The translations under genes were made by a program, and so were the position numbers. From contig JAIPJL010000004.1 in NCBI GenBank assembly GCA_021734165.1, positions 951 through 64,950 of the forward strand: a DNA stretch of 64,000 bases, in the 5' to 3' direction. The DNA is from a bacterium. Lineage in GTDB: Bacteria; Electryoneota; AABM5-125-24; Hatepunaeales; Hatepunaeaceae. Numbering within the stretch: the stretch's first letter is position 1; each line of letters begins with the position of its first letter. A model generated the notes under the pieces. That model was given only the letters and a program-made list of their open reading frames with translations. It had not been told where the DNA came from and did not search any database. Shown here piece after piece: positions 1-64,000 of the stretch.

Positions 1-168
1 GCTTATGACGTATCCGGACGCCGAGTTGCTGAGCTGACATCGGGCAGGCAGGTTTCCGGCGTTCACACCGTCATGTTTGATGGCAAGGACATGCCGAGCG
101 GCGTTTACATGCTGCGTTTGCAGGCAGGGGGACAAAGTTCGATGATGAAGGTTATGCTGGTGAAATAG
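1..168 (+). CDS. 3' end of a secreted protein with T9SS-type C-terminal sorting domain (partial)
   Basis: Frame 1 reads AYDVSGRRVAEL...MPSGVYMLRLQAGGQSSMMKVMLVK-stop (TAG 166-168), the same tail pattern as the other CTD proteins here. Confidence 0.85.
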   Translation, partial: AYDVSGRRVAELTSGRQVSGVHTVMFDGKDMPSGVYMLRLQAGGQSSMMKVMLVK

Positions 169-187
169 GTGTGTAAGTGTGAAAGTA

Positions 188-213
188 AATCCCCCCGCGT
201 CTGCGGGGGGATT
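188..213. terminator. GC-rich hairpin AATCCCCCCGC-gtct-GCGGGGGGATT (terminator/REP-like)
   Basis: Perfect 11-bp stem 20 bp after a stop codon; near-identical copy at 2059-2085. Confidence 0.7.
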
Positions 214-243
214 ATGGTTTTGCTATCTAAAAACGAAACACAC

Positions 244-272
244 TTGCTTCAAACTGTTTTATAAATTATATT
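244..272 (+). promoter_or_regulatory. Putative sigma-70 promoter
   Basis: TTGCTT-17 bp-TATATT; AGGAG RBS precedes the ATG at 357. Confidence 0.5.
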
Positions 273-356
273 TATATAAGTCCAAGATTGAAAACACATC
301 TACTTTCCATTCTTTGACGCTGTTAATGATTTCCGCTTAATTTAGGAGGATAGATC

Positions 357-2018
357 ATGTCACGTCGTTTAATTCTTTTTTTTCTATTAGCATTTTTACC
401 AGTCTCAATCTTCGCTATTCAGTTTGATCTGGGATTGGATGAAGGAATCGAGTTCCCTGAGACTGTGGTTAACGAAACAAGTACCATCGAATTTATTGTT
501 TCCGAACCAAATGATGTGCAGCCGGTTGTTGTGCATATTGATCAACCGGAACCGGAAGTGTTCACAATTGAACCGAATGAGCAGGTGCTCAGAGGCGGTG
601 AAAGAATTATATTTGAAGTATCATTTACCCCGGATGAGGCAGGTGAGATTGAAGGCAGACTTGAAGGTACTTACGTTAGCATAAATGGCGGAAGACCCGT
701 TGCATTCAACACTACCCTCTTCGGAGTTGCAATTCAGGGAGAAAATCCGGCTATTGAAGTTCACCCATTAGAGCTTGTGTTAGAACTTAACGAACCCGGC
801 GACAGCGACGAAGCTACGGCTGATGTCGGTAACTCAGGCGAAGGAGATTTAGAATTCGAAGTAATCATCGCTGATGACTGCGACTGGTTAGAAGTTGATC
901 CTGAAGGTGGTGAAATCGCCGGTAATAGCGACCAGATAATACAGCTCACCTTCAGTACAACCAATGCTGTTCCCGACAGCGGTAGGTACAACGCCGAAGT
1001 CGTTATAAGCTCTAACGATCCGGAAAACGAAGAAGTTATAGTTGATGTAACACTTACCGTTGCGTATCATCCTGTGCCTGTAATAGCGGTTGACGCAGAG
1101 AATATTGAACTAAGTATAACAGAACTTGATCAGCACGTGCAAGAAACGTTTATCATCTCGAACGGTGGTGAAAGAACACTTGAATATCAAATCGCCGTGC
1201 CTGAATTGCCGTGGATAGATGTCAATCCAATTGCAGGTGAACTTGATCCGGATTCAGAGCAGGAGATAGTGGTTGAAGGTATCCATTCCGGTCTGCCTAA
1301 TGGCGAGTATGAAGCTGTTTTATTTATCAATTCCAACGATCCGGAGAACAGCGAAATATCGTTGATTGTCAGGTTGGTTGTCAACATAGAAGAAAACGTA
1401 CCCCGAATTACGTTGAGTGATGATACGGTTAGATTTGAAATAACAGAGCCTGAACAACAGGACATTGATACATTGATTATCAGCAATAGTGGATATCAAC
1501 CGCTTGAAATCCTAATTGTCACACTTGGTGATCCTGATCACATGTGGTATTGGATTGACAACGATTCAATAACAATAGATCCCAATTCGCAGTTTGAATT
1601 CACAATAAGGACAAAAACATACTTACCGGAAAACGGAGAACGTTATAGCACATTCTGGATCAATTCAAACGATCCTGAAAACGAGGAGGTTGCAGTAAGT
1701 GTACACCTGATAGTAGATATTAATGGAATAACGGATACTGAATCTATTTTGTCTCAAGCGTTTTTCATGTCAGAGTCGTATCCTAATCCCTTTAATTCAA
1801 ATACAACGATCAGCTTCGATCTGCCGGTTCCCGTAAGTGTGAATTTGAAAATATATGATCTCTGCGGAAGGGAAATTGCAGTGATAGAGGAAGGCTGGTT
1901 CAAAGCAGGACGTTATACTGCTGTCTGGGATGCGAAGGATTATCCCGTCGGAATGTACCTGTGCAGGATGGATGCTGGTGGATTCAGGGCAGCGAGGAAA
2001 GTTTTATTAGTTAAGTGA
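357..2018 (+). CDS. Secreted Ig-like (choice-of-anchor D/ASH-type) repeat protein with T9SS CTD
   Basis: Signal peptide; repeated 'I.SNDPEN.E' beta-sandwich units; YPNPFN...KVLLVK tail. Confidence 0.8.
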   Translation: MSRRLILFFLLAFLPVSIFAIQFDLGLDEGIEFPETVVNETSTIEFIVSEPNDVQPVVVHIDQPEPEVFTIEPNEQVLRGGERIIFEVSFTPDEAGEIEGRLEGTYVSINGGRPVAFNTTLFGVAIQGENPAIEVHPLELVLELNEPGDSDEATADVGNSGEGDLEFEVIIADDCDWLEVDPEGGEIAGNSDQIIQLTFSTTNAVPDSGRYNAEVVISSNDPENEEVIVDVTLTVAYHPVPVIAVDAENIELSITELDQHVQETFIISNGGERTLEYQIAVPELPWIDVNPIAGELDPDSEQEIVVEGIHSGLPNGEYEAVLFINSNDPENSEISLIVRLVVNIEENVPRITLSDDTVRFEITEPEQQDIDTLIISNSGYQPLEILIVTLGDPDHMWYWIDNDSITIDPNSQFEFTIRTKTYLPENGERYSTFWINSNDPENEEVAVSVHLIVDINGITDTESILSQAFFMSESYPNPFNSNTTISFDLPVPVSVNLKIYDLCGREIAVIEEGWFKAGRYTAVWDAKDYPVGMYLCRMDAGGFRAARKVLLVK

Positions 2019-2058
2019 GTATGTGTCAGTAGAACAAACGTTTTAACCTGTTAATAGA

Positions 2059-2085
2059 AAATCCCCCCGCAATGCGGGGGGATTT
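2059..2085. terminator. Hairpin AAATCCCCCCGC-aat-GCGGGGGGATTT between convergent genes
   Basis: Perfect 12-bp stem between stops at 2018 (+) and 2110 (-). Confidence 0.75.
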
Positions 2086-2109
2086 GATTCTAATCAATAT
2101 AATTGGAAT

Positions 2110-5100
2110 TTATTTCACCAGCACAATCCTCTGTAATTCCTTCGCATCTCCGGCGCTAAAACTGATATAATAAGCGCCTGTGCTCCAGTTGTGAGCGTTG
2201 AGAGGGATTATATTCTCTCCCGCACCGAACAATCCGGATTCCGATATGACAATCCTCCCCGACAAGTCAAACACTGTTGCGTTAATCTGAGCCGTTCGAG
2301 CTAACCTGAACGGCAGATAAACCGTTTCATTAAATGGATTCGGATAAGGCGTTCCAACCGAGAAATCCTGTGGTAATAGAATCTGTCCTTTAACCGAAGT
2401 TTCAATAGTACCAAACCACTCAAGCATCGCGGTAATAGTCTCTGCTCTGAAAGGAGTGCGTTCAAGCTGATGTATGCCTTCCAAGCCAAAAGCAAGATAA
2501 ACGCTTCTCGCTCCGGATTCAGGATTATCATACCTGACGCCTGCTCCGGGCAGCCCATCTTCTCTCGGATAATAGAAAGCCTCAACTGCCGGTTCGATAG
2601 CTTCAACTGCTCCCGGACGCTCTTGATTACCGGCGCTTTGCCCGGATAAAAGCAGTCGCATACCTCTTCCAACCGGATCATCATCCGCTCCGCGTACCTC
2701 TCGTTGATGAAGTGAGTCCGTCACATTCCGGCAACCAAGGTAATCAGCGAAGAATTCCTCAGTTCCATCAACATCACCCAATGATTGTCCGCTGAGTATT
2801 AAATTACCGCCTCCATCAAGATAGCTTGCTAATGCTTCACGATCAGATTCCGTTAGTATTCCTTCTCTGTCATCTCCGGTGAACCAGATTATGGCGTCAA
2901 ACAGCGCTAATTGGTCGGCAAGCGGTTGATCTTCCATTGCCGTATTGTATTGTGTGTAAACAATATCCATCATATCCAGCGCTTCACAGTAGTATGAAGA
3001 ATAATCTTTACCTTGCGAACCATCCCTGTATATAAGCAAAGGAGGCGCTCCAATGGGAATACGGAGGGTATCATAAAGCTCTTGTTCACGCCTGTCTGCA
3101 TACACCGTTAAAAAAATAGAAGCAAATCCGGTTTCAGCATCCTCGTTAATTCTGAAAAGCAGCGGTTCAGGAGTTGACGCCCACTCACCGACATTGATTT
3201 GCCCAAGATCAACTTCATTCTGAACAAACTCGATTCCCTCATAATCTGTTTCGATCATAATACGAACTCTCTGATTATAGGTGGGGATCAGATCGGCGCT
3301 ACGGAACACTTCCGCATCGATTATAATGGTCTCTCCCTGCTCCCACAATCCGTTGCCGTTTCCCTCAGCTTCATCCTCAATCACTACTTCTCTCAGCACA
3401 AAGTGAACGGGATCACCTGGACCAATCCCATGACGTGTAAATTCTTCGTATAAAATCTGGTAATTAGGCGAGCCGTTAGTCAGATCACCATCATCATCGT
3501 CGGTTAACAGAATATCCTGAAAATATGAGCTAAAATCACGAGCATAATGATATCGAGCAAAATGAAACAGCGAATCACAGTAGTCCTTGCCGAGTACTTC
3601 TCGTGAATGCCACATCGCCGCGGAAATCATACGCGAATCTGCGTGAACTTCATCCTGGATATCATCCGGATAGGTTAGGTTGTTATCAAGATTGCGCATG
3701 TAACGATTAGCGCCCATCAAACCACCTTCACCCATCAACGGTTCATCCGTTATTGAACAGGGAAAGTAATCCGACCATGCTTCATTCATCGCACCTGATT
3801 CTCCTTCGTAGGGTAAGGCATGATTACCATAAACTTCCGAAGTTACAGAGTGAGTGTATTCATGGTAGATAACATCAGCATAGAGGGCAAAATTGTCATA
3901 ATTCCTTCCTCTGCCAAAAAATATCCCTTGTGCGCTGCTGAAAGCATTATCTTCATAGCCCTCAAGCCCTTCGCCTCCCAAACCGCAAACTGCGAGAATC
4001 GGATAATCCATTCCATCAAATTCTGCTTCTACATCCTTCCAGAAATCATGGATCACATTGACATGGTAATAAAGATTACGCTCATCATCTCTGGAATTAT
4101 CATCCATCCAATTCACTTCGACCACTTCTTCAGGTTGATGTATCTCTATTTCCTGACTCGTTATTTCAGCAATATCAGCTATATCTTCGTCCCATTTATG
4201 AACTTCCGCCCATAGTCCGCGCAATTCCGTATTGAGCATAAAAGAAGAATCCTGCTGAATTATTTCAAAATGAAAACCACCCTCCTCATCAGTAAAATCT
4301 TCATCAACATCAACCAGATGAACCCACTCATTTACAAAAATGTTTGTGTCAGGATCGGCAGCGCCATAGAGAGGATAGTATGATCCATCAATCATCCCAG
4401 CGAGTTCATCGAAATATACTCTGTTTTCAGCAGCGAGTATAGCGCCTGTTTCGGCGTCAACGTAAATTACCGGCTGCAAAGCAGGATTGACAGAGTTAAG
4501 GCTGACCTGATATGCATATCTCAAGGTTACTTCTTCGTTAGAATCCGAGCGTGGCAGTAATACTCGTTCTGCCTGTGTACTTTTACATTCTGTTGATATT
4601 GATTCGCATGCCAACTGGATAGCTGTCTGTTCATCAAGCTTGAAACTTCCGCTGCGGTTTGATCCGAATCCTTGCGCTTTCAGTGAAGCTATCGCACCGA
4701 ATTGATTAATACTTAGGATAACCCAGGCGTCATAAACCGGAATGTCACCAATTATCGGTTCAACAGTTACAATAGTCCATTTCAAAGCTTTCTGTACAGA
4801 TACAACCTTAAGATCACAACCTGCCATTCCTAATTTATCAGACCATCTATCAACAAATTCAAGCGAATTATCCGACAGAACCTTCTCGTTGCTCAGATCA
4901 GAAACAATAGTGATTGGTGAACCATAAGCTCTGGCAATGCTGCCAGTATTAGCATAATGGTAAACATTCCAGTTTTTATCGGGTTCCGGCTGCCAGGTTG
5001 ACGGCTGAAGGCTTGTTTTACCGCTTATATTCATTATCGATGGTGACTCAGCGGGAAGGGAAATAACGGACTGTTGGAATTGAACTGCCCTGACCGGTGT

Positions 5101-5169
5101 AACCTGTAGTGTAACACAACAGACAAATAATACAATTAAAACAGTATTTCTAAGGATCATCCTTGACAT
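2110..5169 (-). CDS. Secreted M4/M36-type zinc metalloprotease (propeptide, catalytic, accessory domains, T9SS CTD)
   Basis: Signal peptide; FTP/PepSY-like region (YVDAETGAIL); HEYTH zinc motif and downstream GAMNEAWSD; YPNPFN tail. Confidence 0.85.
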   Translation of the reverse strand: MSRMILRNTVLIVLFVCCVTLQVTPVRAVQFQQSVISLPAESPSIMNISGKTSLQPSTWQPEPDKNWNVYHYANTGSIARAYGSPITIVSDLSNEKVLSDNSLEFVDRWSDKLGMAGCDLKVVSVQKALKWTIVTVEPIIGDIPVYDAWVILSINQFGAIASLKAQGFGSNRSGSFKLDEQTAIQLACESISTECKSTQAERVLLPRSDSNEEVTLRYAYQVSLNSVNPALQPVIYVDAETGAILAAENRVYFDELAGMIDGSYYPLYGAADPDTNIFVNEWVHLVDVDEDFTDEEGGFHFEIIQQDSSFMLNTELRGLWAEVHKWDEDIADIAEITSQEIEIHQPEEVVEVNWMDDNSRDDERNLYYHVNVIHDFWKDVEAEFDGMDYPILAVCGLGGEGLEGYEDNAFSSAQGIFFGRGRNYDNFALYADVIYHEYTHSVTSEVYGNHALPYEGESGAMNEAWSDYFPCSITDEPLMGEGGLMGANRYMRNLDNNLTYPDDIQDEVHADSRMISAAMWHSREVLGKDYCDSLFHFARYHYARDFSSYFQDILLTDDDDGDLTNGSPNYQILYEEFTRHGIGPGDPVHFVLREVVIEDEAEGNGNGLWEQGETIIIDAEVFRSADLIPTYNQRVRIMIETDYEGIEFVQNEVDLGQINVGEWASTPEPLLFRINEDAETGFASIFLTVYADRREQELYDTLRIPIGAPPLLIYRDGSQGKDYSSYYCEALDMMDIVYTQYNTAMEDQPLADQLALFDAIIWFTGDDREGILTESDREALASYLDGGGNLILSGQSLGDVDGTEEFFADYLGCRNVTDSLHQREVRGADDDPVGRGMRLLLSGQSAGNQERPGAVEAIEPAVEAFYYPREDGLPGAGVRYDNPESGARSVYLAFGLEGIHQLERTPFRAETITAMLEWFGTIETSVKGQILLPQDFSVGTPYPNPFNETVYLPFRLARTAQINATVFDLSGRIVISESGLFGAGENIIPLNAHNWSTGAYYISFSAGDAKELQRIVLVK

Positions 5170-5316
5170 GGCAACCTCTTATATGCAGTTTACGTTGTTT
5201 GCTGGAACTAATGAAGGCTCTAAAACATTCAAGCTTTAACCTTGATTTAGATCGCCAGCTTGTTTAAATTAACTATTTTCATAGTAATACACAATACCTG
5301 ATTGAAAATTTGAACA

Positions 5317-6009
5317 TTGACTAACGGGCTTTCAGAAAAACTGCTTGAAATTTATAGGCTTTTGTATGATCATTTCGGACATCGCAACTGGTGGCCCGGT
5401 GAAACTCCCTTCGAAGTGATTATTGGAGCAATACTGACTCAAAACACAGCCTGGACTAATGTTGAAAAAGCAATCAATAACCTGAAAGCTGCCGATGCGC
5501 TGACAATCGAAAGAATACTCTCGCTGCCTGCCGATGAGCTGGCTTTGCTGATTCGACCATCGGGATATTATAATCAAAAAGCGCTCAGATTAAAGGCTGT
5601 CTGTCAATATTTTAGTGGTTGGACTTGGAGACAATCCCGACCAAGAAAGGAATTACCCACATCAACACTGCGAGCCGAGTTGCTGGCAATAAACGGTATC
5701 GGACCCGAAACGGCAGACAGCATTTTGTTATACGCTCTTGACCGAACAGTATTTGTGGTCGATACTTACACAAAACGAGCCTTAAACAGGTTAGAGATTA
5801 TTGACAATAGGGCAAAGTATGACGATATTCAACAACTGTTTGTAAATAATCTCGAACCGGATCGAGAGTTGTTCAACGATTATCATGCGCAGTTTGTCGC
5901 ACTGGGGAAATACTATTGTCGGACGAAACCGTTATGTAATGAATGTCCACTTAAAGGGATTTGTAGTTATAATCAGCAATCACGAATCATAAATCACGAA
6001 TTAAAATGA
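5317..6009 (+). CDS. Endonuclease III-related HhH-GPD DNA glycosylase with 4Fe-4S motif
   Basis: GAILTQNT, GIGPETADSILLYA (HhH), VVDTY, C-x6-C-x2-C-x5-C (CRTKPLCNECPLKGIC); TTG start. Confidence 0.9.
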   Translation: MTNGLSEKLLEIYRLLYDHFGHRNWWPGETPFEVIIGAILTQNTAWTNVEKAINNLKAADALTIERILSLPADELALLIRPSGYYNQKALRLKAVCQYFSGWTWRQSRPRKELPTSTLRAELLAINGIGPETADSILLYALDRTVFVVDTYTKRALNRLEIIDNRAKYDDIQQLFVNNLEPDRELFNDYHAQFVALGKYYCRTKPLCNECPLKGICSYNQQSRIINHELK

Positions 6010-6965
6010 AAGCTCTGCGTTTTATAAATAAACAATTAGAACTCCAGGAGATAGACTTAAAGCCCACTCCTGAGAACGAGGCGTTAATTCGAGTTGTAAT
6101 TGCCGGAATCTGTGCGACCGATATGGAAATCATCAAAGGCTACATGGATTTTGAAGGCGTTATCGGACATGAATTTGTCGGTATTGTTGAGGAATGTCAG
6201 ACAAATCCCGATCTGATCGGTAAACGTGTTGTTGGAGAGATCAACGCTGCCTGTGGGAAATGCGTTTGGTGTATGAAAGGGCTGGGGCGTCACTGCCCGG
6301 ATAGAACCACGCTGGGAATATTCGGTCGTGACGGAGCTTTTACCGAATATGTTCACCTTCCGGTCGAAAACCTGCATATAGTTCCGGAAAACATCACTAA
6401 CCGCAACGCAGTATTCGTCGAACCACTGGCAGCGGCTTATGAAATACTTGAGCAGATCAATATTCGGACTGATGTGCCAGTATTGTTAATCGGTGATGGA
6501 AAACTGGCTCAGTTGATAATCAGAGTTCTCGCGCGTAGAGGCTGCCAAATCCATGTTGCAGGAGTTTCTGAGCGGAAGATTGAACGCATGAATGGTTTAT
6601 ACAGCCGCGTTTACATCAGAGAATTTCCAATGCCGGATATTTACACTATAGTTATCGAAGCATCCGGTTCGCCGGTTGGCTGGGATGCTGCTGTAAGTAC
6701 CGTCGAACCAAGGGGAACAATCATTCTGAAAAGTACATTTGCTGATGCTTTTAGTTTCAATCCTGCGCCTTTGGTAATAAAGGAAGTTACTGTTATCGGT
6801 TCAAGGTGCGGTACATTTGGAAAAGCTTTGGAAGCGCTTTCAGGTGGTATGAGAGTCAGCGACCTTATTGATGCAGAATTCACTTTTGATGACTGGCAGG
6901 AGGCTTTCAAAAAGGCACACGATCCTGAAACGCTTAAGGTTATTTTACGCATGGAAGGCATTTGA
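6006..6965 (+). CDS. Zinc-dependent alcohol dehydrogenase (MDR family)
   Basis: GICATD, GHEFVG, structural Zn CGKCVWC...C, IGDGKLA; ATGA overlap with upstream gene. Confidence 0.9.
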   Translation: MKALRFINKQLELQEIDLKPTPENEALIRVVIAGICATDMEIIKGYMDFEGVIGHEFVGIVEECQTNPDLIGKRVVGEINAACGKCVWCMKGLGRHCPDRTTLGIFGRDGAFTEYVHLPVENLHIVPENITNRNAVFVEPLAAAYEILEQINIRTDVPVLLIGDGKLAQLIIRVLARRGCQIHVAGVSERKIERMNGLYSRVYIREFPMPDIYTIVIEASGSPVGWDAAVSTVEPRGTIILKSTFADAFSFNPAPLVIKEVTVIGSRCGTFGKALEALSGGMRVSDLIDAEFTFDDWQEAFKKAHDPETLKVILRMEGI

Positions 6966-7972
6966 AAAGAATACATTCAACACCAACGGAGATAAGTCAT
7001 CCGGTTGAAGCAGAACCGATTATTGATGCAGATATTTGGGAAAATTTCTGGGAAAATGCTGTCAACGGAACGCTGTTTCATTCGCTGAAATTCATGTCTT
7101 ACCATCCTGCAGACAGGTTCAAACAGCATCACCTTGGCTTTAAACGCAAAGGCAACCTTGTGGGTATCTTTCTTAGCGCTGAGCGGGATGAAGATGGTGT
7201 TAAGACCTGGGTTTCACATCCGGGAGCATCTTATGGGGGTCCGGCATGGTCTAAAGGACTCCGCTATCACCATCTCGAAAGCCTTATTACAGCGCTTGTT
7301 GAGTATGCAAAGACACAGAACTTCGGTCGGATAAGAATGACGCCTCCACCGGCAATATATAATCTAATTCCGGAAGAAACGCTCCGATTCGCTCTGATGA
7401 GACACGGCTTTAAAATTGTACGCAGTGAATTAACCCAGGCAGTTAAACTCGACTTTGATGAAGATCAACTTATCGATCAAATGGTTAACAAAACACGTAC
7501 AGCTTATAGAAAGGCTGTAAAGGAAGGACTCCAGTTCAGGATTATCGAAAAACCTACTCAAGCTGAGTTTGATCGTTTCAACGAAATACTTGTTGAAAAC
7601 AGGGCTGGATTAGGCGTCGTGCCTGCTCATAGTCGTGAGGAAATAGAAAAACTTCACAACCTTGTTCCAGATAAACTAATGATGGCAGTTATAGAGCATC
7701 ATGGCAGGATGGTTTCCGTAATCTGGAACTTTATATGCAACAAAAGTACTGTGCTTGAATTTTACATGGCGCATATTGCTGATGCGCAAATCTTAAGACC
7801 GGTTACATTTCTGACTTATCATACGCTGCTCTGGGCGAAACGTAAGGGGTTTAAATGGTTAGATTTTGGCATTTCTTCGATTGACGGTGAGCCAACCTGG
7901 GGACTAATGAAATACAAAGAGAACTTCCAGGCGAAACATTTTATGAGATTAACGTATCAGCTTGATTTGTGA
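6962..7972 (+). CDS. GNAT/FemAB-like acyltransferase
   Basis: SHPGASYGG, tandem GNAT layout, WLDFGISS...GLMKYKENF; TTG start overlapping upstream TGA. Confidence 0.75.
   Translation: MKRIHSTPTEISHPVEAEPIIDADIWENFWENAVNGTLFHSLKFMSYHPADRFKQHHLGFKRKGNLVGIFLSAERDEDGVKTWVSHPGASYGGPAWSKGLRYHHLESLITALVEYAKTQNFGRIRMTPPPAIYNLIPEETLRFALMRHGFKIVRSELTQAVKLDFDEDQLIDQMVNKTRTAYRKAVKEGLQFRIIEKPTQAEFDRFNEILVENRAGLGVVPAHSREEIEKLHNLVPDKLMMAVIEHHGRMVSVIWNFICNKSTVLEFYMAHIADAQILRPVTFLTYHTLLWAKRKGFKWLDFGISSIDGEPTWGLMKYKENFQAKHFMRLTYQLDL
7910..7972 (+). repeat. 63-bp direct repeat, copy 1 (3' end of GNAT gene)
   Basis: 49/63 nt identical to 8708-8770 by manual alignment; first 20 nt identical. Confidence 0.9.
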
Positions 7973-7991
7973 TTCGTAATTACTCTGATAA

Positions 7992-8705
7992 ATGAAATCA
8001 CACATTAAAAGAGTACTTCCTAGATTTCTGCATCATTTTTATAACCGAATCGTTTCCCGTCGCAAGATCGCCGACCGGCTCGGTTCATGGTTTGAACTCG
8101 ATTGGAAAAAGAAAGCTGAGAACGCTGATACTTCAACCTGGGTTGATGTTTATGACAGATATTGGGAACACTGGTCGAAGCAGGATTTGTCAGAAAAGGA
8201 TTTAGAAAAATTTTTGCAGAGCATTACAAAGGGAAGTTCAGTGCTTGACGCCGGTTGCGGTGACGGATACCTGTTAGATAGTCTATCTAATAAGTGCAGT
8301 ATGATGACGGGAGTCGATATTTCCAGCGCTGCCTTGCAAAAGGCTCGCAAGCGGTTTGGAGATAACATTCTACTTATTCAATCTTTTATTGAGAACCTGC
8401 CGTTTGCCGATAATTCATTCGATACAGTGGTATCAGCGCATACACTCGAACATGTCAAGGACATAGATAAAGCTGTTTCCGAACTGAAACGGGTTGCAGT
8501 AAAGAGTCTTGTGATACTTGTACCAAGACAGGAATATCTGCCATATACTGAGGATTATCATTTACAATTTTTTCCGACTGAACAGGATCTATTGGACAAA
8601 GTTGGTATCAAGGGAGCGCGGTGCGAACGATACGTAACGGGTAATGAAAAGACCAATTATCAAGGAGATGTATTGTTATTGGCGGTGAGCCTACTTGGTG
8701 ATTAA
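7992..8705 (+). CDS. Class I SAM-dependent methyltransferase
   Basis: VLDAGCGDG motif I, GVDIS motif II, LPFADNSFDTVVSAHTLEHV. Confidence 0.9.
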   Translation: MKSHIKRVLPRFLHHFYNRIVSRRKIADRLGSWFELDWKKKAENADTSTWVDVYDRYWEHWSKQDLSEKDLEKFLQSITKGSSVLDAGCGDGYLLDSLSNKCSMMTGVDISSAALQKARKRFGDNILLIQSFIENLPFADNSFDTVVSAHTLEHVKDIDKAVSELKRVAVKSLVILVPRQEYLPYTEDYHLQFFPTEQDLLDKVGIKGARCERYVTGNEKTNYQGDVLLLAVSLLGD

Positions 8706-8707
8706 TA

Positions 8708-8770
8708 AAATACAAAGAGAACTTCCATGCAAAGCATTTTATGAGGCTTATTTACCAAATCGATTTATAA
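8708..8770 (+). repeat. 63-bp direct repeat, copy 2: orphan remnant of the GNAT 3' end
   Basis: Translates KYKENFHAKHFMRLIYQIDL* versus KYKENFQAKHFMRLTYQLDL*. Confidence 0.9.
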
Positions 8771-8824
8771 CACTTAACAAACTGCTTTTCTAACGGAACA
8801 TCCTCATTGTTTTGCGCTAATCAC

Positions 8825-8853
8825 TTGACATTATACTAACAATTACGTAATTT
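8825..8853 (+). promoter_or_regulatory. Sigma-70 promoter of citrate synthase
   Basis: TTGACA-17 bp-TAATTT. Confidence 0.65.
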
Positions 8854-8985
8854 ATTTCACAAGTTCGCATAATTTTTTTATTCGGTAGTATCTGTTTGTT
8901 TTAACATAAGTTAAAAAACATTTCATCTATAACTGCCCGCTTCAGACAGATCTGTTGGGCAGTAAAAATCACAGGAGTAATTTAA

Positions 8986-10284
8986 ATGGCAACGTTACAA
9001 GAGAGATTTGCTGAACTCGTCCCCCAAATGCGCAATGAAGTTGGAGGAGTGCTTAAGGAAAAGGGCGGTAATAAGATTTCGGATGTTTCCGTAAAACAGG
9101 CATACGGCGGTATGCGTGGAATTAAGGGCATGATCTGCGACACTTCTGTCGTCGAACCGGATAAAGGACTTATCATCCGCGGTTATCCCCTGCTGGAAGT
9201 CAAAGAGTTATGGCCTGAAGAAATATTCTATCTTTTATTAACCGGTGATAAGCCGGATGATGATGCTACTCAGGCTCTGCAATTAGACCTCGCTGCTCGT
9301 TCTTATGTTCCCGACTATGTTTGGGACGTTTTAACCTCAATGCCTGCAGACTCACATCCAATGTGCATGTTGAATACCGCTATTCTGGTTATGCAGCGCG
9401 AATCAGCATTCAAAGCTTGGTATGACAAAGGCATGACTAAGGATCAGTACTGGATTCCAATGATGGAAGACGCGCTTCGTATCCTTGGTGTACTTCCGGG
9501 TATTGCAGCCGGTATCTATCGCATTCGGTACGGAAAAGGCGATCCTATTCCTTACATGACCAACCTCGACTGGGGCGCTAATTATGCCCGTATGTTAGGT
9601 TTGCCCGATCCGACAGGCAACTTCGCGAAGTTGATGAGACTGTATCTCAACTTCCACTGTGACCATGAAGGAGGCAACGTTTCAGCTAATACTTGCCACA
9701 CTGTAGGTTCAGCCCTTTCTGATGCTTTCTATGCAGTTTCAGCCGGTTTGAACGGTCTTGCCGGTCCTCTGCATGGACTCGCTAATCAGGAATGTCTCGA
9801 CTGGATTCTCCAGCTTATGGAGAAATTCGGTGGCGTCCCGACAGCAGAACAGATGGAAGAATTTGCATTTGAAACACTTCGTTCGGGCAAGGTTGTTCCC
9901 GGTTACGGACATGCAGTGCTTCGTGTTACCGATCCCCGCTTCACCGGTTTCAACGAATTCGGACACAAGTATCTGCCTGATGACGCGGTATTCCAGACAG
10001 TTGATCGCGTATTTACAGTTGTTCCGAAGGTTCTCGAAGCCTTCTCAGCGGAACGCGTTGCAGCAGGAAAAAATCCGATTGCTAATTTCTGGCCCAATGT
10101 TGACGCCGGATCAGGCGCTTTATTGTATCATTACGGTCTCGAGGAATTCCCGTATTACACGGTGTTGTTCAGCGTTTCCCGTGCGATGGGTATGCTCTCA
10201 CAGCTCATTGTCAATCGTGCGCTTGGCACAGCTATCACCAGACCGAAGTCCGTTTCAACAAAGTGGATTATGGCTAACGCATAG
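8986..10284 (+). CDS. gltA: Citrate (Si)-synthase, eukaryote-like type
   Basis: GGMRGIKG, DHEGGNVSA, GLAGPLHGLANQE, VPGYGHAVLR, WPNVDA, FSVSRA; AGGAG RBS. Confidence 0.93.
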   Translation: MATLQERFAELVPQMRNEVGGVLKEKGGNKISDVSVKQAYGGMRGIKGMICDTSVVEPDKGLIIRGYPLLEVKELWPEEIFYLLLTGDKPDDDATQALQLDLAARSYVPDYVWDVLTSMPADSHPMCMLNTAILVMQRESAFKAWYDKGMTKDQYWIPMMEDALRILGVLPGIAAGIYRIRYGKGDPIPYMTNLDWGANYARMLGLPDPTGNFAKLMRLYLNFHCDHEGGNVSANTCHTVGSALSDAFYAVSAGLNGLAGPLHGLANQECLDWILQLMEKFGGVPTAEQMEEFAFETLRSGKVVPGYGHAVLRVTDPRFTGFNEFGHKYLPDDAVFQTVDRVFTVVPKVLEAFSAERVAAGKNPIANFWPNVDAGSGALLYHYGLEEFPYYTVLFSVSRAMGMLSQLIVNRALGTAITRPKSVSTKWIMANA

Positions 10285-10318
10285 TTTTAAGTCAACTATC
10301 GTAATTCTTTACGGAAAT

Positions 10319-10353
10319 AAACAGGGACGGCGAAATGTCGTCCCTGTTTTTTT
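10319..10353 (+). terminator. Rho-independent terminator after citrate synthase
   Basis: ACAGGGACGGC-gaaat-GTCGTCCCTGT followed by a T run. Confidence 0.85.
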
Positions 10354-10392
10354 ATTTCAATTACCTATTTCTCGAATTTGCTTTGAGTTCAC

Positions 10393-10422
10393 TTGACAAT
10401 TCACAGATATTACTAATATATT
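10393..10422 (+). promoter_or_regulatory. Putative sigma-70 promoter
   Basis: TTGACA-18 bp-TATATT upstream of the methyltransferase. Confidence 0.55.
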
Positions 10423-10511
10423 ATAAACAGGGATAGTATCGTAACGAGGATTATATCATAGCAACTCTTGAGAGACCAGACAGCGACAAGGGAATCCTGT
10501 ATAAACAGGTT

Positions 10512-11192
10512 ATGTCAAGATATCATTTTGCCTCATCATGGACAAAGGATAAAGTAGTTTTAGATTTCGGTTGTGGCGAAGGTTATGGTTCTAAATTAAT
10601 AGTAAATATAACTAAAACACTTTTTGCCTTAGAGATTGATTCTACAGCAGCGCAGACAACATCATCAAGGATAGGCAAAACTGTAGTAATAGCTGATGCA
10701 AAATCAACACCTTTCAAATCAGAGTTTTTAGATATTATTATTTCTTTTGAAGTCTTCGAACATATTCCAAATGTTGAACAATACATCAAAGAAGCATATC
10801 GAATACTGAGAAAAGGTGGACTATTCATAATGTCCACACCTAATGTTGAAACATATCCCATGGCAGGGATGAATCCATATCATATTAAAGAATATACAGT
10901 TTCTGAAGTTAAGGAATTAACAAAACAGGCAGGTTTTAAAAATCCTGATATTTATGCACAGATTGCAAATAATGAAGGAATTGAACGCCTTGAAAAATCA
11001 AAACTTCTTCTTTCTGTGATGAAATTGAAGCGCAGAATTGGATTTCATGGAGATCTACTTCCAAAATCGTTTCAACGAGTTATTCACAGAAATATTTCTC
11101 AAAGTGATACTGATCATTTCAATGAGGATGATTACTGTTTTATTAAAGATAAAGTGGAAGAACCAGAACTGATTTACATTTTTAAAAAATAA
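10512..11192 (+). CDS. Class I SAM-dependent methyltransferase (true start may be ATA 10458)
   Basis: RYHFA, VLDFGCGEG, SFEVFEHI, GGLFIMSTPN, NPYHIKEY; visibly AT-rich. Confidence 0.9.
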   Translation: MSRYHFASSWTKDKVVLDFGCGEGYGSKLIVNITKTLFALEIDSTAAQTTSSRIGKTVVIADAKSTPFKSEFLDIIISFEVFEHIPNVEQYIKEAYRILRKGGLFIMSTPNVETYPMAGMNPYHIKEYTVSEVKELTKQAGFKNPDIYAQIANNEGIERLEKSKLLLSVMKLKRRIGFHGDLLPKSFQRVIHRNISQSDTDHFNEDDYCFIKDKVEEPELIYIFKK

Positions 11193-11244
11193 ACTGTTCA
11201 AATTAGTACGATATTTTTCACAAATGTTTAAAGTAGGAGTAATC

Positions 11245-13662
11245 ATGAAAAAACTAATGTTTGTTGTGTTGTTGCTTTTTCTGACTTGTTTAATCAGAAA
11301 CCAGTTAACTTATGCCAGAACCATTCGTGTCCCTGGCGACATAAGAGTCCTCCAAACTGCTGTTAATCGAGCATCCGAAGGCGATTCAATCATCGTCGAA
11401 CCCGGTGATTATCCACACATTACAATCCGCGAAAAGGATAACTTAGTTTTAGTAGGCGCTGGATTAGATGCAGAAGAAATGAGCATCATTCGTGGTGTTC
11501 CGGATTCTCACACTGAGGTTGCCCTTAATGCAATCCGCTGTAATAATCTTGAGATAAAGGGATTTGAGTTTACAGAAGGCTATACGGCAATATGGCTTCA
11601 AGCTTGTGATAATGTTTGGATACATGAAAACTACATACATGATTTACCTTCATGGTGGAGTTCCTCCATCAGTATTAGCAGCACGGATAACTTGTTGATT
11701 GAACGTAATATAATGCTCCGGAGTTGGCATTATGGACTATATGTTAACGGAAATTACCTCGGACCAACTTGTGATAATATTGTGATACGAAATAATGTCA
11801 TCGGATGGATGGTAAATAATGATGGTATATATCTTGAGGATGCTGACGGTGTATATATTTATAATAACGTCATCATTGAGAATGGAGATATTGGCATTTA
11901 CAATTACAGACAAGTAAATAACCTACGTGTAGAATATAATTGTCTAATCGATAATGAAAATGGCAATAGTCGCGGTTTGGATTTAAGTCGAACTAATTTG
12001 ATTGATGATCCTGAATTCGTCAATCCAAGAAGGGATGATTATCATTTGGGAAACAACTCCCCATGCATCGACGCAGGCGATCCGGATTCCCCACGTGATC
12101 CGGATGGTAGCCTCGCTGATATGGGTGTTTATCCACTTCCTGAAATAGAAGAAGAAGTACCCGAACCATCATATTTTGAATTCACAGAAACAGATGTGAG
12201 TCATAGGCTTACAATTAGAAGCGCCGAATTTGATAATGAAGAACTTGTTGATGGTGATGAAATCGGAGTATTCACACAAAACGGACTTTGTGCAGGAGCA
12301 GCTATCTGGGAAGGTGACGGAACACAAGCGCTGGCGTGGATGGATAACGCTGATACCGATGAAATTGATGGTTTTGTTGAAGGAGAGAGGATTTATGTCC
12401 ATATTTGGCGTAGCGAGGAAGATGAGGAGTATCGAGCTAAAAGAATATGGATTCAAGGCTCTAAAAACTTCAATCCGAGCACTTCATCTACTATAGAGAT
12501 AGAAGCATTCTCGAGTGTGGAATGCACTATTGAAATGCTGAGAAGATGGAATATAATTTCTGCAAATGTTGAGCCGTTTAACAGGAATATAGTTGAAATT
12601 TTTGAGCCTTTAACTGAGTTAGATAACAATCCGCTTATTTTAGTTAAAGACGGGTATGGAAATTTTTATATCCCCGAATGGGATCATTTCAATAACATGT
12701 CAGACTGGAGTTATCAGAATGCATACCAGACATATCTTACAAGGGAAATTGATTTAACAATTGAAGGTAACTATGTTGAACCAGATCATCCTATTGCGCT
12801 TTATAGAGGATTACAACTAATTTCATATCTTCCTTCATGGGAATTGGAGGTTAACGATGCATTTGAATCTGTTGTTAATACCTTATTCTTAGTTAAAGAT
12901 ATGAGTGGCGATTTCTTTATTCCAAGGTATAACTATAACGATATGGAACCTTTAGCTCCAGGACATGGATATTGGGTTTGGATGACTGCTGATGATATGC
13001 TTATTTATCCTGACGAGCAACAGCGAGAAGAGAACATAATGAATAATGATGGAATACCTCATACTGACGGATTTTCTCAACTCACAGACAATATGAGCGT
13101 TCTTATTACTGGCGATGATCTTCTTACGAGAGATAAAGTGATCGCTTTAAACATTTATAGCAAAATTGTTGGGGAAGGATTTGTCAATGCTGAAGGATAT
13201 TGTGGAATTGCGCTTTGGGGAAAGTCTGAATACGCCTCAAAGGAAATGGGTCTAAGCGAGAATGAAATACCACAATTCAAAGTTATCAGGGGCAAAGAAT
13301 ATATTGACGCATCTTTACGGATTATAGAAGGGAATACCCATTATAAGGATGACTCTTTTGTCTTAGGTGAACTCGTTCTCCCACTTGAAAACCCTGTCAG
13401 GAGTTTTTCATTAATGGAACCATATCCGAATCCTTTCAACAGTCGCTCAACCATATCGTTTAACCTTACAAAATCCGGCATGATTCAACTTAATCTGATT
13501 GACCTCAATGGAAAGCAGGTAAAAAGGATCATTAATAAGGAACTATCTTCAGGCTCTCACGTTTCTTGTATTAAAGCTGAAGGACTTCCTAGCGGTATTT
13601 ACATCTTGCAGCTTTCAGCAATTGAAGGAACTTCCACCAAGAAAATCGTTCTGACAAGGTAA
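11245..13662 (+). CDS. Secreted right-handed beta-helix protein with T9SS CTD
   Basis: AGGAG RBS places start at 11245 (MKKLM); signal peptide; TIRVPGD...GDSIIVEPG; DYHL...SPCIDAGDP; YPNPFN tail. Confidence 0.8.
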   Translation: MKKLMFVVLLLFLTCLIRNQLTYARTIRVPGDIRVLQTAVNRASEGDSIIVEPGDYPHITIREKDNLVLVGAGLDAEEMSIIRGVPDSHTEVALNAIRCNNLEIKGFEFTEGYTAIWLQACDNVWIHENYIHDLPSWWSSSISISSTDNLLIERNIMLRSWHYGLYVNGNYLGPTCDNIVIRNNVIGWMVNNDGIYLEDADGVYIYNNVIIENGDIGIYNYRQVNNLRVEYNCLIDNENGNSRGLDLSRTNLIDDPEFVNPRRDDYHLGNNSPCIDAGDPDSPRDPDGSLADMGVYPLPEIEEEVPEPSYFEFTETDVSHRLTIRSAEFDNEELVDGDEIGVFTQNGLCAGAAIWEGDGTQALAWMDNADTDEIDGFVEGERIYVHIWRSEEDEEYRAKRIWIQGSKNFNPSTSSTIEIEAFSSVECTIEMLRRWNIISANVEPFNRNIVEIFEPLTELDNNPLILVKDGYGNFYIPEWDHFNNMSDWSYQNAYQTYLTREIDLTIEGNYVEPDHPIALYRGLQLISYLPSWELEVNDAFESVVNTLFLVKDMSGDFFIPRYNYNDMEPLAPGHGYWVWMTADDMLIYPDEQQREENIMNNDGIPHTDGFSQLTDNMSVLITGDDLLTRDKVIALNIYSKIVGEGFVNAEGYCGIALWGKSEYASKEMGLSENEIPQFKVIRGKEYIDASLRIIEGNTHYKDDSFVLGELVLPLENPVRSFSLMEPYPNPFNSRSTISFNLTKSGMIQLNLIDLNGKQVKRIINKELSSGSHVSCIKAEGLPSGIYILQLSAIEGTSTKKIVLTR

Positions 13663-13689
13663 TTCGTTTGTACTCGGGAATATAAATAA

Positions 13690-14265
13690 ATGAAAATAGA
13701 TATCGGGAGTTCATTTCACAAAAAGAAAGGTTATATAGGAATAGATATACTGATCTCTGAAGGAGTCGATGTTAAGGCAGATGCGACAAAACTACCATTC
13801 AGAGATTCATCAGTTGATGGGATATACAGCAGCCATTGCATAGAGCATATCAAAGATCAATTAGCTGTAATACACGAAATGTGGCGTGTATGTAAAAACG
13901 GTAGTGAAATTGAGATTCTCGTTCCTCATTTCTCAAATCCTTCATACTATGACGATCTCACACATCAGCACCGTTATAGCACGAGATCCTTCGAACATTA
14001 TGACTTTGATTATCATGAGAAAACAGGACATCCAAATTATCTTCCCGATGTCAACTTAAAAGTAATGTGGAAAAGACTCAATTATTGGCCTGATCACATA
14101 ATAATTCAGAAATCATTATTGAAAAGATTCATAATCCGTTCAATAAGAGCTATCTTTAATTTCCTGGCAAATTCTAATCACTTTTTATGCGAACGTTTAT
14201 GGTGCGGATGGGTAGGAGGTTTTTTTGAGGTTGAGTATAAGATTAAGGTTATTAAAGACAAGTAA
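13690..14265 (+). CDS. Short class I SAM-dependent methyltransferase
   Basis: IDIGSS...GIDI, LPFRDSSVDGIYSSHCIEH, EMWRVCK, DLTH; AT-rich. Confidence 0.85.
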   Translation: MKIDIGSSFHKKKGYIGIDILISEGVDVKADATKLPFRDSSVDGIYSSHCIEHIKDQLAVIHEMWRVCKNGSEIEILVPHFSNPSYYDDLTHQHRYSTRSFEHYDFDYHEKTGHPNYLPDVNLKVMWKRLNYWPDHIIIQKSLLKRFIIRSIRAIFNFLANSNHFLCERLWCGWVGGFFEVEYKIKVIKDK

Positions 14266-14289
14266 CTTAACAAAAACCGATTGTAGATT

Positions 14290-16602
14290 GTGATAAAGCA
14301 TGAAATGAACCTGAGATTTATACATATATTTTGTACACTGTTGTTCCTTACAACAGTTTCACTTTCCGAAACCCGCGTTTCCGGTAATACCTCCGGCGTT
14401 TGGGATGTTGACGGCTCACCCTATATTGTGACTGGAGACATTACAATCTCCAGCGATAATAGACTGACAATTGAGAGTGGCGTGGAAGTTCTGTTCGATG
14501 GAGATTACAGAATTACCGTCCAGGGTGGAATTACCGCCGAAGGCTCCGAAAATTCACCAATCCTATTCAGCAGAAACGGTCGTAATATCACCTGGAACAG
14601 CATCTACATCCGCAACGCAAGACAGGATAATTCCCTTGCATACTGCATCATTGAATACTCCCAAAACGATAACGGCGGAGGATTATACTGTAGATACAGC
14701 GCCATCACCATATCCAATTGCATCTTCAGACATAATTCCTGCTCAGATAATGGCGGCGCTGCATACTTTGAAGACAGCGATCCGATTGTAAATAACTGTC
14801 AATTCTATGAAAACCAGGCTGGATTAAACGGGGGTGGCGTAACCTTTTACAATTCTGACGGTGAGTTTACACGTAATATCGTAACTAACAACCAGGCAGT
14901 GCGTTATTCGGCAGGAGGCGTGTTTATATCTCAATCATCTTCACCGCTTATTTCCGGAAATGAAATCACCATAAACACATCTTCCACCGAGTGGGGGTCC
15001 GGTCTCTATGTAGATTATTACAGCAATCCTGAAGTCATCCACAATCTTATCAGCATGAATTCTCAAGGGGGAGTCTATCTTGGACTTAATTGCAGAGTAA
15101 ATGTATTTCTGAATAATACCGTTGCTGATAATGGCGGTAGATGCGGAGTTCTGCTCTACTCAAATTGTACACTAACTGCCGTCAATTGCATTATTTACGG
15201 CAATTCAACCACTTCAACGTGGATTATCGGCTCAACCATGAACGCCAGATATTGTGACATTGAAAATCTTGGCGACGATGTGCGTGCCGGACAAGGAGTT
15301 ATTGAAGACAATCCACTTTTCCTTGATGCAGACAACGGTGATTTCCATTTAACCGAAGACTCACCATGTATCAACACCGGAGATCCTGAATCTGAGCCTG
15401 ATGCGGATGAGACCAGAGCTGATATGGGATGCTTTGCATATCAACATCAGGTAATTGAACGAAACATCTCACTTCGCAGCGGATGGAACATGATCTCTTT
15501 CAATGTCGAGCCACTAATCGTAGATATTCAGGAGCTGATGGTATCACTGACCGAAGGCGACGATCCCACTCTGATAATCCTGAAAGATGAATATGCAAGG
15601 TTTTATCTGCCAAGTGAAGGATTCAATAACATCCCTCAGTGGGTGTATAGTCAAGGTTACAAGATAAAACTGTCGCGGGATGCGGAACTCAACGTTGAAG
15701 GTCGTTTCATTGAACCTGAGCGCAGCATCGACGTATTTGAAGGCTGGCAGTTCGTTGCCTATTATCCGAATTGGGAGATCGACGCAGTCGAAGGTCTCAC
15801 GTCTATTGCCGGTAACATGTTGCTCGCAAAAGACGAGAGCGGTGACTTCTACGCCCCAAGCCGTCAATTCAGCAATATGCAGCCTCTGCGACCGGGAAAA
15901 GCATATACTATCGGGATGCTTGATGACGATGTGCTAACCTATCCGGTTGAAGGTGTTCGGGATAATAGAAGAATTTCTGCAACATCCAACTATTTATCTC
16001 ATACATATTATCCTGACCAAACCGACAATAACATGAGTTTGCTGATTTCAGGAACCGGGCTTCAAACGGGTGATGAAATTGCGGCATTCAACAGCGAGGA
16101 TATTGTTGTCGGATCAGGAATAGTCGGAGATGATGGACGATGTGGAATAGCACTTTGGGGAGTGTCATCAATATTAGCAAACGAGACAGGACTTCAAGCG
16201 GGTGGAATTCCGCGTTTTTTACTTGTCAGAGATGGTGTGGAAATGGATGTTGAATGTTTAAATAAAGGCGAATCGATAACTTATAGAATCAACGGTTTTG
16301 CTGAAGCTCAGTTAATCCGTTCAGAAAGTCATACCTTGCAGACGTTCGGATTAGATGAACCGCATCCCAATCCATTCAACAATCAGAGCGGGATCTCATT
16401 CTTTGTGGATCGACCATGTGAAGTCAGCCTTAATCTCTACGATCTTAACGGGCGGCAAGTGAAAACCCTGATCAAAGGAAATCTCGCAGCAGGTAAATAT
16501 ATACGGCTGTTAAATGCGGATGGACTTTCCAGCGGTGTATATATTCTGAAGTTAAAGGCAGGTGATGCAAGCTCTGTGAAAAAGATTGTACTGCTATGGT
16601 AG
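14290..16602 (+). CDS. Secreted beta-helix protein with T9SS CTD (C-terminal half paralogous to 11245-13662)
   Basis: Signal peptide; SGVWDVDGSPYIVTGD; repeated N.GGG..; DFHL...SPCINTGDP; GWNMISFNVEP block; HPNPFN tail. Confidence 0.8.
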   Translation: MIKHEMNLRFIHIFCTLLFLTTVSLSETRVSGNTSGVWDVDGSPYIVTGDITISSDNRLTIESGVEVLFDGDYRITVQGGITAEGSENSPILFSRNGRNITWNSIYIRNARQDNSLAYCIIEYSQNDNGGGLYCRYSAITISNCIFRHNSCSDNGGAAYFEDSDPIVNNCQFYENQAGLNGGGVTFYNSDGEFTRNIVTNNQAVRYSAGGVFISQSSSPLISGNEITINTSSTEWGSGLYVDYYSNPEVIHNLISMNSQGGVYLGLNCRVNVFLNNTVADNGGRCGVLLYSNCTLTAVNCIIYGNSTTSTWIIGSTMNARYCDIENLGDDVRAGQGVIEDNPLFLDADNGDFHLTEDSPCINTGDPESEPDADETRADMGCFAYQHQVIERNISLRSGWNMISFNVEPLIVDIQELMVSLTEGDDPTLIILKDEYARFYLPSEGFNNIPQWVYSQGYKIKLSRDAELNVEGRFIEPERSIDVFEGWQFVAYYPNWEIDAVEGLTSIAGNMLLAKDESGDFYAPSRQFSNMQPLRPGKAYTIGMLDDDVLTYPVEGVRDNRRISATSNYLSHTYYPDQTDNNMSLLISGTGLQTGDEIAAFNSEDIVVGSGIVGDDGRCGIALWGVSSILANETGLQAGGIPRFLLVRDGVEMDVECLNKGESITYRINGFAEAQLIRSESHTLQTFGLDEPHPNPFNNQSGISFFVDRPCEVSLNLYDLNGRQVKTLIKGNLAAGKYIRLLNADGLSSGVYILKLKAGDASSVKKIVLLW

Positions 16603-16613
16603 TTTGTAAATCA

Positions 16614-16708
16614 GTAGGACAAACATTCTTGTTTGTCAAATGATGCGCATTCATTTGGTGCGACAAGCAGAGCCTGCCCCTGCGTAGGCAGGGGAATGCT
16701 TGTCATAC
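16614..16708. repeat. REPIN-like inverted REP pair with a nested mini-hairpin
   Basis: GTAGGACAAACA-ttct-TGTTTGTC (16614-16637); inverted copy 16662-16708 interrupted by about 24 bp containing CCTGCCCCTGCGTAGGCAGGGG. Confidence 0.7.
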
Positions 16709-16723
16709 CGAAACTTGCTAACT

Positions 16724-19405
16724 CTATTTCAAAAGCGCTACTTTCTTCACAGCCGCATAGCTTCCACTCTTCAATCTGATTAGATATAGTCCGGTCGCAA
16801 ATCTTTCTGCATCGATTAAGACATTATGCGAACCAGCAATTTGCCATTCATTTAATACAGTTTCGACTTCTCTGCCCGATACATCGAGAATTTGTAAGGA
16901 AACGTCAGAGTTGAAAGGAAGGTTGTAAATGACGGTTATGGCAGAATTGAAAGGATTAGGATAGATACCCGTGATCCCAAATTCATCAGGAATAGTCTTA
17001 ATATCCCTGTCATCAACTGTTTCCGATCTGATATTCAACGTAACAAGTAAAACAGTCTCCCCCTCAAAAGCATTATGGTTAAATGCTATCTCCCCTTCCC
17101 ATACATCCGGTTCGAATCCAGCGCTCCTGAATATAACATTAAAAATATTTGTTGAATCTGCCGGAATAATACCATTAACAGGTTGAAAATTCAACCATCC
17201 TGTCATACTGTCAAGCTGCCAGACATCGATTCTGTCTTCATCACCATTATCAGTTATACACATAAAAACCGAGTTTCTTGGCTCATACTGATCGGTAATG
17301 AAACAACCTCCAGGTGAATCTCTGTCTTCATGTTCTAAAATCCTGACAGATGTTGTGTCTTGGTTTTCCAGGTTGATCTTATGAAGCAGGTTGGAGCTGT
17401 TATCAGGACTGTGATAAATATATAATTTGCTGTCATCGGGTGCATCTTCCCGATAAGCTAAACCATAGAGTCTGAAACCGAAACGTGGGATTGTAATTAC
17501 CACTTCTCCATCCCTCGATATTCCGTAAATCTCAGGTCCTGTTTTACGCGCTGTCCAAAATACTTCGTGATCAGGATCCCAGGTAATAACGGACATGGAA
17601 CCGTCAGGACATTCGATACAAGTAACCGAATCACCTTCAATATTAAAACCGATGATAACATCGTCTGCGCCTCCCCAAATCAATTCACCGTCAAAAGCAA
17701 GGTCTTTCATACCATAGCGCGTTTCACCGGGCTGTCTAAAACGATGAACTTCCTGCCCATTACGATTTAAAACATAAATCATGTTCTCATCATCATCTCC
17801 TTGAAAAATATTTGAGCCTGAAACATAGTAATGATAACCTGTAAACACTACTCCTTCAATACGCTCGTCTTCTACCATGTTACTGATAGTTAAAGTTTGT
17901 CTTAATGTCCAGGGATCAACACCACCGCTCAATCGTTTTTTAGCTGTCCACTCAAGAGGTCCGTTACCATGATTGGTCATTGTGACTTCAGCAGAAGTGG
18001 AATCTCCCTGGTTTACAGTCACACTAATTGACTGCTCTGAAAGCTCAAGTTCAGGATGAGTAAGTCGGAAAACAACCGTTAGTGTATCTCTAAAATTAAC
18101 ATACTGATCATGTAAAATGCTTTCATTATAGCCTTCACAGAAAGCTGTAAGAAAAAAACTACCTACGATGTTTGACCGAAAACGAAAAAATCCGTCTGCA
18201 TCTGTTATTGCCTGTTGATCAATGTTATCATAGATAACAGCTTCTTCGAGAGGTTCATCATCCTCTATATCAAGCACAAAACCTTCGACATACCCTCCCT
18301 GAAAGAATAGTAAAGCTCCCATATCGCAGCGAGTCTGGTCCGGATCATCAGGTGAATCCGGATCACCGGCATCAATACAGGGAGAGTCTTCAGTTAAATG
18401 GAAATCACTACTATCGGGATTTACAAATAGCGGATCCTCGTTGATATTACCATCACCCCATTCAATCGCATCTATATCATCAATTTCAATTCCGTCTAAT
18501 CCTTCCGATATATCTGAATATTGAATTGTAAGAAGGGGAGCATGCTCATACCAGTCCGCGTTTACTACCATTTCTTCGTGAGAATTACCCCATACAATAG
18601 TATTAACTAAATCCAAAATAGTTGTTTCACCATCGGTACCAAAAATAAAGAAACCATCCCCATTATCAGCACGATTCTCTGTAACTGTGCAATTTGTCAT
18701 CGAATTACAAACACTTTGGTAAAAGTATAAACCGCCCCCCAGCCTGCCTGAGGTGTTACTGGAGACAATGCAATGTGACATTGTAAGGCTCGCCTCTCGA
18801 CACCAGATACCCCCACCACCATCTGAATCCGTACTATTGTTATGGATGATGACTTCGTTTAATACAGGATGAGAGTCGTCGTATATTCCGATTCCACCAC
18901 CTACAATTCTCGCATAGTTATTCCTCACGATTACTCTGGAAATGTGTGGTGACGATGAATGAGTGATGTAAATCCCTCCGCCATAAGCTTGAGCATTATT
19001 GTCTTCTACGATCAGGTCAATTAAAATAGGACTTGTTTCGGTTTGACAATCAATACCGCCACCATAATACTGATAACCATTTGTGATCGTGAAACCTCGC
19101 AATACAGAAGTACTATCCTCCTCATTTTCAAAGTTGACAACACAACTCCGTTCATCCCCATCTATGATTGTCGAATCAATATAGGCTTCATCACCTGTCG
19201 TAAGAATCATACTACCCACAGTGATCGCTTTACCCTGGAAATTGATATTTTCGACGTACTCCCCCGGTTGGACCAGAACCGTATCCCCATTCTCTGATTC
19301 ATCAATAGCGCCCTGGATTGTCTCAAAATCATCCGGCACATTAATTATTTCTGCTTGCGCAATTCCAGACAGGATTAACAGGATAAACAGGATTTTCTTA
19401 ATCAT
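16724..19405 (-). CDS. Secreted beta-helix/carboxypeptidase-regulatory/propeller-like protein with T9SS CTD
   Basis: GGAG RBS places start at 19405 (MIKKIL); IINVPDDFETIQGAI; GGGI repeats; SPCIDAGDP; YPNPFN tail. Confidence 0.8.
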   Translation of the reverse strand: MIKKILFILLILSGIAQAEIINVPDDFETIQGAIDESENGDTVLVQPGEYVENINFQGKAITVGSMILTTGDEAYIDSTIIDGDERSCVVNFENEEDSTSVLRGFTITNGYQYYGGGIDCQTETSPILIDLIVEDNNAQAYGGGIYITHSSSPHISRVIVRNNYARIVGGGIGIYDDSHPVLNEVIIHNNSTDSDGGGGIWCREASLTMSHCIVSSNTSGRLGGGLYFYQSVCNSMTNCTVTENRADNGDGFFIFGTDGETTILDLVNTIVWGNSHEEMVVNADWYEHAPLLTIQYSDISEGLDGIEIDDIDAIEWGDGNINEDPLFVNPDSSDFHLTEDSPCIDAGDPDSPDDPDQTRCDMGALLFFQGGYVEGFVLDIEDDEPLEEAVIYDNIDQQAITDADGFFRFRSNIVGSFFLTAFCEGYNESILHDQYVNFRDTLTVVFRLTHPELELSEQSISVTVNQGDSTSAEVTMTNHGNGPLEWTAKKRLSGGVDPWTLRQTLTISNMVEDERIEGVVFTGYHYYVSGSNIFQGDDDENMIYVLNRNGQEVHRFRQPGETRYGMKDLAFDGELIWGGADDVIIGFNIEGDSVTCIECPDGSMSVITWDPDHEVFWTARKTGPEIYGISRDGEVVITIPRFGFRLYGLAYREDAPDDSKLYIYHSPDNSSNLLHKINLENQDTTSVRILEHEDRDSPGGCFITDQYEPRNSVFMCITDNGDEDRIDVWQLDSMTGWLNFQPVNGIIPADSTNIFNVIFRSAGFEPDVWEGEIAFNHNAFEGETVLLVTLNIRSETVDDRDIKTIPDEFGITGIYPNPFNSAITVIYNLPFNSDVSLQILDVSGREVETVLNEWQIAGSHNVLIDAERFATGLYLIRLKSGSYAAVKKVALLK

Positions 19406-19422
19406 GATATTCTCCAATAACT

Positions 19423-21138
19423 TTACTTGATCAACATCATTTTTCTAACTTGTGATTTGTTCAAACTTTCAAGTTTAACGAGGTATAATCCCGAAGGCAG
19501 ATTGTTAGCTTTTAGGTTAACTGTGTGGATTCCAGCTTGTCTATTTTCATCGACCAGCATTTCAACTTCGCGTCCGGTTATGTCGTAAAGTGTAAGTTTA
19601 ACTTGTGATGTAACCGGCAGTGAATAGCTGATGGTAGTTGTGGAGTTAAAGGGATTGGGATAGATACCGGCTATGCTGAATTTGACTGGTGTTAAGTCAC
19701 TATCATCTCTGACACTAACAAGTGAATCCGAGGAACCTGTTATTGGAATCTCGATAATTTCCTCATCCGGATCGTCGGATTCAATTCTTAGTGTTGCTTC
19801 ATATGTCGCTAACTCATGAGGAGCAAATAGTATCCAGCTTTCATGTTCGGATTCAGCTTCTATTTCACATCCTCCGCCACCCTGGCAGATCGTGAAAGGC
19901 GAATCATCCGGTATAATCGATTGATCTGATATTTGAAGTTCCGTTCTGCCAATATTTAGAATGGTTATCATCAGGCTGTCGCTTTGTCCGGATTCCACCC
20001 ATCCAAAATCCATTTCCACGGGATTCGCATCAATATCACGCTGGTGAAAATAGTACGCTCCCATATCAGTTATAGTACCATCAGGATCATCCTCTATCGC
20101 CGCATCACCTGCGTCGATACAGGGACTTTCTTCGGTCAGATTGTAATCTTCTCTTCCGGCATTCACAAACAAAGGATCATCATCTATGTTACCGTCACCC
20201 CAGACAATTTCACCATTATCGTTTCCTCTAATGTCGTCTCTGCCGTCCTTAACATCACAAAACTCGAAAGTAAGACGATGACCGTTGGCATCGCCAAGAG
20301 CATTTATCTCGTGGGGATCGTTATCCCAAAAGATACAGTTTTTTATAATCACATCTGAGTCATCCATACAGCATATCCCACCGCCATCTCCCCAGGTTGC
20401 CCGGTTATCAGCGATTGTGCAGTTTAGAAATGTTGGATGAGAATCCCATAACGACATTCCGGCGCCATAAGCCGCATTATTACCGCTGAATGTACAGCGT
20501 ATAAATGTCGGACCTCCATTATTGTCGAGATACAATCCGCCTCCTGAATTGGTGGCGTCATTTTCAATGATTTCTGTATCCTCGAAAATAGGACAACAGT
20601 TATCACGGATAGACAAACCTCCGCCAAAAGATCCACTATTTTCAGTTATCTTGCATTTCCGGATCATAGGAGTTGTCCTGGATCCCCACATGAACATTCC
20701 GCCACCGCCATTTTCCGTCGAGTTTTCAAGCATGATGCAGTTTTCAATGGTCGGGCTTGCATATTGAATAAACACAGCCCCTCCGACATACCAGTCACTA
20801 CCTCCCATATTAACGCAATTACCGCTACCATAAGTAAGCAGAAATCCGCTTAAAACTGCATTCCGGCTCTCACCATTGGTAAAAAGGACAACCGAGCCAT
20901 TATGATCTCCGTCGATAAGAGTCATATATGGATTATCCGGACTGCCGATAACGACAATATCTTTCCCGCTGAAATCAAGATTCTCAATATACTCTCCAGA
21001 TTCAACGAGAATTGTATCCCCATTCGCAGATTCATCAATAGCGCCTTGAATGGTCTCGAAATCGTCAGGGACATTAATTATTTCTGCTTGCGCAATCCCT
21101 GACAGGATTAACAGGATAAGCAGGATTCTTCTAATCAT
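19423..21138 (-). CDS. Secreted beta-helix plus Ig-like protein with T9SS CTD
   Basis: N-terminus nearly identical to the 19405 gene; GGG repeats; SPCIDAGD; SDDPDEE Ig unit; YPNPFN tail. Confidence 0.8.
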   Translation of the reverse strand: MIRRILLILLILSGIAQAEIINVPDDFETIQGAIDESANGDTILVESGEYIENLDFSGKDIVVIGSPDNPYMTLIDGDHNGSVVLFTNGESRNAVLSGFLLTYGSGNCVNMGGSDWYVGGAVFIQYASPTIENCIMLENSTENGGGGMFMWGSRTTPMIRKCKITENSGSFGGGLSIRDNCCPIFEDTEIIENDATNSGGGLYLDNNGGPTFIRCTFSGNNAAYGAGMSLWDSHPTFLNCTIADNRATWGDGGGICCMDDSDVIIKNCIFWDNDPHEINALGDANGHRLTFEFCDVKDGRDDIRGNDNGEIVWGDGNIDDDPLFVNAGREDYNLTEESPCIDAGDAAIEDDPDGTITDMGAYYFHQRDIDANPVEMDFGWVESGQSDSLMITILNIGRTELQISDQSIIPDDSPFTICQGGGGCEIEAESEHESWILFAPHELATYEATLRIESDDPDEEIIEIPITGSSDSLVSVRDDSDLTPVKFSIAGIYPNPFNSTTTISYSLPVTSQVKLTLYDITGREVEMLVDENRQAGIHTVNLKANNLPSGLYLVKLESLNKSQVRKMMLIK

Positions 21139-21155
21139 GATATTCTCCGAAATCT

Positions 21156-23738
21156 TTATTTAACCAGCATTATTTTTTTTATCTGTGACTTGTTTAAACT
21201 CTCAAGTTTTATGAAATACAGTCCGGAAGACAGGTTCACAGCTTTCAGGTTTGCAGTGTAAATTCCAGCTTGTTTTATGTCATCAATTAATGTCTCAACT
21301 TCGCGTCCGGTTATGTCGTAAAGTGTTAATTTAACCTCTGATGCATAAGGCAGCGAGTAACTGATGGTTGTCGTTGAATTGAAGGGATTGGGGTAAATAC
21401 TTGTAATGCCGAACTCATCAGGGCTTGAAACATTATTGCTATTTCCAACAGCATCAGGTCTGATCGTTAGCGAAACCGGCAGTATTGTCTCACCACCCAT
21501 CGCGTTGTGACTGAAAACAAGCTCAGCTTCCCAATCTGGATATATCAGCCCTTCTGCGGAAATAGAAAGAGTCAAATCCTGCAATGCTTCCGCTTCTATT
21601 TCACCAAACATGGGCTCCAAAACCATCCAGCTCATATTCCCGTCAATCTGCCAGATATCTATACGGTCGTCAGCAGCATTATCAGCGATACATATAAAAT
21701 TCCAACACCTTTGATCATACTTGTTGGTAATAAAACACCCTCTTGGTGTATCATATGATTCAAGTTCTAAAAAAGTGACAAACATCGTATCACCCGTTTC
21801 GGTATTCATCTTATGCACAACCTGCGTTATAATATCTGGACAGTTAAAGATATATAGGTTGTATCCATCCGGATCATCACCAAAATATGCAAGACCATAG
21901 ATGCGAAGATCACATCGCGGCAGGGTATCAAGACAATTTCCATCAGTATCACAAGAATAAATGGCGCGCCCTACTTTACGGGTAATCCAGAACATTTCTC
22001 TTTCCGGATCCCAGGTTAAAGCGTTCAAATTACCCTCAGGTCCTTCAAACGATGTAATAGAATCACCATCGGTAGTGAAACCGATAACAGAATTATCATC
22101 ACCTCCCCAGATCAGCTCACCATCCCAGGCGAGTCCTTTCATGCCGTAGCGGGAATCACTGGACTGCTCGAAGCGGTTGATCTCATTCCCTTCATAATCA
22201 AGCACATAGATCATGTTTGTGCTGTCGTCCTCTTCAGAAATATTAGCGCCGGATACATAGTAACAACTGTCGATAAAGACTACTCCTTCGAGGCGAGTAT
22301 CACCAACTTCTTCACTCGTATTAAAGCTTTCCCTTGCTTCCCATGGGTCGAAATACGGATAATGCTTATGAGATTTCCATGCCAGCGAACCATTACCGTC
22401 ATTAGTAATTGTTACTTCAATATCAGTTTCAGTATTTGCTTCGAGTGAAACGGCAATACTGTCTTCAGAGAGGATGAATAACGGGTAAGTAAGCCTAAAG
22501 GTAACGTCAAGAGTTTCACCATCATCGACGTAAAGATCACTCATTATTGATTCGTTAAATCCCTGCTGCGAAGCCATTAGATCAAAACTATCCAGAGTCG
22601 GACATTCCATGCAGAAGAAACCATTCGAATCAGATAGTGTTTCCCAGTAATAATTGTCACGAACCAAAGCTCCTTCAATAGGTTCATCATCACCAGATCT
22701 AAGTACAAATCCTTCAACATAACTTCCTGATTCGAAAGACAGCGCGCCCATATCAGCCCGTGTGCCGTTGCGGTCACGTGGTGAATCCGGATCGCCTGTA
22801 TCGATACAGGGGCTGTCGGGTGTCAGATGATAATCTCCATTATCGGGATCGGCAAATAACGGATCCTCGTCGATGTTGCCTTCACCCCAATTTACTTCTC
22901 CATTTTCATTATAATCATAAATCGAATTTTGCCCTCCTTCAAAGTCTGTGTATAAAAAGGAAATACTTGCTTCATCTTCTAACCAAACACGTGCAGTAGA
23001 ATTTGAATGGATAATACAATTAACGAAAGAAACATCAGATTCAGTACGATTGCGAATCCAATAATGATCATTTTCCGTGTTATTGGTTATAGTACAGTTA
23101 CTAAATGTTACCTCTGATAATGCAATATGCATTAAGTATTCATTATTTAGTATATGATCTGAAAAAGTGCAGAAATTAAAGTTTATATTCGAAAAAATCA
23201 AGTACATACAATTATAATTCGTATGACCTCCGTTACCAGTAAAAATGCAGTGATCAAAATTCATATTCGTTTCCCAACTACAAATACCACCTCCAAAATT
23301 ATCTGCGTAATTGTCTTTAATTACACAATATCTAATAGTAGGGGATGCTTCCGTACTGTAAATCCCACCTCCATTATCTGAAACTCCATTCTGAATGGTG
23401 AATCCTATAAGTTTTGCATCTTCAGTCTCTTCATTTTCAAATGTAACAACAGTTTCTGAACTATCTCCATCAATGATCGTTAAATCGATGTAATTCACAT
23501 TACCTGTCGTTAAAAACAGGCTTGCGAGAGTGATGTTTCTCCCACCATAATTGATGTGCTCAACGTACTCTCCAGGTTGAACAAGGACAGTATCACCATC
23601 TTCTGATGCATTGATGGCTCGTTGGATTCGCTCGAAATCGTCGGGAACGTTGATGACATCCGAAAAGGCTGTTATCGGTTGAAGGAAAAGGGTGAGAAGC
23701 AGCGCGATGATGATCGATCTGATGCTGGAATTAAACAT
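21156..23738 (-). CDS. Secreted beta-helix/propeller-like protein with T9SS CTD
   Basis: Signal peptide; VINVPDDFERIQRAI; SPCIDTGDP; RYGMKGLAWDGELIWG; YPNPFN tail. Confidence 0.8.
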   Translation of the reverse strand: MFNSSIRSIIIALLLTLFLQPITAFSDVINVPDDFERIQRAINASEDGDTVLVQPGEYVEHINYGGRNITLASLFLTTGNVNYIDLTIIDGDSSETVVTFENEETEDAKLIGFTIQNGVSDNGGGIYSTEASPTIRYCVIKDNYADNFGGGICSWETNMNFDHCIFTGNGGHTNYNCMYLIFSNINFNFCTFSDHILNNEYLMHIALSEVTFSNCTITNNTENDHYWIRNRTESDVSFVNCIIHSNSTARVWLEDEASISFLYTDFEGGQNSIYDYNENGEVNWGEGNIDEDPLFADPDNGDYHLTPDSPCIDTGDPDSPRDRNGTRADMGALSFESGSYVEGFVLRSGDDEPIEGALVRDNYYWETLSDSNGFFCMECPTLDSFDLMASQQGFNESIMSDLYVDDGETLDVTFRLTYPLFILSEDSIAVSLEANTETDIEVTITNDGNGSLAWKSHKHYPYFDPWEARESFNTSEEVGDTRLEGVVFIDSCYYVSGANISEEDDSTNMIYVLDYEGNEINRFEQSSDSRYGMKGLAWDGELIWGGDDNSVIGFTTDGDSITSFEGPEGNLNALTWDPEREMFWITRKVGRAIYSCDTDGNCLDTLPRCDLRIYGLAYFGDDPDGYNLYIFNCPDIITQVVHKMNTETGDTMFVTFLELESYDTPRGCFITNKYDQRCWNFICIADNAADDRIDIWQIDGNMSWMVLEPMFGEIEAEALQDLTLSISAEGLIYPDWEAELVFSHNAMGGETILPVSLTIRPDAVGNSNNVSSPDEFGITSIYPNPFNSTTTISYSLPYASEVKLTLYDITGREVETLIDDIKQAGIYTANLKAVNLSSGLYFIKLESLNKSQIKKIMLVK

Positions 23739-23930
23739 GATGAACCTCCGATCTTAAATGTTGCTTATAGTAATTACATTACAGCGTTTTTTACTTAAAT
23801 CAGGTTCTTGATTCAACAAAGCAGGTCTGCTGAATAAGGTTTAATTTTTGGGTGAAATTACGACAATCTATGCTTAAAGCTTGTAAATTCGGATTTGAGA
23901 AAGTTACTTTATATTGGTGTATTGATTTAC

Positions 23931-23976
23931 ACCCAAGGCGCTACCTTGGGCTGGCATGTTACACCCTTTCAGGGCT
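23931..23976. repeat. Double-hairpin REP-like element
   Basis: CCCAAGG-cgcta-CCTTGGG plus CCCT-ttc-AGGG; reverse complement has the same layout as 36803-36850. Confidence 0.7.
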
Positions 23977-24058
23977 AACATATATAATCTAAAACCAATA
24001 TTTGCAAAGATCAACAGAAAACACACTATCTTTAGAATATTTCATTAAAAAACATGCC

Positions 24059-25312
24059 ATGAAAAGCAAGTTTAACATAGTAGTCAAATCCTGGGATGAA
24101 TGCGTTTCATTTATAGTTGATTCCGACCTTGACATTAGCTACCAATCCGGTGTGGTGCCTTGGGGGATAGCATTTGCTGGGATGACTCCTGATATTAAGG
24201 CTGAACGTTGCCTGATTCCCATGTCAAGATCACCGCGCAAGCTGCCTGCCGAAGATTCCTGGCTGTCAGCAGTTCGTGATGCCGTCGGATACGCCGCCGA
24301 TAACGGTTGGACAGTCGTTTCAAGCTATGGTACAATCGGCTGGGAATACACGAGCTGGTATGCAGCGCGCCGTAATATCCCGCTCTGGATGGTTCTGCCC
24401 ACTAGATCATTGGAAGATTTCTCTGCCGAATGCGAAAGTCTGATAGACAGGTTTGCCTTGAATTTGCCTCTGACGACCTTTATAATGCCGCTAATTAATG
24501 GCAGATCACCAAAGAGCAATCTCCAGATCATGCGCGATGTACTGACAGCAATGATTTCTCGTCATCGATTGCCGATCTACGTTCGCCCTTCAGGCAACTG
24601 GGCGGGGATACTTAGGATTTCTAAAAATTTTGACGCCCGTTTCATCAGTTATCGCCCTAAAACATATATTGAAACATGGCGTAAGGATGATGATTGGATT
24701 CGGAATATCGCTGATCAGAATTGGGGTGATATGTTGATCCACTGGACAAAAGGAGCTTATGGACCCTGGACAGGCGAAGTAGAAGCGGATTATTTTGAAG
24801 CTATCACACTATCCGAGTTTGGCAATCCCCGTGATGGATTGGCGACGCTGGTATTTATTGCATTGTCAGGAATACTACGCGGCGCCGGCAGGATGATCCG
24901 CCAAGGTGAGCCGGTAATCTCTTTCTCCGCGTTAAAACCGTTAGAATTGTTGAACAAAATAGAATATAAATCGTATCTTAAAAGATGGAATTATGAGCCG
25001 TATGGAATTGCCGTTTCTGCTGAAGCGCTGAAAAGTCTTGGTGTGAAAAAGGTCATATATGGCAGTAAAGAGCTTTATGAACAATTAACTCCCGAACAAA
25101 GACCGTATTACCAATTTAAAGGCAGAAACGAAACGGAAAACGAAATTTTCACAGGCTGGGAATCTGAATCGGAATGGAGACTCGTCGGAGATCTGGACTT
25201 AACAAGTATTATGGAAGAAATAACACTAATCACACCCTTTGAACATGAGGCAGCAGCTTTACGGGAATCGACGCCCTATCATGTTTGCTCGCTGGAAAGA
25301 GGACCTGCTTGA
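24059..25312 (+). CDS. Hypothetical protein: Rossmann/SLOG-like N-terminus and ADP-ribosyltransferase-fold-like C-terminus
   Basis: 436-aa ORF (TTG 24002 or ATG 24059); C-terminal IHWT...SFS...PYGIAV...VIYG...ESEWR pattern; the coding call is firmer than the domain call. Confidence 0.6.
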   Translation: MKSKFNIVVKSWDECVSFIVDSDLDISYQSGVVPWGIAFAGMTPDIKAERCLIPMSRSPRKLPAEDSWLSAVRDAVGYAADNGWTVVSSYGTIGWEYTSWYAARRNIPLWMVLPTRSLEDFSAECESLIDRFALNLPLTTFIMPLINGRSPKSNLQIMRDVLTAMISRHRLPIYVRPSGNWAGILRISKNFDARFISYRPKTYIETWRKDDDWIRNIADQNWGDMLIHWTKGAYGPWTGEVEADYFEAITLSEFGNPRDGLATLVFIALSGILRGAGRMIRQGEPVISFSALKPLELLNKIEYKSYLKRWNYEPYGIAVSAEALKSLGVKKVIYGSKELYEQLTPEQRPYYQFKGRNETENEIFTGWESESEWRLVGDLDLTSIMEEITLITPFEHEAAALRESTPYHVCSLERGPA

Positions 25313-27309
25313 GTAATAAAACCACCAACAATACAACCTACTTACAAAACCTCATCGAGGGCATTAAACCTTACCGTAAAAAGTTAGCTCTTGGTTTCAT
25401 TGCTTCAGCGTTAATGAATGCTTTCGCAGTCATGAGTCCGATGTTGCTCAGATCAGGCGTTAATGCGTTGCAGGAAGGCGCTCCTGTCGGCTGGCTGTAC
25501 ACATTTTCTGGGTTGATTGTCCTGATTGCTGTCATCGGCGGTGTGTTCCGTTATCAGATGCGTATGATCATCATCGGAACATCGCGTTGGGCGGAGAGCG
25601 ATCTGCGCGAAAAGTACTTCGGACATCTGCTTGAGCTTGCTTCGTCATTCTTTGATCGCAATCTGACCGGTGATCTGATGGCGCGCGCTACTGACGATAT
25701 TGAGCGTATCCGTATGGTTTACGGACCGGTGTTGATGATGGTCATGGCTACCTCGCTGACGTTGATCTTTTCCGCAATCATGATGTTTATACTCGACGTC
25801 AAATTAGCAATACTGGTCATGTTTATGGCGCCATTAGTTGGCGCTGTTGTACTACTCGTTGCAAGCAAATTACATCGGGTAAACCTGTGTCAGCAGGAGG
25901 CTTATGGAAAACTCGAGTCAAATGTCCAAGAAAATCTCACCGGTATTCGCGTCGTAAAATCGTTTGTTCGAGAGGCTTACGAATCAAAGAAATTTACTGA
26001 AATCTGCCAGCTATATTTCAAACGCAGTATAGACGTTATAAAAATACAATCGATCTTCATGCCGGTCATAGGGCTGCTGATCGGGCTTGGAATTGCGCTG
26101 ATACTCTGGGTGGGTGGTAAAGACGTAGCAACCGGAGCTATTACGCTTGGAGATTTCATCGCTTTTACAAGTTACTTATCGCTTATGACTTGGCCCATGA
26201 TTTCCATAGGGTGGCTGACACATCTGTATCAGCGTGGATCGGCTTCCCATAGGAGATTGGAACAGATATTTGAGGTGAAGGAACAATTTGAGAAGGATAC
26301 CCCCCCCTTTGATTCCCCTCCAGAGCAGGGGGGGATGACTTCTGACTTTTATTCCAAGCCCGTAGGGCAGGAGGAGATTAATGGAAAACAAGGACTTGAG
26401 TGTCATGTGAGGACACATGACACCACAAGTCCATCAATAACATTCCGAAACATCCATTTCAGTTACAACGATGATTCACCTGAAGTTCTGAAAGGTATAA
26501 ATCTGGACATTCCTTCGGGCAGTAAACTGGCAATTGTTGGGAAAACGGGCTCAGGTAAAAGTACGCTACTTAGGCTATTATCCAGATTGTACGAGCCGCA
26601 AAGTGGTGAAATATTACTTAATGAGACCCCCCCTTTAATCACCCCCTACTCTGTAAGGGGGGAGGGGCAAGCTAATAATCCCTTACCAAGCGAGGAGGGA
26701 AAACAACGCTCATCATCCCCCCCTGCAGAGCAGGGAGAGATTAAAGGGGGGGGTATTTCATGGAAAAAGATTCCAATCCACCAACTCCGTCGTATGATCG
26801 GTTACGTTGAGCAGACTCCCTTCCTCTTCTCAACCTCAATCAGAGAAAACATAGCCTTCGGCGCAATGGAAGCTACAGACGAAGCGATTGCAACTGCTAC
26901 ACAAATAGCGAGTTTCGACAGAGATATTGCGGACTTACCTGACAAGTATGAAACCATTATCGGTGAACGTGGCGTCACGCTTTCCGGTGGTCAGCAGCAG
27001 CGGTTAACAATAGCAAGAGCCTTACTGACCGATACACAGATATTACTGCTTGACGATGCACTCAGCGCTGTCGATACAGGCACCGAAACCGGAATCATTA
27101 ATAATCTGACCACACAGACCAGTCAAAAAACGGTTCTTATCGTAACCCACAGACTTGCCGCGGCTGAAAGAGCCGACAAAATCGCAGTTCTCGATAATGG
27201 AATTATCGCTGAATATGGCAATCATCAGGAATTAATGGATTTAAACGGCTTATATGCTGCGATGTATCGTCGTCAAAGGTTGTCGGATGAACTCGGAGCA
27301 ATATCATGA
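25309..27309 (+). CDS. Heterodimeric ABC exporter subunit 1 (TMD+NBD) with two in-frame repeat insertions
   Basis: Six-TM domain, GKTGSGKS, LSGGQQQR, degenerate Walker B LLLDD; TTG 25309 follows GAGGA and overlaps upstream TGA. Confidence 0.92.
   Translation: MSNKTTNNTTYLQNLIEGIKPYRKKLALGFIASALMNAFAVMSPMLLRSGVNALQEGAPVGWLYTFSGLIVLIAVIGGVFRYQMRMIIIGTSRWAESDLREKYFGHLLELASSFFDRNLTGDLMARATDDIERIRMVYGPVLMMVMATSLTLIFSAIMMFILDVKLAILVMFMAPLVGAVVLLVASKLHRVNLCQQEAYGKLESNVQENLTGIRVVKSFVREAYESKKFTEICQLYFKRSIDVIKIQSIFMPVIGLLIGLGIALILWVGGKDVATGAITLGDFIAFTSYLSLMTWPMISIGWLTHLYQRGSASHRRLEQIFEVKEQFEKDTPPFDSPPEQGGMTSDFYSKPVGQEEINGKQGLECHVRTHDTTSPSITFRNIHFSYNDDSPEVLKGINLDIPSGSKLAIVGKTGSGKSTLLRLLSRLYEPQSGEILLNETPPLITPYSVRGEGQANNPLPSEEGKQRSSSPPAEQGEIKGGGISWKKIPIHQLRRMIGYVEQTPFLFSTSIRENIAFGAMEATDEAIATATQIASFDRDIADLPDKYETIIGERGVTLSGGQQQRLTIARALLTDTQILLLDDALSAVDTGTETGIINNLTTQTSQKTVLIVTHRLAAAERADKIAVLDNGIIAEYGNHQELMDLNGLYAAMYRRQRLSDELGAIS
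26299..26423. repeat. Composite palindromic elements in frame in the TMD-NBD linker
   Basis: A-C8-TTTGATTCCCCTCCAGAGCA-G7 (26299-26334) and GTGTCATGTG-agga-CACATGACAC (26400-26423). Confidence 0.75.
26626..26754. mobile_element. 129-bp MITE/REPIN-like element inserted in frame in the NBD
   Basis: Terminal inverted repeats ACCCCCCCTTTAATC / GATTAAAGGGGGGGGT; removal restores the 12-residue spacing seen in the partner NBD. Confidence 0.85.
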
Positions 27310-29102
27310 CGCCTCCTCCGGGACACAGGATCGGACCTGACGACAGCATCATGGGACAGGCTTATGACGCCCGTCTGATGAAACGTCTGCTCCGCTACAT
27401 GAAACCTTATAGTATTTATGTATTTGGCGCTGTAATATTACTTCTTGCCGCCACTTTTGCTGAACTCGCCGGGCCGTGGCTGGTTAAGATCGGAATTGAT
27501 GATTATATATCGGTTAAAAATATCACCGGACTCTGGAAAATAGTTCTTGCTTACATCGGTTTTCTGATAGCGATGTTTATCCTGCGCTATCTGCAGTTAT
27601 ATCTCACACAGTGGATCGGACAAAAAGTCATCCTCGATATGCGCATTCAGCTTTTCAACCACCTGCAGCGCATGGATTTGAAGTTCATTGATTCTCGTCC
27701 GGTCGGCTGGATGATGACCCGCGTTACAAATGATATTCAGACCTTAAATGAGATGTTTAGTTCGGGTGTTGTTTCAATTTTCGGAGATTTATTCGCTCTG
27801 ATTGGAATCGTCGTTGTTTTGCTGGTGTTAAATGTAAAACTCGCGCTGGTGACGTTCACTGTAGTCCCATTGATCTTCTGGATGGTTTTCACCTTCCGTA
27901 AAAAGGTACGTGTGACCTTCCGGGAAATAAGGGAGACACTTGCTAAATTGAACGGCTTCATGCAGGAGCATATCGCCGGAGTTCGTACCGTGCAGTTGTT
28001 TGTGATGAAATCCCGGACTATGGAACGGTTTCAGGAGCGCAATATCGCTATGCGTAATGCCTGGATAAAAGCTATCCGCTATTTTGCCTTGTTCTTTCCT
28101 GGTGTTCAGTTTGTATCAGCTCTTGCGACGGCTTTGATACTGTTGGTTGGAGGATTACTAATTATTGATGATGCGCTGACTTGGGGAGCGCTGGTGGCAT
28201 TCCTCCAATATGCCGAACGTTTCTTTCATCCGATCAGGGACTTAAGCGAGCGTTACAACACCATGCAGGCGGCTATGGCAGCGGCGGAGAGAGTGTTCTG
28301 GCTGCTCGATACGGAACCGGAGATCGATGATCCTGCTAATCCCGTGAAAATTGAGAATATTGCCGGAAAAGTGGAGTTCAGGAACGTTGATTTTGAGTAT
28401 AATACTGGCGAATCTGTACTGAAGGATGTATCTTTTAAGATTGAGCCGGGACAGACTGTTGCGGTTGTTGGCGCAACCGGAGCGGGTAAAACCACACTTG
28501 TCAGTCTGCTACAAAGGTTCTGGGATGTCAAGTCCGGCGCCATACTTATTGATGATAAAGATATACATGAATATAAAATTGATGATTTGAGACGTGTTTT
28601 CGGCGTTGTGCAGCAGGATGTTTTTCTTTTCAGCGGTTCGATTGCCGAAAATGTCACGCTTGGTGATGATGAACGCTGTGATGATATACTTAGAAATGCA
28701 TTAATCGAAGCTAATGCCATCGACTTCGTGGAAGCAATGCCTGAGGGAGTCGATGAGCTTGTTGGCGAACGAGGCGCCAGGATTTCAGTCGGTCAAAAGC
28801 AGCTTCTCGCCATAGCAAGGGCAATTGCCGTTGATCCTCCGGTGCTGCTGCTCGATGAAGCCACCGCCGCCATAGACACCGAAACCGAACGCCGCATTCA
28901 GAAAGCGTTGGAACGGTTGATGAAGGATCGCACGACGCTGGTTGTTGCGCATCGCTTGTCAACCATCAGACAGGCTGACAGCATTGTGGTTATGCACAAG
29001 GGTAGAGTCCGCGAGATCGGCACACATGAAGAATTACTGCAAAAGGATGGTATATACGCCAGACTGCATAAGCTGCAATATGCGGAAGTTATTGAGACAT
29101 AA
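27306..29102 (+). CDS. Heterodimeric ABC exporter subunit 2 (TMD+NBD)
   Basis: GATGAGKT, degenerate signature ISVGQKQL, consensus LLLDEAT, AHRL; ATGA overlap. Confidence 0.93.
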   Translation: MTPPPGHRIGPDDSIMGQAYDARLMKRLLRYMKPYSIYVFGAVILLLAATFAELAGPWLVKIGIDDYISVKNITGLWKIVLAYIGFLIAMFILRYLQLYLTQWIGQKVILDMRIQLFNHLQRMDLKFIDSRPVGWMMTRVTNDIQTLNEMFSSGVVSIFGDLFALIGIVVVLLVLNVKLALVTFTVVPLIFWMVFTFRKKVRVTFREIRETLAKLNGFMQEHIAGVRTVQLFVMKSRTMERFQERNIAMRNAWIKAIRYFALFFPGVQFVSALATALILLVGGLLIIDDALTWGALVAFLQYAERFFHPIRDLSERYNTMQAAMAAAERVFWLLDTEPEIDDPANPVKIENIAGKVEFRNVDFEYNTGESVLKDVSFKIEPGQTVAVVGATGAGKTTLVSLLQRFWDVKSGAILIDDKDIHEYKIDDLRRVFGVVQQDVFLFSGSIAENVTLGDDERCDDILRNALIEANAIDFVEAMPEGVDELVGERGARISVGQKQLLAIARAIAVDPPVLLLDEATAAIDTETERRIQKALERLMKDRTTLVVAHRLSTIRQADSIVVMHKGRVREIGTHEELLQKDGIYARLHKLQYAEVIET

Positions 29103-29154
29103 AAGGCGCTGCCGGGAGTCTTAGTAGCAATTAAAACATTCTTGAGATTAGCAC

Positions 29155-29179
29155 GTCATTCCCGAGAATGTCGGAATCC
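29155..29179. repeat. Degenerate GTCATTCCCG...GGAATCC palindrome
   Basis: Resembles GTCATTCCCGCGTAGGCGGGAATC at 54658-54681. Confidence 0.55.
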
Positions 29180-29357
29180 ATAGCTATTTATATATTAATT
29201 ACTTAGTACAGGTTACAAAAAATTTAGATTAATACATAAAGTTTGTTTAATTTTTACAATTAATTTGCAAATTGCTGTTGTAATGTGACGCAAGTCATTT
29301 GTTCGTCAAAAATTATTTCTTAAGCTTGATTTATAAACTACAAAGCAGGGGGCAATA

Positions 29358-32046
29358 ATGTTTCGTTTTGGTTTTGTTTTCACAGTCCTTTTTTTAAACT
29401 TCACAATCAGCGTAAACCTAAGCGCTCACATCCTTAACGTCCCTGATGATTTCGAGACCATTCAGGGAGCTATCAATGAATTCGAAGACGGTGACACCGT
29501 CCTTGTTCAGCCAGGGGAGTATGTCGAGAATATCGTCTTTGGAGGTAATGCGATAACCGTTGCTAGTCTGATCCTTACTACAGGTGACAGGGCGTATATA
29601 GACTCAACCATCATCGACGGAGATGGAAGAGACTGTGTGGTTAGCTTCGAGGATGAAGAAGACAGCACTTCAGTATTGCGAGGATTCACTTTAAAAAATG
29701 GTCGTCAGAGTTATGGTGGTGGAATTGATTGTCAGACGGATACAAGTCCTACATTAATTGACCTGATTGTTGAAGATAATATCGCTGAAGCTTACGGCGG
29801 AGGGATTTATATAACTCATTCATCATCACCCTATATTTCCATGGGTTATTGTTAGGAATAACCGTTCGACAGCAGTGGGAGGCGGAATTGGAATATATGA
29901 CGATTCTCACCCGGTATTAAACGAAGTTATTATCCAGAATAATGAGACTAATACAGAAGGTGGTGGAGGTATCTGGTGTCGAGAGGCGAGTCTTACAATG
30001 TCAAATTGCATAATCTCTAAAAACAATAGTAGTAGGCGAGGTGGTGGTCTATACTTTTACCAAAGTAGTGGGAATAGTATAATTAATTCTACAATTTCAG
30101 ACAATCAGGCTGAAGAAGGAGATGGATTCTATATATTTGGTACCGAAGGTGAAACAACTATTTTAAATATAATTAATTCAATCGTATGGGGTAATTCAAA
30201 CGAAGAAATAGTAATATATTCGGATTGGTACGAGCTTAATCCTCTCCTTACAATTTCTTATTCAGATATATTGGGAGGATTGGATGGTATTGAAATAAAT
30301 GATATTGAAGCCGTTGAGTGGAATGACGGTAGCATCGACGAAGATCCATTATTTGTAGATTCTGAAAGCGGTGATTATCATCTTTCTGCAATTTCACCAT
30401 GCATTGATGCAGGCGATCCTGATTCGCCTCAAGATCCCGACGGATCACGCGCGGATATGGGAGCGTTACCGATTTACCAGGGTGGCTACGTTGAAGGATT
30501 TGTACTGAATTTAGCAAATGATGATCCCATTGAGGGAGTGATAGTCCGAAATAATGTAAGACAGGAAGTCGAAACCGACGCAGACGGATTCTTTCGATTT
30601 AGATCACGAACGCCGGATAATTTCGATTTGACGGCTTCAATAGCGGGTTACAATAACAGTGTCCTGCGTGATCAGCACGTTGACAGTGATAGTACTCTAA
30701 GGGTAATCTTCTATCTTACTCATCCTGAAATTCAACTGTCTGAAAGGTCTATTGGCGCAACACTGGATCAGGGAGATTCCACCGAGTTTGAACTAAGCAT
30801 CACCAACCAGGGTAACGGTCCATTGGAATGGCAGGCTAAGAAACGACTACTCGGTGAATTTGATCCTTGGGAACTCAGACAATCACACTATGTGCGCGAG
30901 GTCGTTCTTGATAATTATCTTATGGGAGTAATATTTGTTGATGAGTATTTTTATGCTTCAGGCGCTAATATCTTTGCAAATGTTGACAACGAAAACATGA
31001 TCTATGTGCTCGACCGCGATGGTCAAGAAATCGACCGTTTCCCTCAGTTTGGTGAATCCAACAGAGGTATGGAAGACCTTACCTGGGATGGGGAGTTAAT
31101 CTGGGGATGTGATGATAATATGGTTATCGGTTTCAATACAGATGGTGATTCTGTTACTTCGTTTGAAGGTCCTGAAGAATATAATTTGTGTGCCATTGCC
31201 TGGGAGCCCGACCGTGAAGTGTTGTGGATGGCGCGCAGGACTGGTCGAGGTATCTTTGCTTGTAACATTGAGGGAAATTGTTTGGACTCGCTACCACGCT
31301 GTGGTTTTCGGATATATGGTCTGGCTTACCGGCAGGATGATCCAGACGGATACAATCTGTACATCTTTAACAGTACCCAGATGGTGTACAAGATGAACAC
31401 CGAAACCGGCGATACGATGTTTGTTGCTCTCCTCGAGCATGAAGAAGGTGGACGACCAAGAGGCGCCTGTATTACCAACGAGTACGATCCAAGAAGTTGG
31501 GTATTCGTATGCATAACGGACAATGGTCCGGATGATCGCATCGATATCTGGCAGGTTGATGGAAACACGAGTTGGATGGTTTTAGAACCTATGCTGGGTG
31601 AAATAGAGGCAGAAGCATCGCAGGATTTAACTCTTTCTATTTTCACCGAGAGACTGACCGTTCCAGATTGGGAAGCAGAGCTTGTATTCAGTCACAATGC
31701 GGCGGGTGGTGAGACTATCCTACCGGTTACACTTACAATCAGACCGGATGCGGTTGATCACGATGATAGAATTACAATACCCGATGAATATGGAATTGCA
31801 AGTATTTATCCGAATCCTTTTAATTCAAGTGTAACAGTCAGTTACAACCTGCCTGTCAGCTCAGACGTCAGCTTGCAGTTATTCGATATATTGGGCAGGG
31901 AAGTCGCATCTTTATTCAACGAATGGCAGACCGTTGGTTCACATACGGTAGTAATTGACAATACGGAACTTTCGGCTGGATTGTATTTGATCAGGTTGAA
32001 GAGTGGAAGTGATGTGGTTGTAAGGAAAGTTGTGCTGGTGAAATAA
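29358..32046 (+). pseudogene. Secreted beta-helix/propeller-like T9SS CTD protein split by a +1 frameshift near 29842 (pseudogene or assembly error)
   Basis: ORFs 29358-29855 and 29875-32046 are collinear with the 16724-19405 paralog; deleting one base in TCCATGGGTT gives continuous SRVIVRNNRSTAVGGGIG. Confidence 0.8.
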
Positions 32047-32073
32047 TATTTACTATTAGCACACAAAACCATC

Positions 32074-32095
32074 CCCGGCTTGAAGACAAGTCGGG
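32074..32095. terminator. Hairpin between convergent genes
   Basis: CCCGGCTTG-aaga-CAAGTCGGG. Confidence 0.55.
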
Positions 32096-32127
32096 TTACG
32101 ATACTACGACACACCGACACCAAGAAA

Positions 32128-33243
32128 CTACGGAACTACCCAGCAGCCACTGACCGGAGCTTCTTTTACTCCGGTCACATCAGGCAGTGTAATAGGCGCT
32201 CTATCCTGACAAAGCGCTCCCAGTATCGCCATCGCTATCGCTTCGCGGAACTGTGAAGGAATTCCGTAGTCGTCTGATAAACCTACCGGTATTTCAAACC
32301 TCTTTCTGATTTCCCGCAACAGCGTTTTATTCATCACACCTCCTCCAGAGAGAATAATCCTGTCTGCTGTTTTGCAGTAAGTAGCTATGGTTTCAGCGAT
32401 TGCAGCACAGGCTGTTCTGGCAATATCAGCGCCGATGTGACGACCGCTGTGACGCTGAATCCACTTCTCCATTTCATCACCCGTACCAAGCGAGCGTTTT
32501 GCATCGGATTGCGCTGTTAGTAATTCAAGCAACGCTTCGTAAGATTCACTTTGAACCGTGCCGTTTTTCGCCTGAAAACCACTGCTATCAAAGCGCTTAT
32601 GAAAAAGGTTTACGGAAATCCTGTCGAGTAATTGATTGCAGACGCAGATGTCTTTACCACTGATTCCGTATTCCCCTCTTTGATTTTCCCCTTGCGAAGT
32701 AGGACAAGTAAGGATTGTTACATTGCAAAATCCACCTAAATTCACAATACATCTAATCTCCTTATCATTGCGGAACATAACATAATCTGCAAGCGGTGTA
32801 ATCGGCGCTCCTTCACCGCCACACGCAAGATCGGCAGCGCGCAGATCGTGAACGACCGGAACATCTAAACCATAAGCAATCGGTGAAGGATTGATCAATT
32901 GCCAGCTTAAAGGAGGTTTATGATATACTGTCTGACCGTGAACTGATACCAGATCGATATGGTGATCTCCAATCAGTTTTCGTAGAATATCAAGATGCAA
33001 CAGTCCGAAGTTACGGGAAGCCATTGCAATCTGTTCAGCCGTAAATGCTCTCTGTCCCGCTATTCTACGCAGCGGTTCACAAAGCTTACCAAGTGGATTG
33101 CTTAGACAATTTATTACGTTGACTTTCATGTCAACACCGTGTCCTCTGATCTCAATTAGCGCAGCATCAATTCCATCAATACTGGTGCCGGTCATACATC
33201 CGGCAACGTATCTGATCTTTTCGTTACTGCTGTTCAAGCTCAT
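32128..33243 (-). CDS. anmK: Anhydro-N-acetylmuramic acid kinase
   Basis: GCMTGTSIDGIDAAL, HGQTVYH, GGEGAPI, NLGG, SGGG; GAGGA RBS before ATG 33243. Confidence 0.88.
   Translation of the reverse strand: MSLNSSNEKIRYVAGCMTGTSIDGIDAALIEIRGHGVDMKVNVINCLSNPLGKLCEPLRRIAGQRAFTAEQIAMASRNFGLLHLDILRKLIGDHHIDLVSVHGQTVYHKPPLSWQLINPSPIAYGLDVPVVHDLRAADLACGGEGAPITPLADYVMFRNDKEIRCIVNLGGFCNVTILTCPTSQGENQRGEYGISGKDICVCNQLLDRISVNLFHKRFDSSGFQAKNGTVQSESYEALLELLTAQSDAKRSLGTGDEMEKWIQRHSGRHIGADIARTACAAIAETIATYCKTADRIILSGGGVMNKTLLREIRKRFEIPVGLSDDYGIPSQFREAIAMAILGALCQDRAPITLPDVTGVKEAPVSGCWVVP
32672..32703. repeat. C/G-tract element in frame in anmK
   Basis: Coding strand CCTACTTCGCAAGGGGAAAATCAAAGAGGGGA (PTSQGENQRG) matches AAGGGGAAATTAAAGGGGGA at about 54771-54791. 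Confidence 0.6.
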
Positions 33244-34957
33244 AAAGTATATCCTCGTAATACTTACAACTATCTTCAAGTCCGCCTTGTCTGGAATGGA
33301 TCAACCACAATTTTCGGTGTTCTTCGATAATCTGTTTGAGTTGCTTTATTAATATTAATTGCTTCTTCCTGCCAAGTTTGTCATCTGATAGTCTGTATAT
33401 AGAGCGATCAATAGCAAACATCGCAACATCAAGCGTATGCGAAAGCTCGTCGGTTAGTTGTCGATATAGTTTTTTCGGCAGGTATTCACGCCCTTCGGAT
33501 AACATTTCCTTAACTCTAATCCAGTCATCAGGATTATCAATGTATCCCTTTTTATAAAGCGGTGTTTGCAGGTCGTTAAATATACAGCTTGCATTCTTAA
33601 TTCCGGTTTTCTTCCTAAGTCCAAGATCGACATTTCCAAGTACATCAAGCCAGTTTGCAATTTCTAACGATACGTCGTTGAATGCAAATAACGACGACGC
33701 CTGGCTGTCAAATCTATCCACAGAATCCGCATTCCAGGCAGCGTTAGCCGCTTCGGCAAGCGCATGCAAAGCAATCGGCGATTGTTGTCTATGACCCAGA
33801 TCGCCCCAGTCGGTAATCAGGAATCCGGAAGCTCCGTATTTCACGCCGACTTTTACGGCGTTTGCCAGATTTGTTTTACGTTCGAAAGTCCGTCCTGTTA
33901 TACTGCGCCATGAGCTTGTTCCGGGACAAACCCAGTATTCAAAATCGGCGTCTTTCAATTTAGAACACCAACTATCAAATGGTGAATCCGGCTCATATCC
34001 CCAGATCAACACTATGGCGTCCTTAGGCAGCATCGCTAAAGCTTCAGGCGATTTCAGCGCCATATCAGCCCAGAACATGCTGCGAAACTTATGTTTTGAG
34101 GCTATGTTAATAACCTGCCTGACAAAATCAGCATAGACTTTAGCATAGCCCTGTTTTTCAACCGCTTCACGACTTCGTCCCTGACCTACGTCGAAGGTCT
34201 CATCACAGCCGATGTTGACAAGACCACTGCTGAAGTTCGGCAGAAGCTGACCCAGCAGATCAGCAATCAATGCTATCGAACGCTCATCAGTCGGGCAGAG
34301 GCTGAAACCGCCTGAACGTTTGGTATTGAGGAATTTCCATTCTCCGGTTGTTTCGGCAAGGTGCTGGTATTGAGAGTGTTTCAGCCAGCGTTCCATGTGT
34401 CCGAAGCAGTTCTGGTTGGCGGCAAGTGTTATTCCCTGCTCCAGGCAGCGTTCGTCAAGTTCTTTAATTTCATCCGCTGTAAGAGGCGAAGTATCCTTCC
34501 AGACGACTTCGTGTCCTTTATAAGCAAAAGTGTGCTCGGTGTAAAGCTGCAAATGGTTAATCTTCCATGAACCCAGCAGGTCAACAAACCGGAGTAGTTC
34601 ATCCTGTTTTGGAATCCTGTCACGGGAGATATCAAGCATCACACCGCGCACCGGGAATGACGGCTCGTCTTCGATGAGCATACAGGGGAGCGCAGTTCCG
34701 AACTGCCGTTTAAGCTGCTTAAGAGTCCGGAGTCCGTGACAAACGCCGCTTTCAGACACAGCTTCGATTATGACAGGATGTGGACTTTGCTTATCGGGAT
34801 GTTTGACGATTAGCTTATAGCTCTCAGAACGGATACTACCTCCCTGCTCTGCAGGGGAGGAATTAAAGGGGGGAGCGTTCCCGATATTAACCACTCCTCC
34901 GGTAAAATCAATGCGTCTCGGTTCAGGGAGCAGTATGGGTTTTAAATTATCAATCAT
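33224..34957 (-). CDS. Glycoside hydrolase family 20 beta-N-acetylhexosaminidase
   Basis: RGVMLDISR, HLQLYTEH, FGHM, NIGCDE, ITDWGD; overlaps the anmK start. Confidence 0.85.
   Translation of the reverse strand: MIDNLKPILLPEPRRIDFTGGVVNIGNAPPFNSSPAEQGGSIRSESYKLIVKHPDKQSPHPVIIEAVSESGVCHGLRTLKQLKRQFGTALPCMLIEDEPSFPVRGVMLDISRDRIPKQDELLRFVDLLGSWKINHLQLYTEHTFAYKGHEVVWKDTSPLTADEIKELDERCLEQGITLAANQNCFGHMERWLKHSQYQHLAETTGEWKFLNTKRSGGFSLCPTDERSIALIADLLGQLLPNFSSGLVNIGCDETFDVGQGRSREAVEKQGYAKVYADFVRQVINIASKHKFRSMFWADMALKSPEALAMLPKDAIVLIWGYEPDSPFDSWCSKLKDADFEYWVCPGTSSWRSITGRTFERKTNLANAVKVGVKYGASGFLITDWGDLGHRQQSPIALHALAEAANAAWNADSVDRFDSQASSLFAFNDVSLEIANWLDVLGNVDLGLRKKTGIKNASCIFNDLQTPLYKKGYIDNPDDWIRVKEMLSEGREYLPKKLYRQLTDELSHTLDVAMFAIDRSIYRLSDDKLGRKKQLILIKQLKQIIEEHRKLWLIHSRQGGLEDSCKYYEDILYELEQQ
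34839..34873. repeat. C/G-tract element in frame near the GH20 N-terminus
   Basis: Coding strand CCCCCCTTTAATTCCTCCCCTGCAGAGCAGGGAGG (PPFNSSPAEQGG), same family as 26299-26334 (PPFDSPPEQGG). Confidence 0.8.
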
Positions 34958-35038
34958 AAGGCTAATTTACTTGATAATTTGTGAAGTATCAAATTTTTAC
35001 TTGAAATTTTTGTATAATGAAATTAAACTCACAAAAAC

Positions 35039-35067
35039 TTGACTTTGTGTTTATAGTAATATATGTT
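35039..35067 (+). promoter_or_regulatory. Putative sigma-70 promoter
   Basis: TTGACT-17 bp-TATGTT in an AT-rich intergenic region. Confidence 0.45.
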
Positions 35068-35220
35068 TCAAACTTGTAGTTGTAGGTAGTATCAAATTGC
35101 CTTAATCTTGTACTTGATTGACATATATCAAGTTACGGAAGTATCTGGTACTCTTTAACTTAATTATTGCTTCTATGTACTTTCCGTCTTGATTTGTAAT
35201 CAACCTCCGCAAAACAGTAG

Positions 35221-35430
35221 ATGACTCAACCGCCGGTAGCGCTAAAACCTGCAACCATCGAAGTTGGAATGCCAAGAGTCTTTCACTTGCGTGACGACAA
35301 TATTGTACAAGGTACAATAACCTAAATCGTAGGTGATTTTATCGCTATCCCCGATACTCCTGACAGGGCATTACGGGTTCCTGTCTATGAGATACTCGAT
35401 GAAGCTGTTGATATCATAAAGCTTGAGTGA
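35221..35430 (+). pseudogene. Possible small-protein pseudogene with one internal TAA
   Basis: MTQPPVALKPATIEVGMPRVFHLRDDNIVQGTIT*IVGDFIAIPDTPDRALRVPVYEILDEAVDIIKLE*; TAA at 35323-35325. Confidence 0.3.
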
Positions 35431-35496
35431 TGCTGAATTATTGTAGGAGCGAGGTTAAAAATGTATGTCCTGCCCGTAAATTAACATTATTAGCAC

Positions 35497-35518
35497 TGCC
35501 ATGTGTCCCCACATGGCA
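35497..35518. repeat. Palindrome TGCCATGTG-tccc-CACATGGCA
   Basis: Intergenic relative, with compensatory changes, of the in-frame copy at 26400-26423. Confidence 0.7.
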
Positions 35519-35556
35519 GAAAAACCTAAAAATGAATGTTTCTATAGAGATCGAAA

Positions 35557-36735
35557 GTGAGATCAATTTTTAATTTCTTCTCTGTTACAGTTTTACTCTG
35601 CATCTTAGATTTACCAGTATCTGTATTGGCAGTTAATATTTCCGGCTACTATGAAAACACCTTGCTGCCGGAATACTCAGATCGAACAGATGAAGGAATA
35701 CTTGATGCTTCCAAGTTAAGACTCGATTTTAAAACCGGAGGCGCGGAAGATGAATTGGAGTTTAAGGGCAACGTCAACTTCATATCCTATCATACAGACG
35801 TCAACCTGGATGTGACTCCTTATCTTCCTCAGATTGTCGCAGATACACTCACTAATCGCGGTATTCCGGTAATTATGACGCTCGATAAAAACCGCATCTT
35901 CCTCGACAATGCCTATCTAACCTGGCGTTCAGGTGGTTTCAGAGTACGCGTCGGTATTCAGCAATTAAGCTGGGGTCCGGGATACAGCTTCAATCCGACC
36001 GACCTCTTCCATCAGAAAAACCTGCTCGATCCGACTTATGAGAAAGAGGGTGTAACTGCGCTCAGACTGGATTACACCTGGGGCATCGGAGGCAGAATTA
36101 CAGGAATCTACGCGCCAAGCGGCAAACTCGAAGGATCCGAATATGCGCTCAGAGCGGCGACTCACATCAGCCAAATAGGCTACGACATTGCTATGACAAT
36201 TCATCAAGTTAATGACTCAACATCTATCGATCCGGGGACTTATCAGACTTGCTATCAAAAGAGACGCGCTCTTGGCTTGGATTTCAGCGGTGAACTGCTT
36301 GGACTGGGGGTATGGTTTGAGGGTAATTACAATAGTGTGGAATACGAGGATGATTTCGTGCGCACCTGCGCCGGATTTGACTACACGCTTGTGAATGGCT
36401 TGTACCTGATGCTCGAAGGTTTGTACAATGGTCGCACTGAATATTCCGCTCCCTATCCTGCTTACGACTGGCTGGAATATATTTACTATGGTGAACCTGT
36501 CTCGATGTATCGATTTATGGCAGGCGCTAAGAAAGACCTGAGTAACTTTGTGGACGGAAGCCTATACTGCTTTGGAGGCACGGACGGTTCTTACATGCTG
36601 AGTCCCCGAATCGATGCCAGCATAGCCCAGAACGCCGATCTGACGCTGTTTGGTATGGCGTCATTCGGCGCTAAAGACGGTCAGTTTCCGCCGGGATATT
36701 ACTCGCTGACAGCGAGGGTGACGGTGTATTTTTAA
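35557..36735 (+). CDS. Predicted outer-membrane beta-barrel protein
   Basis: Signal peptide, alternating beta-strand pattern, FLDNAY...RVGIQQLSWG...FNPTD, terminal Phe (TVYF); GTG start. Confidence 0.7.
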   Translation: MRSIFNFFSVTVLLCILDLPVSVLAVNISGYYENTLLPEYSDRTDEGILDASKLRLDFKTGGAEDELEFKGNVNFISYHTDVNLDVTPYLPQIVADTLTNRGIPVIMTLDKNRIFLDNAYLTWRSGGFRVRVGIQQLSWGPGYSFNPTDLFHQKNLLDPTYEKEGVTALRLDYTWGIGGRITGIYAPSGKLEGSEYALRAATHISQIGYDIAMTIHQVNDSTSIDPGTYQTCYQKRRALGLDFSGELLGLGVWFEGNYNSVEYEDDFVRTCAGFDYTLVNGLYLMLEGLYNGRTEYSAPYPAYDWLEYIYYGEPVSMYRFMAGAKKDLSNFVDGSLYCFGGTDGSYMLSPRIDASIAQNADLTLFGMASFGAKDGQFPPGYYSLTARVTVYF

Positions 36736-36745
36736 TGGTATTGGC

Positions 36746-36886
36746 TGGGGAGCACCAACACTTGTCCGCCTCCGGCGGATTCCTGTCGGCGGATTGAGCA
36801 TAAAACCCTGAAAAGGTTAATGTAAATAGCCACCTGCGTTAGTCGGTGGGATTGACTTCAGCGTGTTTATGACAACCTGAAGGTTG
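36746..36886. repeat. Cluster of REP-like hairpins
   Basis: TGGGGAGCACCAACAC with TCCGCC-tcc-GGCGGA (36765-36779); AACCCTGAAAAGGT...AGCCACC...GGTGGG; CAACCTGAAGGTTG. Confidence 0.6.
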
Positions 36887-36985
36887 AACTCTACACTCTT
36901 ATCACCAATGCATGGTTCAAAAAATCTGTCATTTATGACTTGATTCGGAATAATGCAATAATGCACGACTTGCCTTAAAATATAC

Positions 36986-36999
36986 TTGCATATTTGCAA
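36986..36999. promoter_or_regulatory. Candidate upstream activator site
   Basis: Palindrome TTGCA-TATT-TGCAA about 110-120 bp upstream of the sigma-54 site. Confidence 0.45.
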
Positions 37000-37106
37000 T
37001 ACAAGCTCTCTCCTGAGATTTCCTTACAACATCACCAATAATTAAATCTTCTCTCATCTCCTTAATTATCAATATATAACCCCTAAAATGACTTAATCTA
37101 AAAAGT

Positions 37107-37122
37107 TGGAACAGCCTTTGCT
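37107..37122 (+). promoter_or_regulatory. Sigma-54 (-24/-12) promoter of the ORP-like operon
   Basis: TGGAACAGCCTTTGCT: GG-N10-GC with TTGC, exact consensus spacing. Confidence 0.75.
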
Positions 37123-37233
37123 AAATAAAGCAAAATAGTCTTTAATGACTTTGCTTTTCATATTGTGTAAAAGTGATAAACTACAAGATGATAAAAGCTT
37201 TAATAACTCACAATAATAGACAGGAGAGTTGGA

Positions 37234-37596
37234 TTGAAAATTGCATTTACAACATCCGGTGATAACCTTGAAGCGCCAATAGACAGCCGTTTTGGCAGAG
37301 CGCCAAAATTCCTGATTTATGATCTGGATAGTGATACATTTGAGGTAATCGATAATCAGCAAAATCTAAATGCCATGCAAGGCGCAGGTATTCAGTCCGC
37401 TCAAACGGTTGCCAGATCGGGAGTATCATGTCTTGTAACAGGTCACTGCGGTCCTAAGGCGTTCCAGGTTCTTTCAGCAGCAAAGATTAAGATATATAAT
37501 TCCGAAGCAGCAACGATTTCGGAAGCTTTGGATGCTTATAAAAATGGCAGTCTTGAGAAAGCAAATTCGGCGGATGTCGGTAGTCACTGGATGTGA
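37234..37596 (+). CDS. Orange protein (ORP)-like NifX/NifB-family protein
   Basis: KIAFT...IDSRFGRA...GAGIQSAQ...TGHCGPKAFQVL; GGAG RBS, TTG start. Confidence 0.85.
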   Translation: MKIAFTTSGDNLEAPIDSRFGRAPKFLIYDLDSDTFEVIDNQQNLNAMQGAGIQSAQTVARSGVSCLVTGHCGPKAFQVLSAAKIKIYNSEAATISEALDAYKNGSLEKANSADVGSHWM

Positions 37597-37621
37597 TTTA
37601 AACCGTCATTTATAAGTCAAG

Positions 37622-38512
37622 ATGAGAACATCTCTCGATTGCATTCCCTGTTTCATTCGCCAAGCCCTGAACGCTGCAAGATTGGCGTCGGAGGACGGTT
37701 CCGTCCACGAGCGCATTCTCCAGGAAGCGCTGCGCTGGGCAATCGATATAAACATGGATCAACCAACACCCGTCATGGCTCAGCGCATTCACCGCCTACT
37801 TCGCAAAATTGTTGGCTCAGATGACCCTTACCGAGATGTGAAAGATCATCAGAACAGTATGGCTATGGCTCTCCTTCCTGAAATGAGGTCTAAAATTGAA
37901 GCTGCAACCGATCCGCTAAGTATGGCGTTGCAGTTGGCTATTGCAGGAAATGTAATAGACCTTGGAGTAAATGGTAACGTGACGGAAGGAGACGTGAGAG
38001 AATCCATCAATCAAGCACTGACACAACCGCTTGTGGGAGAGCAGATCGGATTTAGAAACGCTGTAACCAATGCTCAAAGCATTCTGTACCTCGCTGATAA
38101 TGCCGGGGAAATAGCTTTTGACCGCCTACTTGTCGAACAGCTAACACCTGCGCGTGTTACAGTAGCTGTTCGAGGTGCTCCTGTTATCAACGACGTCACT
38201 ATGATAGATGCCAGGACTGTTGGACTTAACGAAATAGTTGAAGTCATAGACAACGGATCGGATGCTCCAGGCACGTTACTTGAAGATTGCTGTCAGGAAT
38301 TTAAGCAGAGATTCAACGAAGTTGATCTGATTATAGCTAAAGGACAGGGCAATTATGAAACGCTCAGCGATGAGCCCTATAATATCTTCTTTCTGTTGAA
38401 AGCTAAGTGCTCAGTGATTGCAGCCCATGTCGGAGTTCCGATTGGAACACATGTTCTGGCGCATTCCAACAACAAAAACAAGAGCTTGGGAGTTGCATTA
38501 CGCCCAGCTTGA
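37622..38512 (+). CDS. DUF89/ARMT1-like metal-dependent phosphatase
   Basis: DCIPC, DPY, AGNVID, DNAGEIAFD, KGQGNYETL. Confidence 0.88.
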   Translation: MRTSLDCIPCFIRQALNAARLASEDGSVHERILQEALRWAIDINMDQPTPVMAQRIHRLLRKIVGSDDPYRDVKDHQNSMAMALLPEMRSKIEAATDPLSMALQLAIAGNVIDLGVNGNVTEGDVRESINQALTQPLVGEQIGFRNAVTNAQSILYLADNAGEIAFDRLLVEQLTPARVTVAVRGAPVINDVTMIDARTVGLNEIVEVIDNGSDAPGTLLEDCCQEFKQRFNEVDLIIAKGQGNYETLSDEPYNIFFLLKAKCSVIAAHVGVPIGTHVLAHSNNKNKSLGVALRPA

Positions 38513-38545
38513 AAATACAGAGTTCGAGTTTCTGCTTGGTTTCAA

Positions 38546-38562
38546 GTCCCGCATAGCGGGAC
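38546..38562. repeat. Mini-hairpin GTCCCGC-ata-GCGGGAC
   Basis: Perfect 7-bp stem with a CCCGC/GCGGG core like 188-213 and 2059-2085. Confidence 0.5.
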
Positions 38563-38683
38563 GTAACCTGGCAGTCATTAACCTCCATGTTATGTTTCGT
38601 TTGAAACCTGGAGGTAACTCCTTCTTTAATGAAATAACATTAGAGCAGAAAATTAACAATACATCAAAAAGAAAGGAATTGAA

Positions 38684-38986
38684 ATGCCGGAATTTGGATC
38701 CCCATTCTCAGGGATGGCAAGCGATAGGAAGCTAACCGACGAAGAGTTGATTCGCGCCATTCGCTTTATGATTGCAGCGGAGTATGAAGCGATTCAGTTG
38801 TATATGCAACTCGCCGAGTCAACAGACAATAAGCTCGCTATTGAGGTGCTCAAGGATATTGCAGACGAGGAGCGTGTTCATGCTGGTGAGTTTATCAGAT
38901 TGCTCCACGAACTTGATCCTAAAGAGCAGAAATTCTATTCTGAGGGCGCTGAGGAAGTTGAAGAGGAAATCGAGGAATTAAAGTAA
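38684..38986 (+). CDS. Short ferritin-like protein (rubrerythrin/encapsulated-ferritin type)
   Basis: Two-helix-hairpin di-iron motifs EYEAIQLY and DEERVHAGEF. Confidence 0.8.
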   Translation: MPEFGSPFSGMASDRKLTDEELIRAIRFMIAAEYEAIQLYMQLAESTDNKLAIEVLKDIADEERVHAGEFIRLLHELDPKEQKFYSEGAEEVEEEIEELK

Positions 38987-39038
38987 AACAGTTGAAATAC
39001 TGCTTAACAGCCAATACATTTCTAATAAGAAGTAATTA

Positions 39039-39887
39039 ATGAAACTTGCAGTTGCATCAGGAAAAGGCGGAACGGGTAAGACAACTATTGCTGTAAACCT
39101 TGCTAAGGTAGTCAAATCACGATTAAGGCTATTAGACTGCGATGTGGAAGCGCCGAATGATCATCTCTTTCTAAATGGTTCAATTCAGAATGAAGAGATC
39201 GTTAACGTTCTGATTCCTGTGGTGGATGAATCTCTCTGTGACGCTTGTGGTGAATGCAGTCAGTTTTGCGAATTCAACGCTATTGTATCGCTCAAGACAA
39301 CTCCGCTTATTTTTCCTGAACTCTGTCATAGCTGCGGCGGTTGTATGGAAGTCTGTCCGCATAGAGCCATTACTGAAGAACCACATCGGATTGGTGTTAT
39401 ACAGATTAGTGAGAAAGATAATATCACACTCACTCAAGGTCGTATTGATATTGGTGTGGCAATGGCGCCTCCGATGATTAGGGCAGTTAAGGCGCGAATG
39501 CAAAATGGAAATCATTGCATAATTGACGCACCACCAGGTACATCTTGTCCTGTAATTGCTGCAATAAGTGGTGTTGATTATGTAGCAATGGTCACCGAAC
39601 CGACGCCTTTCGGACTGCATGACTTGAAACTTGCCATTGACATGGCTCGCGAGATAAATATTCCCTTTGGTGTAATTATTAATAGAGTTGGAATTGGTGA
39701 TAATCGAGTTCATTCTCTTTGTGAACAGGAAGGTATTCCGATTCTAATGGAACTTCCGGATGACAGACGAATTGCTGAAGCTTATTCCAGAGGGGATTTG
39801 ATTGTTGAAGCGCTGCCGGAATATAGACGCTATTTTGAGGAGTTGTGGAAAAAAGTACTACCATACGAAAACAATAAGGTAAACTGA
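39039..39887 (+). CDS. MinD/CobQ-type P-loop ATPase with inserted 2x[4Fe-4S] ferredoxin (Orp3/Orp4-like)
   Basis: SGKGGTGKT, DCDVEAPN, CDACGECSQFC, CHSCGGCMEVCP, DAPPGTSCP, TEPT. Confidence 0.9.
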   Translation: MKLAVASGKGGTGKTTIAVNLAKVVKSRLRLLDCDVEAPNDHLFLNGSIQNEEIVNVLIPVVDESLCDACGECSQFCEFNAIVSLKTTPLIFPELCHSCGGCMEVCPHRAITEEPHRIGVIQISEKDNITLTQGRIDIGVAMAPPMIRAVKARMQNGNHCIIDAPPGTSCPVIAAISGVDYVAMVTEPTPFGLHDLKLAIDMAREINIPFGVIINRVGIGDNRVHSLCEQEGIPILMELPDDRRIAEAYSRGDLIVEALPEYRRYFEELWKKVLPYENNKVN

Positions 39888-39889
39888 TA

Positions 39890-40150
39890 ATGCCTACTTA
39901 CGAATATAAATGCGATAATTGCGGATTTGAATTTGAAAGACGACAATCAATTTCTGATCAGCCAATCTCGGAGTGTCCTGAATGTCAAGGGAAAGTTCAG
40001 CGATTGGTCAGCAGTGGAGTGGGATTCGTTTTCAAAGGTTCCGGACAGAATCGGATGAATCAAAACGGCAGTTGTTCATTAGAACAAACCGGAACGACTT
40101 GCTGCGGACAATCTTCGCCCTGCGGAACACCGTCATGCGGGATAGATTAA
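39890..40150 (+). CDS. FmdB-family zinc-ribbon protein
   Basis: MPTYEYKCDNCG...CPECQG...FKGSG. Confidence 0.88.
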   Translation: MPTYEYKCDNCGFEFERRQSISDQPISECPECQGKVQRLVSSGVGFVFKGSGQNRMNQNGSCSLEQTGTTCCGQSSPCGTPSCGID

Positions 40151-41097
40151 TGACACCAGATAAACTAAAACATATCTATGGGCCTGTGTTCTCGCGCCGT
40201 CTCGGTCATTCACTCGGAATTGATCTCGTGCCGTTTAAAACATGCACTTATGATTGCATATATTGCCAACTTGGACGCACAACCAACAAGACAATAGAGC
40301 TAAAGGAATACGTTAACGTTGATGATGTATTTAATGAGCTAAAACATTTATTGTCAACAAGATCCGATATTGATTATATAAGCCTGGCAGGGTCGGGTGA
40401 ACCGACTCTTAATAACCAAGTCGGGAAGTTGATCGACAAGATATTGGAAATAACAGATATACCTATTGCTGTTTTAACTAATGGATCATTGCTCTGGATG
40501 GATGAGGTTAAGCAAGCATTAATGAAAACCGATCTCGTTCTTCCTTCACTTGACGCCGGGGCGGAATCCTTGTTTAAATATGTCAATCGACCTCATAAAG
40601 GAATTTCATTTAAATCAATGGTTGATGGTATAGTAGATTTCTCGCATAGTTTTCCTGGTGAAGTAAGGCTTGAGGTTCTGCTGCTTGATGGAGTAACAGG
40701 GATTCAATCTGAAGTTAAAAAGATTGACGTTATTGCGAAACGTATTCAACCGTCACTAATCCAGTTGAACACAGCATCCCGTCCGCCTGTTGAGAAATTT
40801 GCATTGAGGATGTCGAATGATCAGTTACACGAGTTAAGTAGATACTTTACCGATAGCGTTGAAGTAATCTCCGATAATGAAGAAACGGTGTTGCCTGCAT
40901 CATCAGATAGAGTTGTAACACAGGATGAAATACTCGCATTGCTGCAAAGACGCCCTTGCACCTTACAAGGTATTTCCTCAGGCTTGAATTTCCACAAATT
41001 AGAGATACTTAAACTATTGGAGCAAATGGATCACCAAGGATTAGTCAAAGTTGTTCGAAAAGATGGATCAACATTTTACGAATTTTCTAATAAATGA
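40150..41097 (+). CDS. Radical SAM protein (SRRLG/TYW1-like subgroup)
   Basis: GPVFSRRLG.SLGIDL, CTYDCIYC, GSGEPTL, LTNGSL; ATG 40150 overlaps upstream TAA. Confidence 0.88.
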   Translation: MTPDKLKHIYGPVFSRRLGHSLGIDLVPFKTCTYDCIYCQLGRTTNKTIELKEYVNVDDVFNELKHLLSTRSDIDYISLAGSGEPTLNNQVGKLIDKILEITDIPIAVLTNGSLLWMDEVKQALMKTDLVLPSLDAGAESLFKYVNRPHKGISFKSMVDGIVDFSHSFPGEVRLEVLLLDGVTGIQSEVKKIDVIAKRIQPSLIQLNTASRPPVEKFALRMSNDQLHELSRYFTDSVEVISDNEETVLPASSDRVVTQDEILALLQRRPCTLQGISSGLNFHKLEILKLLEQMDHQGLVKVVRKDGSTFYEFSNK

Positions 41098-41969
41098 TAA
41101 AAGAACTGGTTGTAATAAGCGGTAAAGGGGGAACCGGAAAAACGAGTGTAACGGCTTCATTTGCGATGCTTGCAGATCATCCGGTAATTGCAGACTGCGA
41201 CGTTGACGCCGCGGATTTACATCTGATACTTTCGCCACATATAATTGAGCGTCACGAGTTCTATAGCGGTCATGAAGCGATCATTCGTCAGGATGATTGT
41301 AATGAATGCGGTGTATGTGAGGAATATTGCCGGTTTGATGCAATAAATATGAACGTCAATGAATCAGGAGAAACGGTATTCACTGTTGATCCTGTATCTT
41401 GTGAAGGCTGCGGTTTGTGTGTTTATCTATGTCCGGTTGATGCAATTGATTTTCCAACAAGGCGCTGTGGTGAATGGAGAATTTCTGAAACGCGTTGTGG
41501 TTCTATGGTTGACGCTCGTTTGGGAGTAGCCGCCGAAAACTCAGGCAAATTGGTTTCGACCGTTCGCAGGGAAGCGCGCCGAATTGCTGAAGATCAGAAT
41601 CGTTCCATGATTATTGTAGATGGACCACCTGGCATCGGTTGTCCGGTGATTGCATCGGTAACGGGAGCCTCACAGGTTTTGATAGTCTCTGAACCAACGG
41701 TGTCAGGTAAACATGATTTGGAGAGGGTTCTTGCGCTGACAGGGCACTTTAAAATACCGACAGCAGTTTGTATTAACAAATGGGATCTTAATCCGGCAAT
41801 GACAGAACTAATAGAAGAAACAGCTCGCAAATCCGAAGCTGTTATTGCCGGACGTATTAGGTATGATCCACTTGTGACTTCAGCTCAAATGCAAGGAAAA
41901 GCTGTGGTAGAGATTGATGCGCCTTCTGCAAATGACATTTACGGGATTTGGGAAAACCTTACGCTTTGA
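41094..41969 (+). CDS. Second MinD-type ATPase with 2x[4Fe-4S] ferredoxin (Orp3/Orp4-like)
   Basis: SGKGGTGKT, DCDVDAAD, CNECGVCEEYC, CEGCGLCVYLCP, ENSGKLV, DGPPGIGCP. Confidence 0.9.
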   Translation: MIKELVVISGKGGTGKTSVTASFAMLADHPVIADCDVDAADLHLILSPHIIERHEFYSGHEAIIRQDDCNECGVCEEYCRFDAINMNVNESGETVFTVDPVSCEGCGLCVYLCPVDAIDFPTRRCGEWRISETRCGSMVDARLGVAAENSGKLVSTVRREARRIAEDQNRSMIIVDGPPGIGCPVIASVTGASQVLIVSEPTVSGKHDLERVLALTGHFKIPTAVCINKWDLNPAMTELIEETARKSEAVIAGRIRYDPLVTSAQMQGKAVVEIDAPSANDIYGIWENLTL

Positions 41970-42048
41970 TTCCGAAAGCTGTTTCTCAAGACTGGAAATA
42001 TAAAAAACAAATAAATTAAGATTCCCATAAATACAAAGAGGAAACCAA

Positions 42049-42387
42049 ATGAAAATTGCAATACCTTTGGCAAACGGCAAGCTGGCAATGCATTTTGGAC
42101 ATTGTGAGAGTTTTGCTATGATTGAAGTGGATGACGTTGGAAAAACGATAATTAATCGCGAGGATCTTCTGGCGCCACCACATCAACCTGGATTGCTGCC
42201 ACCTTGGTTAGCAGAACGGGGCGCTACGATGATCATATCAGGAGGTATGGGACAACGCGCTGTATCAATGTTTCATCAGCAAGGCATTAGAGTAGAGGTT
42301 GGCGCTCCTGCTGAGACGCCGGAAGTAATAGTATCAAATTATCTTGCCGGTGATCTTATGTTAAGTCAGAATGTTTGTGATCACTAA
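42049..42387 (+). CDS. Stand-alone NifX-family protein resembling the C-terminal domain of MrpORP
   Basis: KIAIP...HFGHC...PPHQPG...GGMG...NVCDH. Confidence 0.85.
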   Translation: MKIAIPLANGKLAMHFGHCESFAMIEVDDVGKTIINREDLLAPPHQPGLLPPWLAERGATMIISGGMGQRAVSMFHQQGIRVEVGAPAETPEVIVSNYLAGDLMLSQNVCDH

Positions 42388-42414
42388 AACAGTTAAAAAT
42401 AAAGAGTAAATAAA

Positions 42415-42645
42415 ATGATACAAGGTGGAAGAACTGGCGGCGGGGGTATAGGGGGAGGTAGAGGCACAGGTGGTGGTGGTGGACAAGGTGGTGGAGGTGG
42501 AGGACGCGGAGGCGGTAGAGGATTTGGCCCCGGAGGTGAATGCGTCTGCAGCGCTTGCGGTCATGTTGCACCTCATCAACCCGGTCAACCCTGCTTTCAG
42601 ATGAAATGTCCGAAGTGTGGGGCAGTAATGATCCGAAAAGATTAG
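42415..42645 (+). CDS. Small Gly-rich protein with C-terminal Cys cluster
   Basis: GG repeats then [12 protein letters not shown]...PC...CPKCG. Confidence 0.75.
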
Positions 42646-42720
42646 AAAGTTTAGAAATGATAGTTGATTAAATTTGTGATCGATTTACTAAATTAAAACA
42701 ATTAACAACGGATTTCTGAA

Positions 42721-43167
42721 ATGAAGGATAGAGTTAAAATCGGCATAATTATCTGCGACCGTTACCATACCTGCGCTGGTGGTAAATGCTTCAAATCGCT
42801 GAAAAACAGGGAAGGCGCTTTCAGTATTTACCAGGACAAAGAAGCTGAATTGGTGGGATATACAACCTGTGGAGGCTGCCCCGGTGGAAATATTGAGCAT
42901 GCAACGGAGGAGATGAAGAAAAACGGCGCTGAGGTAATTCACCTTGCTACTGGATTTGTAGTTGGTTATCCTCCCTGTCCGTATTTGAAGTATTTCAAGG
43001 ATTTTATTCCTGCTAAGTTTGGTATGGAAGTTGTTATCGGCACTCATCCCATTCCTGAAAAGTATTTCATCACACATAACATACTGAAAACATGGTCTGA
43101 TCCTGAATGGAAAGAGATGCTGCAACCGACCATTGCAAATGAGGAAATCCGTAAAGCTTATAATTAA
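42721..43167 (+). CDS. CGGC-domain protein
   Basis: IIIC...CAGGKC...TTCGGCPG...IHLA...CP...GTH. Confidence 0.88.
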   Translation: MKDRVKIGIIICDRYHTCAGGKCFKSLKNREGAFSIYQDKEAELVGYTTCGGCPGGNIEHATEEMKKNGAEVIHLATGFVVGYPPCPYLKYFKDFIPAKFGMEVVIGTHPIPEKYFITHNILKTWSDPEWKEMLQPTIANEEIRKAYN

Positions 43168-43183
43168 TTGAGTTAGCGGTTAT

Positions 43184-43633
43184 ATGAACCAAAAAAGAAT
43201 TTTACCGCCAACCTATTTTTTGATTAGTTTAAATTTGATGGTTGGCTTAAACTTTCTGCTTCCGATTAAGAAGTTAGCGCCATTTCCCTGGAATTTCATT
43301 GGAATACTGCCATTGGCATTTGGGATACTTCTGAATCTGATTGCAGATAAAGCATTTACAAAGAACAAGACTACGGTAAAGCCATTTGAAGAATCTACCG
43401 CATTAATCACAGATGGCGCTTTCAGAATCAGTCGAAATCCGATGTATCTCGGTATGACTTTTATATTACTTGGACTTGCATTGCTCTTGGGGAGGCTTTC
43501 ACCTCTGCTAATTATACCGTTTTATGTTCTCCTGATGGATTTAATTTTTATCAAAGCCGAAGAGAAAATGCTTGAAAAGTCATTTAGGGATAATTGGATG
43601 AATTATAAACGGAAGGTCAGGCGGTGGATTTAG
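43184..43633 (+). CDS. ICMT/PEMT-family membrane methyltransferase
   Basis: TM helices, LITDGAFRISRNPMYLG, EEKMLEKSF...Y...VRRWI. Confidence 0.88.
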   Translation: MNQKRILPPTYFLISLNLMVGLNFLLPIKKLAPFPWNFIGILPLAFGILLNLIADKAFTKNKTTVKPFEESTALITDGAFRISRNPMYLGMTFILLGLALLLGRLSPLLIIPFYVLLMDLIFIKAEEKMLEKSFRDNWMNYKRKVRRWI

Positions 43634-43691
43634 CCAGACCTAAAATTAAGCTTAGGTTTACTGTAATCTTTAAACTTGGAGAACAAACATA

Positions 43692-44861
43692 ATGGTAAAT
43701 AAACCCCTAATTTCCAACAGAGTCGCACAAATTCAAAAATCAGCCATCCACGAAATGACGAGGCTGTCAAAGGAAGTTGAAGATGTAGCGTTTTTATCCT
43801 GGGCAAAACCTACTTCTGACACACCGGAGCATATCAAGGAGGCTGCCATTGCTGCGATTAAAGCTGGAAAAGTTGGCGGATACTCTGAAAATGCCGGATT
43901 ATTGCCGCTGCGCGAGGAGATCGTAAAGAAGCTGAAACGCGATAACAATATAGACGCCAATACTGCGCAGATTCTCCTGACCGTCGGTGCGATTGAAGGC
44001 TTATCAGCAGCCATAATGGCAATAGTCGATCCCGGTGATGAAGTAATCCTGCCATCACCAACTTACTCGACACACATCCGTCAGGTGGTTATAGCTTCCG
44101 GAAAACCTGTCCTGATTCCAACCATCGAAGAAGAAGGCTTTATTCTCGATCTTGAGGCTATTAAGAAAGCCATCACACCAAGAACCAAAGCGATCGTTTA
44201 CTGCTCACCGAGCAACCCAACCGGAACGGTCTTTTCGGAACAGCAGCTTCGGGCATTAGCAGAGATTGCTCTTGAACATAACCTGATGGTTATTACTGAC
44301 GAGGCTTATGAGTATTTCGTATTCGACGATCATAAACACTTCAGTATTGCTTCTATTCCTGAAATCCGAAGGAACGTGATAAGCTGTTATACTTTCACAA
44401 AAACTTATGCTATGACAGGCTGGCGACTCGGTTATCTTCATGCGGATGAAGCAATGATACCGCATATAACCAAAGCACACATTCCATTTGCAATCTGCGC
44501 TCCGGTTGTTTCTCAGTACGCTGCTTTGGGAGCATTACAGGGATCGCAGTCCTGCGTTTCGGATTTTAGAGAACACTACCTGGCGGCAAGAAACCTGATG
44601 TGTGAACGTCTTGATCGGCTAAGTTCTGTCTTCGATTACCAGAAACCCGGCGGCTCTTACTTGATGTTCCCGCGCATTCTGCTTGAAGAAGGTAAGGATT
44701 CAACAGCGTTTTGCATCAGGCTGTTAAAAGAGGGCAAGGTCTCAACAACACCCGGCATTGCATTTGGTCCAACCGGACAAAGTCATCTACGCTTGTCCTT
44801 TTGCGTTCCACTTGACGCAATCAACAAGGCATTTGACAGAATGGAAGTTTACTTCAGATAG
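43692..44861 (+). CDS. PLP-dependent aminotransferase class I/II
   Basis: PSNPTG, DEAY, TFTKTYAMTGWRLGY, LRLSF. Confidence 0.92.
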   Translation: MVNKPLISNRVAQIQKSAIHEMTRLSKEVEDVAFLSWAKPTSDTPEHIKEAAIAAIKAGKVGGYSENAGLLPLREEIVKKLKRDNNIDANTAQILLTVGAIEGLSAAIMAIVDPGDEVILPSPTYSTHIRQVVIASGKPVLIPTIEEEGFILDLEAIKKAITPRTKAIVYCSPSNPTGTVFSEQQLRALAEIALEHNLMVITDEAYEYFVFDDHKHFSIASIPEIRRNVISCYTFTKTYAMTGWRLGYLHADEAMIPHITKAHIPFAICAPVVSQYAALGALQGSQSCVSDFREHYLAARNLMCERLDRLSSVFDYQKPGGSYLMFPRILLEEGKDSTAFCIRLLKEGKVSTTPGIAFGPTGQSHLRLSFCVPLDAINKAFDRMEVYFR

Positions 44862-44869
44862 ATTTTTTC

Positions 44870-46840
44870 TTAATCGTTTTCAGATTGAACAGTCTCATCA
44901 GAAGTTAGTGACGGTTCTTTCAGTTTTTCAATCAGGTTATCCTGCGGAGTTAGCGACTCGTGACAAGTAAAGCATTTATTCAGATCGTTTCTGCTTAACT
45001 CCTCAGCTTTCGAATCATGGCATTTAATACACTTTCCGTGCATAGCTTGTTGATAACTGTCGGCATATTTAAGGTCGAGGTCCGGATCTATCTCGCCAAC
45101 CATTCCCATATCACTGCTGTGACATTCTAAACAGGACTTTGCATTATCAGCGGTTCTTGCATAGTTGTCGGTATGACACACATTACAAGTATAGTTACCT
45201 GGATGCAATCCACTCAGTTTTAGACTATCAACGACAGCGCTTACATGATAGGTGTGATCAAAGATTTTAGTCGGTTGAAGCATGTCTCTGTGGCATCGCG
45301 AGCAGGACGTCGATTGATCTCCTGGTAAAGACATGTGATGACACTCTTTACATGACGCTTCCCCGCCAAGTCTCTCCTGATGATCAGCATGTGGAAAATC
45401 AGCATAAACGCCTGCGCGATTACCGTCTATGCGAAGCGAATTTCTGAGAGCATCCAATCCAATTGCCGGTTGTATAATTGCTTTATCGTTTTTCGATTCG
45501 TGAAAGGGAGGATATTGAATTAACCAGGCAAATGGCACTGCTACGACAGCGATTAATGTTACTCTCTGAGCAGAGTCGCTGAGAACAGTTTTCCAGACAT
45601 GCGACAAGTTGTCAAATGAGCCCATAAACAACCCTCTCGACACCCGGCGTTTTTTCCAGTTATCGTCGAAAACCGTAACGTTCTCGACAAGGAACATGAA
45701 GACAATAATTGTCGCGGAGATTATCCCGAAGCATAGCAGCCATTCCGTTAGCGAAGGAAAATACACCGCGCCGGCATCTCTGAAGTAGCCGATAATTCCA
45801 ACATCCAAACGATTAAGAACAAGACCGAATACTGCAAATAATGAAGCAATAAGCAGACCTGTCGGAGATTTACGGGATTTAGGCAAAGCTACGATAAGAA
45901 TTGGTATTACAGTCGCGCAAAGTAATTCAAAAATATACAATCCACCTTCCCAATCACCGCTTATCAGATTATGCCAGGTTCCTTTTACAATTAGATCTCC
46001 TACCTTCAGGATTAGGTAGAGACCCAATATTGAGACAGCTATACCAGCAAGTTTGCGAAGCATTGGCATATCTTTCCCTGGGGCTACACTCTTTATAGGA
46101 GCGCTGTCCAAGGAGCACGTAATCGCACCCGCTTCAGGTTTTGGTCCGAATACCGATTCAGGATCATACAGATAGGCATAGAGAATCTTAAACAGCAATA
46201 AAAACATCAATCCTGCCCCCATTGCGGAGATAATAAAGAACAAAGGTAGCAGTGATGAGTACCATAAGGGATATAACCGCTGAGGGGTTACAAGAAATAG
46301 TGATCCAAGTGATGAATGATGCAGACTTGACAAACTTACGCCAAGCACAGCGGCACCAAAACCCATGCTGTGCAGTATGTGTGCTATTTTTTTACTTTTA
46401 AGACGGTCGAGTATAGACGGAGTTAGTTCAAACGCCGTTACCGCCCAGTAAACTGATACACACCAGAATACTTCGTAAAGGAACGAATGAGGACTCCAGG
46501 AAATAAAAGGAATCCAGAATCTCCAGGGGAGACCGATGTCAAAAAGCAGCGAAAACAGAGATGAACCATAACCGAGGAAGGCTATTACAACTGACGGCAC
46601 AACGAGAGGTTTGAATTGTTTCATTCTAAAAACATAATAGAATACACCAATCATGAATCCACTCGTTGCCAGGGCAGCTCCTGCTACCATATTTAATATC
46701 TTCCACAATCCCCAAGGAATGCCATCCACCATATTAGTTGTTGCTCCAAGCCCAAACCACATACGAAATACACCGGACATTAAACCGAGCAGGGCGATGA
46801 ACCATAATATGTCCTTAATTGGACGAATTTTAGTATTCAT
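44870..46840 (-). CDS. HmcC/HybB (NrfD-family) membrane subunit fused to a C-terminal hexaheme cytochrome c
   Basis: GLGATTNM..GIPWGLW, DIGLPWRF, LHHSSLGSL, LNRL; six CxxCH (CKECH, CSRCH, CNVCH, CLECH, CIKCH, CFTCH) after an extra TM helix. Confidence 0.85.
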   Translation of the reverse strand: MNTKIRPIKDILWFIALLGLMSGVFRMWFGLGATTNMVDGIPWGLWKILNMVAGAALATSGFMIGVFYYVFRMKQFKPLVVPSVVIAFLGYGSSLFSLLFDIGLPWRFWIPFISWSPHSFLYEVFWCVSVYWAVTAFELTPSILDRLKSKKIAHILHSMGFGAAVLGVSLSSLHHSSLGSLFLVTPQRLYPLWYSSLLPLFFIISAMGAGLMFLLLFKILYAYLYDPESVFGPKPEAGAITCSLDSAPIKSVAPGKDMPMLRKLAGIAVSILGLYLILKVGDLIVKGTWHNLISGDWEGGLYIFELLCATVIPILIVALPKSRKSPTGLLIASLFAVFGLVLNRLDVGIIGYFRDAGAVYFPSLTEWLLCFGIISATIIVFMFLVENVTVFDDNWKKRRVSRGLFMGSFDNLSHVWKTVLSDSAQRVTLIAVVAVPFAWLIQYPPFHESKNDKAIIQPAIGLDALRNSLRIDGNRAGVYADFPHADHQERLGGEASCKECHHMSLPGDQSTSCSRCHRDMLQPTKIFDHTYHVSAVVDSLKLSGLHPGNYTCNVCHTDNYARTADNAKSCLECHSSDMGMVGEIDPDLDLKYADSYQQAMHGKCIKCHDSKAEELSRNDLNKCFTCHESLTPQDNLIEKLKEPSLTSDETVQSEND

Positions 46841-47629
46841 TTATTTATCATCCGACTTTTTTTCACTAATGGAACTATTCTCGCTTTTGTCCTTCTCCGA
46901 ATGATCCATGCGACGTTTTATTATCCAATTCAAACCTAACATACTCCCCATAACGGTCATACCGATTATTGGCGTCTTATGTATCAGAGGTTCAGTCAGG
47001 TCATTAATAGGAACTGTATCACGTTTTGGAAAACCTAACTCGCTAAGGTCAACATCTGAAATGTAAATAACCGATGTTCCGCCATACTCTTCCTCACCCC
47101 ACACACGATTAATATATTTATCAGGTTTTGATTTAATACGCTGATGCGCTTCATGCAGCAACGTATTTCGTTCACCAAATAACAATGCTCCTGTTGGACA
47201 CACCTCGACACAAGCTGGTAATTGACCATCCTTTAGTCGCTCGTGACACATTGTGCATTTCTTAATATGAGGAGTCAGATCATCCCATTCATAACGTGGT
47301 ATGTGGAACGGACAGGCAAGCATACAATACCTGCAGCCAATACATTGATTAGGATCATAAACGACAGGTCCTTCAGGTGTTTTAGTAATGCCTCCGCACA
47401 AGCAGGCAGCGACACAGCTCGGTTCAACACAGTGCATACATGCCTTTTTAGCAAAACTCTTTTCATCAACCTTAAGAACCGTTGATAAGCGATTACCGCT
47501 TAAACCATCATTTGTGGAACTTCTATCTATTTCAGCAGTAACAGGATCAAGATTGTTTGCTTCAACGCAAGCGGCTGCGCATTGTTCGCATCCTGTGCAA
47601 AGCGTAACGTCAATAAGTATGGAAAACAT
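46841..47629 (-). CDS. HmcB/HybA-like multi-[4Fe-4S] subunit with C-terminal membrane anchor
   Basis: CTGCEQCAAAC, CMHCVEPSCVAAC, CIGCRYCMLACP, KCTMC...PACVEVCP, YGGTSV; no twin-arginine leader. Confidence 0.88.
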   Translation of the reverse strand: MFSILIDVTLCTGCEQCAAACVEANNLDPVTAEIDRSSTNDGLSGNRLSTVLKVDEKSFAKKACMHCVEPSCVAACLCGGITKTPEGPVVYDPNQCIGCRYCMLACPFHIPRYEWDDLTPHIKKCTMCHERLKDGQLPACVEVCPTGALLFGERNTLLHEAHQRIKSKPDKYINRVWGEEEYGGTSVIYISDVDLSELGFPKRDTVPINDLTEPLIHKTPIIGMTVMGSMLGLNWIIKRRMDHSEKDKSENSSISEKKSDDK

Positions 47630-48327
47630 TATACACGCGCCTCCTTGCCAAATAAAGCATCTGCAACTTTGTCTCCAGCTCCGGGTCTCAGCTGCCAGTG
47701 TAATCCTGAAACACGATCAAAGAAGAATAATACAATATGAGAAAGCTTAGTAAATGGAATCAGAACGAATAACGCTTCTGCGCTGAGAAAGTGAGTAAGC
47801 ATCATCGTATCCCATGCAAAAGGATTAAATTTAGGATGAGAAGCTAAAAATCCTGATGCAAACGGTAGAAACACCATAATAAGTATCAGGTAATCCATGG
47901 GACCACTCATAGCCCTTTGACGACCGACAAACACCCTACAGCAGAATAAAACAATCAGACAGGCGATTGTGAATAGCGTTAAAACATCAGCAACACCTTT
48001 GCCGATTGAAGGCAGGTTTAATCCAAGGAATCCTTCCCATAAAACAACATGATCCACAAGGAATACGGGCACAAGAATCAACCCGATATGGGATAAAAAA
48101 GATGCTGAGGAAAAGAATGCTGTACCAGGGATGAAGTGCTTAACCGGAACTGCCCAGGTTAACGTATCAAGGATAATCTTCCTCCATGGCGCATTCCTGA
48201 GCCGCCTTCCTTTTCTAATTCCGAGGTAATATATTTGTAGAACTACGTGTCGAAAAAGACCCAGAATCATGAATAAAAAGGTAAATGCGAATAAAGGACC
48301 TTTTGCGAAGTCTAACCATTGTTCCAT
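47629..48327 (-). CDS. HmcE/TmcC (NarI-like) b-type cytochrome membrane subunit
   Basis: Five predicted TM helices with His residues (SHIG, DHV, THFL, SHI), IPFTKLSH. Confidence 0.8.
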   Translation of the reverse strand: MEQWLDFAKGPLFAFTFLFMILGLFRHVVLQIYYLGIRKGRRLRNAPWRKIILDTLTWAVPVKHFIPGTAFFSSASFLSHIGLILVPVFLVDHVVLWEGFLGLNLPSIGKGVADVLTLFTIACLIVLFCCRVFVGRQRAMSGPMDYLILIMVFLPFASGFLASHPKFNPFAWDTMMLTHFLSAEALFVLIPFTKLSHIVLFFFDRVSGLHWQLRPGAGDKVADALFGKEARV

Positions 48328-48371
48328 TTATTTCTCTTTGTTACGTGTTAATTTGTAATTGTGTGTCAAAG

Positions 48372-49811
48372 CTACATTTCAAACATTGCAGCTTCTTCTT
48401 TACGCTCTTCTGCGCTTTTTGCTCCGGGTATCTCGATAGCCTTGAGGATAAGATCGTGCAGTCCCATTACTTTACAGGGCAGTTTGTAGAACTCAACTAA
48501 TTCTTTTAATTGTTTCTTACAATTTGCGCAGGGCGAAATAACGATTTCAGCGCCTGTTTCACGAATCTGATCAGCTTTCTGTTTCCCGCCAATGTTCATT
48601 CTAAAATTATAAATCTCATCAACTGAAACCAATCCACCGCCACCACCACAGCAGTAGTTATTAACTCCATGAGGCTCCATCTCAACGAAATCTTTGATAA
48701 ATGACCGAATTATTTTACGAGGTTGTTCTACAATCCAGCCTGAACGCGATATGTTACAGGGATCGTGATATGTCACTCGTTCGGTGATTATATTAGGATT
48801 AAGTTTGATCTTACCTTTTTCGATGCAATCGAGAGTGTATTCCATGAAGTTAAAAACGGGATAACTTTCTTTACCGGCAAATACCGGAACAAAATCATGC
48901 GCTGAGCGGGATGCATGACCACACTCACCGATTAATATTTTCTTCCCACGCAGGCGAGTTACCTCATGGACAAGTTGCTTGATTATATTTTCAAGATGCC
49001 AATCACTATAAAAAAGACCGTAATTTATACCATCGAAATCTTGTGTTCCAATCGTCCATTTATCCCAGTCACCGGCGGCGTAAAGAACAACAGCATTGCC
49101 CATTAAAGTATCGGGCTCAAGCAGATAGTCGCTTACAGCGCAGAAGAAGACATATTCACGATCATACTTATCAACCGGCGCTTCCATTCTTACTCCAAAA
49201 GATTCCTCAATCTCATCTGAAAGAAATTCCAATGTGTCCATCAATGCAACTTTCGGGATTTTTGAAGTGTTGTGGGTTTCACCCTCAAGCTGTTCTCTTG
49301 TTGCTACCTGCAAGGCTTTGGGAACAATACCGATCAGACTCAAGATGTACCTCCCCAAACGTGTCATCAGTCCGTGATCGACGCCCATAGGACATTCCGT
49401 CGTGCAACGTCGGCATGCAGTACAGCGATAGAAAAGGTCGAGCATTTCATCGATGATTTCCTCTGTCAAGTCAGTCCCATTAGAAAACCGAGAGTTTGCC
49501 CAGCCGCCAAAAGTGAAGTACCGTTTATATGTTTCTAAAAGCAGGTTAGTTCTGTAACAAGGTATGTCCTTAGGATCACCCGTTGCCAGATAAACAGGGC
49601 AAGTCACTGCACATCGGTTGCACTTGGCATTGGATGTACAATATGAGTCAAGAAGCGGTTTATAATCCGTGAAATGCAGTACCGCAGCAAATGCTTCAAG
49701 GAATCGCTCCACCCGGTTTTCCGTAACCGGATTTTCTATATAATATGGATAAGTCTTTTTACCGTTATCTCTTTGAACCAACGGTTTGACAGCTTCGATA
49801 ACTTCATCCAT
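48372..49811 (-). CDS. HmcF/TmcB (HdrD-like) Fe-S oxidoreductase with CCG domains
   Basis: CNRCAVTCP, CTACRRCTTECP, GECGHA, YHDPC, CCGGGGG, CANC; GGAGA RBS puts the start at 49811, and the ORF-track ATG at 49922 lies inside the promoter. Confidence 0.85.
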   Translation of the reverse strand: MDEVIEAVKPLVQRDNGKKTYPYYIENPVTENRVERFLEAFAAVLHFTDYKPLLDSYCTSNAKCNRCAVTCPVYLATGDPKDIPCYRTNLLLETYKRYFTFGGWANSRFSNGTDLTEEIIDEMLDLFYRCTACRRCTTECPMGVDHGLMTRLGRYILSLIGIVPKALQVATREQLEGETHNTSKIPKVALMDTLEFLSDEIEESFGVRMEAPVDKYDREYVFFCAVSDYLLEPDTLMGNAVVLYAAGDWDKWTIGTQDFDGINYGLFYSDWHLENIIKQLVHEVTRLRGKKILIGECGHASRSAHDFVPVFAGKESYPVFNFMEYTLDCIEKGKIKLNPNIITERVTYHDPCNISRSGWIVEQPRKIIRSFIKDFVEMEPHGVNNYCCGGGGGLVSVDEIYNFRMNIGGKQKADQIRETGAEIVISPCANCKKQLKELVEFYKLPCKVMGLHDLILKAIEIPGAKSAEERKEEAAMFEM

Positions 49812-49910
49812 CGTTAATTCTCCAATCAATTTTTGTGTATTGACGCTCGGTTGTTTATCGCCAGAGCTGCAATAAAATGTTCTTTGAAACCATAATTCGC
49901 TATGAACGTA

Positions 49911-49926
49911 TGCAAAGGACATACCA
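49911..49926 (-). promoter_or_regulatory. Sigma-54 (-24/-12) promoter of the Hmc-like operon
   Basis: Minus strand TGGTATGTCCTTTGCA: GG-N10-GC, exact spacing. Confidence 0.8.
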
Positions 49927-50102
49927 TTTTAACGATGTGTTAATGGTTCGCTGGATATTACCTAAATTTTCACAAACAAGCTTTCATTTTAACTTCATGT
50001 TATAAAAGCACGTACAGAAAATTTATAGATAAATGGATTTCTACCACTTACTGAATTATATAATTTTTCCAATATGGGAGTTGAACTAAGCATCGATTTA
50101 TA

Positions 50103-50139
50103 TGTCGCAAGTGTTGCAACATATTGTTGCAGTGAAACA
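50103..50139. promoter_or_regulatory. Candidate upstream activator sites
   Basis: Clustered TGT(T/C)GCA/TGCAACA half-sites including the perfect palindrome TGCAACA-TAT-TGTTGCA (50115-50131), about 180-210 bp from the promoter. Confidence 0.6.
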
Positions 50140-50407
50140 AATATTAAGACATCCATTAAGACGTTAAGTGGATATTCTGTAGCATTAATTCAAAGATTTC
50201 AAACAATTCATTTAGTATTCACTTGAGAATCAGATATATCCATTTCATTATTTATAATCTATTCCCACGATTATTTACCAAACTATTAATAAATCACTTC
50301 TGATTATTAAAAATACACACATTTTTGCAGACCGGATGGTGATTATACGGCACGTTAGTTGCTTGAGGTCGTATGTAGAACACGGAAAACTCTCTGGAAA
50401 AGATAAT

Positions 50408-51394
50408 TTGATTGCGATACCACTGCTAAAGGAACGAGTTGCGCCGCGCTGCACATTCGCAGAAAGCATTCTCGTTGCATCACTTAAATATGGTCGAGTC
50501 ACTGTTCAAGACAACGTTCCATTTGAAGGAAATACAAGTATTGATTTGGTGCGTACTTTAAATGAACAAGGCATTAGGACTCTGATCTGTGGTGGTATCA
50601 GCGAATCAGCCAGGGAAGCGCTTGTTTCATCCAACGTAGCCATCATCGAAAACGTTACCGGAACTGCTGAAGAAATACTTGAAGCATTAAAGTTTGGTAA
50701 AGTTAAATCCGGATTTGGATTTAATGCAATAGAGGATTCAGTTGTTGATGCTTCGTCAGCTAATGATACACCATCTGGAAACGGACTGGAAGCTCAGAAA
50801 AGAGAATTATCTGAAGAGATAGATTGCTTGAATTGTGTAGATCGAAAATGTTTAAGGGGTGAGAACTGTGTGGGAGAATTGGCGTCTAATCTGACTAAGA
50901 CGTCGAATGAAGTACAAGAAATGCTTGAATCGGCAATGGATGTGGCTTTCGAGGAAGAGCGGAAGTTATGTCGTATGGCTGAGTTGGTTTATTATTGTCT
51001 TGGAATGAAATACGAACGTATCGGCGTTGCATTCTGTATAGAACTACTGCATCCGTCAACAATTCTCGTCGGGGTGTTAAGGAGGTTTTTTAAAGTTTTT
51101 CCGGTATGTTGCAAAATTGGTGGAGTCGAAATTGAAGATGATAATAGTAAAAATCTGCATGGATATACAGTAAAACCAACCTGTCATATTGCCTGCAATC
51201 CCATTATGCAGGCTGAAATGCTGAATAGATTTGAGACTGATATAAATATTATAGTTGGTTTATGTGTAGGTGCTGACAGTATTTTCACAAGCGCAAGCAA
51301 TGCGCCTGTAACAACGATCTTTGTTAAGGACAAGTCTCTTGCTAATAATCCGATAGGCGCTGTTTACTCGGACTACTACCTTAATGAAATCTAA
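50408..51394 (+). CDS. NifX-family domain fused to a DUF1847-like Cys-rich domain
   Basis: IAIPL...RVAPR...LICGGI; C-terminal CCKIGG, CNPIMQA, GLCVGADS, VKDK...NP; TTG 50408 preferred over 50336. Confidence 0.75.
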   Translation: MIAIPLLKERVAPRCTFAESILVASLKYGRVTVQDNVPFEGNTSIDLVRTLNEQGIRTLICGGISESAREALVSSNVAIIENVTGTAEEILEALKFGKVKSGFGFNAIEDSVVDASSANDTPSGNGLEAQKRELSEEIDCLNCVDRKCLRGENCVGELASNLTKTSNEVQEMLESAMDVAFEEERKLCRMAELVYYCLGMKYERIGVAFCIELLHPSTILVGVLRRFFKVFPVCCKIGGVEIEDDNSKNLHGYTVKPTCHIACNPIMQAEMLNRFETDINIIVGLCVGADSIFTSASNAPVTTIFVKDKSLANNPIGAVYSDYYLNEI

Positions 51395-51444
51395 TTACGG
51401 TTTAACAAAAAAGAATAACAGTTTAATTTTTAAGGAGAAAGAAA

Positions 51445-51981
51445 ATGGCAATACCAAATTTAAACGCTGTCGGTTTCTGCGCTCATTATTCCCAACAAGG
51501 TGACTGGGCGTTCGATTATGCTTTAGGTTTATCTCGTGAGCATAGAATTCAACTGGATGTATTTCACTTCCTGGAAAATCCTTTTGATCCTAATGACAAT
51601 TCAGCGAAAAACCTTTCAAAAGCAGATCGACAGAGACTTGCTATCGAACGAGAACGTGAATTAAGGATGTACTATGACAGCCGCGCAGGTGACTATCTTG
51701 AAGTAGGATTCAGACTCTGCGAGGACAATGAATGGACAGAATTGCATCGTTGTTTGCTAATAAGAGAGTTCCAAATTCTCGTTCTTGGCTACATAGAAAT
51801 CGATGCGTACTTCGCAGGCAAACCGATAGAGGAATTTGCGAATAGTTTTGTTAGTCCGGTAATTTTGGTTGGTCCTGAAAACCCGGATAAATATTTGCTT
51901 AATAGTCCGGCAGCTCTCATTGCTGATAAACTATGCTTACCGGAGGGAAGCTGGCAGAAAATCGAACTTGTCTCTGCATGA
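51445..51981 (+). CDS. Universal-stress-protein-like protein (divergent)
   Basis: beta-alpha start (FCAHYSQQGDWAFDYAL...LDVFH), ILVLG, SPVILV; AGGAG RBS. Confidence 0.55.
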   Translation: MAIPNLNAVGFCAHYSQQGDWAFDYALGLSREHRIQLDVFHFLENPFDPNDNSAKNLSKADRQRLAIERERELRMYYDSRAGDYLEVGFRLCEDNEWTELHRCLLIREFQILVLGYIEIDAYFAGKPIEEFANSFVSPVILVGPENPDKYLLNSPAALIADKLCLPEGSWQKIELVSA

Positions 51982-52170
51982 TAGTAATGCAGGAATGCAA
52001 TACACAAAGGATTGACATTGACATAGAGAATATTTAAAATCCATTTAATCGTTAAAATGAGATATATATCAAGTGATAAGCATTGTTATATATGTCGATT
52101 AATCCTTATATTTAGTGGTATAATTGTTGCACAAGTCATTTTTGGTTATTCAAAGAAACAAAGGAATAAT

Positions 52171-53472
52171 ATGAACGATCTGAGTGAATTAATCTTCGAT
52201 AGTATCAGTGATGGTGTATTTACAGTAAATGATAAATGCATCATCACTTCTTTCAACAAAGCAGCCGAAGATATCACTGGATTCAAAGCTAAAGAAGCGC
52301 TTGGAAAACATTGTTTCGATGTTTTCCGTACAGAAGTCTGTCATAAAAGATGTGCACTTAAAGATACTCTTAAGAATCATGATCCTGTTGATAACGCTAG
52401 GGTGACTATTATAACCAGCGAGGGATGTGAGTTGCCAATTAGCGTGACCACAACTTTATTAAGGGATAAAGCGGAACGTATAATTGGCGCTGTTGAGTTT
52501 TTTAGGGACATTTCTGAGATCGAGCATCTTCATAAGCGTCTGGATGAACGGCGCATTTTAAGTGATATAGTCAGTGTAAACACTGAGATGCAGAAGCTGG
52601 TTCAACTGTTGCCCGATGTAGCTGAAGCTGAGTGCAATGTATTAATAGAGGGTCCCAGTGGTTCCGGAAAGGAATTAGTAGCGCAGGTTATTCATAATCT
52701 CAGTCCTCGCAAGTATGGACCTTACATAAAAATAAACTGTGCTGCCCTGCCGGCGACACTTCTCGAATCGGAGCTATTTGGTTATTCGAAGGGAGCATTT
52801 ACAGACGCTAAACGCGATAAACCTGGGCAGTTTTGCCTCGCCAACGGTGGAACCTTGCTGCTTGATGAAATCAGTGAAATGGATATATCGCTCCAGGTTA
52901 AGTTGCTAAGGGTACTGAATAATGGTGAGTATCAACCGCTTGGATCAACTAATACTATGCGGACTGACGCCCGGATTATTGCCGCAACAAATGCAAATCT
53001 TCAGAAGTGTATTGAAGAAGGACGCTTCAGAGAAGATCTTTATTATAGAATCAATGTTGTTAGTCTTCAGATTCCACCCCTTAACGAGCGGCCTGAAGAT
53101 ATCCCGCTTCTCGTTAATTACTTCATGCAAAAATTCCGTAAAAAAACAAGAAAATCTATCAATAAAGTTGCTCCGGAAACTCTTGCAGTATTAAGAAAAT
53201 TCCTTTTTCCAGGTAATGTCAGGGAATTAGAGAATGCTATCGAACATGCATTTGTCATGTGTCATGGCAGTGAGATCAGATCGGAGCACCTTCCGTTGAA
53301 TATCGTAAATAATGGTTATGCCACTAATGGTGTAACATCAGTTAAAACACATGAGAAGCAGGTTATTACTGAAGCCTTACAACGCAACCATGGCAATCGC
53401 AATCGCACTGCTGAAGAACTCGGTTTGCACAGATCAACTCTTTGGAGAAAAATCAGGATGTATAGATTATAG
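52171..53472 (+). CDS. PAS-domain sigma-54 enhancer-binding protein (OrpR-like)
   Basis: PAS with three Cys (GKHC...EVCHKRC), GPSGSGKE, ESELFGY.KGAFTDA, LDEI, FPGNVREL, Fis-type HTH; AGGA RBS before ATG 52171. Confidence 0.9.
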   Translation: MNDLSELIFDSISDGVFTVNDKCIITSFNKAAEDITGFKAKEALGKHCFDVFRTEVCHKRCALKDTLKNHDPVDNARVTIITSEGCELPISVTTTLLRDKAERIIGAVEFFRDISEIEHLHKRLDERRILSDIVSVNTEMQKLVQLLPDVAEAECNVLIEGPSGSGKELVAQVIHNLSPRKYGPYIKINCAALPATLLESELFGYSKGAFTDAKRDKPGQFCLANGGTLLLDEISEMDISLQVKLLRVLNNGEYQPLGSTNTMRTDARIIAATNANLQKCIEEGRFREDLYYRINVVSLQIPPLNERPEDIPLLVNYFMQKFRKKTRKSINKVAPETLAVLRKFLFPGNVRELENAIEHAFVMCHGSEIRSEHLPLNIVNNGYATNGVTSVKTHEKQVITEALQRNHGNRNRTAEELGLHRSTLWRKIRMYRL

Positions 53473-53590
53473 AAACTTCGAGGTGAAAAAGATCTCGTCC
53501 TCGAAGCTGCCAAAGCATTTTAACCTGCCATTTCTGGCATAAAACAGCTAAATTACTGCAATAGTGATTTAGCTGTTATTATTTGTAACT

Positions 53591-53610
53591 TATATATATA
53601 TATATATATA
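53591..53610. repeat. (TA)10 microsatellite abutting a -35 box
   Basis: Ten perfect TA units directly before TTGACT. Confidence 0.95.
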
Positions 53611-53639
53611 TTGACTTTTGCCGAGTGGTTTATTATATT
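53611..53639 (+). promoter_or_regulatory. Sigma-70 promoter of the lipoprotein gene
   Basis: TTGACT-17 bp-TATATT. Confidence 0.7.
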
Positions 53640-53710
53640 GTTAATACTATATCATTGAATTTTCCCAATTTTAATACATACAAATATCGTTTCACAGCTT
53701 GGAGGTTATC

Positions 53711-55996
53711 ATGGTCAAGATAAGGATTTTTGCATCATTTACAGTCATATTAATTCTAACCCTTCTGTTTGTCAACTGCACAGAAGACAGTCCAACAACA
53801 CCATCCATCGACTTTGTAGCGCCTTACGTCGAATGGGTGAACCTTTCAAACAGCGCGGAACTCTCCGGAACGGTTGAGTTCTCCTTCAGCGTCTATGATG
53901 AAAACGGCATTGATAGCGTTAAGGTCTATATCAATGGTCTGTTAGATCAGGGGTGGGGCAGACATTCCTGTCTGACATCCTGCTCCGACACCACAATCGC
54001 CTTCGCATGGAACACCCTTGACTACGAGGACGGCGTTTACATCCTCGAAGCGAGAGCCTGGGACACATCAGGCAACCTCGGTGTAAGTCCATTTTTAATG
54101 GTAAACGTCAGAAACAACGAAGAGCCTCCTCCCGATGATCACTTACCACCAATGATAATATGGGTGTCACCTGAAGCAAGCTCTGAGGTTTCAGGTGATG
54201 TAACACTGAGATTCAATGCAATGGACAACATTGGAATAGACAGCCTCAAACTATATGTGAATGGAGCCTGTCCTGAAGGATTTACACTTCAAGGACAGCA
54301 GGAAATAGAATACAGTATAGTCTGGAATACGGAAGATTTCGGCGACGGTGTTTACAGTTTAGAAGCGAGAGCCTGGGACACATCCGGCAACATGGGCACA
54401 AGTCCATCACTGATGGTGAATGTTAAAAACGATACAGATCCACCACCGGAAGACAGACTTGCTCCATATGTCCATTGGATAGCGCCTGAAGGAGGCAGTA
54501 CTCTCAAGGATACAGTCAGCTTACAGGTTGGTTTATATGATGAAAACGGCGTCGACAGCCTTAAGGTCTATATTAATGGCACACTCATAATGGGGAGCGC
54601 CGGCGCCTCCCCCCCTGCTGCTCAGTCTGTCCGAAAATGCACGAAATCTCTAACAATGTCATTCCCGCGTAGGCGGGAATCTAATAATAACAATGAGTTA
54701 ACAGATTCCTGCCTTCGCAGGAATGACACTCTTTTTAGTTCCCGTACTGGCTTGTTAATAGGAGGGAATAAAGGGGAAATTAAAGGGGGATTTAATCTAA
54801 CCACATCAACCGACACCACCATCACCATCGCATGGAACACATTTGACTATGAAGACGGAGTTTATATCCTCGAAGCGAGAGCCTGGGATACATCCGGCAA
54901 CCTTGGCACGAGTCCATCTTTAATGGTGAATGTCAAGAATGACGAAGAGCCTCCCCCCGAAGACCGCACGCCTCCGGTGGTTAGTTGGGTGTCGCCAGAA
55001 CCTGGAACTGAAGTATCAGGAGATGTAGAATTGTGTTTTCAGGTGATGGATGATATAGGGCTTGATTCGGTCCAGGTTTACTTGAATAGTCAAAAATGGC
55101 AAAACTTTAAATATATAGAAAATTATTTTGATACAAAAGTGATCTGGATCACATCTGACTACTCAGATAATAATTATATTGTAGAAGTGAGAGCTTGGGA
55201 TACATCCGGAAACATCGGTTCAAGTGAAGTAATTTGTTTCACTGTAAGGAATAATGTGCCGCGTGTTATCTGGGTGCCGGATGACTATGAAACAATTCAG
55301 GGCGCTATCAATGCCAGTGAAGATGGGGATACGGTGAGGGTCAGAGCGGGTATCTACTATGGAATGGTCTATTTCTGGGATAAAGATATATGGTTGGAAA
55401 GCGAAATGGGACCTGAATTAACTATAATTGATGCTGATAATGATAATTTCGGTGTACGTATTGACAACGGGCAGGATACAACAACAACAATAAGAGGTTT
55501 TATGATAATGAATGCTGAATTTAGAGGTATTGATTTAGTTTATAATTCAAGTATTCGAATGTTTAATAATATTGTTATTACACCAGAAGGTAAAAATGTG
55601 TGGTCAGATTTTAACAGATCAATTTATTTAAATAATATTTTTACAAACTCAGGAAGTGGTAATTTCGAGATATGGGTTTCTTATGGTTATATGTATAATA
55701 ATTTAGTTATCCACAGTGGTAGATATGCTATGTTTAATCGCAGTTACTTTGATAATCCCCTTTTTATTGATTATAACCTGTTTTGGGATTATCAAACGCT
55801 GCTAACAAATGAACCTTCGTTTAGGTTCGAGGAGAATAATATCTTTGATCTTGATCCACAATTCAGAGATGATAGTTTTATTTTAAGAAATAATTCCCCA
55901 TGTATTGATACGGGGCATCCGGATTTATTCGATTTAGATGGATCACGCTCTGATATGGGCGTTTATGGTGGGCAATATGCATACCCACCACCATAA
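53711..55996 (+). CDS. Lipoprotein with four Ig-like repeats and a C-terminal beta-helix module; carries in-frame repeat insertions
   Basis: GGAGG RBS; lipobox LFVNC; four W(N/I)T...(LEA/VEV)RAWDTSGN units; VPDDYETIQGAI...SPCIDTG module. Confidence 0.85.
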   Translation: MVKIRIFASFTVILILTLLFVNCTEDSPTTPSIDFVAPYVEWVNLSNSAELSGTVEFSFSVYDENGIDSVKVYINGLLDQGWGRHSCLTSCSDTTIAFAWNTLDYEDGVYILEARAWDTSGNLGVSPFLMVNVRNNEEPPPDDHLPPMIIWVSPEASSEVSGDVTLRFNAMDNIGIDSLKLYVNGACPEGFTLQGQQEIEYSIVWNTEDFGDGVYSLEARAWDTSGNMGTSPSLMVNVKNDTDPPPEDRLAPYVHWIAPEGGSTLKDTVSLQVGLYDENGVDSLKVYINGTLIMGSAGASPPAAQSVRKCTKSLTMSFPRRRESNNNNELTDSCLRRNDTLFSSRTGLLIGGNKGEIKGGFNLTTSTDTTITIAWNTFDYEDGVYILEARAWDTSGNLGTSPSLMVNVKNDEEPPPEDRTPPVVSWVSPEPGTEVSGDVELCFQVMDDIGLDSVQVYLNSQKWQNFKYIENYFDTKVIWITSDYSDNNYIVEVRAWDTSGNIGSSEVICFTVRNNVPRVIWVPDDYETIQGAINASEDGDTVRVRAGIYYGMVYFWDKDIWLESEMGPELTIIDADNDNFGVRIDNGQDTTTTIRGFMIMNAEFRGIDLVYNSSIRMFNNIVITPEGKNVWSDFNRSIYLNNIFTNSGSGNFEIWVSYGYMYNNLVIHSGRYAMFNRSYFDNPLFIDYNLFWDYQTLLTNEPSFRFEENNIFDLDPQFRDDSFILRNNSPCIDTGHPDLFDLDGSRSDMGVYGGQYAYPPP
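53953..53976. repeat. REP unit in frame in Ig repeat 1
   Basis: GTGGGGCAGACA-ttcc-TGTCTGAC, 18/24 identical to intergenic 16614-16637 with compensatory stem changes. Confidence 0.75.
54591..54793. mobile_element. Nested repeat complex in frame in Ig repeat 3, including a 129-bp MITE-like unit (54624-54752)
   Basis: ATTCCC-N8-GGGAAT (54661-54680) with inverted partner 54703-54727; imperfect ends AGTCTGTCCGAAAA / TTCCCGTACTGGCT (9/14); flanked by two halves of a C/G-tract element. Confidence 0.8.
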
Positions 55997-56024
55997 AATA
56001 ATAAATTAAATAGGAGGGCAAACA

Positions 56025-57104
56025 ATGCCTAACACACCGGTATGGGGGAACGAAGGTCCCTCTCAAAACAACGATCAGGATATTATTTCGGTAGAAGAGT
56101 CCGGATCGGTCATTAAGATCAATGACATCAACGCAGGTGCGGCAAGTGGCGACGACAAGATTGCATTGCACACCAAAAACAGCAGTACGGATACTGAAGC
56201 ACGGGCGTTTCGAGCTGAGGGTAAATCCGACTTTCTTGGAATAGTCGGAGTATTCGGCAATCTCATTGTTGAAGACGATGTTGACGTGTCCAACAAGGGT
56301 TGCGTCAAGATCAACGACGTCAACGACGGCAACGACGACAAGATCGCGTTGCACACAAAGAATAGCAGCACCGATGCAGACGCGCGAGCGCTGATGGTTG
56401 AAGGAAAAACTGAGATTACAGGTGATACTGCAATAACGGGAGACGTATCAGTTGACGGTGAAATTAATTCGGGTGGAACAGAAGTTGCTCCCGAAGACCT
56501 GAAAATTGGAACAGGTGTAGGCACTGATGAAGTTATAATTGCTGGCGAGAACAAGCTGACAACTACCCAAGGCGCTTTAAAGATTGGTCGCGATATTGCC
56601 GGTTTACATGGCAGGAGCAAGATCGATTCATATACTCCTGAAGGTCACGGGTGGACGGGGCATCTAAAAATCGGAACTGAGGAGACAACAGATAATGTAA
56701 TAATTTCCCGTTCCGCGGAAAATATCCGTACACATATAATAAGCGATTTAGTCGTTGGCGATTCTGAGGGTGAAGGTGATGGTAAAATTGACGGTGAAGA
56801 AGATCTCTACATTGGTACGTTGAGAACTGATGATGTAATTATCTCAAAAGCAAATCAGACTACCAAGGTTCAGGGCGCTCTGCATGTAAATCAAAACGCG
56901 GATTTCGACGGGACGTTACAGGTTGATGGAGTCACTGACCTTGATAATACGGTGAATCTTAATGATAATACTATCTATTTGGATTCGAATCAGCTTTTTG
57001 GGATTGTTTACAATCCAGTTGGTCAGAATCCCGGTTTTCCGTCCCTTGATTTCATAATCAACGGTGTTGTAACTGCTTACGTTGATTCGCAAGGTCCTCA
57101 TTAA
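56025..57104 (+). CDS. Beta-rich repeat protein, fibre-like, no signal peptide
   Basis: Duplicated KIND.N...DDKIALHTKNSSTD..ARA unit and three L.IGT..TD.VII repeats; GGAGG RBS. Confidence 0.65.
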   Translation: MPNTPVWGNEGPSQNNDQDIISVEESGSVIKINDINAGAASGDDKIALHTKNSSTDTEARAFRAEGKSDFLGIVGVFGNLIVEDDVDVSNKGCVKINDVNDGNDDKIALHTKNSSTDADARALMVEGKTEITGDTAITGDVSVDGEINSGGTEVAPEDLKIGTGVGTDEVIIAGENKLTTTQGALKIGRDIAGLHGRSKIDSYTPEGHGWTGHLKIGTEETTDNVIISRSAENIRTHIISDLVVGDSEGEGDGKIDGEEDLYIGTLRTDDVIISKANQTTKVQGALHVNQNADFDGTLQVDGVTDLDNTVNLNDNTIYLDSNQLFGIVYNPVGQNPGFPSLDFIINGVVTAYVDSQGPH

Positions 57105-57140
57105 TAATAATTTGAAAGGAGATTAAAATCTAAATGAAAC

Positions 57141-57207
57141 TCCAGCAGACACTGATAAGTGAACCTTGACGGGAGGGCGTTAGAGCGCCCCCCCGCCGTC
57201 TGCTGGA
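57141..57207. other. Long stem-loop of unknown function
   Basis: TCCAGCAGAC / GTCTGCTGGA outer stem with inner GGAGGGCG / CGCCCCCC hairpin; no U-tract. Confidence 0.5.
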
Positions 57208-57381
57208 ACCTTAAGAAGATCCCAGTTCGCATTCTTAATTAAACATCTATCGGCTTGAAAAACAAGCGTTTAATGATGTAATTTGCTGTAAATTTAAAAA
57301 CATTAGCCGAATATCGATTAGTCGATTTCATCTTCATTATATTTTGCAAGTGGGATTTTCCAAGGGACGCTATACACATAA

Positions 57382-57436
57382 AACGCCGAGGCGTCAGGTT
57401 AAATAATATAATCTGACACACTCGGCGTTGTTTTTT
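57382..57436. terminator. Hairpin terminator downstream of the Glt-like operon
   Basis: AACGCCGAG...GTCAG / CTGAC...CTCGGCGTT with an A run on the left and a T run on the right. Confidence 0.65.
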
Positions 57437-57485
57437 ACACTATGATAAATCCCGATCAGGATCTATCGAATATTTCCCAATCAGA

Positions 57486-59075
57486 CTAACCCTTCAGTAT
57501 CTCGTCAACTTCTTCCTTGTCAACATCCATCAGATAACGGATACCGCTAATGTCGGCTGCTTCATGGGTTATCGCAGCGATGTCACCACGGGTAATGTGC
57601 TTCATGGCGAATTTTCTATTTCCAGCCATCATTTGACGTAATCCCTGGGCTAACCTCTCATAGTAGGTGTAAAGACCGAGAGCGCCTGTAGGTAGCTTTT
57701 CAAATGCTTTATTTCCAAGCTTTTCACGAAGGTCGCCTGATGTTACAAAGATTTCATCCTTTGTTTGACCAAATCGTTCTACGTAAACCGGTAATTCTCC
57801 ACCATCAATTGCTTTACCGATTGTCTTGCCAACCATAGTCGCCGCAATGGGACCTCTTGCCATTCCAATCAGTTTGACATAAGGAGCGCCAAGCGCTAAG
57901 CCCTTATAAATCTGATCTTCAAAGGTGAAACCTCCAGCTAATGTCAACGCTGGGATTTTCATTCCTCTTTTTTCGAGACGTTTTGCATACTGATAGAGCA
58001 GGGAATGTAATTCAACTGTCGGCATGCCCCATTCGTTCATCATCCGCCAGGGACTCATACCTGTACCGCCACCTGCACCGTCAACTGTAAGCAAGTCGAT
58101 GTTGTATTTCGAGGCAAACAGAATTGCTCTCGCAAGGTCTGCCGGTCTGTAAGCGCCTGTTTTCAAGAATACATATTTTGCGCCGGCTTTGCGTAATTCT
58201 TCAACACGTGAAGCGAAACCTTCTTCAGTGACCATACCTACGCGTGAATGACGCTCGAATTCGGTAAATGAACCGCGTTCAAATGCTTTGATGACTGCCT
58301 TATCTGTCGGATTAGGCAGAACAACATAGCCACGTTCATAAAGAAGCTGAGCTTTTTTCAGGCTCTTAATCTTGACTTCACCGCCGATGTCTTTTGCTCC
58401 CTGTCCCCATTTCAGCTCAACGATTTCTACGCCGAGGTTATTGATCGCATATTCCTGAACTCCGAGGCGAGTGTCTTCGACATTAGCCTGAACAATGGTT
58501 GCTCCCCAGCCGTCAATCTGGTTGTCCTGGAAAAGTTTTACTCTTCGCTTAAGATCAACTGTGTCAATTACTCGACCTTTTTTAATAACAGCTTCCGGAT
58601 CCATTCCTGCGACGTTCTCTCCAATGGTAAGGCCTGTGCCGGCAAGAGCGGTACCAATTGCTAATCCATCCCAGTTGTTCTTGGCTACGTCTGTTGATCC
58701 AATACCTGGGATGATCCATGGGAGTTTGAATTTTATTCCGTTGTCAAATCCAAAATGAACTTCAAGATCAACATTAGGAAAAATAGCTTTATCGCTATCA
58801 GCTTCTATTCCGACAGCGCCGACTGCGGTTCCCATAATGTTGAAATGCGAATAATCGACCGGGTAGTTTTTCTCCGATGCAGTGGTTATGACGCCAAAAG
58901 GCTGAGGGTAAATTACTTCATGTCCCCTGTATGCCGATTTACCAATTTCGCACATTCCTACACAGCCATCAACACAGGTTACACACATTCCTGAAATAGG
59001 TGTAATTGATCCGTCAGTCCTGTTTTTTGATAATGTTGCTGCTGAACGGTTTACTGATGAAAATGTACCTGACAT
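57486..59075 (-). CDS. FMN-binding glutamate-synthase-related protein (synthase domain only)
   Basis: ELKWGQGAK.IGGE, LKTG, VDGAGGGTG, LAGG...KGLALGA; N-terminal CVTCVDGCVGMC; no amidotransferase domain and no Cys triad after LALGA. Confidence 0.8.
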   Translation of the reverse strand: MSGTFSSVNRSAATLSKNRTDGSITPISGMCVTCVDGCVGMCEIGKSAYRGHEVIYPQPFGVITTASEKNYPVDYSHFNIMGTAVGAVGIEADSDKAIFPNVDLEVHFGFDNGIKFKLPWIIPGIGSTDVAKNNWDGLAIGTALAGTGLTIGENVAGMDPEAVIKKGRVIDTVDLKRRVKLFQDNQIDGWGATIVQANVEDTRLGVQEYAINNLGVEIVELKWGQGAKDIGGEVKIKSLKKAQLLYERGYVVLPNPTDKAVIKAFERGSFTEFERHSRVGMVTEEGFASRVEELRKAGAKYVFLKTGAYRPADLARAILFASKYNIDLLTVDGAGGGTGMSPWRMMNEWGMPTVELHSLLYQYAKRLEKRGMKIPALTLAGGFTFEDQIYKGLALGAPYVKLIGMARGPIAATMVGKTIGKAIDGGELPVYVERFGQTKDEIFVTSGDLREKLGNKAFEKLPTGALGLYTYYERLAQGLRQMMAGNRKFAMKHITRGDIAAITHEAADISGIRYLMDVDKEEVDEILKG

Positions 59076-59103
59076 TTATTACTCCTTTTATTCCTTTTAT
59101 TAT

Positions 59104-59781
59104 CTAATCTTCTTTGATTTCACATGCTACACAGGGATCCATGTAACACATCATATCATGAAACTGATCCTTATCAACACAGGGTGGACTTAAATTCAGA
59201 CATCCACCACAGATTGCCTTGTCCGGCTCAGTGAAAGTACACCTTAACTGACAAGCGGGGCAGACATAAATGCAACCTCCGCAGAGGCGGCATACTTCCG
59301 ATTTTATGTCAAACGGTGTGCCAATACTCCGATTCTGACCGCGTCCCCGAAACCCGATTGCGCCCGCCATCATCTGCTCTTTACACATCCTAACACAAAG
59401 TCCGCATAGAATGCAATCTTCATGCTCTTGACGGAAACGCTGCTGCGTGACATGAAGTTTAGAGGCTATGTCCTGAATAGTTTTTGATTGTGGGCAAGAG
59501 GCGAGTAATAACTCAACAATCATCCTACGGGCTTTAAGGACACGTTCAGATGCCGTGCGCACTACAAGTCCTTCCTCGGCTGGATATGTACAAGATGTAA
59601 CTAATTTTGTACGGTCTCCGGTTCCGATTTCCACAACACACAACCTGCAAGCGCCGTAGGGCGTAAGTCCTTCCATGTGGCAGAGTGTTGGAATCGGGAA
59701 ACCAACAGACTGGGCAGCTTCAAGAATTGTTGTTCCCTTTTCAACGGAAACGTTTAATCCATTTATTTTAAGTTTGATCAT
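59104..59781 (-). CDS. NuoG/HydA N-terminal-like Fe-S subunit with Cys-rich tail
   Basis: IPTLCH...GACRLCVVE...SC; CILCGLCVRMC; CRLCGGCIYVCP; eight further Cys; GGAG RBS before ATG 59781. Confidence 0.85.
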   Translation of the reverse strand: MIKLKINGLNVSVEKGTTILEAAQSVGFPIPTLCHMEGLTPYGACRLCVVEIGTGDRTKLVTSCTYPAEEGLVVRTASERVLKARRMIVELLLASCPQSKTIQDIASKLHVTQQRFRQEHEDCILCGLCVRMCKEQMMAGAIGFRGRGQNRSIGTPFDIKSEVCRLCGGCIYVCPACQLRCTFTEPDKAICGGCLNLSPPCVDKDQFHDMMCYMDPCVACEIKED

Positions 59782-59785
59782 TATG

Positions 59786-62700
59786 CTACTCCGACTTCGT
59801 TTTGGTGAATTCAAGGTCGCATCTCAGACACCGTATCGCTTCATGCTCTGCATCCGCATCAGACATTGCTCTTTCCACTTCAACAAAGCTCTTAGTGCGT
59901 CTTTTAATTGGAAGACGTGGTATATCAACACGCTCAATATCACTCTGTTCTTCTTCGCTTATTTGAATTGGCTCAATGTAAATACTCGGAAGTTTAGGTT
60001 GCTCGATTTTTCTGAGTTCCTCACCATGGATGTATCGGTCTATCATTTTAGCTGCTTTCTTGCCGTCAGCGATTGCAGCAATAACCGTATTAGGTCCGGT
60101 AACAACATCACCTCCAGCGAAAACTCCGGGACGACTACATTCAAGAGTATTTTCGTTTACATTGAGTGTATTCCATGCAGTAATTTCTAAACCACCTTCG
60201 ATATCTTGCTTAATGGAGTTGACGTCCGGCTGTTCGCTAATAGCAATAATCAGAGTATCAATTGGAAGTTCGAAATTTGAATCCTCTATCGGGATAGGTC
60301 TGCGACGACCACTTGTATCCATTTTACCTAACAGGTTGCGCTGAAACTCAACACCTGCTATATGACCGGCTTCTGTTGTTATCTTGATAGGCGTGACCAG
60401 AGTTTCTAACTTGATCCCTTCCTGAATTGCAGCTTCGATTTCCTCTTCAAATGCAGGCATTTCTTCCTGTGTACGACGATATAGAAGCGTAACACTCTCC
60501 ACACCTTCCTGTCGAAGAGCGGTTCTTGCGGCGTCCACTGCCGAGTTACCTCCACCTATTACGCCTACCTTGCCTTTAGCGAGCTGCTTGCCTTCCTGAT
60601 TAAACACCTTAAGAAATTCAATGGATGGAAACACGCCATCTGCATCCTCACCTTCTAGTTCAAGCTGTCTTCCCTTCTGGGCTCCTACAGCAACGAAAAC
60701 AGCTTTATATCCATCCTCAAACAAGCTATTTACAGTAAAGTCAGTTCCTAAGGTACTATTACACTTTAAAGTAATGTTTTCGTCTAACAGCGAATTAATC
60801 TCTTTAGTCAACACTTCTTTTGGTAACCTATAGGCGGGAATACAACTAAACAGCATTCCACCCGGTTTAGAGTCCATCTCAAAGACAGTAACCGGGTATC
60901 CCATAAGCGATAAGTAATGTGCTGCTGTTAATCCACCGGGTCCCGCGCCAACAACTGCAATTTTTGCTGTTTGTTTTTCTGAGGAACGCCTTGGTTTATA
61001 GACAGAAGGCTCTACGTTATCGGTTACGAACCGTTTGAGAGCCCTGATAGCAACCGGACGATCACCGGATTGCCCCAGACGACATCTCGATTCGCACTTA
61101 TGATCGCAAACCCTTGCGCAGATTGATGGGAAGGGATTCTCTTCACGTATTGCAATATAAGCCTCTTCGTACTCACCGCGGGAGATATGCGCAATATAGC
61201 GCCAGGCTTGAGTATCAATAGGACAGGCAGATTGACAGGGAGCGCCGACTAATTCTTTACACACTCCCGCTCTACAACGCTTATCAATGATATGCTCAAG
61301 ATATTCGTTTCTGAAATATTTAAGTGTAGAAAGAACCGGATTAGGCGCTGTTTGACCTAAACCACACATTGTCGTATCTGCAACAACATGTGCAAGTTCT
61401 TCGAGTAGGTCTAAATGTTCAAGTGTTCCGCGTCCTTCTGTGATATCCTCAAGTAATTCGTACATCCTCTGAGTTCCTTTACGGCAGGTATAGCACTTAC
61501 CGCAGGATTCATCCTTCAGGAAGTTCATATAGTACTTGGCGATATCGACCATGCAAGTATTATCATCCATTACGATCATACCACCGGAGCCCATGATGGA
61601 TCCGGCTTTTGCAAGGCTGTCATAGTCGATTGGAAGATCGAACATGCTTACGGGGATACACCCACCGGAAGGACCGCCTGTCTGAACAGCTTTGATTTTG
61701 GCTTTGCCGATTGATCCGCCGCCAATATCAAAGACAATCTCACCAATAGTGGCGCCCATTGGCACTTCTACGAGACCGGTATTTTTAACCTTGCCGACAA
61801 GACTGAATATCTTTGTGCCGGAATTTCCTTTTGTTCCGACTTGTGCGAATTCTTTGGCGCCAAGCTTGATTATTTCGGTGATATTCGCCCATGTTTCGAC
61901 GTTATTAATGACAGTTGGTTTACCGTCAACTCCTTTATCAGTGGGAAATGGTGGACGCTGACGAGGTTCGCCCATTTTGCCTTCAATGGATCTTATCAGG
62001 GCGGTTTCCTCACCACAAACAAAAGCTCCGGCTCCCTTTATTACATCAATATCAAAGGCGAAACCTGTTCCAAGAATATCTTCGCCTAAAAGATTAAGTT
62101 CTCGTGCCTGCCTCAATGCTATAAGCAGGTGTTTAATGGCAAGTGGATACTCGTGACGAACATAAACTACACCATTAGTTGCGCCTGTTGCATAAGCGCC
62201 GATAATCATACCTTCAATTATACTGTGAGGATTTCCTTCAAGGACACTCCGATCCATATAAGCTCCTGGGTCGCCTTCATCAGCATTACAGATTAGGAAT
62301 TTACCGCTTCCGCTCTTTTTTGCAGCCAACATTTCCCACTTGAGTCCCGTGAGGAATCCTGCCCCGCCTCGACCTCGCAATCCGGAAGCTTTGACTTCTT
62401 CCACAACCCATTTTGGTTTACCTCGTTCCAAAATTTTAGCAAGTCCTTGATAACCTCCAGATTCTATGTAGTTATAAATCCGAATGGGGTCAACTTTCTC
62501 GCTACGTGAAATGATTGTGCGAACCTGTTGTTTGAAAAAAGGTATATCTTGCTGCAACTCAATTGTATCACCTGTACCAAGTTCTTTCCACAGCAATTCC
62601 TCAACTACAGTATCCCTAAGAACGGCATCAATAATTTTGGGAATGTCTTTCGGATTAACTTTCGGATAAAACGTACCGCGAGGTTCGATTAAAAGAGATG

Positions 62701-62926
62701 GTTCCATCTCACAGAATCCGTGGCAGCCAGTTATTCGGAGGTTAATTTTATCAGTTAATGCCCTTGAAAGTAATTCTCTTTTTGTGATGCGTATTAGGTC
62801 ATTTGCACCGCTTGCTTGTCCGCAAGTGCCTGCATTAATGATTATAGTGGGAATTCCAGCAGTACGGTTGGAATTAAGTTGGAGTCGAAGATTGTTAAAT
62901 TCATCAATTGATGTAAGTCTTCTCAT
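59786..62926 (-). CDS. NuoF/HydB-like FMN subunit fused to a GltD/NfnB-like FAD oxidoreductase
   Basis: Thioredoxin-like N-terminus, GLRGRGGAGF, NADEGDPG, FVCGEET, ESCGKCYTCR, PCQSACP, RVCDHKCESRC, VGAGPGG, IGGGNSAVD, GGDVVTG, CLRCD. Confidence 0.92.
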   Translation of the reverse strand: MRRLTSIDEFNNLRLQLNSNRTAGIPTIIINAGTCGQASGANDLIRITKRELLSRALTDKINLRITGCHGFCEMEPSLLIEPRGTFYPKVNPKDIPKIIDAVLRDTVVEELLWKELGTGDTIELQQDIPFFKQQVRTIISRSEKVDPIRIYNYIESGGYQGLAKILERGKPKWVVEEVKASGLRGRGGAGFLTGLKWEMLAAKKSGSGKFLICNADEGDPGAYMDRSVLEGNPHSIIEGMIIGAYATGATNGVVYVRHEYPLAIKHLLIALRQARELNLLGEDILGTGFAFDIDVIKGAGAFVCGEETALIRSIEGKMGEPRQRPPFPTDKGVDGKPTVINNVETWANITEIIKLGAKEFAQVGTKGNSGTKIFSLVGKVKNTGLVEVPMGATIGEIVFDIGGGSIGKAKIKAVQTGGPSGGCIPVSMFDLPIDYDSLAKAGSIMGSGGMIVMDDNTCMVDIAKYYMNFLKDESCGKCYTCRKGTQRMYELLEDITEGRGTLEHLDLLEELAHVVADTTMCGLGQTAPNPVLSTLKYFRNEYLEHIIDKRCRAGVCKELVGAPCQSACPIDTQAWRYIAHISRGEYEEAYIAIREENPFPSICARVCDHKCESRCRLGQSGDRPVAIRALKRFVTDNVEPSVYKPRRSSEKQTAKIAVVGAGPGGLTAAHYLSLMGYPVTVFEMDSKPGGMLFSCIPAYRLPKEVLTKEINSLLDENITLKCNSTLGTDFTVNSLFEDGYKAVFVAVGAQKGRQLELEGEDADGVFPSIEFLKVFNQEGKQLAKGKVGVIGGGNSAVDAARTALRQEGVESVTLLYRRTQEEMPAFEEEIEAAIQEGIKLETLVTPIKITTEAGHIAGVEFQRNLLGKMDTSGRRRPIPIEDSNFELPIDTLIIAISEQPDVNSIKQDIEGGLEITAWNTLNVNENTLECSRPGVFAGGDVVTGPNTVIAAIADGKKAAKMIDRYIHGEELRKIEQPKLPSIYIEPIQISEEEQSDIERVDIPRLPIKRRTKSFVEVERAMSDADAEHEAIRCLRCDLEFTKTKSE

Positions 62927-62984
62927 TGAAAATTTCCGTTGTTAATTCAATGTTAACATGATCGTTGTGTGTTTGAAAAGCGTG

Positions 62985-63833
62985 TTATACGTTTACACCG
63001 CTGAAATCCAGCAGATGTCCTTTACAGCCGTAACGAGAACATATCTGCAAGATTCCACCTCCTCTTACAATCATTGGAACCATCGGTGCTCCACATATTC
63101 CACACTCAGTTGCGCCTGTTAGTTCAGCATGGCAATGCGGGCAGAAAAAGTTAACGATTTCGTTTTCTGATGTTTCATATTCGGTTTTCGTGTTGTAGCT
63201 GCCGTAAAGGCTGGATAATCTTATACAGCCGTGCTTGCGCCCAAATGAGACAGTTACTCTGATCGAAGGCATGTCGTCAACCAAGTTTACTCGATCCATC
63301 AGATTATGGTTGCAATGCGCGCAACTGACCTCGACAGGGAAGATTCTTTCATCTGTTTTAACTTCAACTTTATCTAGTCCATCGCGTACTTCGCTTATTA
63401 TCTGTTTAACTCTTGATGTCCTAACATTGGAAAAATAATGTCCGTCAACTACAACAATCGGTCCCAGCGCACATGCTCCGAGACAGTTTACGGTCTCCAA
63501 TGTAAATTCATTGTCTTTGGTTGTTTCACCTGCTTTTATCCCTAATTGGCGTTCAAATTCCTCAGCAATTTTCGGAGCGCCCCTGACGTGGCAGGCAGTT
63601 CCGAGGCAGACAGAGCAGAGGTGCTTACCACGGGGTTTTAAACTAAAGGATTTGTAGAACGTCGCGACACCGTAAATGTCAACCAAAGAGCGATTCGTTT
63701 GTTCGGCGACAACCTTTAAAGCGTCTTCAGGGAGGTAGCTGTAACGGGCTTGAATCTCCTGCAGCATCCCGATGAGCCCCCCACGAATTTGATTGTATCT
63801 ATCTACAATATCCTGAATATCTGTATATTCCAT
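62985..63833 (-). CDS. NuoE/HydC-like [2Fe-2S] subunit with a C-terminal Cys-rich extension
   Basis: VATFY, VCLGTACHVRG, NCLGAC; extension with CAHC, CPHC, CGIC, CSRYGC. Confidence 0.9.
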   Translation of the reverse strand: MEYTDIQDIVDRYNQIRGGLIGMLQEIQARYSYLPEDALKVVAEQTNRSLVDIYGVATFYKSFSLKPRGKHLCSVCLGTACHVRGAPKIAEEFERQLGIKAGETTKDNEFTLETVNCLGACALGPIVVVDGHYFSNVRTSRVKQIISEVRDGLDKVEVKTDERIFPVEVSCAHCNHNLMDRVNLVDDMPSIRVTVSFGRKHGCIRLSSLYGSYNTKTEYETSENEIVNFFCPHCHAELTGATECGICGAPMVPMIVRGGGILQICSRYGCKGHLLDFSGVNV

Positions 63834-63958
63834 GCAGAGCCTCAGATTTCCTTATATTAGAGTAAAGTCGGAGCAAATATACTCCGACAGTGACGTTTTG
63901 TCGGGTGCTCTCACCCGATATTTTAATTCTTTGTCACTGCTTCCAAAATAATCTTTTA

Positions 63959-63987
63959 AAGTTATAATGAAGCTGAAATCATGTCAA
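63959..63987 (-). promoter_or_regulatory. Putative sigma-70 promoter of the NuoEFG-Glt operon
   Basis: Minus strand TTGACA then TAACTT at 17 bp (or TATAAC at 15 bp). Confidence 0.5.
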
Positions 63988-64000
63988 GCAATACTTTGAT

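Follow-up and report, generated by a model that had tools for sequence, protein, structure and literature searches.

Hairpin repeats of several families, some in frame within genes, and their candidate enzymes in the genome of an uncultured bacterium

The genome of an uncultured, sediment-type bacterium harbours at least five families of hairpin repeats, the copies of which are mainly intergenic, and about 25 or more of those copies lie deep within high-scoring ORFs, as was anticipated by an earlier note on this DNA that proposed a multi-family system resembling the Rickettsia palindromic elements (RPEs). The account that we regard as likely is that these are mobile hairpins of several families, attended by RAYT- and DUF559-type enzymes, and that the coding copies are in-frame survivors translated as disordered loops. 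REP/REPIN-type hairpins would be served by RAYTs, and the apparent autonomous form of the C/G-tract family, F1, would be a gene for a DUF559 (Vsr-like) nuclease with inverted F1 units on both sides. The repeats would land mostly between genes, and survival within a gene would require at once that the frame is kept, that there is no stop in that frame and that the site is a permissive linker or surface loop; the survivors would then be read as protein loops that are disordered and either Pro/Gly-rich or charged. Each element has no more than one or two open frames, and in this way unrelated proteins would come to share a peptide. In-frame palindromic repeats are already documented (the RPEs; intragenic REPs, Di Nocera 2013), and the core finding is thus a new instance.

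The window, which is the 64-kb stretch of DNA analysed here, belongs to a MAG (169 contigs, 86% complete, 3.4-Mb assembly, ~91% coding by a home-made ORF model) of an apparently free-living host. This genome is referred to as G000, and G006, G007, G011 and G013 are relatives. The gene calls come from a home-made ORF scorer, which sets start codons too far upstream (two or more of the "coding" hits proved to be 5' leaders), so that the figures of the repeat census are approximate. The features of the window are collected in Table 1.

Table 1. Repeat-related features of the window, with position (from its first letter), strand and reading or context
Feature	Position	Strand	Reading or context
REP pair: AGTAG-tagged hairpin GACAAACATTCTTGTTTGTC and nested hairpin GACAAGCAG..CCTGCCCCTGCGTAGGCAGGGG..GCTTGTC	16613..16704	+	intergenic
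ABC exporter site 1, whole	26300-26432	+	C/G-tract unit plus REP hairpin
Site 1, first part: F1 unit CCCCCCCCTTTGATTCCCCTCCAGAGCAGGGGGGG, then degenerate partner half (GGGCAGGAGGAGATTAATGG)	26300..26384	+	read as TPPFDSPPEQGG...
Site 1, second part: F5 REP hairpin TGTCATGTG-AGGA-CACATGACA, CCAC tail	26392..26432	+	within a longer stem
ABC exporter site 2: REPIN-like doublet, two F1 units in inverted orientation with a 52-nt spacer between them	26626..26754	+	nucleotide-binding domain
AnmK loop, excluded	32665..32706	-	no repeat insertion
GH20 enzyme: single F1 unit CCCCCCTTTAATTCC plus hairpin TCCCCTGCAGAGCAGGGA	34839..34873	-	read as APPFNSSPAEQGG; variable N-terminal linker
F5-like hairpin TGCCATGTG-TCCC-CACATGGCA	35497..35518	+	intergenic; compensated stem change relative to the ABC exporter copy
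REP-type hairpins	36760..36791	+	intergenic; directly downstream of a porin-like gene ending at 36735
Lipoprotein site 1: F4 REP hairpin GGTGGGGCAGACATTCCTGTCTGAC	53952..53976	+	read as GWGRHSCLT; loop of Ig repeat 1
Lipoprotein site 2: composite element, ~198 nt	54592-54790	+
GC palindrome (GGGGAGCGCCGGCGCCTCCCC) overlapping left half of F1 hairpin	54592..54622	+	loop of Ig repeat 3
F2-long, ~121 nt, nested in the F1 hairpin	54623..54743	+	read as ..SFPRRRESNNNNELTDSCLRRNDTLFSS..
F2-long two-hairpin core, 72 nt	54657-54728	+
Right half of the split F1 unit (GGAGGGAATAAAGGGGAAATTAAAGGGGGA)	54761..54790	+	read as GGNKGEIKGG

Two known types of element are present. The first comprises hairpins of the REP/REPIN type with a short 5' tag; F3, F4, F5 and F6 are of this kind and F2 probably is. 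F5 has the form TGTCA-N4-(A/G)GGA-N4'-TGACA-CCACT and was found as 45 hairpins with at least eight variants of the inner stem, every one perfectly complementary; it is a short tagged palindrome in many dispersed copies, as REPs are, its tag being GTGG rather than GTAG. The second is the BoxC or "intrastrand triplex motif" type, represented by F1, in which a C-tract and a short A/T linker precede a C-tract...G-tract hairpin. The form C6-(apical stem and loop)-G6-AATTAAA-G6 yields 29 regex matches in the genome, with covarying apical stems; there are ~31 F1 units, about a third of them inside ORFs and roughly 8-10 deep within high-scoring ones. As a control for specificity, the reversed pattern gave 0-1 matches per genome and this, together with the genome-wide copy search, excludes chance matches as the origin of the families. 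That search, which the earlier note had suggested, found other copies of the units, mostly intergenic despite the high coding density (203 of the 279 segments of Cluster 0, for example), and in either orientation relative to neighbouring genes. The sequence of F1 is conserved across families within the phylum. F1 doublets and the longer element F2-long are palindromic from end to end; no parent IS was found. F2-long has a single open frame, which all three of its coding copies use. Further coding hosts of the repeats include a PP-loop ATPase, a xanthine-dehydrogenase-type enzyme, a DNA methylase, an AddB-like protein and giant surface proteins.

Six in-frame sites in the window had been claimed, and five of them stand (two in the ABC exporter, one in the GH20 enzyme and two in the Ig-repeat lipoprotein). 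The sixth, in AnmK, was rejected: its loop does not exceed that of 13 orthologues in length, there is no excess fold (z = +0.45), and what it has in common with a repeat family is a single 13-mer, of which by rough estimate a few are expected by chance in 64 kb. No frame is broken, just as had been stated; an ORF check found all host ORFs of the window intact. The description of the inserts as extra peptides applies to both ABC exporter sites and to lipoprotein site 2; the GH20 unit and lipoprotein site 1 add little or no length in comparison with homologues. The peptides said to recur in unrelated hosts do so, PPF(D/N)S(S)P..EQGG being common to the ABC exporter and GH20, and GEIKGG to the exporter and the lipoprotein.

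At site 1 of the ABC exporter the C/G-tract unit (C8-TTTGAT-hairpin) is joined by an F5 hairpin that, with its CCAC tail, matches three intergenic copies at 97% identity over 34 nt. The variable linker that joins the membrane and ATPase domains contains the site and exceeds that of the nearest orthologues by 25-30 aa, and the DNA (26299-26433) folds with z = -4.67 relative to shuffled sequence. Site 2 is exactly 129 nt (43 codons) long, splits the Pfam ABC_tran match into two stretches and folds as DNA at -73 kcal/mol (z = -6.8 relative to shuffled sequence). The insert is missing from 8 of 12 orthologues, is present in G011 and G007 and is represented in G006 by a 5-aa remnant; G000, G011 and G007, which form one clade, have it at the identical codon position, so that this insert has been retained across genera. 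G011 keeps perfect C8/G8 hairpins; the apical stems of G000 are unlike those of G011, yet complementary in each. The G007 copy is a decayed homologue (FPELAPP versus CPPLTPP) in a host gene that has not been lost. In the AlphaFold model both inserts are predicted to be disordered loops, with pLDDT below 50 at residues 336-380 and 448-488; they are the only long low-confidence stretches, the others being the 14-residue N-terminus and a 7-residue loop. Intact frames and retention across genera suggest that the inserts are translated. The earlier proposal that the repeats supply new protein loops is consistent with this model insofar as the loops appear to be tolerated and disordered; adaptive novelty goes beyond the evidence.

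Site 1 of the lipoprotein has exact 23-nt matches on contigs C32 and C23. Ig repeat 3, which contains site 2, exceeds repeats 1, 2 and 4 in length by 65 aa. Those three repeats and a paralogue on contig C121 lack the nested element, and the paralogue has the left-half sequence in the uninterrupted form ASPPATAGGDKGG; the region 54590-54793 folds with z = -4.58 relative to shuffled sequence. The F2-long peptide recurs in the PP-loop ATPase (contig C26) and in a 3131-aa protein (contig C123), and F2-long is missing from all 11 orthologues of the ATPase. Comparison with orthologues, internal domain repeats and the paralogue thus provides empty sites for ABC exporter site 2 and for the 198-nt lipoprotein insert. 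In the GH20 enzyme, a 15-mer of the F1 unit has 12 genome copies; in the G011 orthologue an F1 unit is present too, but its apical stem differs. Among the intergenic partners with compensated stems that had been listed, the REP pair, with 13-mers at 15-35 genome copies, and the F5-like hairpin are as described; the copy at 53953, taken to be one more, lies inside the lipoprotein gene.

The window had been noted to lack a mobilizing enzyme, and RAYT genes were suggested as something to look for elsewhere. There are two, on other contigs, each flanked by inverted REPs. The flanks of the one at C26:12529-13017, GTGTCAGGCG..CGCCTGACACCACT, are of the F5 type, the family of ABC exporter site 1. [quoted passage not shown] The adjacency of enzymes and repeats is observed, and the pairing of enzyme with family, like transposition itself, is inferred. 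Since no target-site duplication is visible at ABC exporter site 2 or in its orthologue comparison, mobility is read from the distribution of the copies alone.

The RPEs (Ogata et al. 2000), as described in PMC10969869 and PMC3733652, are several palindromic families found in frame in unrelated genes, with a family-specific peptide, permissive surface positions and a large intragenic fraction. All of these traits, in-frame insertion in unrelated ORFs and a conserved peptide among them, are found here as well, and the sizes of F2-long (~121 nt, ~40 aa) and of the 129-nt F1 doublet are similar. The analogy is functional only; judged by their consensus sequences, the families seem not to belong to the RPEs. 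The RPE host is obligately intracellular with a reduced genome, unlike the present one, which appears to be free-living; here, moreover, units are as short as 23-35 nt, one site is nested and candidate enzymes can be identified. In REP-RAYT "REPtrons" the repeats have a high copy number and lie chiefly between genes, singly or as inverted doublets, and inverted copies flank the RAYT gene (PMC3733652, PMC3116915), and the GTAG/CGTC-tagged REPs of Di Nocera et al. 2013 (PMC3733652) lie in some cases within ORFs, where they encode 8-80 aa. The present hairpins share all of these traits: tags, mostly intergenic location, singles and inverted doublets, inverted copies flanking RAYT genes and some intragenic copies. 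They differ in that the RAYT-flanking family is tagged (A)GTGG, that the phylum was not covered by that survey and that surface Ig-repeat proteins and an ABC ATPase domain are among the hosts. Coxiella QMITEs and other MITEs are likewise non-autonomous palindromic elements that extend or interrupt ORFs in frame (PMC5896051, PMC10969869), but the defining features of a MITE, terminal inverted repeats that stem from an IS and duplication of the target site, were both not found here.

Simple insertion fails to explain why GH20, lipoprotein site 1 and paralogues at C156 and C42 have 21-27-nt repeat matches with no net gain of length. These cases would fit a templated patching, in which other copies serve as the template, through gene conversion or through repair, for hairpins that replace the resident sequence, and old copies are continually refreshed, leaving coding copies that do not lengthen the protein and stay perfect over long times. 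The perfect hairpins of site 2 in G011, set against the decayed copy in its sister G007, and the differing but complementary apical stems of G000 and G011 at that same site point the same way. Nevertheless, we consider patching unlikely: ABC exporter site 2, F2-long in its three hosts and the nested lipoprotein insert have clean empty sites and added length, an insertion followed by a deletion could leave no net gain, given that the length of loops and linkers is variable in any case, and fresh re-insertion into an old copy would have the same appearance. It is more improbable still that the hairpins are functional elements selected by the host, for example structures of the mRNA or DNA at domain boundaries where translation or replication would be made to pause. 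The placement of inserts at such boundaries or in loops, the preservation of hairpins by compensatory changes and the phylum-wide conservation of F1 would suit that explanation, but the units are mostly intergenic and in either orientation to their neighbours, most orthologues work without the inserts, the G007 copy has decayed while its gene was kept, and the units flank transposase and nuclease genes as mobile elements do. A view of the host genes as pseudogenes, or as artefacts of an incomplete, fragmented MAG, whether broken, chimeric or untranslated, can hardly be entertained when the ORFs are full length with Pfam domains on either side of the inserts, a homologous insert is found in intact genes of independent MAGs from other genera, and confidence in the model of the ABC exporter is high away from the inserts.

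For F1, mobile hairpins with in-frame survivors again being the preferred reading, the candidate enzyme is of another kind. Inverted F1 units stand on both sides of a gene for a DUF559 (Vsr-like) protein at C81:701-1132, and the suggestion to look for DUF559 genes flanked by the same repeats was in this way rewarded for the C/G-tract family. Thirteen other genomes of the phylum contribute 14 further DUF559 loci with the same bracketing. Over 79 genomes F1 and DUF559 co-occur with an odds ratio of 4.6 (p = 0.0025); F1 is present in eight genomes in which no DUF559 gene was detected, and the exact F1 pattern is absent from 18 genomes that do have DUF559. G007, with a single F1 copy, has no DUF559 gene, and its sister G011 has one. 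The nuclease may keep copies "fresh", as the contrast between their site 2 copies would suggest.

The intrastrand triplex motif consists of a pyrimidine block, a loop, a purine block, a 3-7-nt linker and a second purine block (PMC4666352). F1 follows this order of blocks and, like BoxC/TMECO, has variable loops and tens of copies; with the E. coli TMECO consensus CCCTCNCCC..GGGNGAGGG it has the layout alone in common and no sequence match, its blocks being C6/G6 homopolymers where those of TMECO are CCCTCNCCC. TMECO (BoxC or PIT elements) has been reported as always intergenic and without a link to mobile elements (Holder et al. 2015, PMC4666352), unlike F1, which occurs inside ORFs and brackets a DUF559 gene. 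In E. coli K-12, ycjD adjoins the original BoxC. We found no paper linking BoxC-type repeats with DUF559 and none reporting BoxC within coding sequence. We propose, tentatively and as a possibility that may well prove wrong, that F1 is the BoxC of this phylum and that BoxC-type repeats are non-autonomous copies of a DUF559 (Vsr-like, PD-(D/E)XK) element bracketed by inverted triplex-motif repeats. The 5' repeat of such an element would stop right ahead of the start codon, and its 3' repeat would encode the C-terminus of the nuclease. If this is true, DUF559-BoxC would be a second partnership of enzyme and hairpin besides RAYT-REP, spanning the distance from this phylum to E. coli.

Short-hairpin repeats of many families are scattered through the MAG under study (3.4 Mb in 169 contigs, completeness 86%), as resolved by genome-wide 13-mer counts followed by clustering of the high-copy segments. 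At least five families are present, several genes carry two insertions and one coding site is nested. The C/G-tract unit F1 has the layout C6-TTT(A/G/T)AT-C6, a variable apical stem and loop, and G6; F4, F5 and F6 are REP-type hairpin families, and F2 is probably of the same type. The F1 pattern is matched up to 19 times per genome, compared with 0-1 times for the reversed pattern that served as the control in each genome. Rfam, at gathering threshold, recognizes no family anywhere in the window, so F1 does not belong to any described RNA family; at six intergenic F1 loci the Rfam matches were all weak and below threshold.

Host genes, repeat units and candidate mobilizing genes (positions without a contig prefix are those of the window, C54:951-64950)
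Feature	Position	Remarks
ABC exporter pair	25285-27309 and 27306-29102	intact ORFs
AnmK	32128-33279, minus strand	intact ORF
GH20 enzyme	33224-34957, minus strand	intact ORF
Lipoprotein	53699-55996	intact ORF; 765 aa, four Big_7 Ig domains
F1, ABC site 1	26300-26334	
F1, ABC site 2	26626-26754	inverted doublet
F1, GH20	34839-34873	
F1, lipoprotein	54606-54622 and 54761-54790	split into halves
F2-long, lipoprotein	54623-54743	~121 nt; 72-nt core with two hairpins
F5, ABC exporter	26401-26426	TGTCA-N4-AGGA-N4'-TGACA-CCAC
F5, intergenic	35497-35518	
F4	53952-53976	GGTGGGGCAGACATTCCTGTCTGAC; exact 23-nt match on two other contigs
RAYT	C127:4682-5164	both flanks of the CCGTCAGGTC family
RAYT	C26:12529-13017	bracketed by inverted F5-type REPs (GTGTCAGGCG...CGCCTGACACCACT)
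DUF559	C81:701-1132	single copy in the MAG

An earlier note had claimed six coding insertions in four of these proteins. Both sites in the ABC exporter are hairpin repeats (fold against shuffled sequence, z = -4.67 at site 1 and -6.80 at site 2). Site 2 is cleanly empty in 8 of 12 orthologues, which run uninterrupted from ...GxIxIDG into KxWxx.... At the identical codon position the relative G011 carries a doublet that is shorter and forms perfect C8/G8 hairpins, and G007 has a decayed homologue of the insert (FPELAPP... versus CPPLTPP...); G006 retains a 5-aa remnant at this site. A tree computed on the protein minus its inserts joins the MAG, G006, G012 and the pair G011 and G007 in one well-supported clade. 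Retention crosses genera, and the simplest reading is a single old insertion that has stayed in frame in three genera and been lost or trimmed elsewhere. No target-site duplications were seen at site 2. Site 1 falls in the linker that joins the membrane domain to the ATPase domain. This linker varies in all orthologues and here exceeds that of the nearest relatives by 25-30 aa; in another relative, G010, it holds a separate C/G-tract insert. (A contig search with the exporter as query found no homologues other than distant ones from Firmicutes; these are of no use for defining empty sites and served instead as the alignment for structure prediction.) An AlphaFold2 model built on an alignment of 25 distant homologues has the usual exporter fold, with a mean pLDDT of 75 and low-confidence stretches only at residues 1-14, 221-227, 336-380 and 448-488. 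The latter two stretches correspond to the inserts; each is predicted to be coil, which on this model places them in disordered loops. C- and G-tracts read as proline and glycine in most frames, and this may help to explain how F1 is tolerated.

Both lipoprotein sites are likewise genuine. Site 2 (composite fold, z = -4.58) adds 65 aa to Ig repeat 3, relative to repeats 1, 2 and 4, in the loop past the YING motif. The equivalent loop of a paralogue on contig C121 holds an uninterrupted F1 unit (ASPPATAGGDKGG) and therefore serves as a clean empty site for the nested F2-long. Outside the window, F2-long encodes the same peptide (SFPRRRESNNNN.L.DSCLRRNDT) in a PP-loop ATPase, where it is absent from 11 of 11 orthologues, and in a 3131-aa protein. 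F2-long has a single open frame among its six, the one used by all three coding copies. The units at lipoprotein site 1 and in GH20 are real, and the GH20 orthologue in G011 has an F1 unit with a different yet complementary apical stem, but the claim of extra peptides is an overstatement at these two sites, where little or no length is added relative to homologues. The peptides that the earlier note saw in unrelated proteins are indeed common to them, because an identical repeat unit is read in an identical frame; the compensated stem change that distinguishes the intergenic F5 copy from the one in the exporter was also borne out. Insert-junction peptides predicted from the host frames are ...LLNETPPLITPYSVR..., ...GEIKGGGISWK... 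and ...SFPRRRESNNNN.... The proposed AnmK insertion was rejected: the loop is as long or longer in 13 orthologues, the conserved strand NVTIL is encoded by part of the supposed element, the sequence folds no better than shuffled sequence (z = +0.45), and what it has in common with a repeat family is a single 13-mer, of which a rough estimate expects a few chance matches in 64 kb.

Gene calls for the incomplete MAG, made with a home-made ORF scorer, are approximate and give a coding fraction of ~91%. The repeat segments are mostly intergenic (203 of 279 in the largest cluster). Some 25 copies or more are found deep in high-scoring ORFs, among them ~8-10 of the ~31 F1 units; these census counts are approximate, since two apparent coding matches proved to be 5' leaders of lipoprotein genes. 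Further hosts include a xanthine-dehydrogenase-type enzyme, a DNA methylase, an AddB-like protein and giant surface proteins. In the N6/N4 DNA methylase (C113:4062-6185), a PHHSS(A/V) tandem peptide repeat and a repeat-derived ESWNPDN segment both lie just past the DPPF motif. Two paralogous secreted proteins (C156:16283-19498 and C42:37019-40378) match the CGGGGAGCGCCGACATTCCTGTCGGCG family over 21-27 nt, in register with their other domain repeats, and thus gain no length; simple insertion leaves these matches unexplained. A simple promoter or terminator role for F1 was dropped on account of its inconsistent orientation to neighbouring genes.

Repeats also appear in other arrangements. Directly upstream of a small lipoprotein-like gene, C75:56400-57000 holds a 222-nt unit repeated ~2.5 times in tandem, with a single F5-type hairpin and a single F1 unit in each copy; the tandem unit has no match in Rfam. 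A CRISPR array at a contig end (C58:14741-15238; 36-nt repeat GGTGTTACTGACCCTAATTTGGGGGGTACAAACAGG, at least 8 repeats) contains twice the same spacer, a REP-like hairpin (TCTCCCCGCGAAGGCGGGGATC) with exact 18-20 nt matches to chromosomal hairpins on contigs C6 and C132. Within the window, the secreted protein gene at 29875-32046 has inverted similarity to 18241-22910 (72-76% over 270-690 nt); it and the opposite-strand genes at 18-23 kb encode paralogous T9SS-type surface proteins.

The window lacks a mobilizing enzyme, as the earlier note had said. Other contigs encode two RAYTs (REP-associated tyrosine transposases), each of which scores above the NCBIfam equivalog cut-off and carries the HUH and Tyr motifs, and one DUF559 protein, a Vsr-like nuclease. 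All three genes are adjacent to repeats, the DUF559 gene being bracketed by F1 units. The RAYTs of relatives are flanked by different hairpins, that of G013 by AGGGCGGACATTCCTGTCCGCCCT, which is of the F4/F6 type. Among these, in G008, is a G6...C6 hairpin; its polarity is opposite to that of F1, so that it offers no evidence for a RAYT-F1 link. When the genome was searched for genes lying between inverted high-copy repeats, the DUF559 gene and one RAYT were found again, and no enzyme for F2 came to light; the remaining genes so placed are ordinary ones between intergenic REPs. A 407-aa protein of unassigned function (C61:51314-52534) has inverted copies of a GTAGCCCGG...CCGGGCTAC hairpin pair on either side and could be another mobile unit.

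The DUF559 gene product matches PF04480 (108 bits) and PDB 3hrl (E = 5e-16). On the 5' side of the gene a hairpin-linker-G-tract unit reaches to within a few bases of the start codon, and its last residues are encoded by a C-tract-hairpin unit. At this locus and four others in relatives (L180, L183, L186 and L187), F1 encodes the C-terminal 10-25 residues of the nuclease (..DPPSPPPAIAGG.., ..PPACGGELKGG), and the upstream G-tract stops, a few bases from the start, where a ribosome-binding site is expected. F1 is present at one or both flanks in 14 of 18 further DUF559 loci inspected in the phylum, these being from 13 genomes: G006, G001, G009, G002 (two loci), G011, G014 and G013 in the same family, and G019, G054, G071, G065, G078 and G069 elsewhere. 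Wherever both flanks can be seen, their hairpins are reverse complements of each other, and thus act as terminal inverted repeats. Among 79 genomes of the phylum, exact F1 and DUF559 occur together in 20, F1 only in 8, DUF559 only in 18 and neither in 33 (odds ratio 4.6, Fisher p = 0.0025).

Judged by its blocks, the layout of F1 is that of the BoxC/PIT/'triplex motif' repeats. BoxC/triplex repeats have been known since 1992; to our knowledge, neither their function nor their mover is known. In E. coli they were described as strictly intergenic and without a link to mobile elements (PMC4666352), in contrast to F1, which here also lies inside coding sequence. The 3' end of ycjD, a DUF559 gene of E. 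coli K-12, is a C-block/G-block hairpin, and a canonical BoxC lies ~170 nt beyond it, between ycjD and fabI. Among the papers searched that mention DUF559, no title or abstract connects it with BoxC-type repeats.

Textbook in-frame palindromic repeats are mostly those of Rickettsia. The Rickettsia palindromic elements are well documented (PMC10969869), and intragenic GTAG/CGTC REPs are known from several free-living bacteria (PMC3733652). The in-frame hairpin repeats described here are another case of this documented phenomenon, extended from Rickettsia to an apparently free-living lineage. What goes beyond the literature that was found is a BoxC-type family that lies in coding sequence and is consistently paired with DUF559.

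We suggest that RAYTs would move the REP-type families via single-stranded hairpins, and that the DUF559 nuclease would spread or maintain F1, perhaps by nicking and repair-driven copying; selection would then purge genic copies that shift the frame, introduce a stop codon or hit a structured region. There is room for a partial rival, in which copies arise or persist by templated rewriting or refreshing: some coding sites show no net gain of length, and the hairpin pair at ABC site 2 is perfect in G011 and decayed in its sister G007, which has no DUF559 and a single F1 copy. In-frame palindromic repeats are selfish DNA able to add protein loops. The consistent DUF559 partner of BoxC/triplex repeats is the more useful lead and, since that partner is present also in E. 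coli K-12, the question is testable in a standard strain.

Follow-up and report, generated by a model that had tools for sequence, protein, structure and literature searches.

The window (the whole 64,000-nucleotide stretch of DNA analysed) contains two adjacent genes in each of which both ABC_membrane and ABC_tran domains were found, the arrangement of a type IV, ABCB-like heterodimeric exporter. The upstream gene carries an in-frame insert built from two inverted copies of a short repeat rich in C and G runs, hereafter the module, and further repeats occur elsewhere in the same gene and in a glycosidase gene downstream. The features discussed below are as follows.

25285..27309, forward strand: ABC exporter half-transporter (TMD and NBD), host gene of the insert, identified from its ORF and Pfam
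26299..26335, forward strand: second, single module in the TMD–NBD linker of the host gene, translated as TPPFDSPPEQGG (nhmmer E = 7.8e-5)
26398..26426, forward strand: linker hairpin from another repeat family, GTGTCA...TGACACCAC, with a perfect 10-bp stem, translated as ECHVRTHDTT
26621..26665, forward strand: left C/G-run module, C7 TTTAATCA C5 TACTCTGTAA G6 AGGG, of the major 'TAC-TCT-GTA' sub-family (nhmmer E = 1.9e-8)
26626..26754, no strand assigned: in-frame insert of 129 bp (43 codons), comprising module (+), a 52-nt spacer and module (-)
26664..26715, no strand assigned: spacer, with a weak third hairpin-like piece (CCCTTACCAAGCGAGGAGGG) inside, read from the sequence
26716..26758, reverse strand: right C/G-run module, inverted, C8 TTTAATC TCTCCC TGCTCTGCA G7, of a sub-family other than that of the left arm (nhmmer E = 1.3e-4)
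27306..29102, forward strand: partner half-transporter, with a consensus Walker B (LLLDEA), a degenerate signature (ISVGQ) and the canonical 12-residue spacing
34836..34873, reverse strand: in-frame module in a GH20 glycosidase gene, PPFNSSPAEQGG (nhmmer E = 7.4e-4; Pfam Glyco_hydro_20 and Glyco_hydro_20b)

The host ORF gave a strong ABC_membrane hit (1.4e-50) and an ABC_tran hit broken into two stretches. Its closest solved relatives are ABCB1/ABCB4, BmrCD, TmrAB and TM287/288, and PDB alignments stop at residue 445–447 and restart at 491–494, with nothing aligned over residues 448–490. The initial annotation had all NBD motifs intact, which is correct for the Walker A, Q-loop, signature and H-loop of the host chain, all canonical, but not for Walker B, where Glu is replaced by Asp after the aspartate (LLLDDA), as in all orthologues. 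Given LLLDDA in this chain and ISVGQ in its partner, the host protein is the degenerate-site subunit of a heterodimeric exporter. The degenerate-site NBD of such exporters is often regulatory.

The insert starts on the first base of codon 448 (26626), ends on the last base of codon 490 (26754) and contains no stop, hence the coordinates, the length of exactly 43 codons and the position of both ends on codon boundaries hold as initially described. Its deletion yields GEILL-NEISWKKIPIHQ-LRR, the 12-residue spacing found in the partner subunit and in the 12 of 22 aligned orthologues whose loop is empty, and its location between Walker A and the Q-loop, a stretch normally conserved in length, was likewise supported. 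The ends are indeed inverted repeats, however, one run holds an extra C/G (C7 versus G8) and the arms are longer than first reported: 26627–26663 and 26716–26752 are 37 nt each and 86% complementary, in keeping with terminal inverted repeats. The left module is 91–93% identical to copies on contigs C132, C137 and C75 and the right module is 94% identical to C119:34755-34789. As the arms come from different module sub-families, what looked like the 'TIRs' of a single unit are two separate modules in inverted orientation. No further full-length copy of the spacer was found elsewhere in the genome; a piece resembling part of it, 'GCAAGCGAGGAGGG', comes after a module on contig C6.

Inspection of the flanks (...AATGAG / ATTTCA...) found no direct repeat, in agreement with the earlier statement that there is no target-site duplication. 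The insert RNA folds at -74.1 kcal/mol (z = -6.0, with 0/200 shuffles as stable) and the DNA fold has z = -5.0. Across the window, no Rfam family reached gathering threshold, and the sole sub-threshold match of the element was a chance miRNA match. The peptide encoded by the insert reads TPPLITPYSVR...GEIKGGG, and its predicted tryptic peptides include GEGQANNPLPSEEGK. In the AlphaFold model, residues 441–480 are coil with pLDDT < 50, lying between strands at 432–438 and 483–484, while the remaining NBD is modelled at pLDDT 75–90. The proposal of a tolerated surface loop is therefore still the best reading of this segment.

The module is approximately 35–46 nt long and consists of C6–8, TTTAAT, C6–7, a short stem-loop and G6–8. 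Similar elements, on whose presence elsewhere in the genome the initial annotation had made its reading depend, are frequent in the source genome (a MAG of 169 contigs), with 40 matches to the strict pattern and, at E < 0.01, 54 non-redundant copies by nhmmer, including further doublets of two inverted units and a spacer. The loop stem co-varies among copies (TAC/GTA, TGC/GCA, CGC/GCG). Of the 16 genomes examined from the family, 14 contained the pattern, as did 54 of 79 from the phylum Calditrichota, and the reversed pattern, used as a control, gave near zero matches. In this pattern search of 79 genomes the module was missing from the family that apparently includes Caldithrix; the Caldithrix abyssi genome paper reports another, 18-nt palindrome (PMC5317091).

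About a third of the copies in the source genome are intragenic, with 17 of the 54 lying within long ORFs (around 10 ORFs), and every one of these 17 is in frame. Hosts confirmed by Pfam include ValS (inside tRNA-synt_1), DnaE, a Fer2_4/Pyr_redox protein, a polysaccharide deacetylase and GH20, in addition to the ABC gene. No clear case of a frame-breaking copy inside a gene was detected among the source-genome copies, and two 'split' candidates for gene disruption by out-of-frame copies proved to be ordinary neighbouring genes. Three of the six frames of the module are open, with C-runs encoding Pro-Pro and G-runs Gly-Gly, hence this family is probably easily tolerated inside proteins. Within the ABC gene, both module sites come after a host-encoded GATGA(R), and the linker module (26299..26335) is present in the relatives L047 and L049 and absent from L048. 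The hairpin type at 26398..26426 also flanks a RAYT-like gene on contig C26.

In six related sequences this loop holds related inserts of 84–210 bp, one of which belongs to a different repeat family, and related inserts at this loop also occur in other genera. The closest counterpart is a homologous 168-bp insert with the same junctions in P0002/L047. The remainder include a near-perfect palindrome of 90 bp in G011/L002 (z = -8.2), 84 bp (28 extra codons) with no fold in G007/L003 (z = 0.03), a decayed 87-bp version in P0013/L052 and approximately 67 extra residues in P0005/L050. All of the orthologous variants (84, 87, 90, 129, 168 and ~200 bp) are in frame and stop-free. A clean 60-bp filled/empty pair was available for the other repeat family, and no target-site duplication was seen there either.

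The insertion had been described as recent. This was not borne out, since the homologous version in L047 is separated from the window at dS of about 1.0 and related inserts are found in other genera; from these comparisons, the insert appears to be old or recurrent at this loop. A look for an empty allele in relatives had also been suggested, and such alleles exist, but those of close relatives carry 5–6 other residues at the site and none corresponds to a clean excision. The empty alleles L048 and L049 both carry 'SSQRD', yet L048 is nearest to the filled L047 (90% identity overall, 96% next to the site). Large-scale recombination was rejected as the source of this pattern, as L048 is 96% identical to L047 up to the site, is not closer to L049 and shows no long recombinant tract. 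The history of gain and loss at the loop is not simply consistent with the gene tree.

In the comparison with L047, the insert had a dN/dS of 0.73, against 0.06 in the core gene. The left module differs from its L047 counterpart at around 5 of 44 positions, although synonymous sites differ at 55%, hence the module DNA is not simply drifting. On these alignments the insert peptide appears to evolve almost neutrally, and the module core to be far better conserved than neutral DNA. A conserved core beside a near-neutral peptide suggests a force acting at the nucleotide level, which could be constraint on the structure or homogenisation among copies; the hairpin may have some function, or gene conversion may be continuing.

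Taken together, we consider the insert to be non-autonomous repeat DNA, made of two inverted modules of two sub-families, which is transcribed and translated as a tolerated 43-residue loop (probability approximately 0.8). It lies between Walker A and the Q-loop, where the NBD has the turn of a beta-hairpin, and would be expressed with the gene, giving a Pro/Gly-rich disordered loop that the transporter appears to tolerate. The initial annotation had instead raised removal through the paired ends at the DNA or RNA level, and one can picture DNA excision, RNA processing at the long hairpin or ribosomal bypassing leaving a mature NBD with canonical 12-residue spacing. Such removal would fit the exact 129-bp deletion that restores this spacing, the very stable hairpin and the occurrence of filled and empty loops among close relatives, but it is highly improbable when set against the other loop variants. 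Seven loop inserts of differing lengths are all in frame without stops, G007 retains its extra codons despite having lost the hairpin, and the consistent frame of the 17 within-gene copies would be needless if they were removed. Furthermore, no close relative has a clean-excision allele, the different sub-families of the arms make their long-range pairing incidental, and 43 residues is far below intein size; the conserved frame and openness of all variants and the lack of an Rfam family at threshold also set the insert apart from inteins, introns and bypassing. Translation is thus far more likely than removal, because every variant is in frame and stop-free, including a decayed copy without a hairpin, because dN/dS of the insert is around 0.7, and because AlphaFold predicts a disordered loop.

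If the segment is translated, the host could have co-opted it for the transporter, for instance as a regulatory or interaction loop like the regulatory insertion of CFTR NBD1. Its persistence in one clade (G011, G007 and P0013), even after decay of the palindrome, and its place in the degenerate-site NBD would both suit such a role. We nevertheless regard co-option as improbable, given the contrast in dN/dS between insert and gene, the wide variation in length and sequence among lineages, the close relatives that lack an insert, the similar peptides that the same module yields in unrelated proteins and the disorder in the AlphaFold model. The hairpin might otherwise act in cis, through mRNA structure (pausing, stability) or as a slippage-prone on/off switch of the exporter via the runs C7, G6, C7 and G8. 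Long C/G runs are classic slippage sites, the G011 hairpin is near perfect and conservation of the module core far exceeds that of neutral sites. However, intergenic copies are equally conserved, which ties the conservation to the family and not to the ABC gene, G007 and P0013 have kept the gene despite decay of the hairpin, and identical modules occur in valS and dnaE, genes that a cell could not survive switching off; a role in cis is accordingly unlikely. Finally, repeats can break or mis-join assemblies, and a chimeric join at a repeat could be envisaged in a MAG of this many contigs, but the sequences on either side are contiguous and in frame within a single conserved gene and homologous inserts occur at the same codon in independent assemblies from other samples, so that an assembly artefact is hardly credible.

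As translated repeat DNA, the insert most closely recalls the Rickettsia palindromic elements (RPE), dispersed palindromic repeats often found in frame in unrelated genes, including housekeeping genes (Ogata et al. 2000, via PMC10969869 and PMC1779305). As these two papers summarise them, RPE peptides are translated at fold-compatible positions, the elements have neither a target-site duplication nor a known transposase, and Wolbachia palindromic elements are related (PMC10969869, PMC1779305). The modules are similarly dispersed, palindromic, in frame in several unrelated genes and without target-site duplication, and are probably translated. The likeness is one of behaviour, with differences in size and composition: the module is ~35–46 nt and occurs singly, as a doublet or stacked, whereas an RPE is 100–150 bp; it is made of C/G homopolymer runs that give Pro/Gly-rich peptides and is linked to a DUF559 gene; and its host belongs to the free-living sediment phylum Calditrichota instead of being an obligate intracellular alphaproteobacterium. 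Bacterial MITEs can also fuse in frame, as for QMITE1 of Coxiella burnetii (PMC5896051) and the intragenic ERIC, BOX and Anabaena MITEs (reviewed in PMC10969869), and share with the insert a small, non-autonomous inverted-repeat structure that sometimes lies inside ORFs without breaking them. The insert differs from these in being modular, without target-site duplication or a cognate DDE-type IS, and the intragenic share of its family is far higher.

In architecture, the modules resemble REP/REPIN-RAYT systems (PMC2817692, PMC3116915, PMC3733652). Both have a short hairpin as their unit, form inverted doublets around a spacer, fall into sub-families within each genome and bracket a low-copy protein gene whose paralogues have matched but different hairpins. 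The modules have no fixed GTAG/CGTC tag, GTAG being confined to the stem of one sub-family with GCAG, GAAG or GCGG elsewhere; REPs are mostly extragenic, whereas ~30% of modules lie inside ORFs; and the bracketed gene encodes a PD-(D/E)xK (Vsr-like, DUF559) nuclease and not a Y1 HUH RAYT. Indeed, none of 30 Y1_Tnp (RAYT) loci (89 kb, 9 genomes) had a module within 1.5 kb, and Y1_Tnp and module counts were not correlated across 16 genomes (Spearman rho = -0.04). A RAYT link was therefore rejected, both RAYT-like genes of the source genome being flanked by other REP types. Of the original MITE/REPIN label, the dispersed hairpin-repeat family and the REPIN-like architecture stand, but the lack of target-site duplication and of a RAYT link does not fit. 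In the source genome no transposase was found between inverted modules, and the only kb-scale inverted module pair (C13:189-2517) encloses ordinary genes.

Modules are consistently associated with small DUF559 nuclease genes, one of which lies at C81:740-1060; E-x-D-G-x-x-H is the putative catalytic motif of its product. A module lies within 150 nt of a DUF559 (Vsr-like) gene at 26 of 30 loci and on both sides at 15 of 30, the nearest upstream module being (-) in 15/20 and the nearest downstream module (+) in 16/21. This gives the order [hairpin-linker-G-run] gene [C-run-linker-hairpin], at loci from many Calditrichota genera. The DUF559 stop codon is often inside the right module, and paralogues in one genome have matched but different hairpins. 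Dispersed modules keep a few bases of the 3' junction of the DUF559 gene (AAGGTAA/AAGGAAA before the C-run), and (-)spacer(+) doublets resemble internal-deletion derivatives of the DUF559 unit. Strong DUF559 hits were commoner in module-rich genomes: 31 of the 44 with at least 10 modules had one, compared with 7 of the other 35 (odds ratio 9.5, Fisher p = 1.1e-5; 79 genomes, phylogeny ignored). To our knowledge, DUF559 is not a known transposase, and we found no published report of a link between these modules and DUF559. Recent transposition of the whole DUF559 unit was rejected, since paralogues in G020, G071 and G069 are 67–76% identical over short stretches and are therefore not recent copies.

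The same nuclease fold family includes Vsr-like homing endonucleases of the I-Bth0305I family, located in introns or between split inteins (PMC2677866, PMC3239194), and Vsr/DUF559 mismatch nickases with a role in very-short-patch repair (PMC12907096). The homing endonucleases show that this fold can spread selfish DNA, although none is reported with dispersed hairpin repeats, and the nuclease activity of the Calditrichota proteins is predicted. The DUF559 nuclease gene bracketed by modules is the best candidate for what may spread the module. We put at about even odds that the modules are non-autonomous progeny of an undescribed selfish unit built around this Vsr-like PD-(D/E)xK nuclease, a counterpart of REPIN-RAYT. 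In this model, hairpins or a short target, for which GATGA(R) is a candidate, would be nicked or cut by the nuclease, and subsequent repair would copy modules to new places, including loops of essential proteins.

In-frame palindromic repeats are best known from Rickettsia and have been viewed as a curiosity of reduced intracellular genomes, whereas the in-frame colonisation described here reaches a similar scale in a free-living, sediment-dwelling phylum, with a single protein loop struck repeatedly and by two repeat families. Module positions amount to a natural record of the loops that accept insertions, and the modules supply conserved enzymes with Pro/Gly-rich loops specific to a lineage. 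Annotators of MAGs should treat inserts of this kind as repeats, since they break up domain hits and add to apparent protein length. What is chiefly new here is that repeats consistently bracket the DUF559 gene. Should DUF559 mobilise the modules, the REP/RAYT lifestyle would have been reached a second time by a different mechanism, and part of a very large uncharacterised Vsr-like family would gain a function.

The 129-bp insert at 26626-26754 occupies codons 448–490 of its host gene exactly and is stop-free, confirming the reported 43 codons on codon boundaries. The host gene encodes one half of an ABC exporter and contains further repeats:

25285-27309, + strand: half-transporter with TMD and NBD (Pfam ABC_membrane, 1.4e-50; ABC_tran matching as two separate stretches)
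26299-26335: an additional single C-run/G-run hairpin repeat (module) in the TMD-NBD linker, TPPFDSPPEQGG
26398-26426: hairpin of another repeat family, translated within the linker
27306-29102, + strand: partner half-transporter, following the host gene

Deleting the insert leaves 12 residues from GEILL to LRR, a spacing equal to that of the partner and of 12 of the 22 aligned orthologues, and its flanks lack a direct repeat, hence the reported absence of a target-site duplication holds. The ends are inverted repeats as described, but the arms are longer than noted (26627-26663 and 26716-26752, 37 nt, 86% complementary) and are not terminal repeats of one unit. Each arm is one module copy, the left from the major TAC-TCT-GTA sub-family (91–93% identity to copies on other contigs) and the right from the TGC-TCT-GCA sub-family (94% identity to C119:34755-34789); as the sub-families differ, the "terminal inverted repeats" are two separately classifiable modules inverted around a 52-nt spacer. 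The insert boundaries are fixed only to within a few bases, as the host GATGA resembles the module 5' extension. The predicted RNA fold of the insert has an energy of -74.1 kcal/mol (z = -6.0), matched by none of 200 shuffles.

The module consists of C6-8, TTTAAT(T), C6-7, a variable stem of 2–3 bp with a 3–4 nt loop, and G6-8; it is preceded by a moderately conserved stretch, its 5' extension (tAAGGaAA or TGATGAAA), and followed by A(N)GG. Stem bases co-vary among copies (TAC/GTA, TGC/GCA, CGC/GCG, TTC/GAA), hence the small hairpin is the feature that is conserved.

The Walker B aspartate is followed by Asp in the insert-bearing chain and all its orthologues, so the initial annotation's description of all NBD motifs as intact fails at this point. 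Together with the ISVGQ signature of the partner, this makes the insert-bearing chain the degenerate-site half of a heterodimeric exporter, whose nearest solved structures are ABCB1/ABCB4, BmrCD, TmrAB and TM287/288. A conserved 410–440 aa protein without Pfam match (window 24002-25312) is always encoded upstream, at every orthologous ABC pair checked (L002, L004, L005, L047-L049); its gene has a stop/start overlap with the exporter and probably belongs to the same operon.

Loop states in relatives were taken from the 22-orthologue alignment, orthologue DNA and a tree with variable parts masked (P, protein; L, locus; G, genome):

Canonical, empty: 12 sequences
5–6 unrelated extra residues: P0003/L048, P0004/L049, P0008/L005
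Related C/G-run insert, 129 bp: window
Related insert, 168 bp: P0002/L047
About 67 extra residues: P0005/L050
Related insert, 90 bp: G011/L002
Related insert, 84 bp: G007/L003
Related insert, 87 bp: P0013/L052

Since related inserts fill the same loop in relatives, a "recent" insertion is not borne out, and the insert is old or recurrent. The empty allele exists in canonical form in 12 sequences, but the closest empty alleles, L048 and L049, hold 5–6 other residues. The same loop in P0006/L051 carries an insert of 60 bp (20 codons) that belongs to another hairpin family (TTTGTCATTCCCGCGCAG...CGGGAATCCAGACAAGT; L051:1690-1760) and is absent from near-identical P0008/L005; no target-site duplication was found in this clean, textbook filled/empty pair. 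The G011 insert forms a nearly perfect palindrome (z = -8.2), and that of G007 is structureless (z = 0.03) yet adds 28 in-frame codons.

Left junctions are unlike among the three filled clades (GATGAGA before C7, GGGTG before C8, CGCCGCG before C8), and each genome's loop insert matches its own dominant module sub-family (GCAGAGC type in G011), so that several independent hits on the loop and one old insertion, later homogenised and remodelled, fit equally. Filled L047 and empty L048 are 90% identical overall and 96% right beside the site on both sides. The empty alleles L048 and L049 have a common SSQRD(D/NA)S segment (SSQRDDS in L048), missing from filled L047 and the window; L048 is thus empty like L049, though L049 is more distant than L047, in conflict with the gene tree. 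This points to a presence/absence polymorphism of long standing or to exchange of short tracts.

Removal at the DNA or RNA level had been considered conceivable; however, every loop variant is in frame and stop-free whatever its length and folding capacity, including the non-folding G007 insert. Between the window and L047, dN/dS is 0.06 for the core gene (dS ~1.0), hence the ABC gene is functional, and 0.73 for the alignable part of the insert, hence its peptide is nearly unconstrained. In an AlphaFold model (22-sequence alignment, mean pLDDT 72.8), residues 441–480 form coil with pLDDT < 50 between strands 432–438 and 483–484, with the remaining NBD at 75–90, in agreement with the proposed tolerated surface loop; the repeat-laden linker (326–371) is as disordered. 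PDB homologues align to residue 445–447 and again from 491–494. Read-through into a tolerated surface loop accounts for the frame, dN/dS, model and homologue gap together, unlike excision, and we infer that the insert is translated. One part of the insert departs from neutrality: the window and L047 disagree at just ~5 of the 44 left-module positions, against 55% of synonymous sites, hence a nucleotide-level force of some kind preserves this module.

Similar elements do exist elsewhere in the genome: a strict pattern matched 40 module copies across the 3.4 Mb of the assembly, and these served to build a profile that detected 54 non-redundant copies (E < 0.01). Pattern counts, which over-count overlapping run lengths, placed the module in 14 of 16 genomes of the family and 54 of 79 of the phylum, judged to be Calditrichota from named homologues (all MAGs; maximum ~200 matches per genome), with a reversed-pattern control near zero. 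The same 79-genome scan did not find it in several other families of the phylum, and an Rfam scan gave no family matching module or insert. The genome also has a larger intergenic repeat (~190 nt), whose ends are inverted (TTATAGCAGTGCTTGAAAGTATTTTCG / CGAAAATACTTTTGAGCCGTGTTATAA) and whose centre holds one module:

C13:~100-330
C46:~14300-14540
C80:~7750-8000
C156:~19650-19870
C75:56500-56950

Seventeen of the 54 copies lie inside open frames (at least 200 codons, with 30 or more codons between the copy and each end). Hosts with Pfam assignments include:

Valyl-tRNA synthetase, within the catalytic domain
DNA polymerase III alpha
Fer2_4/Pyr_redox oxidoreductase
Polysaccharide deacetylase
GH20 glycosidase, window 34836-34873
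The window ABC gene

Three of the six module frames are open, reading as PPL/PPF...GG peptides. All within-gene copies in this genome keep frame and are stop-free, and no clear case of a gene broken by an out-of-frame module was found. A recurrent ~130-bp (-)spacer(+) doublet (signs denote module orientation) in DnaE, the polysaccharide deacetylase and two other ORFs is read in a single frame (...TAGGD(R/K)GGVTLSD.KLTPAITSC.IR(K/N)PPL.SP...):

C119:31888-32018
C126:4382-4511
C121:295-403
C157:9350-9478

Module doublets resemble REPINs in architecture, but the family lacks the conserved GTAG or CGTC tag and the repeat-flanked RAYT gene that mark REP/RAYT systems. Across nine genomes, none of 30 loci of the REP-type transposase Y1_Tnp contained a module, and Y1_Tnp and module counts were unrelated (rho = -0.04), hence REP/RAYT fails as the mover. 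The genome's two RAYT-like genes (161 and 163 aa; C26:12733-12891, L014; C127:4784-5059, L013) are flanked by other REP types, each with its own (GTGTCAGGCG...CGCCTGACAC and CCGTCAGGTC...GACCTGACGG); the hairpin translated at 26398-26426 is of the first type.

Modules are instead associated with DUF559 (PF04480), a Vsr-like PD-(D/E)xK nuclease. The only such gene in the genome (C81:740-1060) is bracketed by two modules, a reverse copy 45 nt upstream and a forward copy beginning at its last codons. Phylum-wide, a module lies no farther than 150 nt away at 26 of 30 DUF559 loci, and 15 loci carry one on both sides; the usual arrangement is [hairpin-linker-G-run] gene [C-run-linker-hairpin]. In multi-paralogue genomes each gene has matched yet distinct left and right hairpins, and the paralogues are old, not recent copies. 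Strong DUF559 matches occurred in 31 of 44 genomes with at least 10 modules versus 7 of 35 with fewer (odds ratio 9.5, p = 1e-5, uncorrected for phylogeny), and in one family the sole genome with modules is the sole genome with a strong match. The (-)spacer(+) doublets in dnaE and other genes have spacer ends that resemble the two ends of the DUF559 locus, as expected of internal-deletion derivatives, and the ABC-type (+)(-) doublet is structured like a repeat just downstream of DUF559 in genome G001. Both ABC-gene insertion sites lie directly 3' of host-encoded GATGA(R), also present in alleles and genomes without the module, which hints at a target preference. This sequence evidence is of association, not activity, and DUF559 is a likely partner gene of the module family.

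Some DUF559 genes are surrounded by module arrays, with 13 alternating copies at a period of ~63 nt in L077 (G037:C13:13208-16516), and tandem 30–40 nt units (AATTTTCTCCCCCCGCTTGCGGGACTGCCT) on both sides in L055 (G009:C13:1-860). The DUF559 frame often extends into the right-hand module, with the stop codon inside it (L053, L057, L083, L092, L094) and the C-terminal tail encoded by repeat DNA (e.g. ...KDTPPESPPAIAGGGN).

The module family behaves like Rickettsia palindromic elements (RPE; PMC10969869), and the motif in the Caldithrix genome paper is unrelated to it (PMC5317091). The Vsr fold is known from homing endonucleases (PMC3239194, PMC2677866) and mismatch nickases (PMC12907096); our literature search found no paper, among them 25 that mention DUF559, in which this family or other Vsr-like nucleases are tied to repeats dispersed in a genome. 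The first interpretation of the ABC-gene insert needs correcting, to an old or recurrent element that appears to be translated instead of excised. It is a new instance of an already known phenomenon, and the likely partner gene of the module family appears to be new.

Follow-up and report, generated by a model that had tools for sequence, protein, structure and literature searches.

Why should an ORP metal-sulfur operon stand beside a membrane electron-transfer complex of the Hmc type? In the stretch of DNA analysed here (the window, 64,000 nt), a 12-gene plus-strand ORP-type run converges on a minus-strand four-gene Hmc-like operon, which is divergent from plus-strand genes for a NifX-DUF1847 protein, a USP-fold protein and a Cys-PAS sigma-54 activator (Table 1). 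The first-pass annotation had seen a single island, in which one OrpR-type activator would control the three operons and the Hmc-like complex would be the client of ORP proteins that assemble, insert or repair its Fe-S centres. We consider it fairly probable instead that the ORP operon and a seven-gene Hmc-like module are two neighbouring sigma-54 units, separately wired, which recur together.

Table 1. Genes and regulatory sites of the two units, with positions in the window.
Feature	Position	Strand	Basis
Putative ORP-operon enhancer (UAS), AATGCAATAATGCACGA-N15-ACTTGCATATTTGCAAT	36952..37000		match to C11 palindrome
Sigma-54 -24/-12 promoter of ORP operon, TGGAACAGCCTTTGCT	37107..37122	+	GG-N10-GC site
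ORP/Orp8-like NifX-fold protein	37234..37596	+	PF02579, 86 bits
DUF89/ARMT1-like protein	37622..38512	+	PF01937, 235 bits
EncFtn/EncB-family ferritin-like protein	38684..38986	+	NF058679, 102 bits vs. cut-off 90
MinD-type ATPase 1, inserted 2x[4Fe-4S] ferredoxin domain, Orp3/Orp4-like	39039..39887	+	CbiA, ParA, Fer4 domains
FmdB-family zinc ribbon protein, Cys-rich tail	39890..40150	+	TIGR02605, 74.7 bits
Radical SAM protein	about 40150..41097	+	PF04055
MinD-type ATPase 2, ferredoxin insert, Orp3/Orp4-like	41094..41969	+	domain profiles
NifX2, stand-alone homologue of MrpORP C-terminal Di-Nase domain	42049..42387	+	NF041136 positions 265-364, 126 bits
Gly-rich peptide, C-terminal Cys zinc-ribbon-like motif	42415..42645	+	sequence
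CGGC-domain protein	42721..43167	+	PF08821, 107 bits
PEMT/ICMT-family membrane methyltransferase	43184..43633	+	PF04191, 61 bits
Class I/II PLP aminotransferase, last gene of ORP run	43692..44861	+	PF00155, 219 bits
HmcC/NrfD-like membrane subunit fused to C-terminal hexaheme c3-type cytochrome	44870..46840	-	NrfD + Cytochrom_CIII domains
HmcB/HybA-like four-cluster Fe-S subunit, no N-terminal Tat signal	46841..47629	-	HmcB 243 bits
HmcE/TmcC/NarI-like membrane cytochrome b subunit	47629..48327	-	NF045723 + NF045716, ~115 bits
HdrD/DsrK/HmcF-like cytoplasmic CCG Fe-S subunit	48372..49811	-	DsrK 291 bits, HmcF 228 bits, both under cut-offs
Sigma-54 promoter of Hmc-like operon, TGGTATGTCCTTTGCA	49926-49911	-	GG-N10-GC site
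Central enhancer array GTCGCA-N3-GTTGCAAC-N5-GTTGCA, common to both divergent promoters	50104..50131		conservation
Sigma-54 promoter of NifX-DUF1847/USP/activator operon, CGGCACGTTAGTTGCT	50348..50363	+	third GG-N10-GC site; conserved in orthologous loci
NifX-DUF1847 fusion protein, TTG start	50408..51394	+	PF02579 + PF08901
178-aa USP-fold protein, three conserved Cys	51445..51981	+	AlphaFold + Foldseek
PAS-AAA+-HTH sigma-54 activator, Hmc-linked ('H') class, motif CFDVFRTEVCHKRC	52171..53472	+	domain profiles, tree
Terminator-like hairpin closing activator operon	53543..53577	+	16-pair stem

All the genes named in the first-pass annotation were recovered at their places with Pfam and NCBIfam profiles, and its gene list for the plus-strand run stood; its order was slightly wrong, the FmdB and radical SAM genes lying between the two ATPase genes. 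The run is a true ORP-type operon, 12 genes long, and has orthologues in common with a canonical, MrpORP-containing orp cluster of Syntrophales. By sequence comparison, its core (NifX, two MinD-ferredoxin ATPases, DUF89, radical SAM, NifX2 and Gly/Cys peptide) is orthologous to canonical orp clusters. Identity to the Syntrophales counterparts was 46% for the ORP-like NifX protein (whose top PDB match was the D. gigas ORP 2WFB, E 1.8e-20), 39% for the DUF89 protein, 52 and 54% for ATPases 1 and 2, and 47% for residues 57-366 of the radical SAM protein, which starts at M57 of an ORF beginning at 39982 (M52, at 40135, is also possible). NifX2 was 53% identical to MrpORP C-termini, and homologues of the Gly/Cys peptide sit between ORP and the ATPases in four other loci. 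The EncFtn-like, FmdB, CGGC, PEMT and aminotransferase genes are local additions. Among 80 other loci, from the best 80 of 160 relatives, the EncFtn-like gene appeared near the Hmc-like operon only once and is a lineage-specific addition (the host genome yielded no gene for an encapsulin shell), the CGGC gene appeared there in eight, and no FmdB gene was found near the module; Ca. Electryonea keeps the PEMT/ICMT gene beside its module. The aminotransferase gene and the convergent hmcC have their stop codons 8 nt apart, and a terminator scan found no terminator at this junction.

The orp cluster of D. vulgaris Hildenborough comprises Orp3, Orp4, Orp5, Orp8 (ORP) and Orp9 (MrpORP), in sigma-54 operons under OrpR. 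The window has in common with it a NifX-fold protein like ORP, a pair of paralogous MinD-type ATPases that carry ferredoxin inserts, a MrpORP-like NifX domain and a sigma-54 promoter preceded by a palindromic enhancer, and the host genome shares an OrpR-family Cys-PAS activator and dsr genes. The window differs in its single 12-gene operon, as against two divergent three-gene operons, in the additional genes (DUF89, radical SAM, EncFtn-like, FmdB, CGGC, PEMT and aminotransferase) and in its position next to an Hmc-like module, a neighbourhood that we did not find reported for Desulfovibrio. Also unlike the D. vulgaris cluster, the genes for MrpORP and for the likely cognate activator stand on other contigs; the absence of a Mrp domain from the window, as first annotated, holds, and a full MrpORP lies on contig C113 (524 bits vs. 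a cut-off of 450).

The four-gene operon encodes a complex like Hmc (HmcABCDEF), Tmc and DsrMKJOP of sulfate reducers, with a HdrD/DsrK-like CCG subunit, a NarI-like cytochrome b, a four-cluster Fe-S subunit, a NrfD-like membrane subunit and a multiheme cytochrome c; with those systems it also shares a strict association with dsrA. It departs from these systems in its four genes, ordered F-E-B-C and with no HmcD, in a NrfD subunit that carries a fused six-heme domain in place of a separate 16-heme HmcA, in the lack of a Tat signal on the Fe-S subunit (the HmcB profile alignment starts at profile position 38), and in sigma-54 control with a NifX-DUF1847/USP/activator operon. All subunits fell under the NCBIfam equivalog cut-offs for those families, including the HmcC-like protein (229 bits to the HmcC profile), and the six CxxCH motifs of its fused cytochrome were invariant in 17 homologues. 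The HmcF-like ORF reaches 49922, with a homology-supported start at M38 (orthologues have 473-479 aa), about 100 nt downstream of the promoter. Electrons would pass, in one direction or the other, between the periplasmic hemes c and the cytoplasmic HdrD-like thiol/disulfide site by way of the Fe-S and heme b subunits.

The proposed trio of NifX-DUF1847, USP-like and Cys-PAS activator genes was supported by domain profiles and, for the USP fold, by a structure model. Alignment with 44 homologues, together with the DNA, placed the true start of NifX-DUF1847 at TTG 50408 and not at 50336; nine Cys are invariant in this protein, its N-terminal domain has the NifX/ORP fold and its C-terminal domain is Rossmann-like and Cys-rich. 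The 178-aa protein gave no match in a Pfam search, and its AlphaFold model (pLDDT 88) had only universal stress proteins as top Foldseek matches. The activator ORF begins at 52057, with M39 as the likely start.

Both exact GG-N10-GC starts reported for the ORP and Hmc-like operons were borne out, and the third site, before the NifX-DUF1847 gene, brought sigma-54-type promoters to all operons. The consensus TGGCACN5TTGCW, with at most one mismatch, occurred at three sites only in the 64-kb window, two of them being among these promoters. In orthologous hmcF/NifX-DUF1847 intergenic regions TGGTAY-N5-YTTGC was found at the position of the Hmc-like promoter in most of 63 cases, and both sigma-54 sites keep their position in about 55 loci. 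GTTGCAAC with GTYGCA/TGCRAC half-sites alongside was present in 57 of the 63 regions; in the host, 50104-50131 is the sole cluster of at least four half-sites in the whole genome. The hmcF-E-B-C::hexaheme operon and the NifX-DUF1847/USP/activator operon would both be fired from this central array by the module's own activator.

A different set of sites was found at the ORP operon, which would be driven from its own promoter and upstream enhancer. TTGGAACAGCNTTTGC has only two sites in the genome, at the ORP promoter and downstream of an OrpR-family activator on contig C11, and among non-self matches across the 3.4-Mb genome the ORP enhancer ranks first against the perfect palindrome beside that activator (25/34 positions, next best 22), a match with a genome-wide chance of about 0.05 by rough extrapolation, so that the case leans partly on the promoter and on the spacing between enhancer and promoter, about 131 nt in both places. 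This argues against one OrpR island: the local enhancer motif is confined to the hmcF/NifX-DUF1847 intergenic region, and the ORP enhancer may be served in trans by the C11 activator. In other genomes, activators beside ORP clusters are followed by TTGCA-N3-5-TGCAA elements, and the D. vulgaris OrpR palindrome, GGGCGYRTTTTGCGCCC, was absent in our search. Given that the ORP-type and module-type enhancers have related half-sites (TTGCA/TGCAA), the local activator might also act at the ORP enhancer.

The local activator had been expected to group with OrpR, a sigma-54 activator with an Fe-S PAS domain (PMC8359166), and this was true of its Cys motif but not of its class. OrpR (DVU2106) and the window activator are alike in PAS-AAA+-HTH architecture, in C-x-[D/E]-x6-C-x3-C at the same place of the PAS domain (here C-x-D-x6-C-x3-C, matching C52/D54/C61/C65 of OrpR) and in lying beside divergent sigma-54 operons with a central palindromic enhancer. 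In the tree, in which the Syntrophales orp-linked activator stands in for D. vulgaris OrpR, a branch with 100/100 support split Hmc-linked from orp-linked activators, the window activator falling in the former and the Syntrophales activator and those on contigs C11 and C31 of the host in the latter. Both classes carry the Cys motif. The Hmc-linked one is a paralogous sister class that invariably accompanies the Hmc-like operon, facing it and following the NifX-DUF1847 and USP-fold genes; unlike OrpR, it would work at the GTTGCAAC array, on targets other than orp genes. Among host activators, the three Cys are kept only in the local and C11 proteins, and the D/E in the local one alone, the C11 activator having K instead. 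By analogy with OrpR, the PAS domain of the local activator may bind a redox-labile [4Fe-4S] cluster, with activity restricted to very low redox potential.

The stable unit across genomes is the seven-gene Hmc-like/activator module, which occurred in no fewer than 65 genomes from at least six phyla, all of the comparison genomes being MAGs and the loci not phylogenetically independent. It was intact in every one of the 28 loci that were fully flanked, and where the activator side extended for 9.5 kb or more, 44 of 45 loci had the trio. These loci come from Gemmatimonadota, Ignavibacteriota, Zixibacteria, Acidobacteriota, Krumholzibacteriota, LCP-89 and Electryoneota. The system had been placed outside sulfate reducers, wrongly: the host has dsrAB, dsrC, canonical dsrMKJOP (linked to dsrC) and a true MrpORP, along with rpoN, and the module occurred only in dsrA-bearing genomes (65/65 tested; 15/15 in the host phylum plus a further 50/50). 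dsrA was also present in 20 of the 24 ATPase-bearing genomes of the host phylum.

The adjacency of the two units is not unique to this genome. Of the 28 fully flanked loci 10, from several phyla, had a MinD-ferredoxin pair no more than 10 kb from the Hmc-like operon, with the ORP cluster before or after the module and pointing either way (two arrangements), and ORP ATPases and Hmc-like operon were at most 12 kb apart in six genomes of the host phylum. In that phylum 14 genomes had both units, 1 the Hmc-like operon only, 10 the ATPases only and 36 neither (Fisher p = 1e-6, with loci that are not phylogenetically independent); among its dsrA-positive genomes the counts were 14, 1, 6 and 15, and co-occurrence was still strong. 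Since it recurs in several phyla, the pairing is probably functional. The two units nevertheless look separately regulated, and each can occur alone.

Such a functional link could run from the module to the ORP proteins, with the Hmc-like complex and NifX-DUF1847 feeding low-potential electrons, from the periplasm or the quinone pool, to an ORP machinery (ferredoxin ATPases, radical SAM enzyme) that builds or handles metal-sulfide species under sulfidic conditions. The ferredoxin domains of the ATPases, the need of the radical SAM enzyme for a reductant, a module with a cytoplasmic HdrD-like subunit and a Cys-rich partner of NifX fold, the confinement to or enrichment in dsrA-bearing genomes and the recurrent adjacency are all compatible with this dependence; we nonetheless judge it unlikely, given that ORP clusters function without the module (in Desulfovibrio from the literature, at the Syntrophales locus and in 10 of the 24 ATPase-bearing host-phylum genomes) and that the two units look separately regulated.

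The opposite dependence, the first-pass proposal of a shared activator and of ORP proteins serving the complex as client, can draw on the sigma-54 promoters of all three units, on the local activator as the sole one of the host with the three Cys plus D/E of OrpR, on the recurrent adjacency (14 of the 15 module genomes of the host phylum have the ATPases), on the NifX-fold protein inside the module and on the role of MrpORP as an Fe-S carrier (PMC6345978). The control it implies sits poorly with the absence of the local enhancer motif from the ORP upstream region and with ORP sites that resemble those of the C11 activator. Moreover, the first ORP MinD-ferredoxin ATPase had no orthologue in 18 of 50 module genomes (MAGs, in which incompleteness may contribute), and ORP is therefore not an obligatory maturase; maturation of the Hmc-like complex by ORP is a reading weakened by this result, as also by the ORP clusters without a module and by the Desulfovibrio MrpORP, whose Fe-S transfer was shown only to ORP proteins, besides aconitase as test protein (PMC6345978). 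As a whole we regard this proposal as improbable.

An adjacency devoid of function, left by tandem duplication of activator genes or by chance juxtaposition in a variable island, has equally little probability in our view, for although the two activator paralogues stand in tandem in four loci, module neighbours vary (Ca. Electryonea has OYE, DUF364 and DsrE genes instead of the ATPases) and two loci have unrelated neighbour genes, a single-copy cluster would fall within 10 kb by chance in <1% of cases per genome, against 10 of 28 observed, linkage survives rearrangement and co-occurrence persists when only dsrA-positive genomes are counted.

In this uncultured dsr-bearing bacterium, an ORP metal-sulfur operon adjoins a conserved, probably redox-switched Hmc-like membrane electron-transfer module, whose complex is the third transmembrane wire of the Hmc/DsrMKJOP type in the host genome, besides the canonical DsrMKJOP encoded elsewhere. 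Rather than ORP acting as a dedicated maturase, both units may be parts of a single physiological response to conditions that are sulfidic and strongly reducing.

All genes named by the first-pass annotation were confirmed by the ORF listing and the Pfam/NCBIfam scans. The content of the 12-gene plus-strand run was as described there, its order differing slightly, with the FmdB and radical SAM genes sitting between the two ATPase genes. The stop codons of the convergent ORP and Hmc-like operons lay 8 nt apart and no terminator-like hairpin was found in this interval; the two transcripts may overlap in antisense. The EncFtn/EncB-family ferritin-like gene inside the ORP operon scored 102 bits (cut-off 90); the host genome, 86% complete, showed no family-1 encapsulin shell gene. 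In an Acidobacteria MAG (L054), a homologue closely follows the Hmc-like operon.

Features of the ORP/Hmc-like region, in window coordinates
Feature	Position	Strand	Remarks
Match to C11 palindrome	36952-37000		about 131 nt upstream of TTGGAACAGCCTTTGC at 37107
Sigma-54 site, GG-N10-GC	37107	+	this and the two other such sites 45 to 110 nt upstream of first gene (corrected starts)
ORP operon	37234-44861	+	ORP-like NifX, DUF89, EncFtn-family ferritin-like, MinD-ferredoxin ATPase 1, FmdB zinc ribbon, radical SAM, MinD-ferredoxin ATPase 2, second NifX (NifX2), Gly/Cys peptide, CGGC, PEMT/ICMT methyltransferase, aminotransferase
EncFtn/EncB-family gene	38684-38986	+	within ORP operon
Stop-to-stop interval	44861-44870		between ORP and Hmc-like operons
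Hmc-like operon		-	four genes: HdrD/DsrK/HmcF-like, NarI/HmcE-like, HmcB-like Fe-S, NrfD/HmcC-like::cytochrome
HmcB-like subunit	46841-47629	-	
HmcF start	49811	-	M38, reset from homologues
Sigma-54 site, GG-N10-GC	49926	-	
Central enhancer array	50104-50131		about 190 and 230 nt from the two divergent promoters
Sigma-54 site, GG-N10-GC	50348	+	
Divergent trio		+	NifX-DUF1847, 178-aa USP-fold protein, PAS sigma-54 activator
NifX-DUF1847 start	50408	+	TTG, reset from homologues
Sigma-70-like promoter	52012-52040		strong (11/12 matches), just upstream of activator gene
Activator start	52171	+	probably M39, reset from homologues
Third near-consensus sigma-54 site	56474-56489		TGGAACAGAAGTTGCT, within ORF 56025-57104; probably a chance match

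Judged by protein similarity, the plus-strand run is an ORP operon, as had been proposed, its ORP/Orp8-type NifX-fold protein, ATPase pair and NifX2 matching known ORP proteins. The characterized complex comprises the ferredoxin-bearing ATPases Orp3 and Orp4, Orp5, Orp8 (ORP) and Orp9 (MrpORP), is controlled by sigma-54 and OrpR, and has an unresolved role (PMC6345978, PMC8359166). The known system is further marked by physical association of its proteins and by a Mo/Cu-sulfide cluster bound to ORP. No Desulfovibrio record occurred among the best 120 MrpORP homologues, and the reference was a Syntrophales locus found via its NCBI-named MrpORP, with the order Cys-PAS activator, NifX, DUF5320, NifX, two MinD-ferredoxin ATPases, DUF89, radical SAM and MrpORP. 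Six window proteins matched this locus at 39 to 54% identity, five of them to separate genes and the sixth, NifX2, to the C-terminal domain of its MrpORP; in the NCBIfam scan NifX2 scored 126 bits for that domain of MrpORP. The ORP-like NifX was 46% identical to a NifX of that cluster and had D. gigas ORP (2WFB, E 1.8e-20) as its best PDB match; the two MinD-type ATPases are paralogues that carry a 2x[4Fe-4S] ferredoxin insert, as do Orp3/Orp4, and were 52% and 54% identical to their counterparts. MrpORP was not found in the ORP cluster of the window, which held only the stand-alone, Di-Nase-like NifX2; a true MrpORP was encoded on another contig of the host, C113 (524 bits, cut-off 450). This gene (C113:870-6185, L008) lies at the contig end and adjoins a restriction-modification system (type III res-like helicase and N6/N4 methylase). 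Joining it to the NifX at the start of contig C11 as a single orp locus was considered and dropped, because the order MrpORP-OYE-rSAM/SPASM-NifX of Ca. Hatepunaea does not fit.

The four-gene minus-strand operon encodes an Hmc-like complex. All subunits missed the NCBIfam equivalog cut-offs for Hmc (243/420 for HmcB, 229/550 for HmcC, 115/275 for HmcE and 228/750 for HmcF). Hmc has a separate 16-heme HmcA and a small HmcD, whereas in the window complex the sole cytochrome is a six-heme domain (six invariant CxxCH motifs) joined to HmcC, and there is no HmcD gene. The HmcB-like subunit begins at HmcB profile position 38, and hence without a Tat signal, but retains a C-terminal hydrophobic helix, so that it may face either side of the membrane. 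The HdrD-like subunit scored 291/400 for DsrK, and identity with the DsrMKJOP of the host was rejected because contig C80 carries a canonical dsrC-dsrMKJOP whose subunits all exceed their cut-offs. A second, more distant HmcFEBC::cytochrome paralogue (C154:16969-22086, L010; NrfD-cytochrome subunit 38% identical) has unrelated neighbours, with no activator, NifX-DUF1847 or ORP genes beside it; a similar paralogue in a second genome of this phylum (G037, contig C135) has a pair of MinD-ferredoxin ATPase genes at a distance of about 6 kb.

The N-terminal domain of NifX-DUF1847 had the NifX/ORP fold (TM-score 0.84 to PH0822; ORP 2WFB also matched) and was followed by a linker with an invariant C-x2-C-x4-C-x5-C and by a Rossmann-like C-terminal domain with five further invariant Cys and a faint likeness to Dph2; no paper on DUF1847 was found in the library searched. 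The 178-aa protein had no match in the Pfam search, but a USP fold was predicted (pLDDT 88), the top Foldseek matches were all USPs, and three Cys were conserved. Conservation of both proteins equalled that of the Hmc-like complex, and among possible partners of the HdrD-like subunit these two rank first.

The NrfD-cytochrome fusion was widespread (more than 1,280 relatives at E ≤ 1e-10). Species-representative genomes were scanned with an alignment of it, and the best 80 loci of 160 relatives, from Gemmatimonadota, Ignavibacteriota, Zixibacteria, Acidobacteriota, Krumholzibacteriota, LCP-89 and Electryoneota, were searched by tblastn with all 19 window proteins. The trio of NifX-DUF1847, USP-fold protein and activator was beside the Hmc-like operon in 28/28 loci with at least 9.5 kb on both sides, and in 44 of the 45 with at least 9.5 kb on the activator side, and the layout was identical in three gene-called loci. 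The Hmc-like operon and the trio are thus a fixed seven-gene module. The neighbours from the ORP run were variable among these best 80 of 160 loci: ORP appeared in 20, radical SAM in 13, NifX2 in nine, CGGC in eight and the Gly/Cys peptide in four; each ATPase was near the module in 14 loci, and both in 13; DUF89, EncFtn, PEMT, the aminotransferase and FmdB were almost absent.

The activator of the module presented PAS, sigma-54 AAA+ and Fis-type HTH domains, and its motif CFDVFRTEVCHKRC corresponds exactly to C-x-D-x6-C-x3-C. In D. vulgaris, OrpR senses redox potential via a PAS [4Fe-4S] cluster that depends on C52, C61 and C65, close to D/E54; activity is restricted to very low potential, and the regulon consists of the two orp operons (PMC8359166). 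The proposed OrpR identity of the local activator was borne out by the domains and by the three PAS Cys with D/E at +2, but not by the tree grouping or the palindrome. Two activator classes carried the OrpR-type Cys motif among the best 80 of 160 loci: class H, always after the USP-fold gene (CFD[IV]FRTE.CH..C), and class O, beside ORP clusters (CCDVFRASICE..C), the two standing in tandem in several loci. In a maximum-likelihood tree of 80 activators, in which the activator of the Syntrophales orp cluster stood in for D. vulgaris OrpR, the local activator fell in class H, separated by a branch with 100/100 support from class O, the Syntrophales activator and those on contigs C11 and C31 of the host; the C11 activator retains C-x8-C-x3-C. 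By its sequence, then, the local activator is OrpR-like in the residues that define the mechanism, yet a paralogue of the orp-linked lineage. The sigma-70-like promoter ahead of its gene suggests that the activator is expressed constitutively and independently of the genes before it, an arrangement also reported for orpR.

The cis elements differed between the two units. Across 63 orthologous hmcF/NifX-DUF1847 intergenic regions the sigma-54 sites were at the same positions in both directions, and 57 of them contained a central element GTTGCAAC with flanking GTYGCA/TGCRAC half-sites; in the host genome, which has rpoN, the central array of the window was the only cluster of at least four such half-sites, and no array of this type was present upstream of the ORP operon. 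The D. vulgaris OrpR palindrome GGGCGYRTTTTGCGCCC did not occur in the window near the island at up to 3 mismatches. On C11, the activator gene is followed by a perfect palindrome with 17-bp arms, ATTGCATAAGTGCACGA-N15-TCGTGCACTTATGCAAT, and about 131 nt past it by the promoter TTGGAACAGCATTTGC. The operon behind this promoter (C11:1-5079, L009) encodes an OYE/2,4-dienoyl-CoA-reductase-like flavoprotein, a radical SAM-SPASM protein and NifX; a homologous OYE gene occurs in Ca. Electryonea in the run adjoining the Hmc-like module. The best non-self match to the C11 palindrome in the genome was the region ahead of the ORP promoter (25/34; next 22), and promoters of this form were limited to two sites, C11 and 37107. 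As regards a cognate OrpR beside the ORP operon, the promoter at 37107 is present, the neighbouring activator belongs to class H and the enhancer resembles the C11 site. Class O activators of other genomes had TTGCA-N3-5-TGCAA elements and a sigma-54 site after the gene. Directly upstream of ORP homologues in other loci no consistent sigma-54 site appeared, the promoters being further upstream, between the second activator gene and an additional NifX gene; the Ca. Electryonea locus had no C11-type enhancer or promoter. From these sites we infer that the C11 activator would control the ORP operon, whereas the local one would drive only its own two operons. Since the two kinds of enhancer have related half-sites, some cross-talk may occur.

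The closest named relatives of the host are Ca. Electryonea clarkiae and Ca. Hatepunaea meridiana (phylum Ca. Electryoneota = AABM5-125-24). A survey of dsrAB genomes listed AABM5-125-24 among lineages with a full dsr pathway including dsrD and made no mention of Hmc, Tmc or NrfD (10.1101/2023.06.27.546762). The 3.4-Mb host MAG carries dsrAB on contig C114 in addition to dsrC and dsrMKJOP on C80; the premise of an ORP system outside sulfate reducers must accordingly be corrected for this case, the host lying outside the classical sulfate/sulfite reducers only. Within its phylum dsrA occurred in 36 of 61 genomes, including 15/15 with the module, and in other phyla in all 50 module-bearing genomes (48 above cut-off, two as split genes). 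As dsrA was found in every module-bearing genome examined, the module looks like an accessory of dissimilatory sulfur metabolism, which the Hmc/DsrMKJOP-like subunits fit.

Adjacency of ORP genes and module was recurrent, far above chance, and not unique to this genome: the ATPase pair lay within 10 kb of the module in 10/28 fully flanked loci, downstream of hmcC (as in the window) or beyond the activator, and within 12 kb in six genomes of the phylum (G000, G015, G021, G029, G045 and G048). In the 61 phylum genomes the module was present in 15, the ATPase pair in 24 and both in 14 (Fisher P = 1e-6). The first ATPase orthologue was absent from 18/50 module-bearing genomes of other phyla, and 10/24 ATPase-bearing genomes of the phylum had no module; therefore each unit can exist alone. 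We consider it probable that these are two separately switched units serving one low-redox, sulfidic response, in which the Hmc-like complex would give a dsr organism an additional electron wire across the membrane. A bolder reading, which we hold as unlikely, is that in non-classical dsr phyla the module belongs to the standard equipment of dissimilatory sulfite reduction and has gone unrecognised as such; NifX-DUF1847 would then be the dedicated cytoplasmic partner of the HdrD-like subunit, as metal-sulfur carrier or redox substrate, and the ORP system would handle the same metal-sulfur species. It is rather improbable that the complex instead feeds electrons to the ORP machinery. About as little credit is due to the model of the first-pass annotation, a single regulator with ORP proteins maturing or repairing the Fe-S centres of the complex as client: the gene content and the sigma-54 promoters agree with it, the activator class and the enhancers do not. 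That the adjacency is meaningless is similarly doubtful given its recurrence.

ORP, OrpR and Hmc-type complexes are already known; within the limits of the library searched, no paper was found on an Hmc-linked OrpR paralogue with its own enhancer, on the seven-gene module or its strict tie to dsrA, or on the recurrent ORP-module adjacency. The physiological role of ORP has been open since its first description, and control by OrpR has been known so far only for the orp operons of one Desulfovibrio strain. OrpR-type Fe-S PAS activators now fall into two or more paralogous classes that differ in their enhancers, one of them apparently governing an Hmc-like respiratory complex detected solely in genomes with dsrAB, from little-known phyla. 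As ORP clusters recur beside the module, HmcF and NifX-DUF1847 become candidate, testable partners for ORP. On the bolder reading above, ORP would gain a physiological context in the metal-sulfide/Fe-S chemistry of strongly reducing, sulfidic cells. The module also offers a marker for the energy metabolism of newly recognised sulfite/sulfate-reducing lineages.

Follow-up and report, generated by a model that had tools for sequence, protein, structure and literature searches.

How several kinds of small palindromic element came to occupy the same loop of a repeated Ig domain, one of them nested within another, while the gene around them stayed open, is the question raised by a lipoprotein gene in the 64,000-nt stretch of DNA analysed here (the window). 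The source genome is a MAG, 86% complete and comprising 169 contigs, from a host that we place as an uncultured, free-living, Calditrichota-like member of the FCB group. Our analysis indicates that the Ig beta-hairpin turn of this lipoprotein family has probably collected small non-autonomous palindromic elements in layers, which are translated as a disordered loop. Positions below are those of the window, and features lie on the forward strand unless stated otherwise.

The ORF (53699/53711-55996) is free of stop codons, including across the repeat DNA, as the earlier note on this locus had read it. The lipoprotein gene itself (53711-55996) is an intact 2283-nt ORF whose 761-aa product starts with a signal peptide containing Cys23, continues with four Big_7 Ig repeats and closes with a right-handed beta-helix at the C terminus. 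The lipobox Cys23 is invariant in 37 homologues, and the Big_7 profile (PF17957) matches in four stretches, with 125 bits against a Pfam gathering score of 24.1. Repeat 1 spans 53825-54109 (residues ~39-133; AF2 strands E39-E133, register from comparison of the repeats), and repeats 2, 3 and 4 span 54152-54424, 54467-54934 and 54977-55246, respectively, followed by the beta-helix domain (55250-55993), a region that in the homologues corresponds to PF13229/PF05048. AF2 gives a mean pLDDT of 81 for the whole lipoprotein, with values above 90 in the beta-helix (90-98) and 80-90 in all four Ig domains, each a confidently predicted beta-sandwich. Upstream, a strandless (TA)10 tract (53591-53610), in a genome that holds two tracts of (TA)>=7, lies directly 5' of the -35-like TTGACT of the top sigma-70-like match, TTGACT-17-TATATT (53611-53639); the corresponding region of the paralogue on contig C121 has the TTGACTTTTGC box but no TA tract.

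Measured from Y(I/V/L)N(G/S) to W.T, the loop is 23, 19, 84 and 18 aa long in repeats 1 to 4, which bears out the earlier observation that the repeat-3 loop is far longer (84 aa) than the short ones of repeats 2 and 4 (19 and 18 aa). The repeat-3 loop is ~65 residues longer, and its additional residues occupy the same loop position ("YING") as the hairpin in repeat 1. Besides the short linkers 22-31 and 243-246, the low-confidence stretches of the AF2 model are precisely the inserts, residues 83-90 and 296-367, the latter with a pLDDT of ~30. Among the 37 homologues, 22 of the 36 loops scored are 16-20 aa, and longer ones read GRHSCLP (one to three times) or PPCPPFKKGG...SPFCKGGIKGGF; in the paralogue, and in homologues from other metagenomes, this same loop is occupied by 1 to 3 copies of the family-B or family-C units described below. 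In the relatives G012 and G003, ~4 aa span the place of the repeat-3 insert, and a scan of genome contigs turned up a single distant locus, with close orthologues lacking. A conserved block of 44 nt lies just 5' of the loop, and the C121 paralogue is a mosaic in which the first half of repeat 1 leads into a repeat-3-like loop and second half. Contig C163, considered as a third paralogue, was rejected: it overlaps C121 by ~138 nt and carries the sequence upstream of the gene there.

The REP sequence that had been reported in the repeat-1 loop is present as a 25-nt, REP-like family-B hairpin, GGTGGGGCAGACATTCCTGTCTGACA (53952-53976), translated as WGRHSCLT with a pLDDT below 50 at residues 83-90. 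Other genomic copies are 100% identical to it across 21-23 nt and 89% identical across 37 nt; its stem in repeat 1 is 6 bp and, by fold prediction, weak by itself. Family B has at least 16 genomic copies, and 17 strict CAGACA-N4-TGTCTG sites occur genome-wide. Since the copies in a giant protein encoded on contig C23 sit at regular domain positions without added length, not all coding copies are simple insertions.

The repeat-3 insert starts with a GGGGAG-N9-CTCCCC palindrome (54592-54612; GGGAGCGCC at 54593), which is collinear with the C121 paralogue (43/58 identity through the stretch) and for which a search of the genome found no second copy. It runs into the family-C unit, made up of a left arm with a C-run (54607-54622, CCCCCCCTGCTGCT; C-run at 54607-54614) and a right part (54750-54796), GGAGGG-AATAAA-GGGGAA-ATTAAA-GGGGGATTTAATCT, which contains G-blocks at 54762-54790 and is translated GGNKGEIKGGFNL. 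Both the palindromic start and the C/G-tract element described earlier are thus found in place. Family C numbers at least 46 units in the genome. Collinearity across its right junction here extends to C121 (59/72) and to L016, which comes from a different metagenome (61/72), and in both of these the C-run/G-run unit is uninterrupted. A 686-aa ABC ORF at another place in the window also contains, in frame, a family-C doublet of 129 bp.

In our gene, the family-C unit of repeat 3 is split by a nested, MITE-like element, MITE-A (54623-54749). The earlier note had delimited this as a unit of 129 bp, placing its limits correctly to 1-3 nt; the element itself measures 127 nt, with GCT on both flanks. 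Its terminal inverted repeats are imperfect, the 5' CAGTCTGTRCGGGAA pairing with a 3' TTCCCGYAC(AG)ACTG, and the window copy is short of ~4 nt at the right end. The copies are alike up to CAG...CTG and no further, and four of them are surrounded by 3-nt direct repeats (GCT, TTA, ATC and AAA), which are short and come without an empty site. The genome holds 5 full-length and ~30 core copies, the core consisting of two inverted hairpins ~20 nt apart. As DNA, the element folds at -23.4 kcal/mol (z -5.7), and Rfam returned sub-threshold miRNA-like hairpin matches only and no known RNA family. The core doublet is kept across all genera of the host's family, and contigs of relatives end at these repeats. 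No longer, autonomous element with MITE-A ends was found in the 86%-complete genome. On contig C10, MITE-A occupies the same position within a family-C left arm as in the window, with the same flank, CCCCCCCTACTACT joined to CAG. Counted with the GCT repeat, MITE-A adds a net 130 nt, a length not divisible by 3, which leaves two ways to an open frame: a duplication that is really CTG (net 129), or a change of 1 nt within MITE-A that put the frame right again.

Three of the five full-length MITE-A copies lie in long ORFs, all in one shared frame (+0): in the window lipoprotein, in a ThiI-like enzyme (C26) and in a surface protein of 3144 aa (C123), with the common peptide SFPRRRES.NNN.L.DSCLRRNDT. 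The ThiI-like gene encodes 393 aa, compared with 348-373 aa in the orthologues of 10 relatives, which are ~40 aa shorter there. The earlier note had named the absence of other copies as a finding that would speak against it; a search of the genome found all three element families to be multi-copy, which places these features far beyond chance, and their copies are dispersed, some of them in frame in unrelated genes.

The core of MITE-A consists of a forward NTS/dRS3-like hairpin (54655-54682, TGTCATTCCCGCGTAGGCGGGAATCTAA) and an inverted NTS-like hairpin (54701-54728, minus strand; stem variant ATTCCTGC/GCAGGAAT). The former contains ATTCCCGCGTAGGCGGGAAT (54661-54680), an exact fit to the dRS3 consensus ATTCCC-N8-GGGAAT of Neisseria, and the latter contains the inverted partner ATTCCTGCCTTCGCAGGAAT (54705-54724), just as had been proposed; this consensus, the 28-nt NTS consensus and the degenerate SRM pattern were taken from PMC11893778. 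The likeness is tighter than first claimed, with 25/28 and 24/28 positions shared with NTS, and both hairpins retain the GTC that precedes the palindrome and the C immediately following it; two NTS differences of the inverted hairpin form a compensatory pair (T/A stem variant). A strict SRM regular expression has 46 matches in the genome, against ~10 in shuffles, but matches neither MITE-A hairpin, each being off at one position. As in the Neisseria NTS-Ssn system (PMC11893778), a 95-aa single-domain GIY-YIG gene (C113, 58 bits) is flanked by like hairpins, with copies of CATCATTCCAGCGAAAGCTGGAATCCAG on its upstream side and one in inverted orientation downstream; these belong to another stem variant, ATTCCAGC...GCTGGAAT. 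Unlike that system, the hairpins here form inverted doublets within a longer element and are translated, and coding copies are not discussed in PMC11893778. Hairpins spaced by 75 nt on contigs C49 and C119, for which a CRISPR array was considered, are of the same NTS-like type. We know of no link to natural transformation for the source organism.

With its two inverted hairpins ~20 nt apart, its dozens of genomic copies and a RAYT gene encoded in the same genome (NF047646, 89 bits), MITE-A also resembles REPIN-RAYT systems (PMC3337134; RAREFAN preprint 10.1101/2022.05.22.493013). It differs from them in that REPINs are by definition mostly extragenic, and in that its 127-nt form, like a classical MITE, is further equipped with inverted ends and with direct repeats of 3 nt. 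The two RAYT genes here lie beside other REP sequences: on C127 and C26 their neighbours are CGTCAGGTC... and GTGTCAGGCG... hairpins and not the MITE-A REP, so RAYTs were rejected as the cognate enzymes of these elements.

Sequence comparison separates the layers in age. The family-B and family-C layers are old, because their junctions are common to homologues with just 45-58% protein identity, whereas MITE-A alone among the layers looks recent. The claim that different elements had colonised the same loop independently, one of them nested, accordingly stands in part: the families do differ, and MITE-A is nested with inverted ends and 3-nt repeats of its own, but families B and C did not colonise this gene recently. 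The family-B hairpin in repeat 1 and the family-C unit in repeat 3 would thus have been in place when MITE-A entered the family-C loop with a 3-nt duplication, at an empty site that would have read ...CCCCCCCTGCTGCT joined to TGTTAATAGG....

It could be argued that the loop is subject to programmed diversification, in which single-strand nucleases or transposases (Ssn-like GIY-YIG, RAYT) recognise its hairpins and so turn it into a DNA-level hotspot for insertion, duplication and recombination, generating strain variation in surface lipoproteins. The changing number of family-B and family-C units among homologues, the shared MITE-A position in the window and C10, the hairpin-flanked GIY-YIG gene together with a bona fide RAYT, the mosaic paralogue and the TA tract adjoining the promoter are consistent with this. 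We nevertheless regard it as unlikely, since the 44-nt conserved block explains the mosaic breakpoint equally well, the C10 coincidence could reflect a duplicated composite, and the same elements are also present in cytoplasmic enzymes, one ThiI-like and one an ABC ATPase, a distribution that speaks for selfish spread in general. Equally doubtful is the broader proposal that the Ig loop is a standing DNA-level hotspot, whose resident hairpins (dRS3/NTS-like, C-run/G-run, REP-like) recruit hairpin-specific single-strand enzymes, such that insertions, tandem duplications and exchange between paralogues keep changing the exposed loop. If true, this would set a repeat-driven form of surface-protein diversification apart from DGRs, slipped-strand SSRs and cassette inversion.

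We give little credence to the idea that the peptides derived from the old hairpins (W[GD]RHSCL[ST], SPFxKGGIKGGF) have become functional, for example as ligand- or metal-binding loop motifs, and selected at the protein level. Frame and peptide are indeed kept across homologues of 45-58% overall identity, and the right-junction DNA (61/72) is conserved above expectation for such divergence, but hairpin constraint or gene conversion from other copies could account for this conservation instead, the pLDDT in these stretches is ~30-47, and the same peptides occur in unrelated proteins via the same DNA repeats; the recent MITE-A layer would, moreover, be left unexplained. Mis-joined repeats or a decaying pseudogene, which a MAG of 169 contigs and the contig breaks at repeats in relatives and, at the C163/C121 overlap, where the 5' end of the paralogue is conserved, might suggest, are hardly credible, given that the same Ig domain continues in frame on both flanks of the insert, that the intact ORF retains the conserved lipobox Cys and encodes a beta-helix whose fold is predicted with confidence, and that the same architecture is found independently in C121 and in JGI contigs.

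For the layered collection of palindromic elements that we favour, the closest parallel is provided by the Rickettsia palindromic elements (RPEs) reviewed in PMC10969869, which are likewise palindromic, non-autonomous, ~130-150 bp long and intrinsically open in frame, and which insert in frame in unrelated protein genes, whose products gain a conserved peptide but are not destroyed. The likeness is one of working and not of membership, and sequence kinship is not expected: the RPE host is an obligate intracellular alpha-proteobacterium, whereas here several families, comprising hairpins of 25-40 nt and the 127-nt element, occur in a free-living Calditrichota-like MAG, stacked in one Ig loop with one of them nested. 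A search of the literature on RPE loop placement found nothing useful. Nesting itself has a precedent in IS1397/ISKpn1-type elements, in which a mobile element enters the loop of a resident REP/BIME palindrome; here the invader is small and non-autonomous, and the whole stack lies within coding sequence. The locus presents an RPE-like case in a lineage new to the phenomenon, where the Ig loop is a recurrent hotspot. Movement may have followed a single-strand hairpin-recognising or a transposase-driven route, and, by the logic of RPEs, insertions would be kept only where the open frame of the element and a tolerant loop spare protein function. Resident hairpins may then draw more insertions and tandem duplication, producing a hotspot of variable length. 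The insertion "sink" of the earlier note could owe as much to targeting of the resident hairpins at the DNA level as to the structural tolerance of the loop.

For annotation, SFPRRRES, DSCLRRND, GRHSCLP and KGGIKGG in MAG proteins flag repeat DNA and are not protein motifs. The locus also provides a natural example of which turn of an Ig domain takes 8 to 100 additional residues, and it connects translated insertions with hairpins of the dRS3/NTS type, for which a tie to the Ssn nuclease has recently been described. In-frame palindromic spread, best known from Rickettsia, is met here in a free-living, uncultured FCB-group lineage, with several families at once.

The translated repeat elements lie in a 761-aa lipoprotein ORF (53711-55996, forward strand) of a Calditrichota-like bacterium, going by the names on its homologues, whose source genome is a 3.4-Mb metagenome-assembled genome (42% GC, 169 contigs, 86% complete). 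Its N-terminal signal peptide ends ...LLFVNC, and Cys23 is invariant across 37 homologues, which fits a lipoprotein, the lipobox being the sole basis on which surface exposure may be proposed. The protein carries four Big_7 Ig-like stretches (Pfam, 125 bits), while the C-terminus of the homologues falls in the Beta_helix/NosD families. Upstream, a (TA)10 tract (53591-53610), one of only two tracts of at least seven TA units in the genome, stands directly 5' of TTGACT-17-TATATT, a good -35/-10 pair; no TA tract was found upstream of the paralogue on contig C121, though the same -35 box is there. With this tract, the promoter might be phase-variable. Just 5' of the tract, between it and a sigma-54-type regulator gene (52057-53472), is a terminator-like hairpin with a 16-bp stem (53543-53577).

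The four Ig repeats are in register, with W.T...EARAWDTSGN blocks kept at 54008, 54323, 54833 and 55145, and the motifs quoted in the earlier note all occur where it placed them. From Y(I/V/L)N(G/S) to W.T, the loops of repeats 1-4 measure 23, 19, 84 and 18 residues, so that the short loops reported for repeats 2 and 4 contrast with that of repeat 3. The units filling the long loops recur in the genome: family B, a REP-like hairpin in repeat 1, at 17 strict sites, family C, the C-run/G-run hairpin unit forming the outer layer in repeat 3, in 46 units, and MITE-A, the element nested in it, in five full copies including that of the window. The family-B hairpin, GGTGGGGCAGACATTCCTGTCTGACA (53952-53976), is identical (100%) to further sites in the genome across 21-23 nt. 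By a strict search, CAGACA-N4-TGTCTG with a common GGTGGGG leader occupies its 17 sites mostly in short open frames, with a few inside very long ORFs. The hairpin alone is weak (6-bp stem, z -1.6), and family B is thus recognized as a repeat element by copy number rather than fold. In a 4371-aa protein (C23:15053-16150), family-B hairpins read as VGQTFLS recur at one regular place within an Ig-like repeat domain and add no length, a third repeat having GGAPIFLS there; these copies do not look like simple insertions.

The earlier note described a 129-bp unit splitting the C/G-tract element of repeat 3. This unit is real and has its own inverted ends, but its limits shift to 54623-54749 (127 nt) when copies are aligned with their flanks, similarity starting at CAG(T/C)CTGT and stopping at ...CCC...CTG. 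A search with nhmmer (query 54624-54752) returned the five full-length copies (window, C26, C69, C9 and C10) and about 30 copies of a 72-95-nt core. The ends are imperfect inverted repeats, 3-nt direct repeats surround four copies (GCT, TTA, ATC and AAA), and the whole, folded as DNA, forms one long hairpin (-23.4 kcal/mol, z -5.7) whose core comprises two inverted hairpins, ATTCCCGC-GTAG-GCGGGAAT and ATTCCTGC-CTTC-GCAGGAAT. No autonomous element with these ends was found in the source genome. The 72-nt double hairpin is found throughout the family, in all its genera (from 4 to >80 per genome), and also in further families of the phylum, with at least 40 near-identical copies in one relative. 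The 130-nt form is nearly exclusive to the source genome. In the relative G012, many of the at least 40 near-identical double hairpins lie <100 nt from contig ends, which suggests a recently amplified REPIN-like population fragmenting the assembly.

The earlier note was right that one loop received different elements and that one of them is nested. The flanks of MITE-A in the window, CCTCCCCCCCTGCTGCT and GCTTGTTAATAGGAGGGAATAAAGGGGAAATTAAAGGGGGATTTAATCT, are the two halves of one family-C unit (canonically CCCCCC-N9-GGGGGG-AATTAAA-GGGGGG), and in the C121 paralogue (577 aa with two Ig repeats) the units of the homologous loop are contiguous: CCTCCCCACCTGCCACAGCAGGGGGGGATAAAGGGGGGG and ...CTCCCCCTTTTCTAAAGGGGGAATCGAAGTGGGATTTTATCT. 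C121 is collinear with the window across the left (43/58) and right (59/72) junctions, and the right one recurs (61/72) in P0006, a homologue from another JGI metagenome with 56% identity across the aligned part. Therefore, the outer family-C unit is shared and old, and MITE-A entered its loop afterwards. At the left junction, the C10 copy reads as the window does, CCCCCCCTACTACT|CAG, which hints at a target preference for the family-C hairpin loop, a duplicated composite being the alternative. The GCT-to-GCT span of the window copy is 130 nt, no multiple of three, and this copy falls 2-4 nt short of the others; either CTG is what was really duplicated (129 nt), or the frame was restored by a small deletion within MITE-A.

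The C121 paralogue is itself a mosaic. Its 5' part matches the upstream region and the first half of repeat 1 of the window gene (88% nucleotide identity), followed by a loop and a second half that resemble repeat 3 (88-94%), identity dropping to about 60% some 180 nt further. The breakpoint falls at a 44-nt block that repeats 1 and 3 have in common; it is accounted for by ordinary unequal crossing-over, with no need for the elements. The paralogue (C121:39-1770) has a 106-aa loop with at least three hairpin units. Contig C163 was rejected as a third paralogue, being the upstream flank of C121 (C163:1-138 overlaps it by about 138 nt).

The loop looks like a hotspot for such elements, and might produce hypervariable epitopes, as the earlier note proposed. 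Among the 37 homologues, 22 of 36 scored loops have 16-20 residues, and the long loops read as repeat DNA: family B one to three times in P0015, P0014 and P0022 (hairpins verified in DNA for the last), and family C two to three times in P0004, P0006 and C121. In the relatives G012 and G003, about 4 residues stand where the repeat-3 insert sits. Both layers, B in repeat 1 and C in repeat 3, begin past the fourth residue after NG. An AlphaFold model built with the 37-sequence alignment (mean pLDDT 81) falls below 50 only at 22-31 (lipoprotein linker), 83-90 (family-B peptide), 243-246 (short inter-repeat linker) and 296-367 (repeat-3 insert), and the insert position corresponds in repeat 4 to the turn that joins strands 461-467 and 472-480.

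MITE-A has two stop-free frames. Of the five full copies, three are inside long ORFs and share one frame and orientation: in the window lipoprotein, in a single-copy 393-aa ThiI-like PP-loop/NFACT-R_2 gene (C26:11689-11821, loci L020/L032) and after a Big_9 domain in a 3144-aa Ig/cadherin-repeat protein on C123. Ten relatives have orthologues of the C26 gene with open frames of 348-373 aa against 393 aa here, so the insert of roughly 40 aa is unique to the source genome. Among the 46 family-C units, 15 fall within open frames of 250 aa or more, versus a 79% baseline at random positions; like REPs, family C is thus depleted from coding DNA, yet repeatedly tolerated there. A 129-bp inverted family-C doublet (26626-26754) keeps the frame of a 686-aa ABC-type ORF, reading ...TPPLITPYSVRGEG...PPAEQGEIKGG, and its GEIKGG peptide also occurs in the lipoprotein; the same ORF holds a second, single unit, TPPFDSPPEQGG (26300-26334). 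In a related organism, four CCCCCCCC-GCTCTTCA-GGGGG hairpins at exact 72 bp spacing within an MMPL-family gene (JGI contig Ga0395806_0002630, L016:6622-6860) look like further translated hairpin repeats.

The Neisseria dRS3 motif is ATTCCC[N8]GGGAAT and the longer NTS is CGTCATTCCCGCGMAVGCGGGAATCYRG (PMC11893778). As the earlier note had recognized, the left MITE-A hairpin fits dRS3 exactly; it matches the NTS at 25/28 positions and the right hairpin, read on the opposite strand, at 24/28, a compensatory pair making up two of its differences. Both keep the GTC ahead of the palindrome and the C behind it, positions that were found critical for cleavage and binding (PMC11893778). The degenerate SRM pattern from that paper misses each hairpin by one position. 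A 95-aa single-domain GIY-YIG protein (C113; Pfam, 58 bits) is encoded between CATCATTCCAGCGAAAGCTGGAATCCAG-type hairpins, a third stem variant, on both sides, which is the NTS-ssn-NTS layout (PMC11893778). Upstream of this gene (C113:3530-4066, L024), ATTCCAGC-GAAA-GCTGGAAT hairpins form an array together with short repeats of the HHSNA type, and an inverted copy lies downstream. NTS-like ATTCCTGC-GAAA-GCAGGAAT hairpins also form arrays, perhaps BIME-like clusters, at C49:5092-5243 and C119:38446-38988, where they are spaced about 75 nt and 184 nt apart. The source genome has two RAYT-like genes, one of them clearly encoding a REP-associated tyrosine transposase (89 bits), both flanked by REP types other than MITE-A hairpins; a RAYT-like gene (C26:12733-12891) is some 1 kb away from the C26 MITE-A copy.

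The mechanism is most probably in-frame palindromic-element insertion of the Rickettsia palindromic element (RPE) type. RPEs are likewise palindromic elements inserted in frame in proteins (PMC10969869), but here the process operates in a new lineage and with dRS3/NTS-like and C/G-tract hairpin families.
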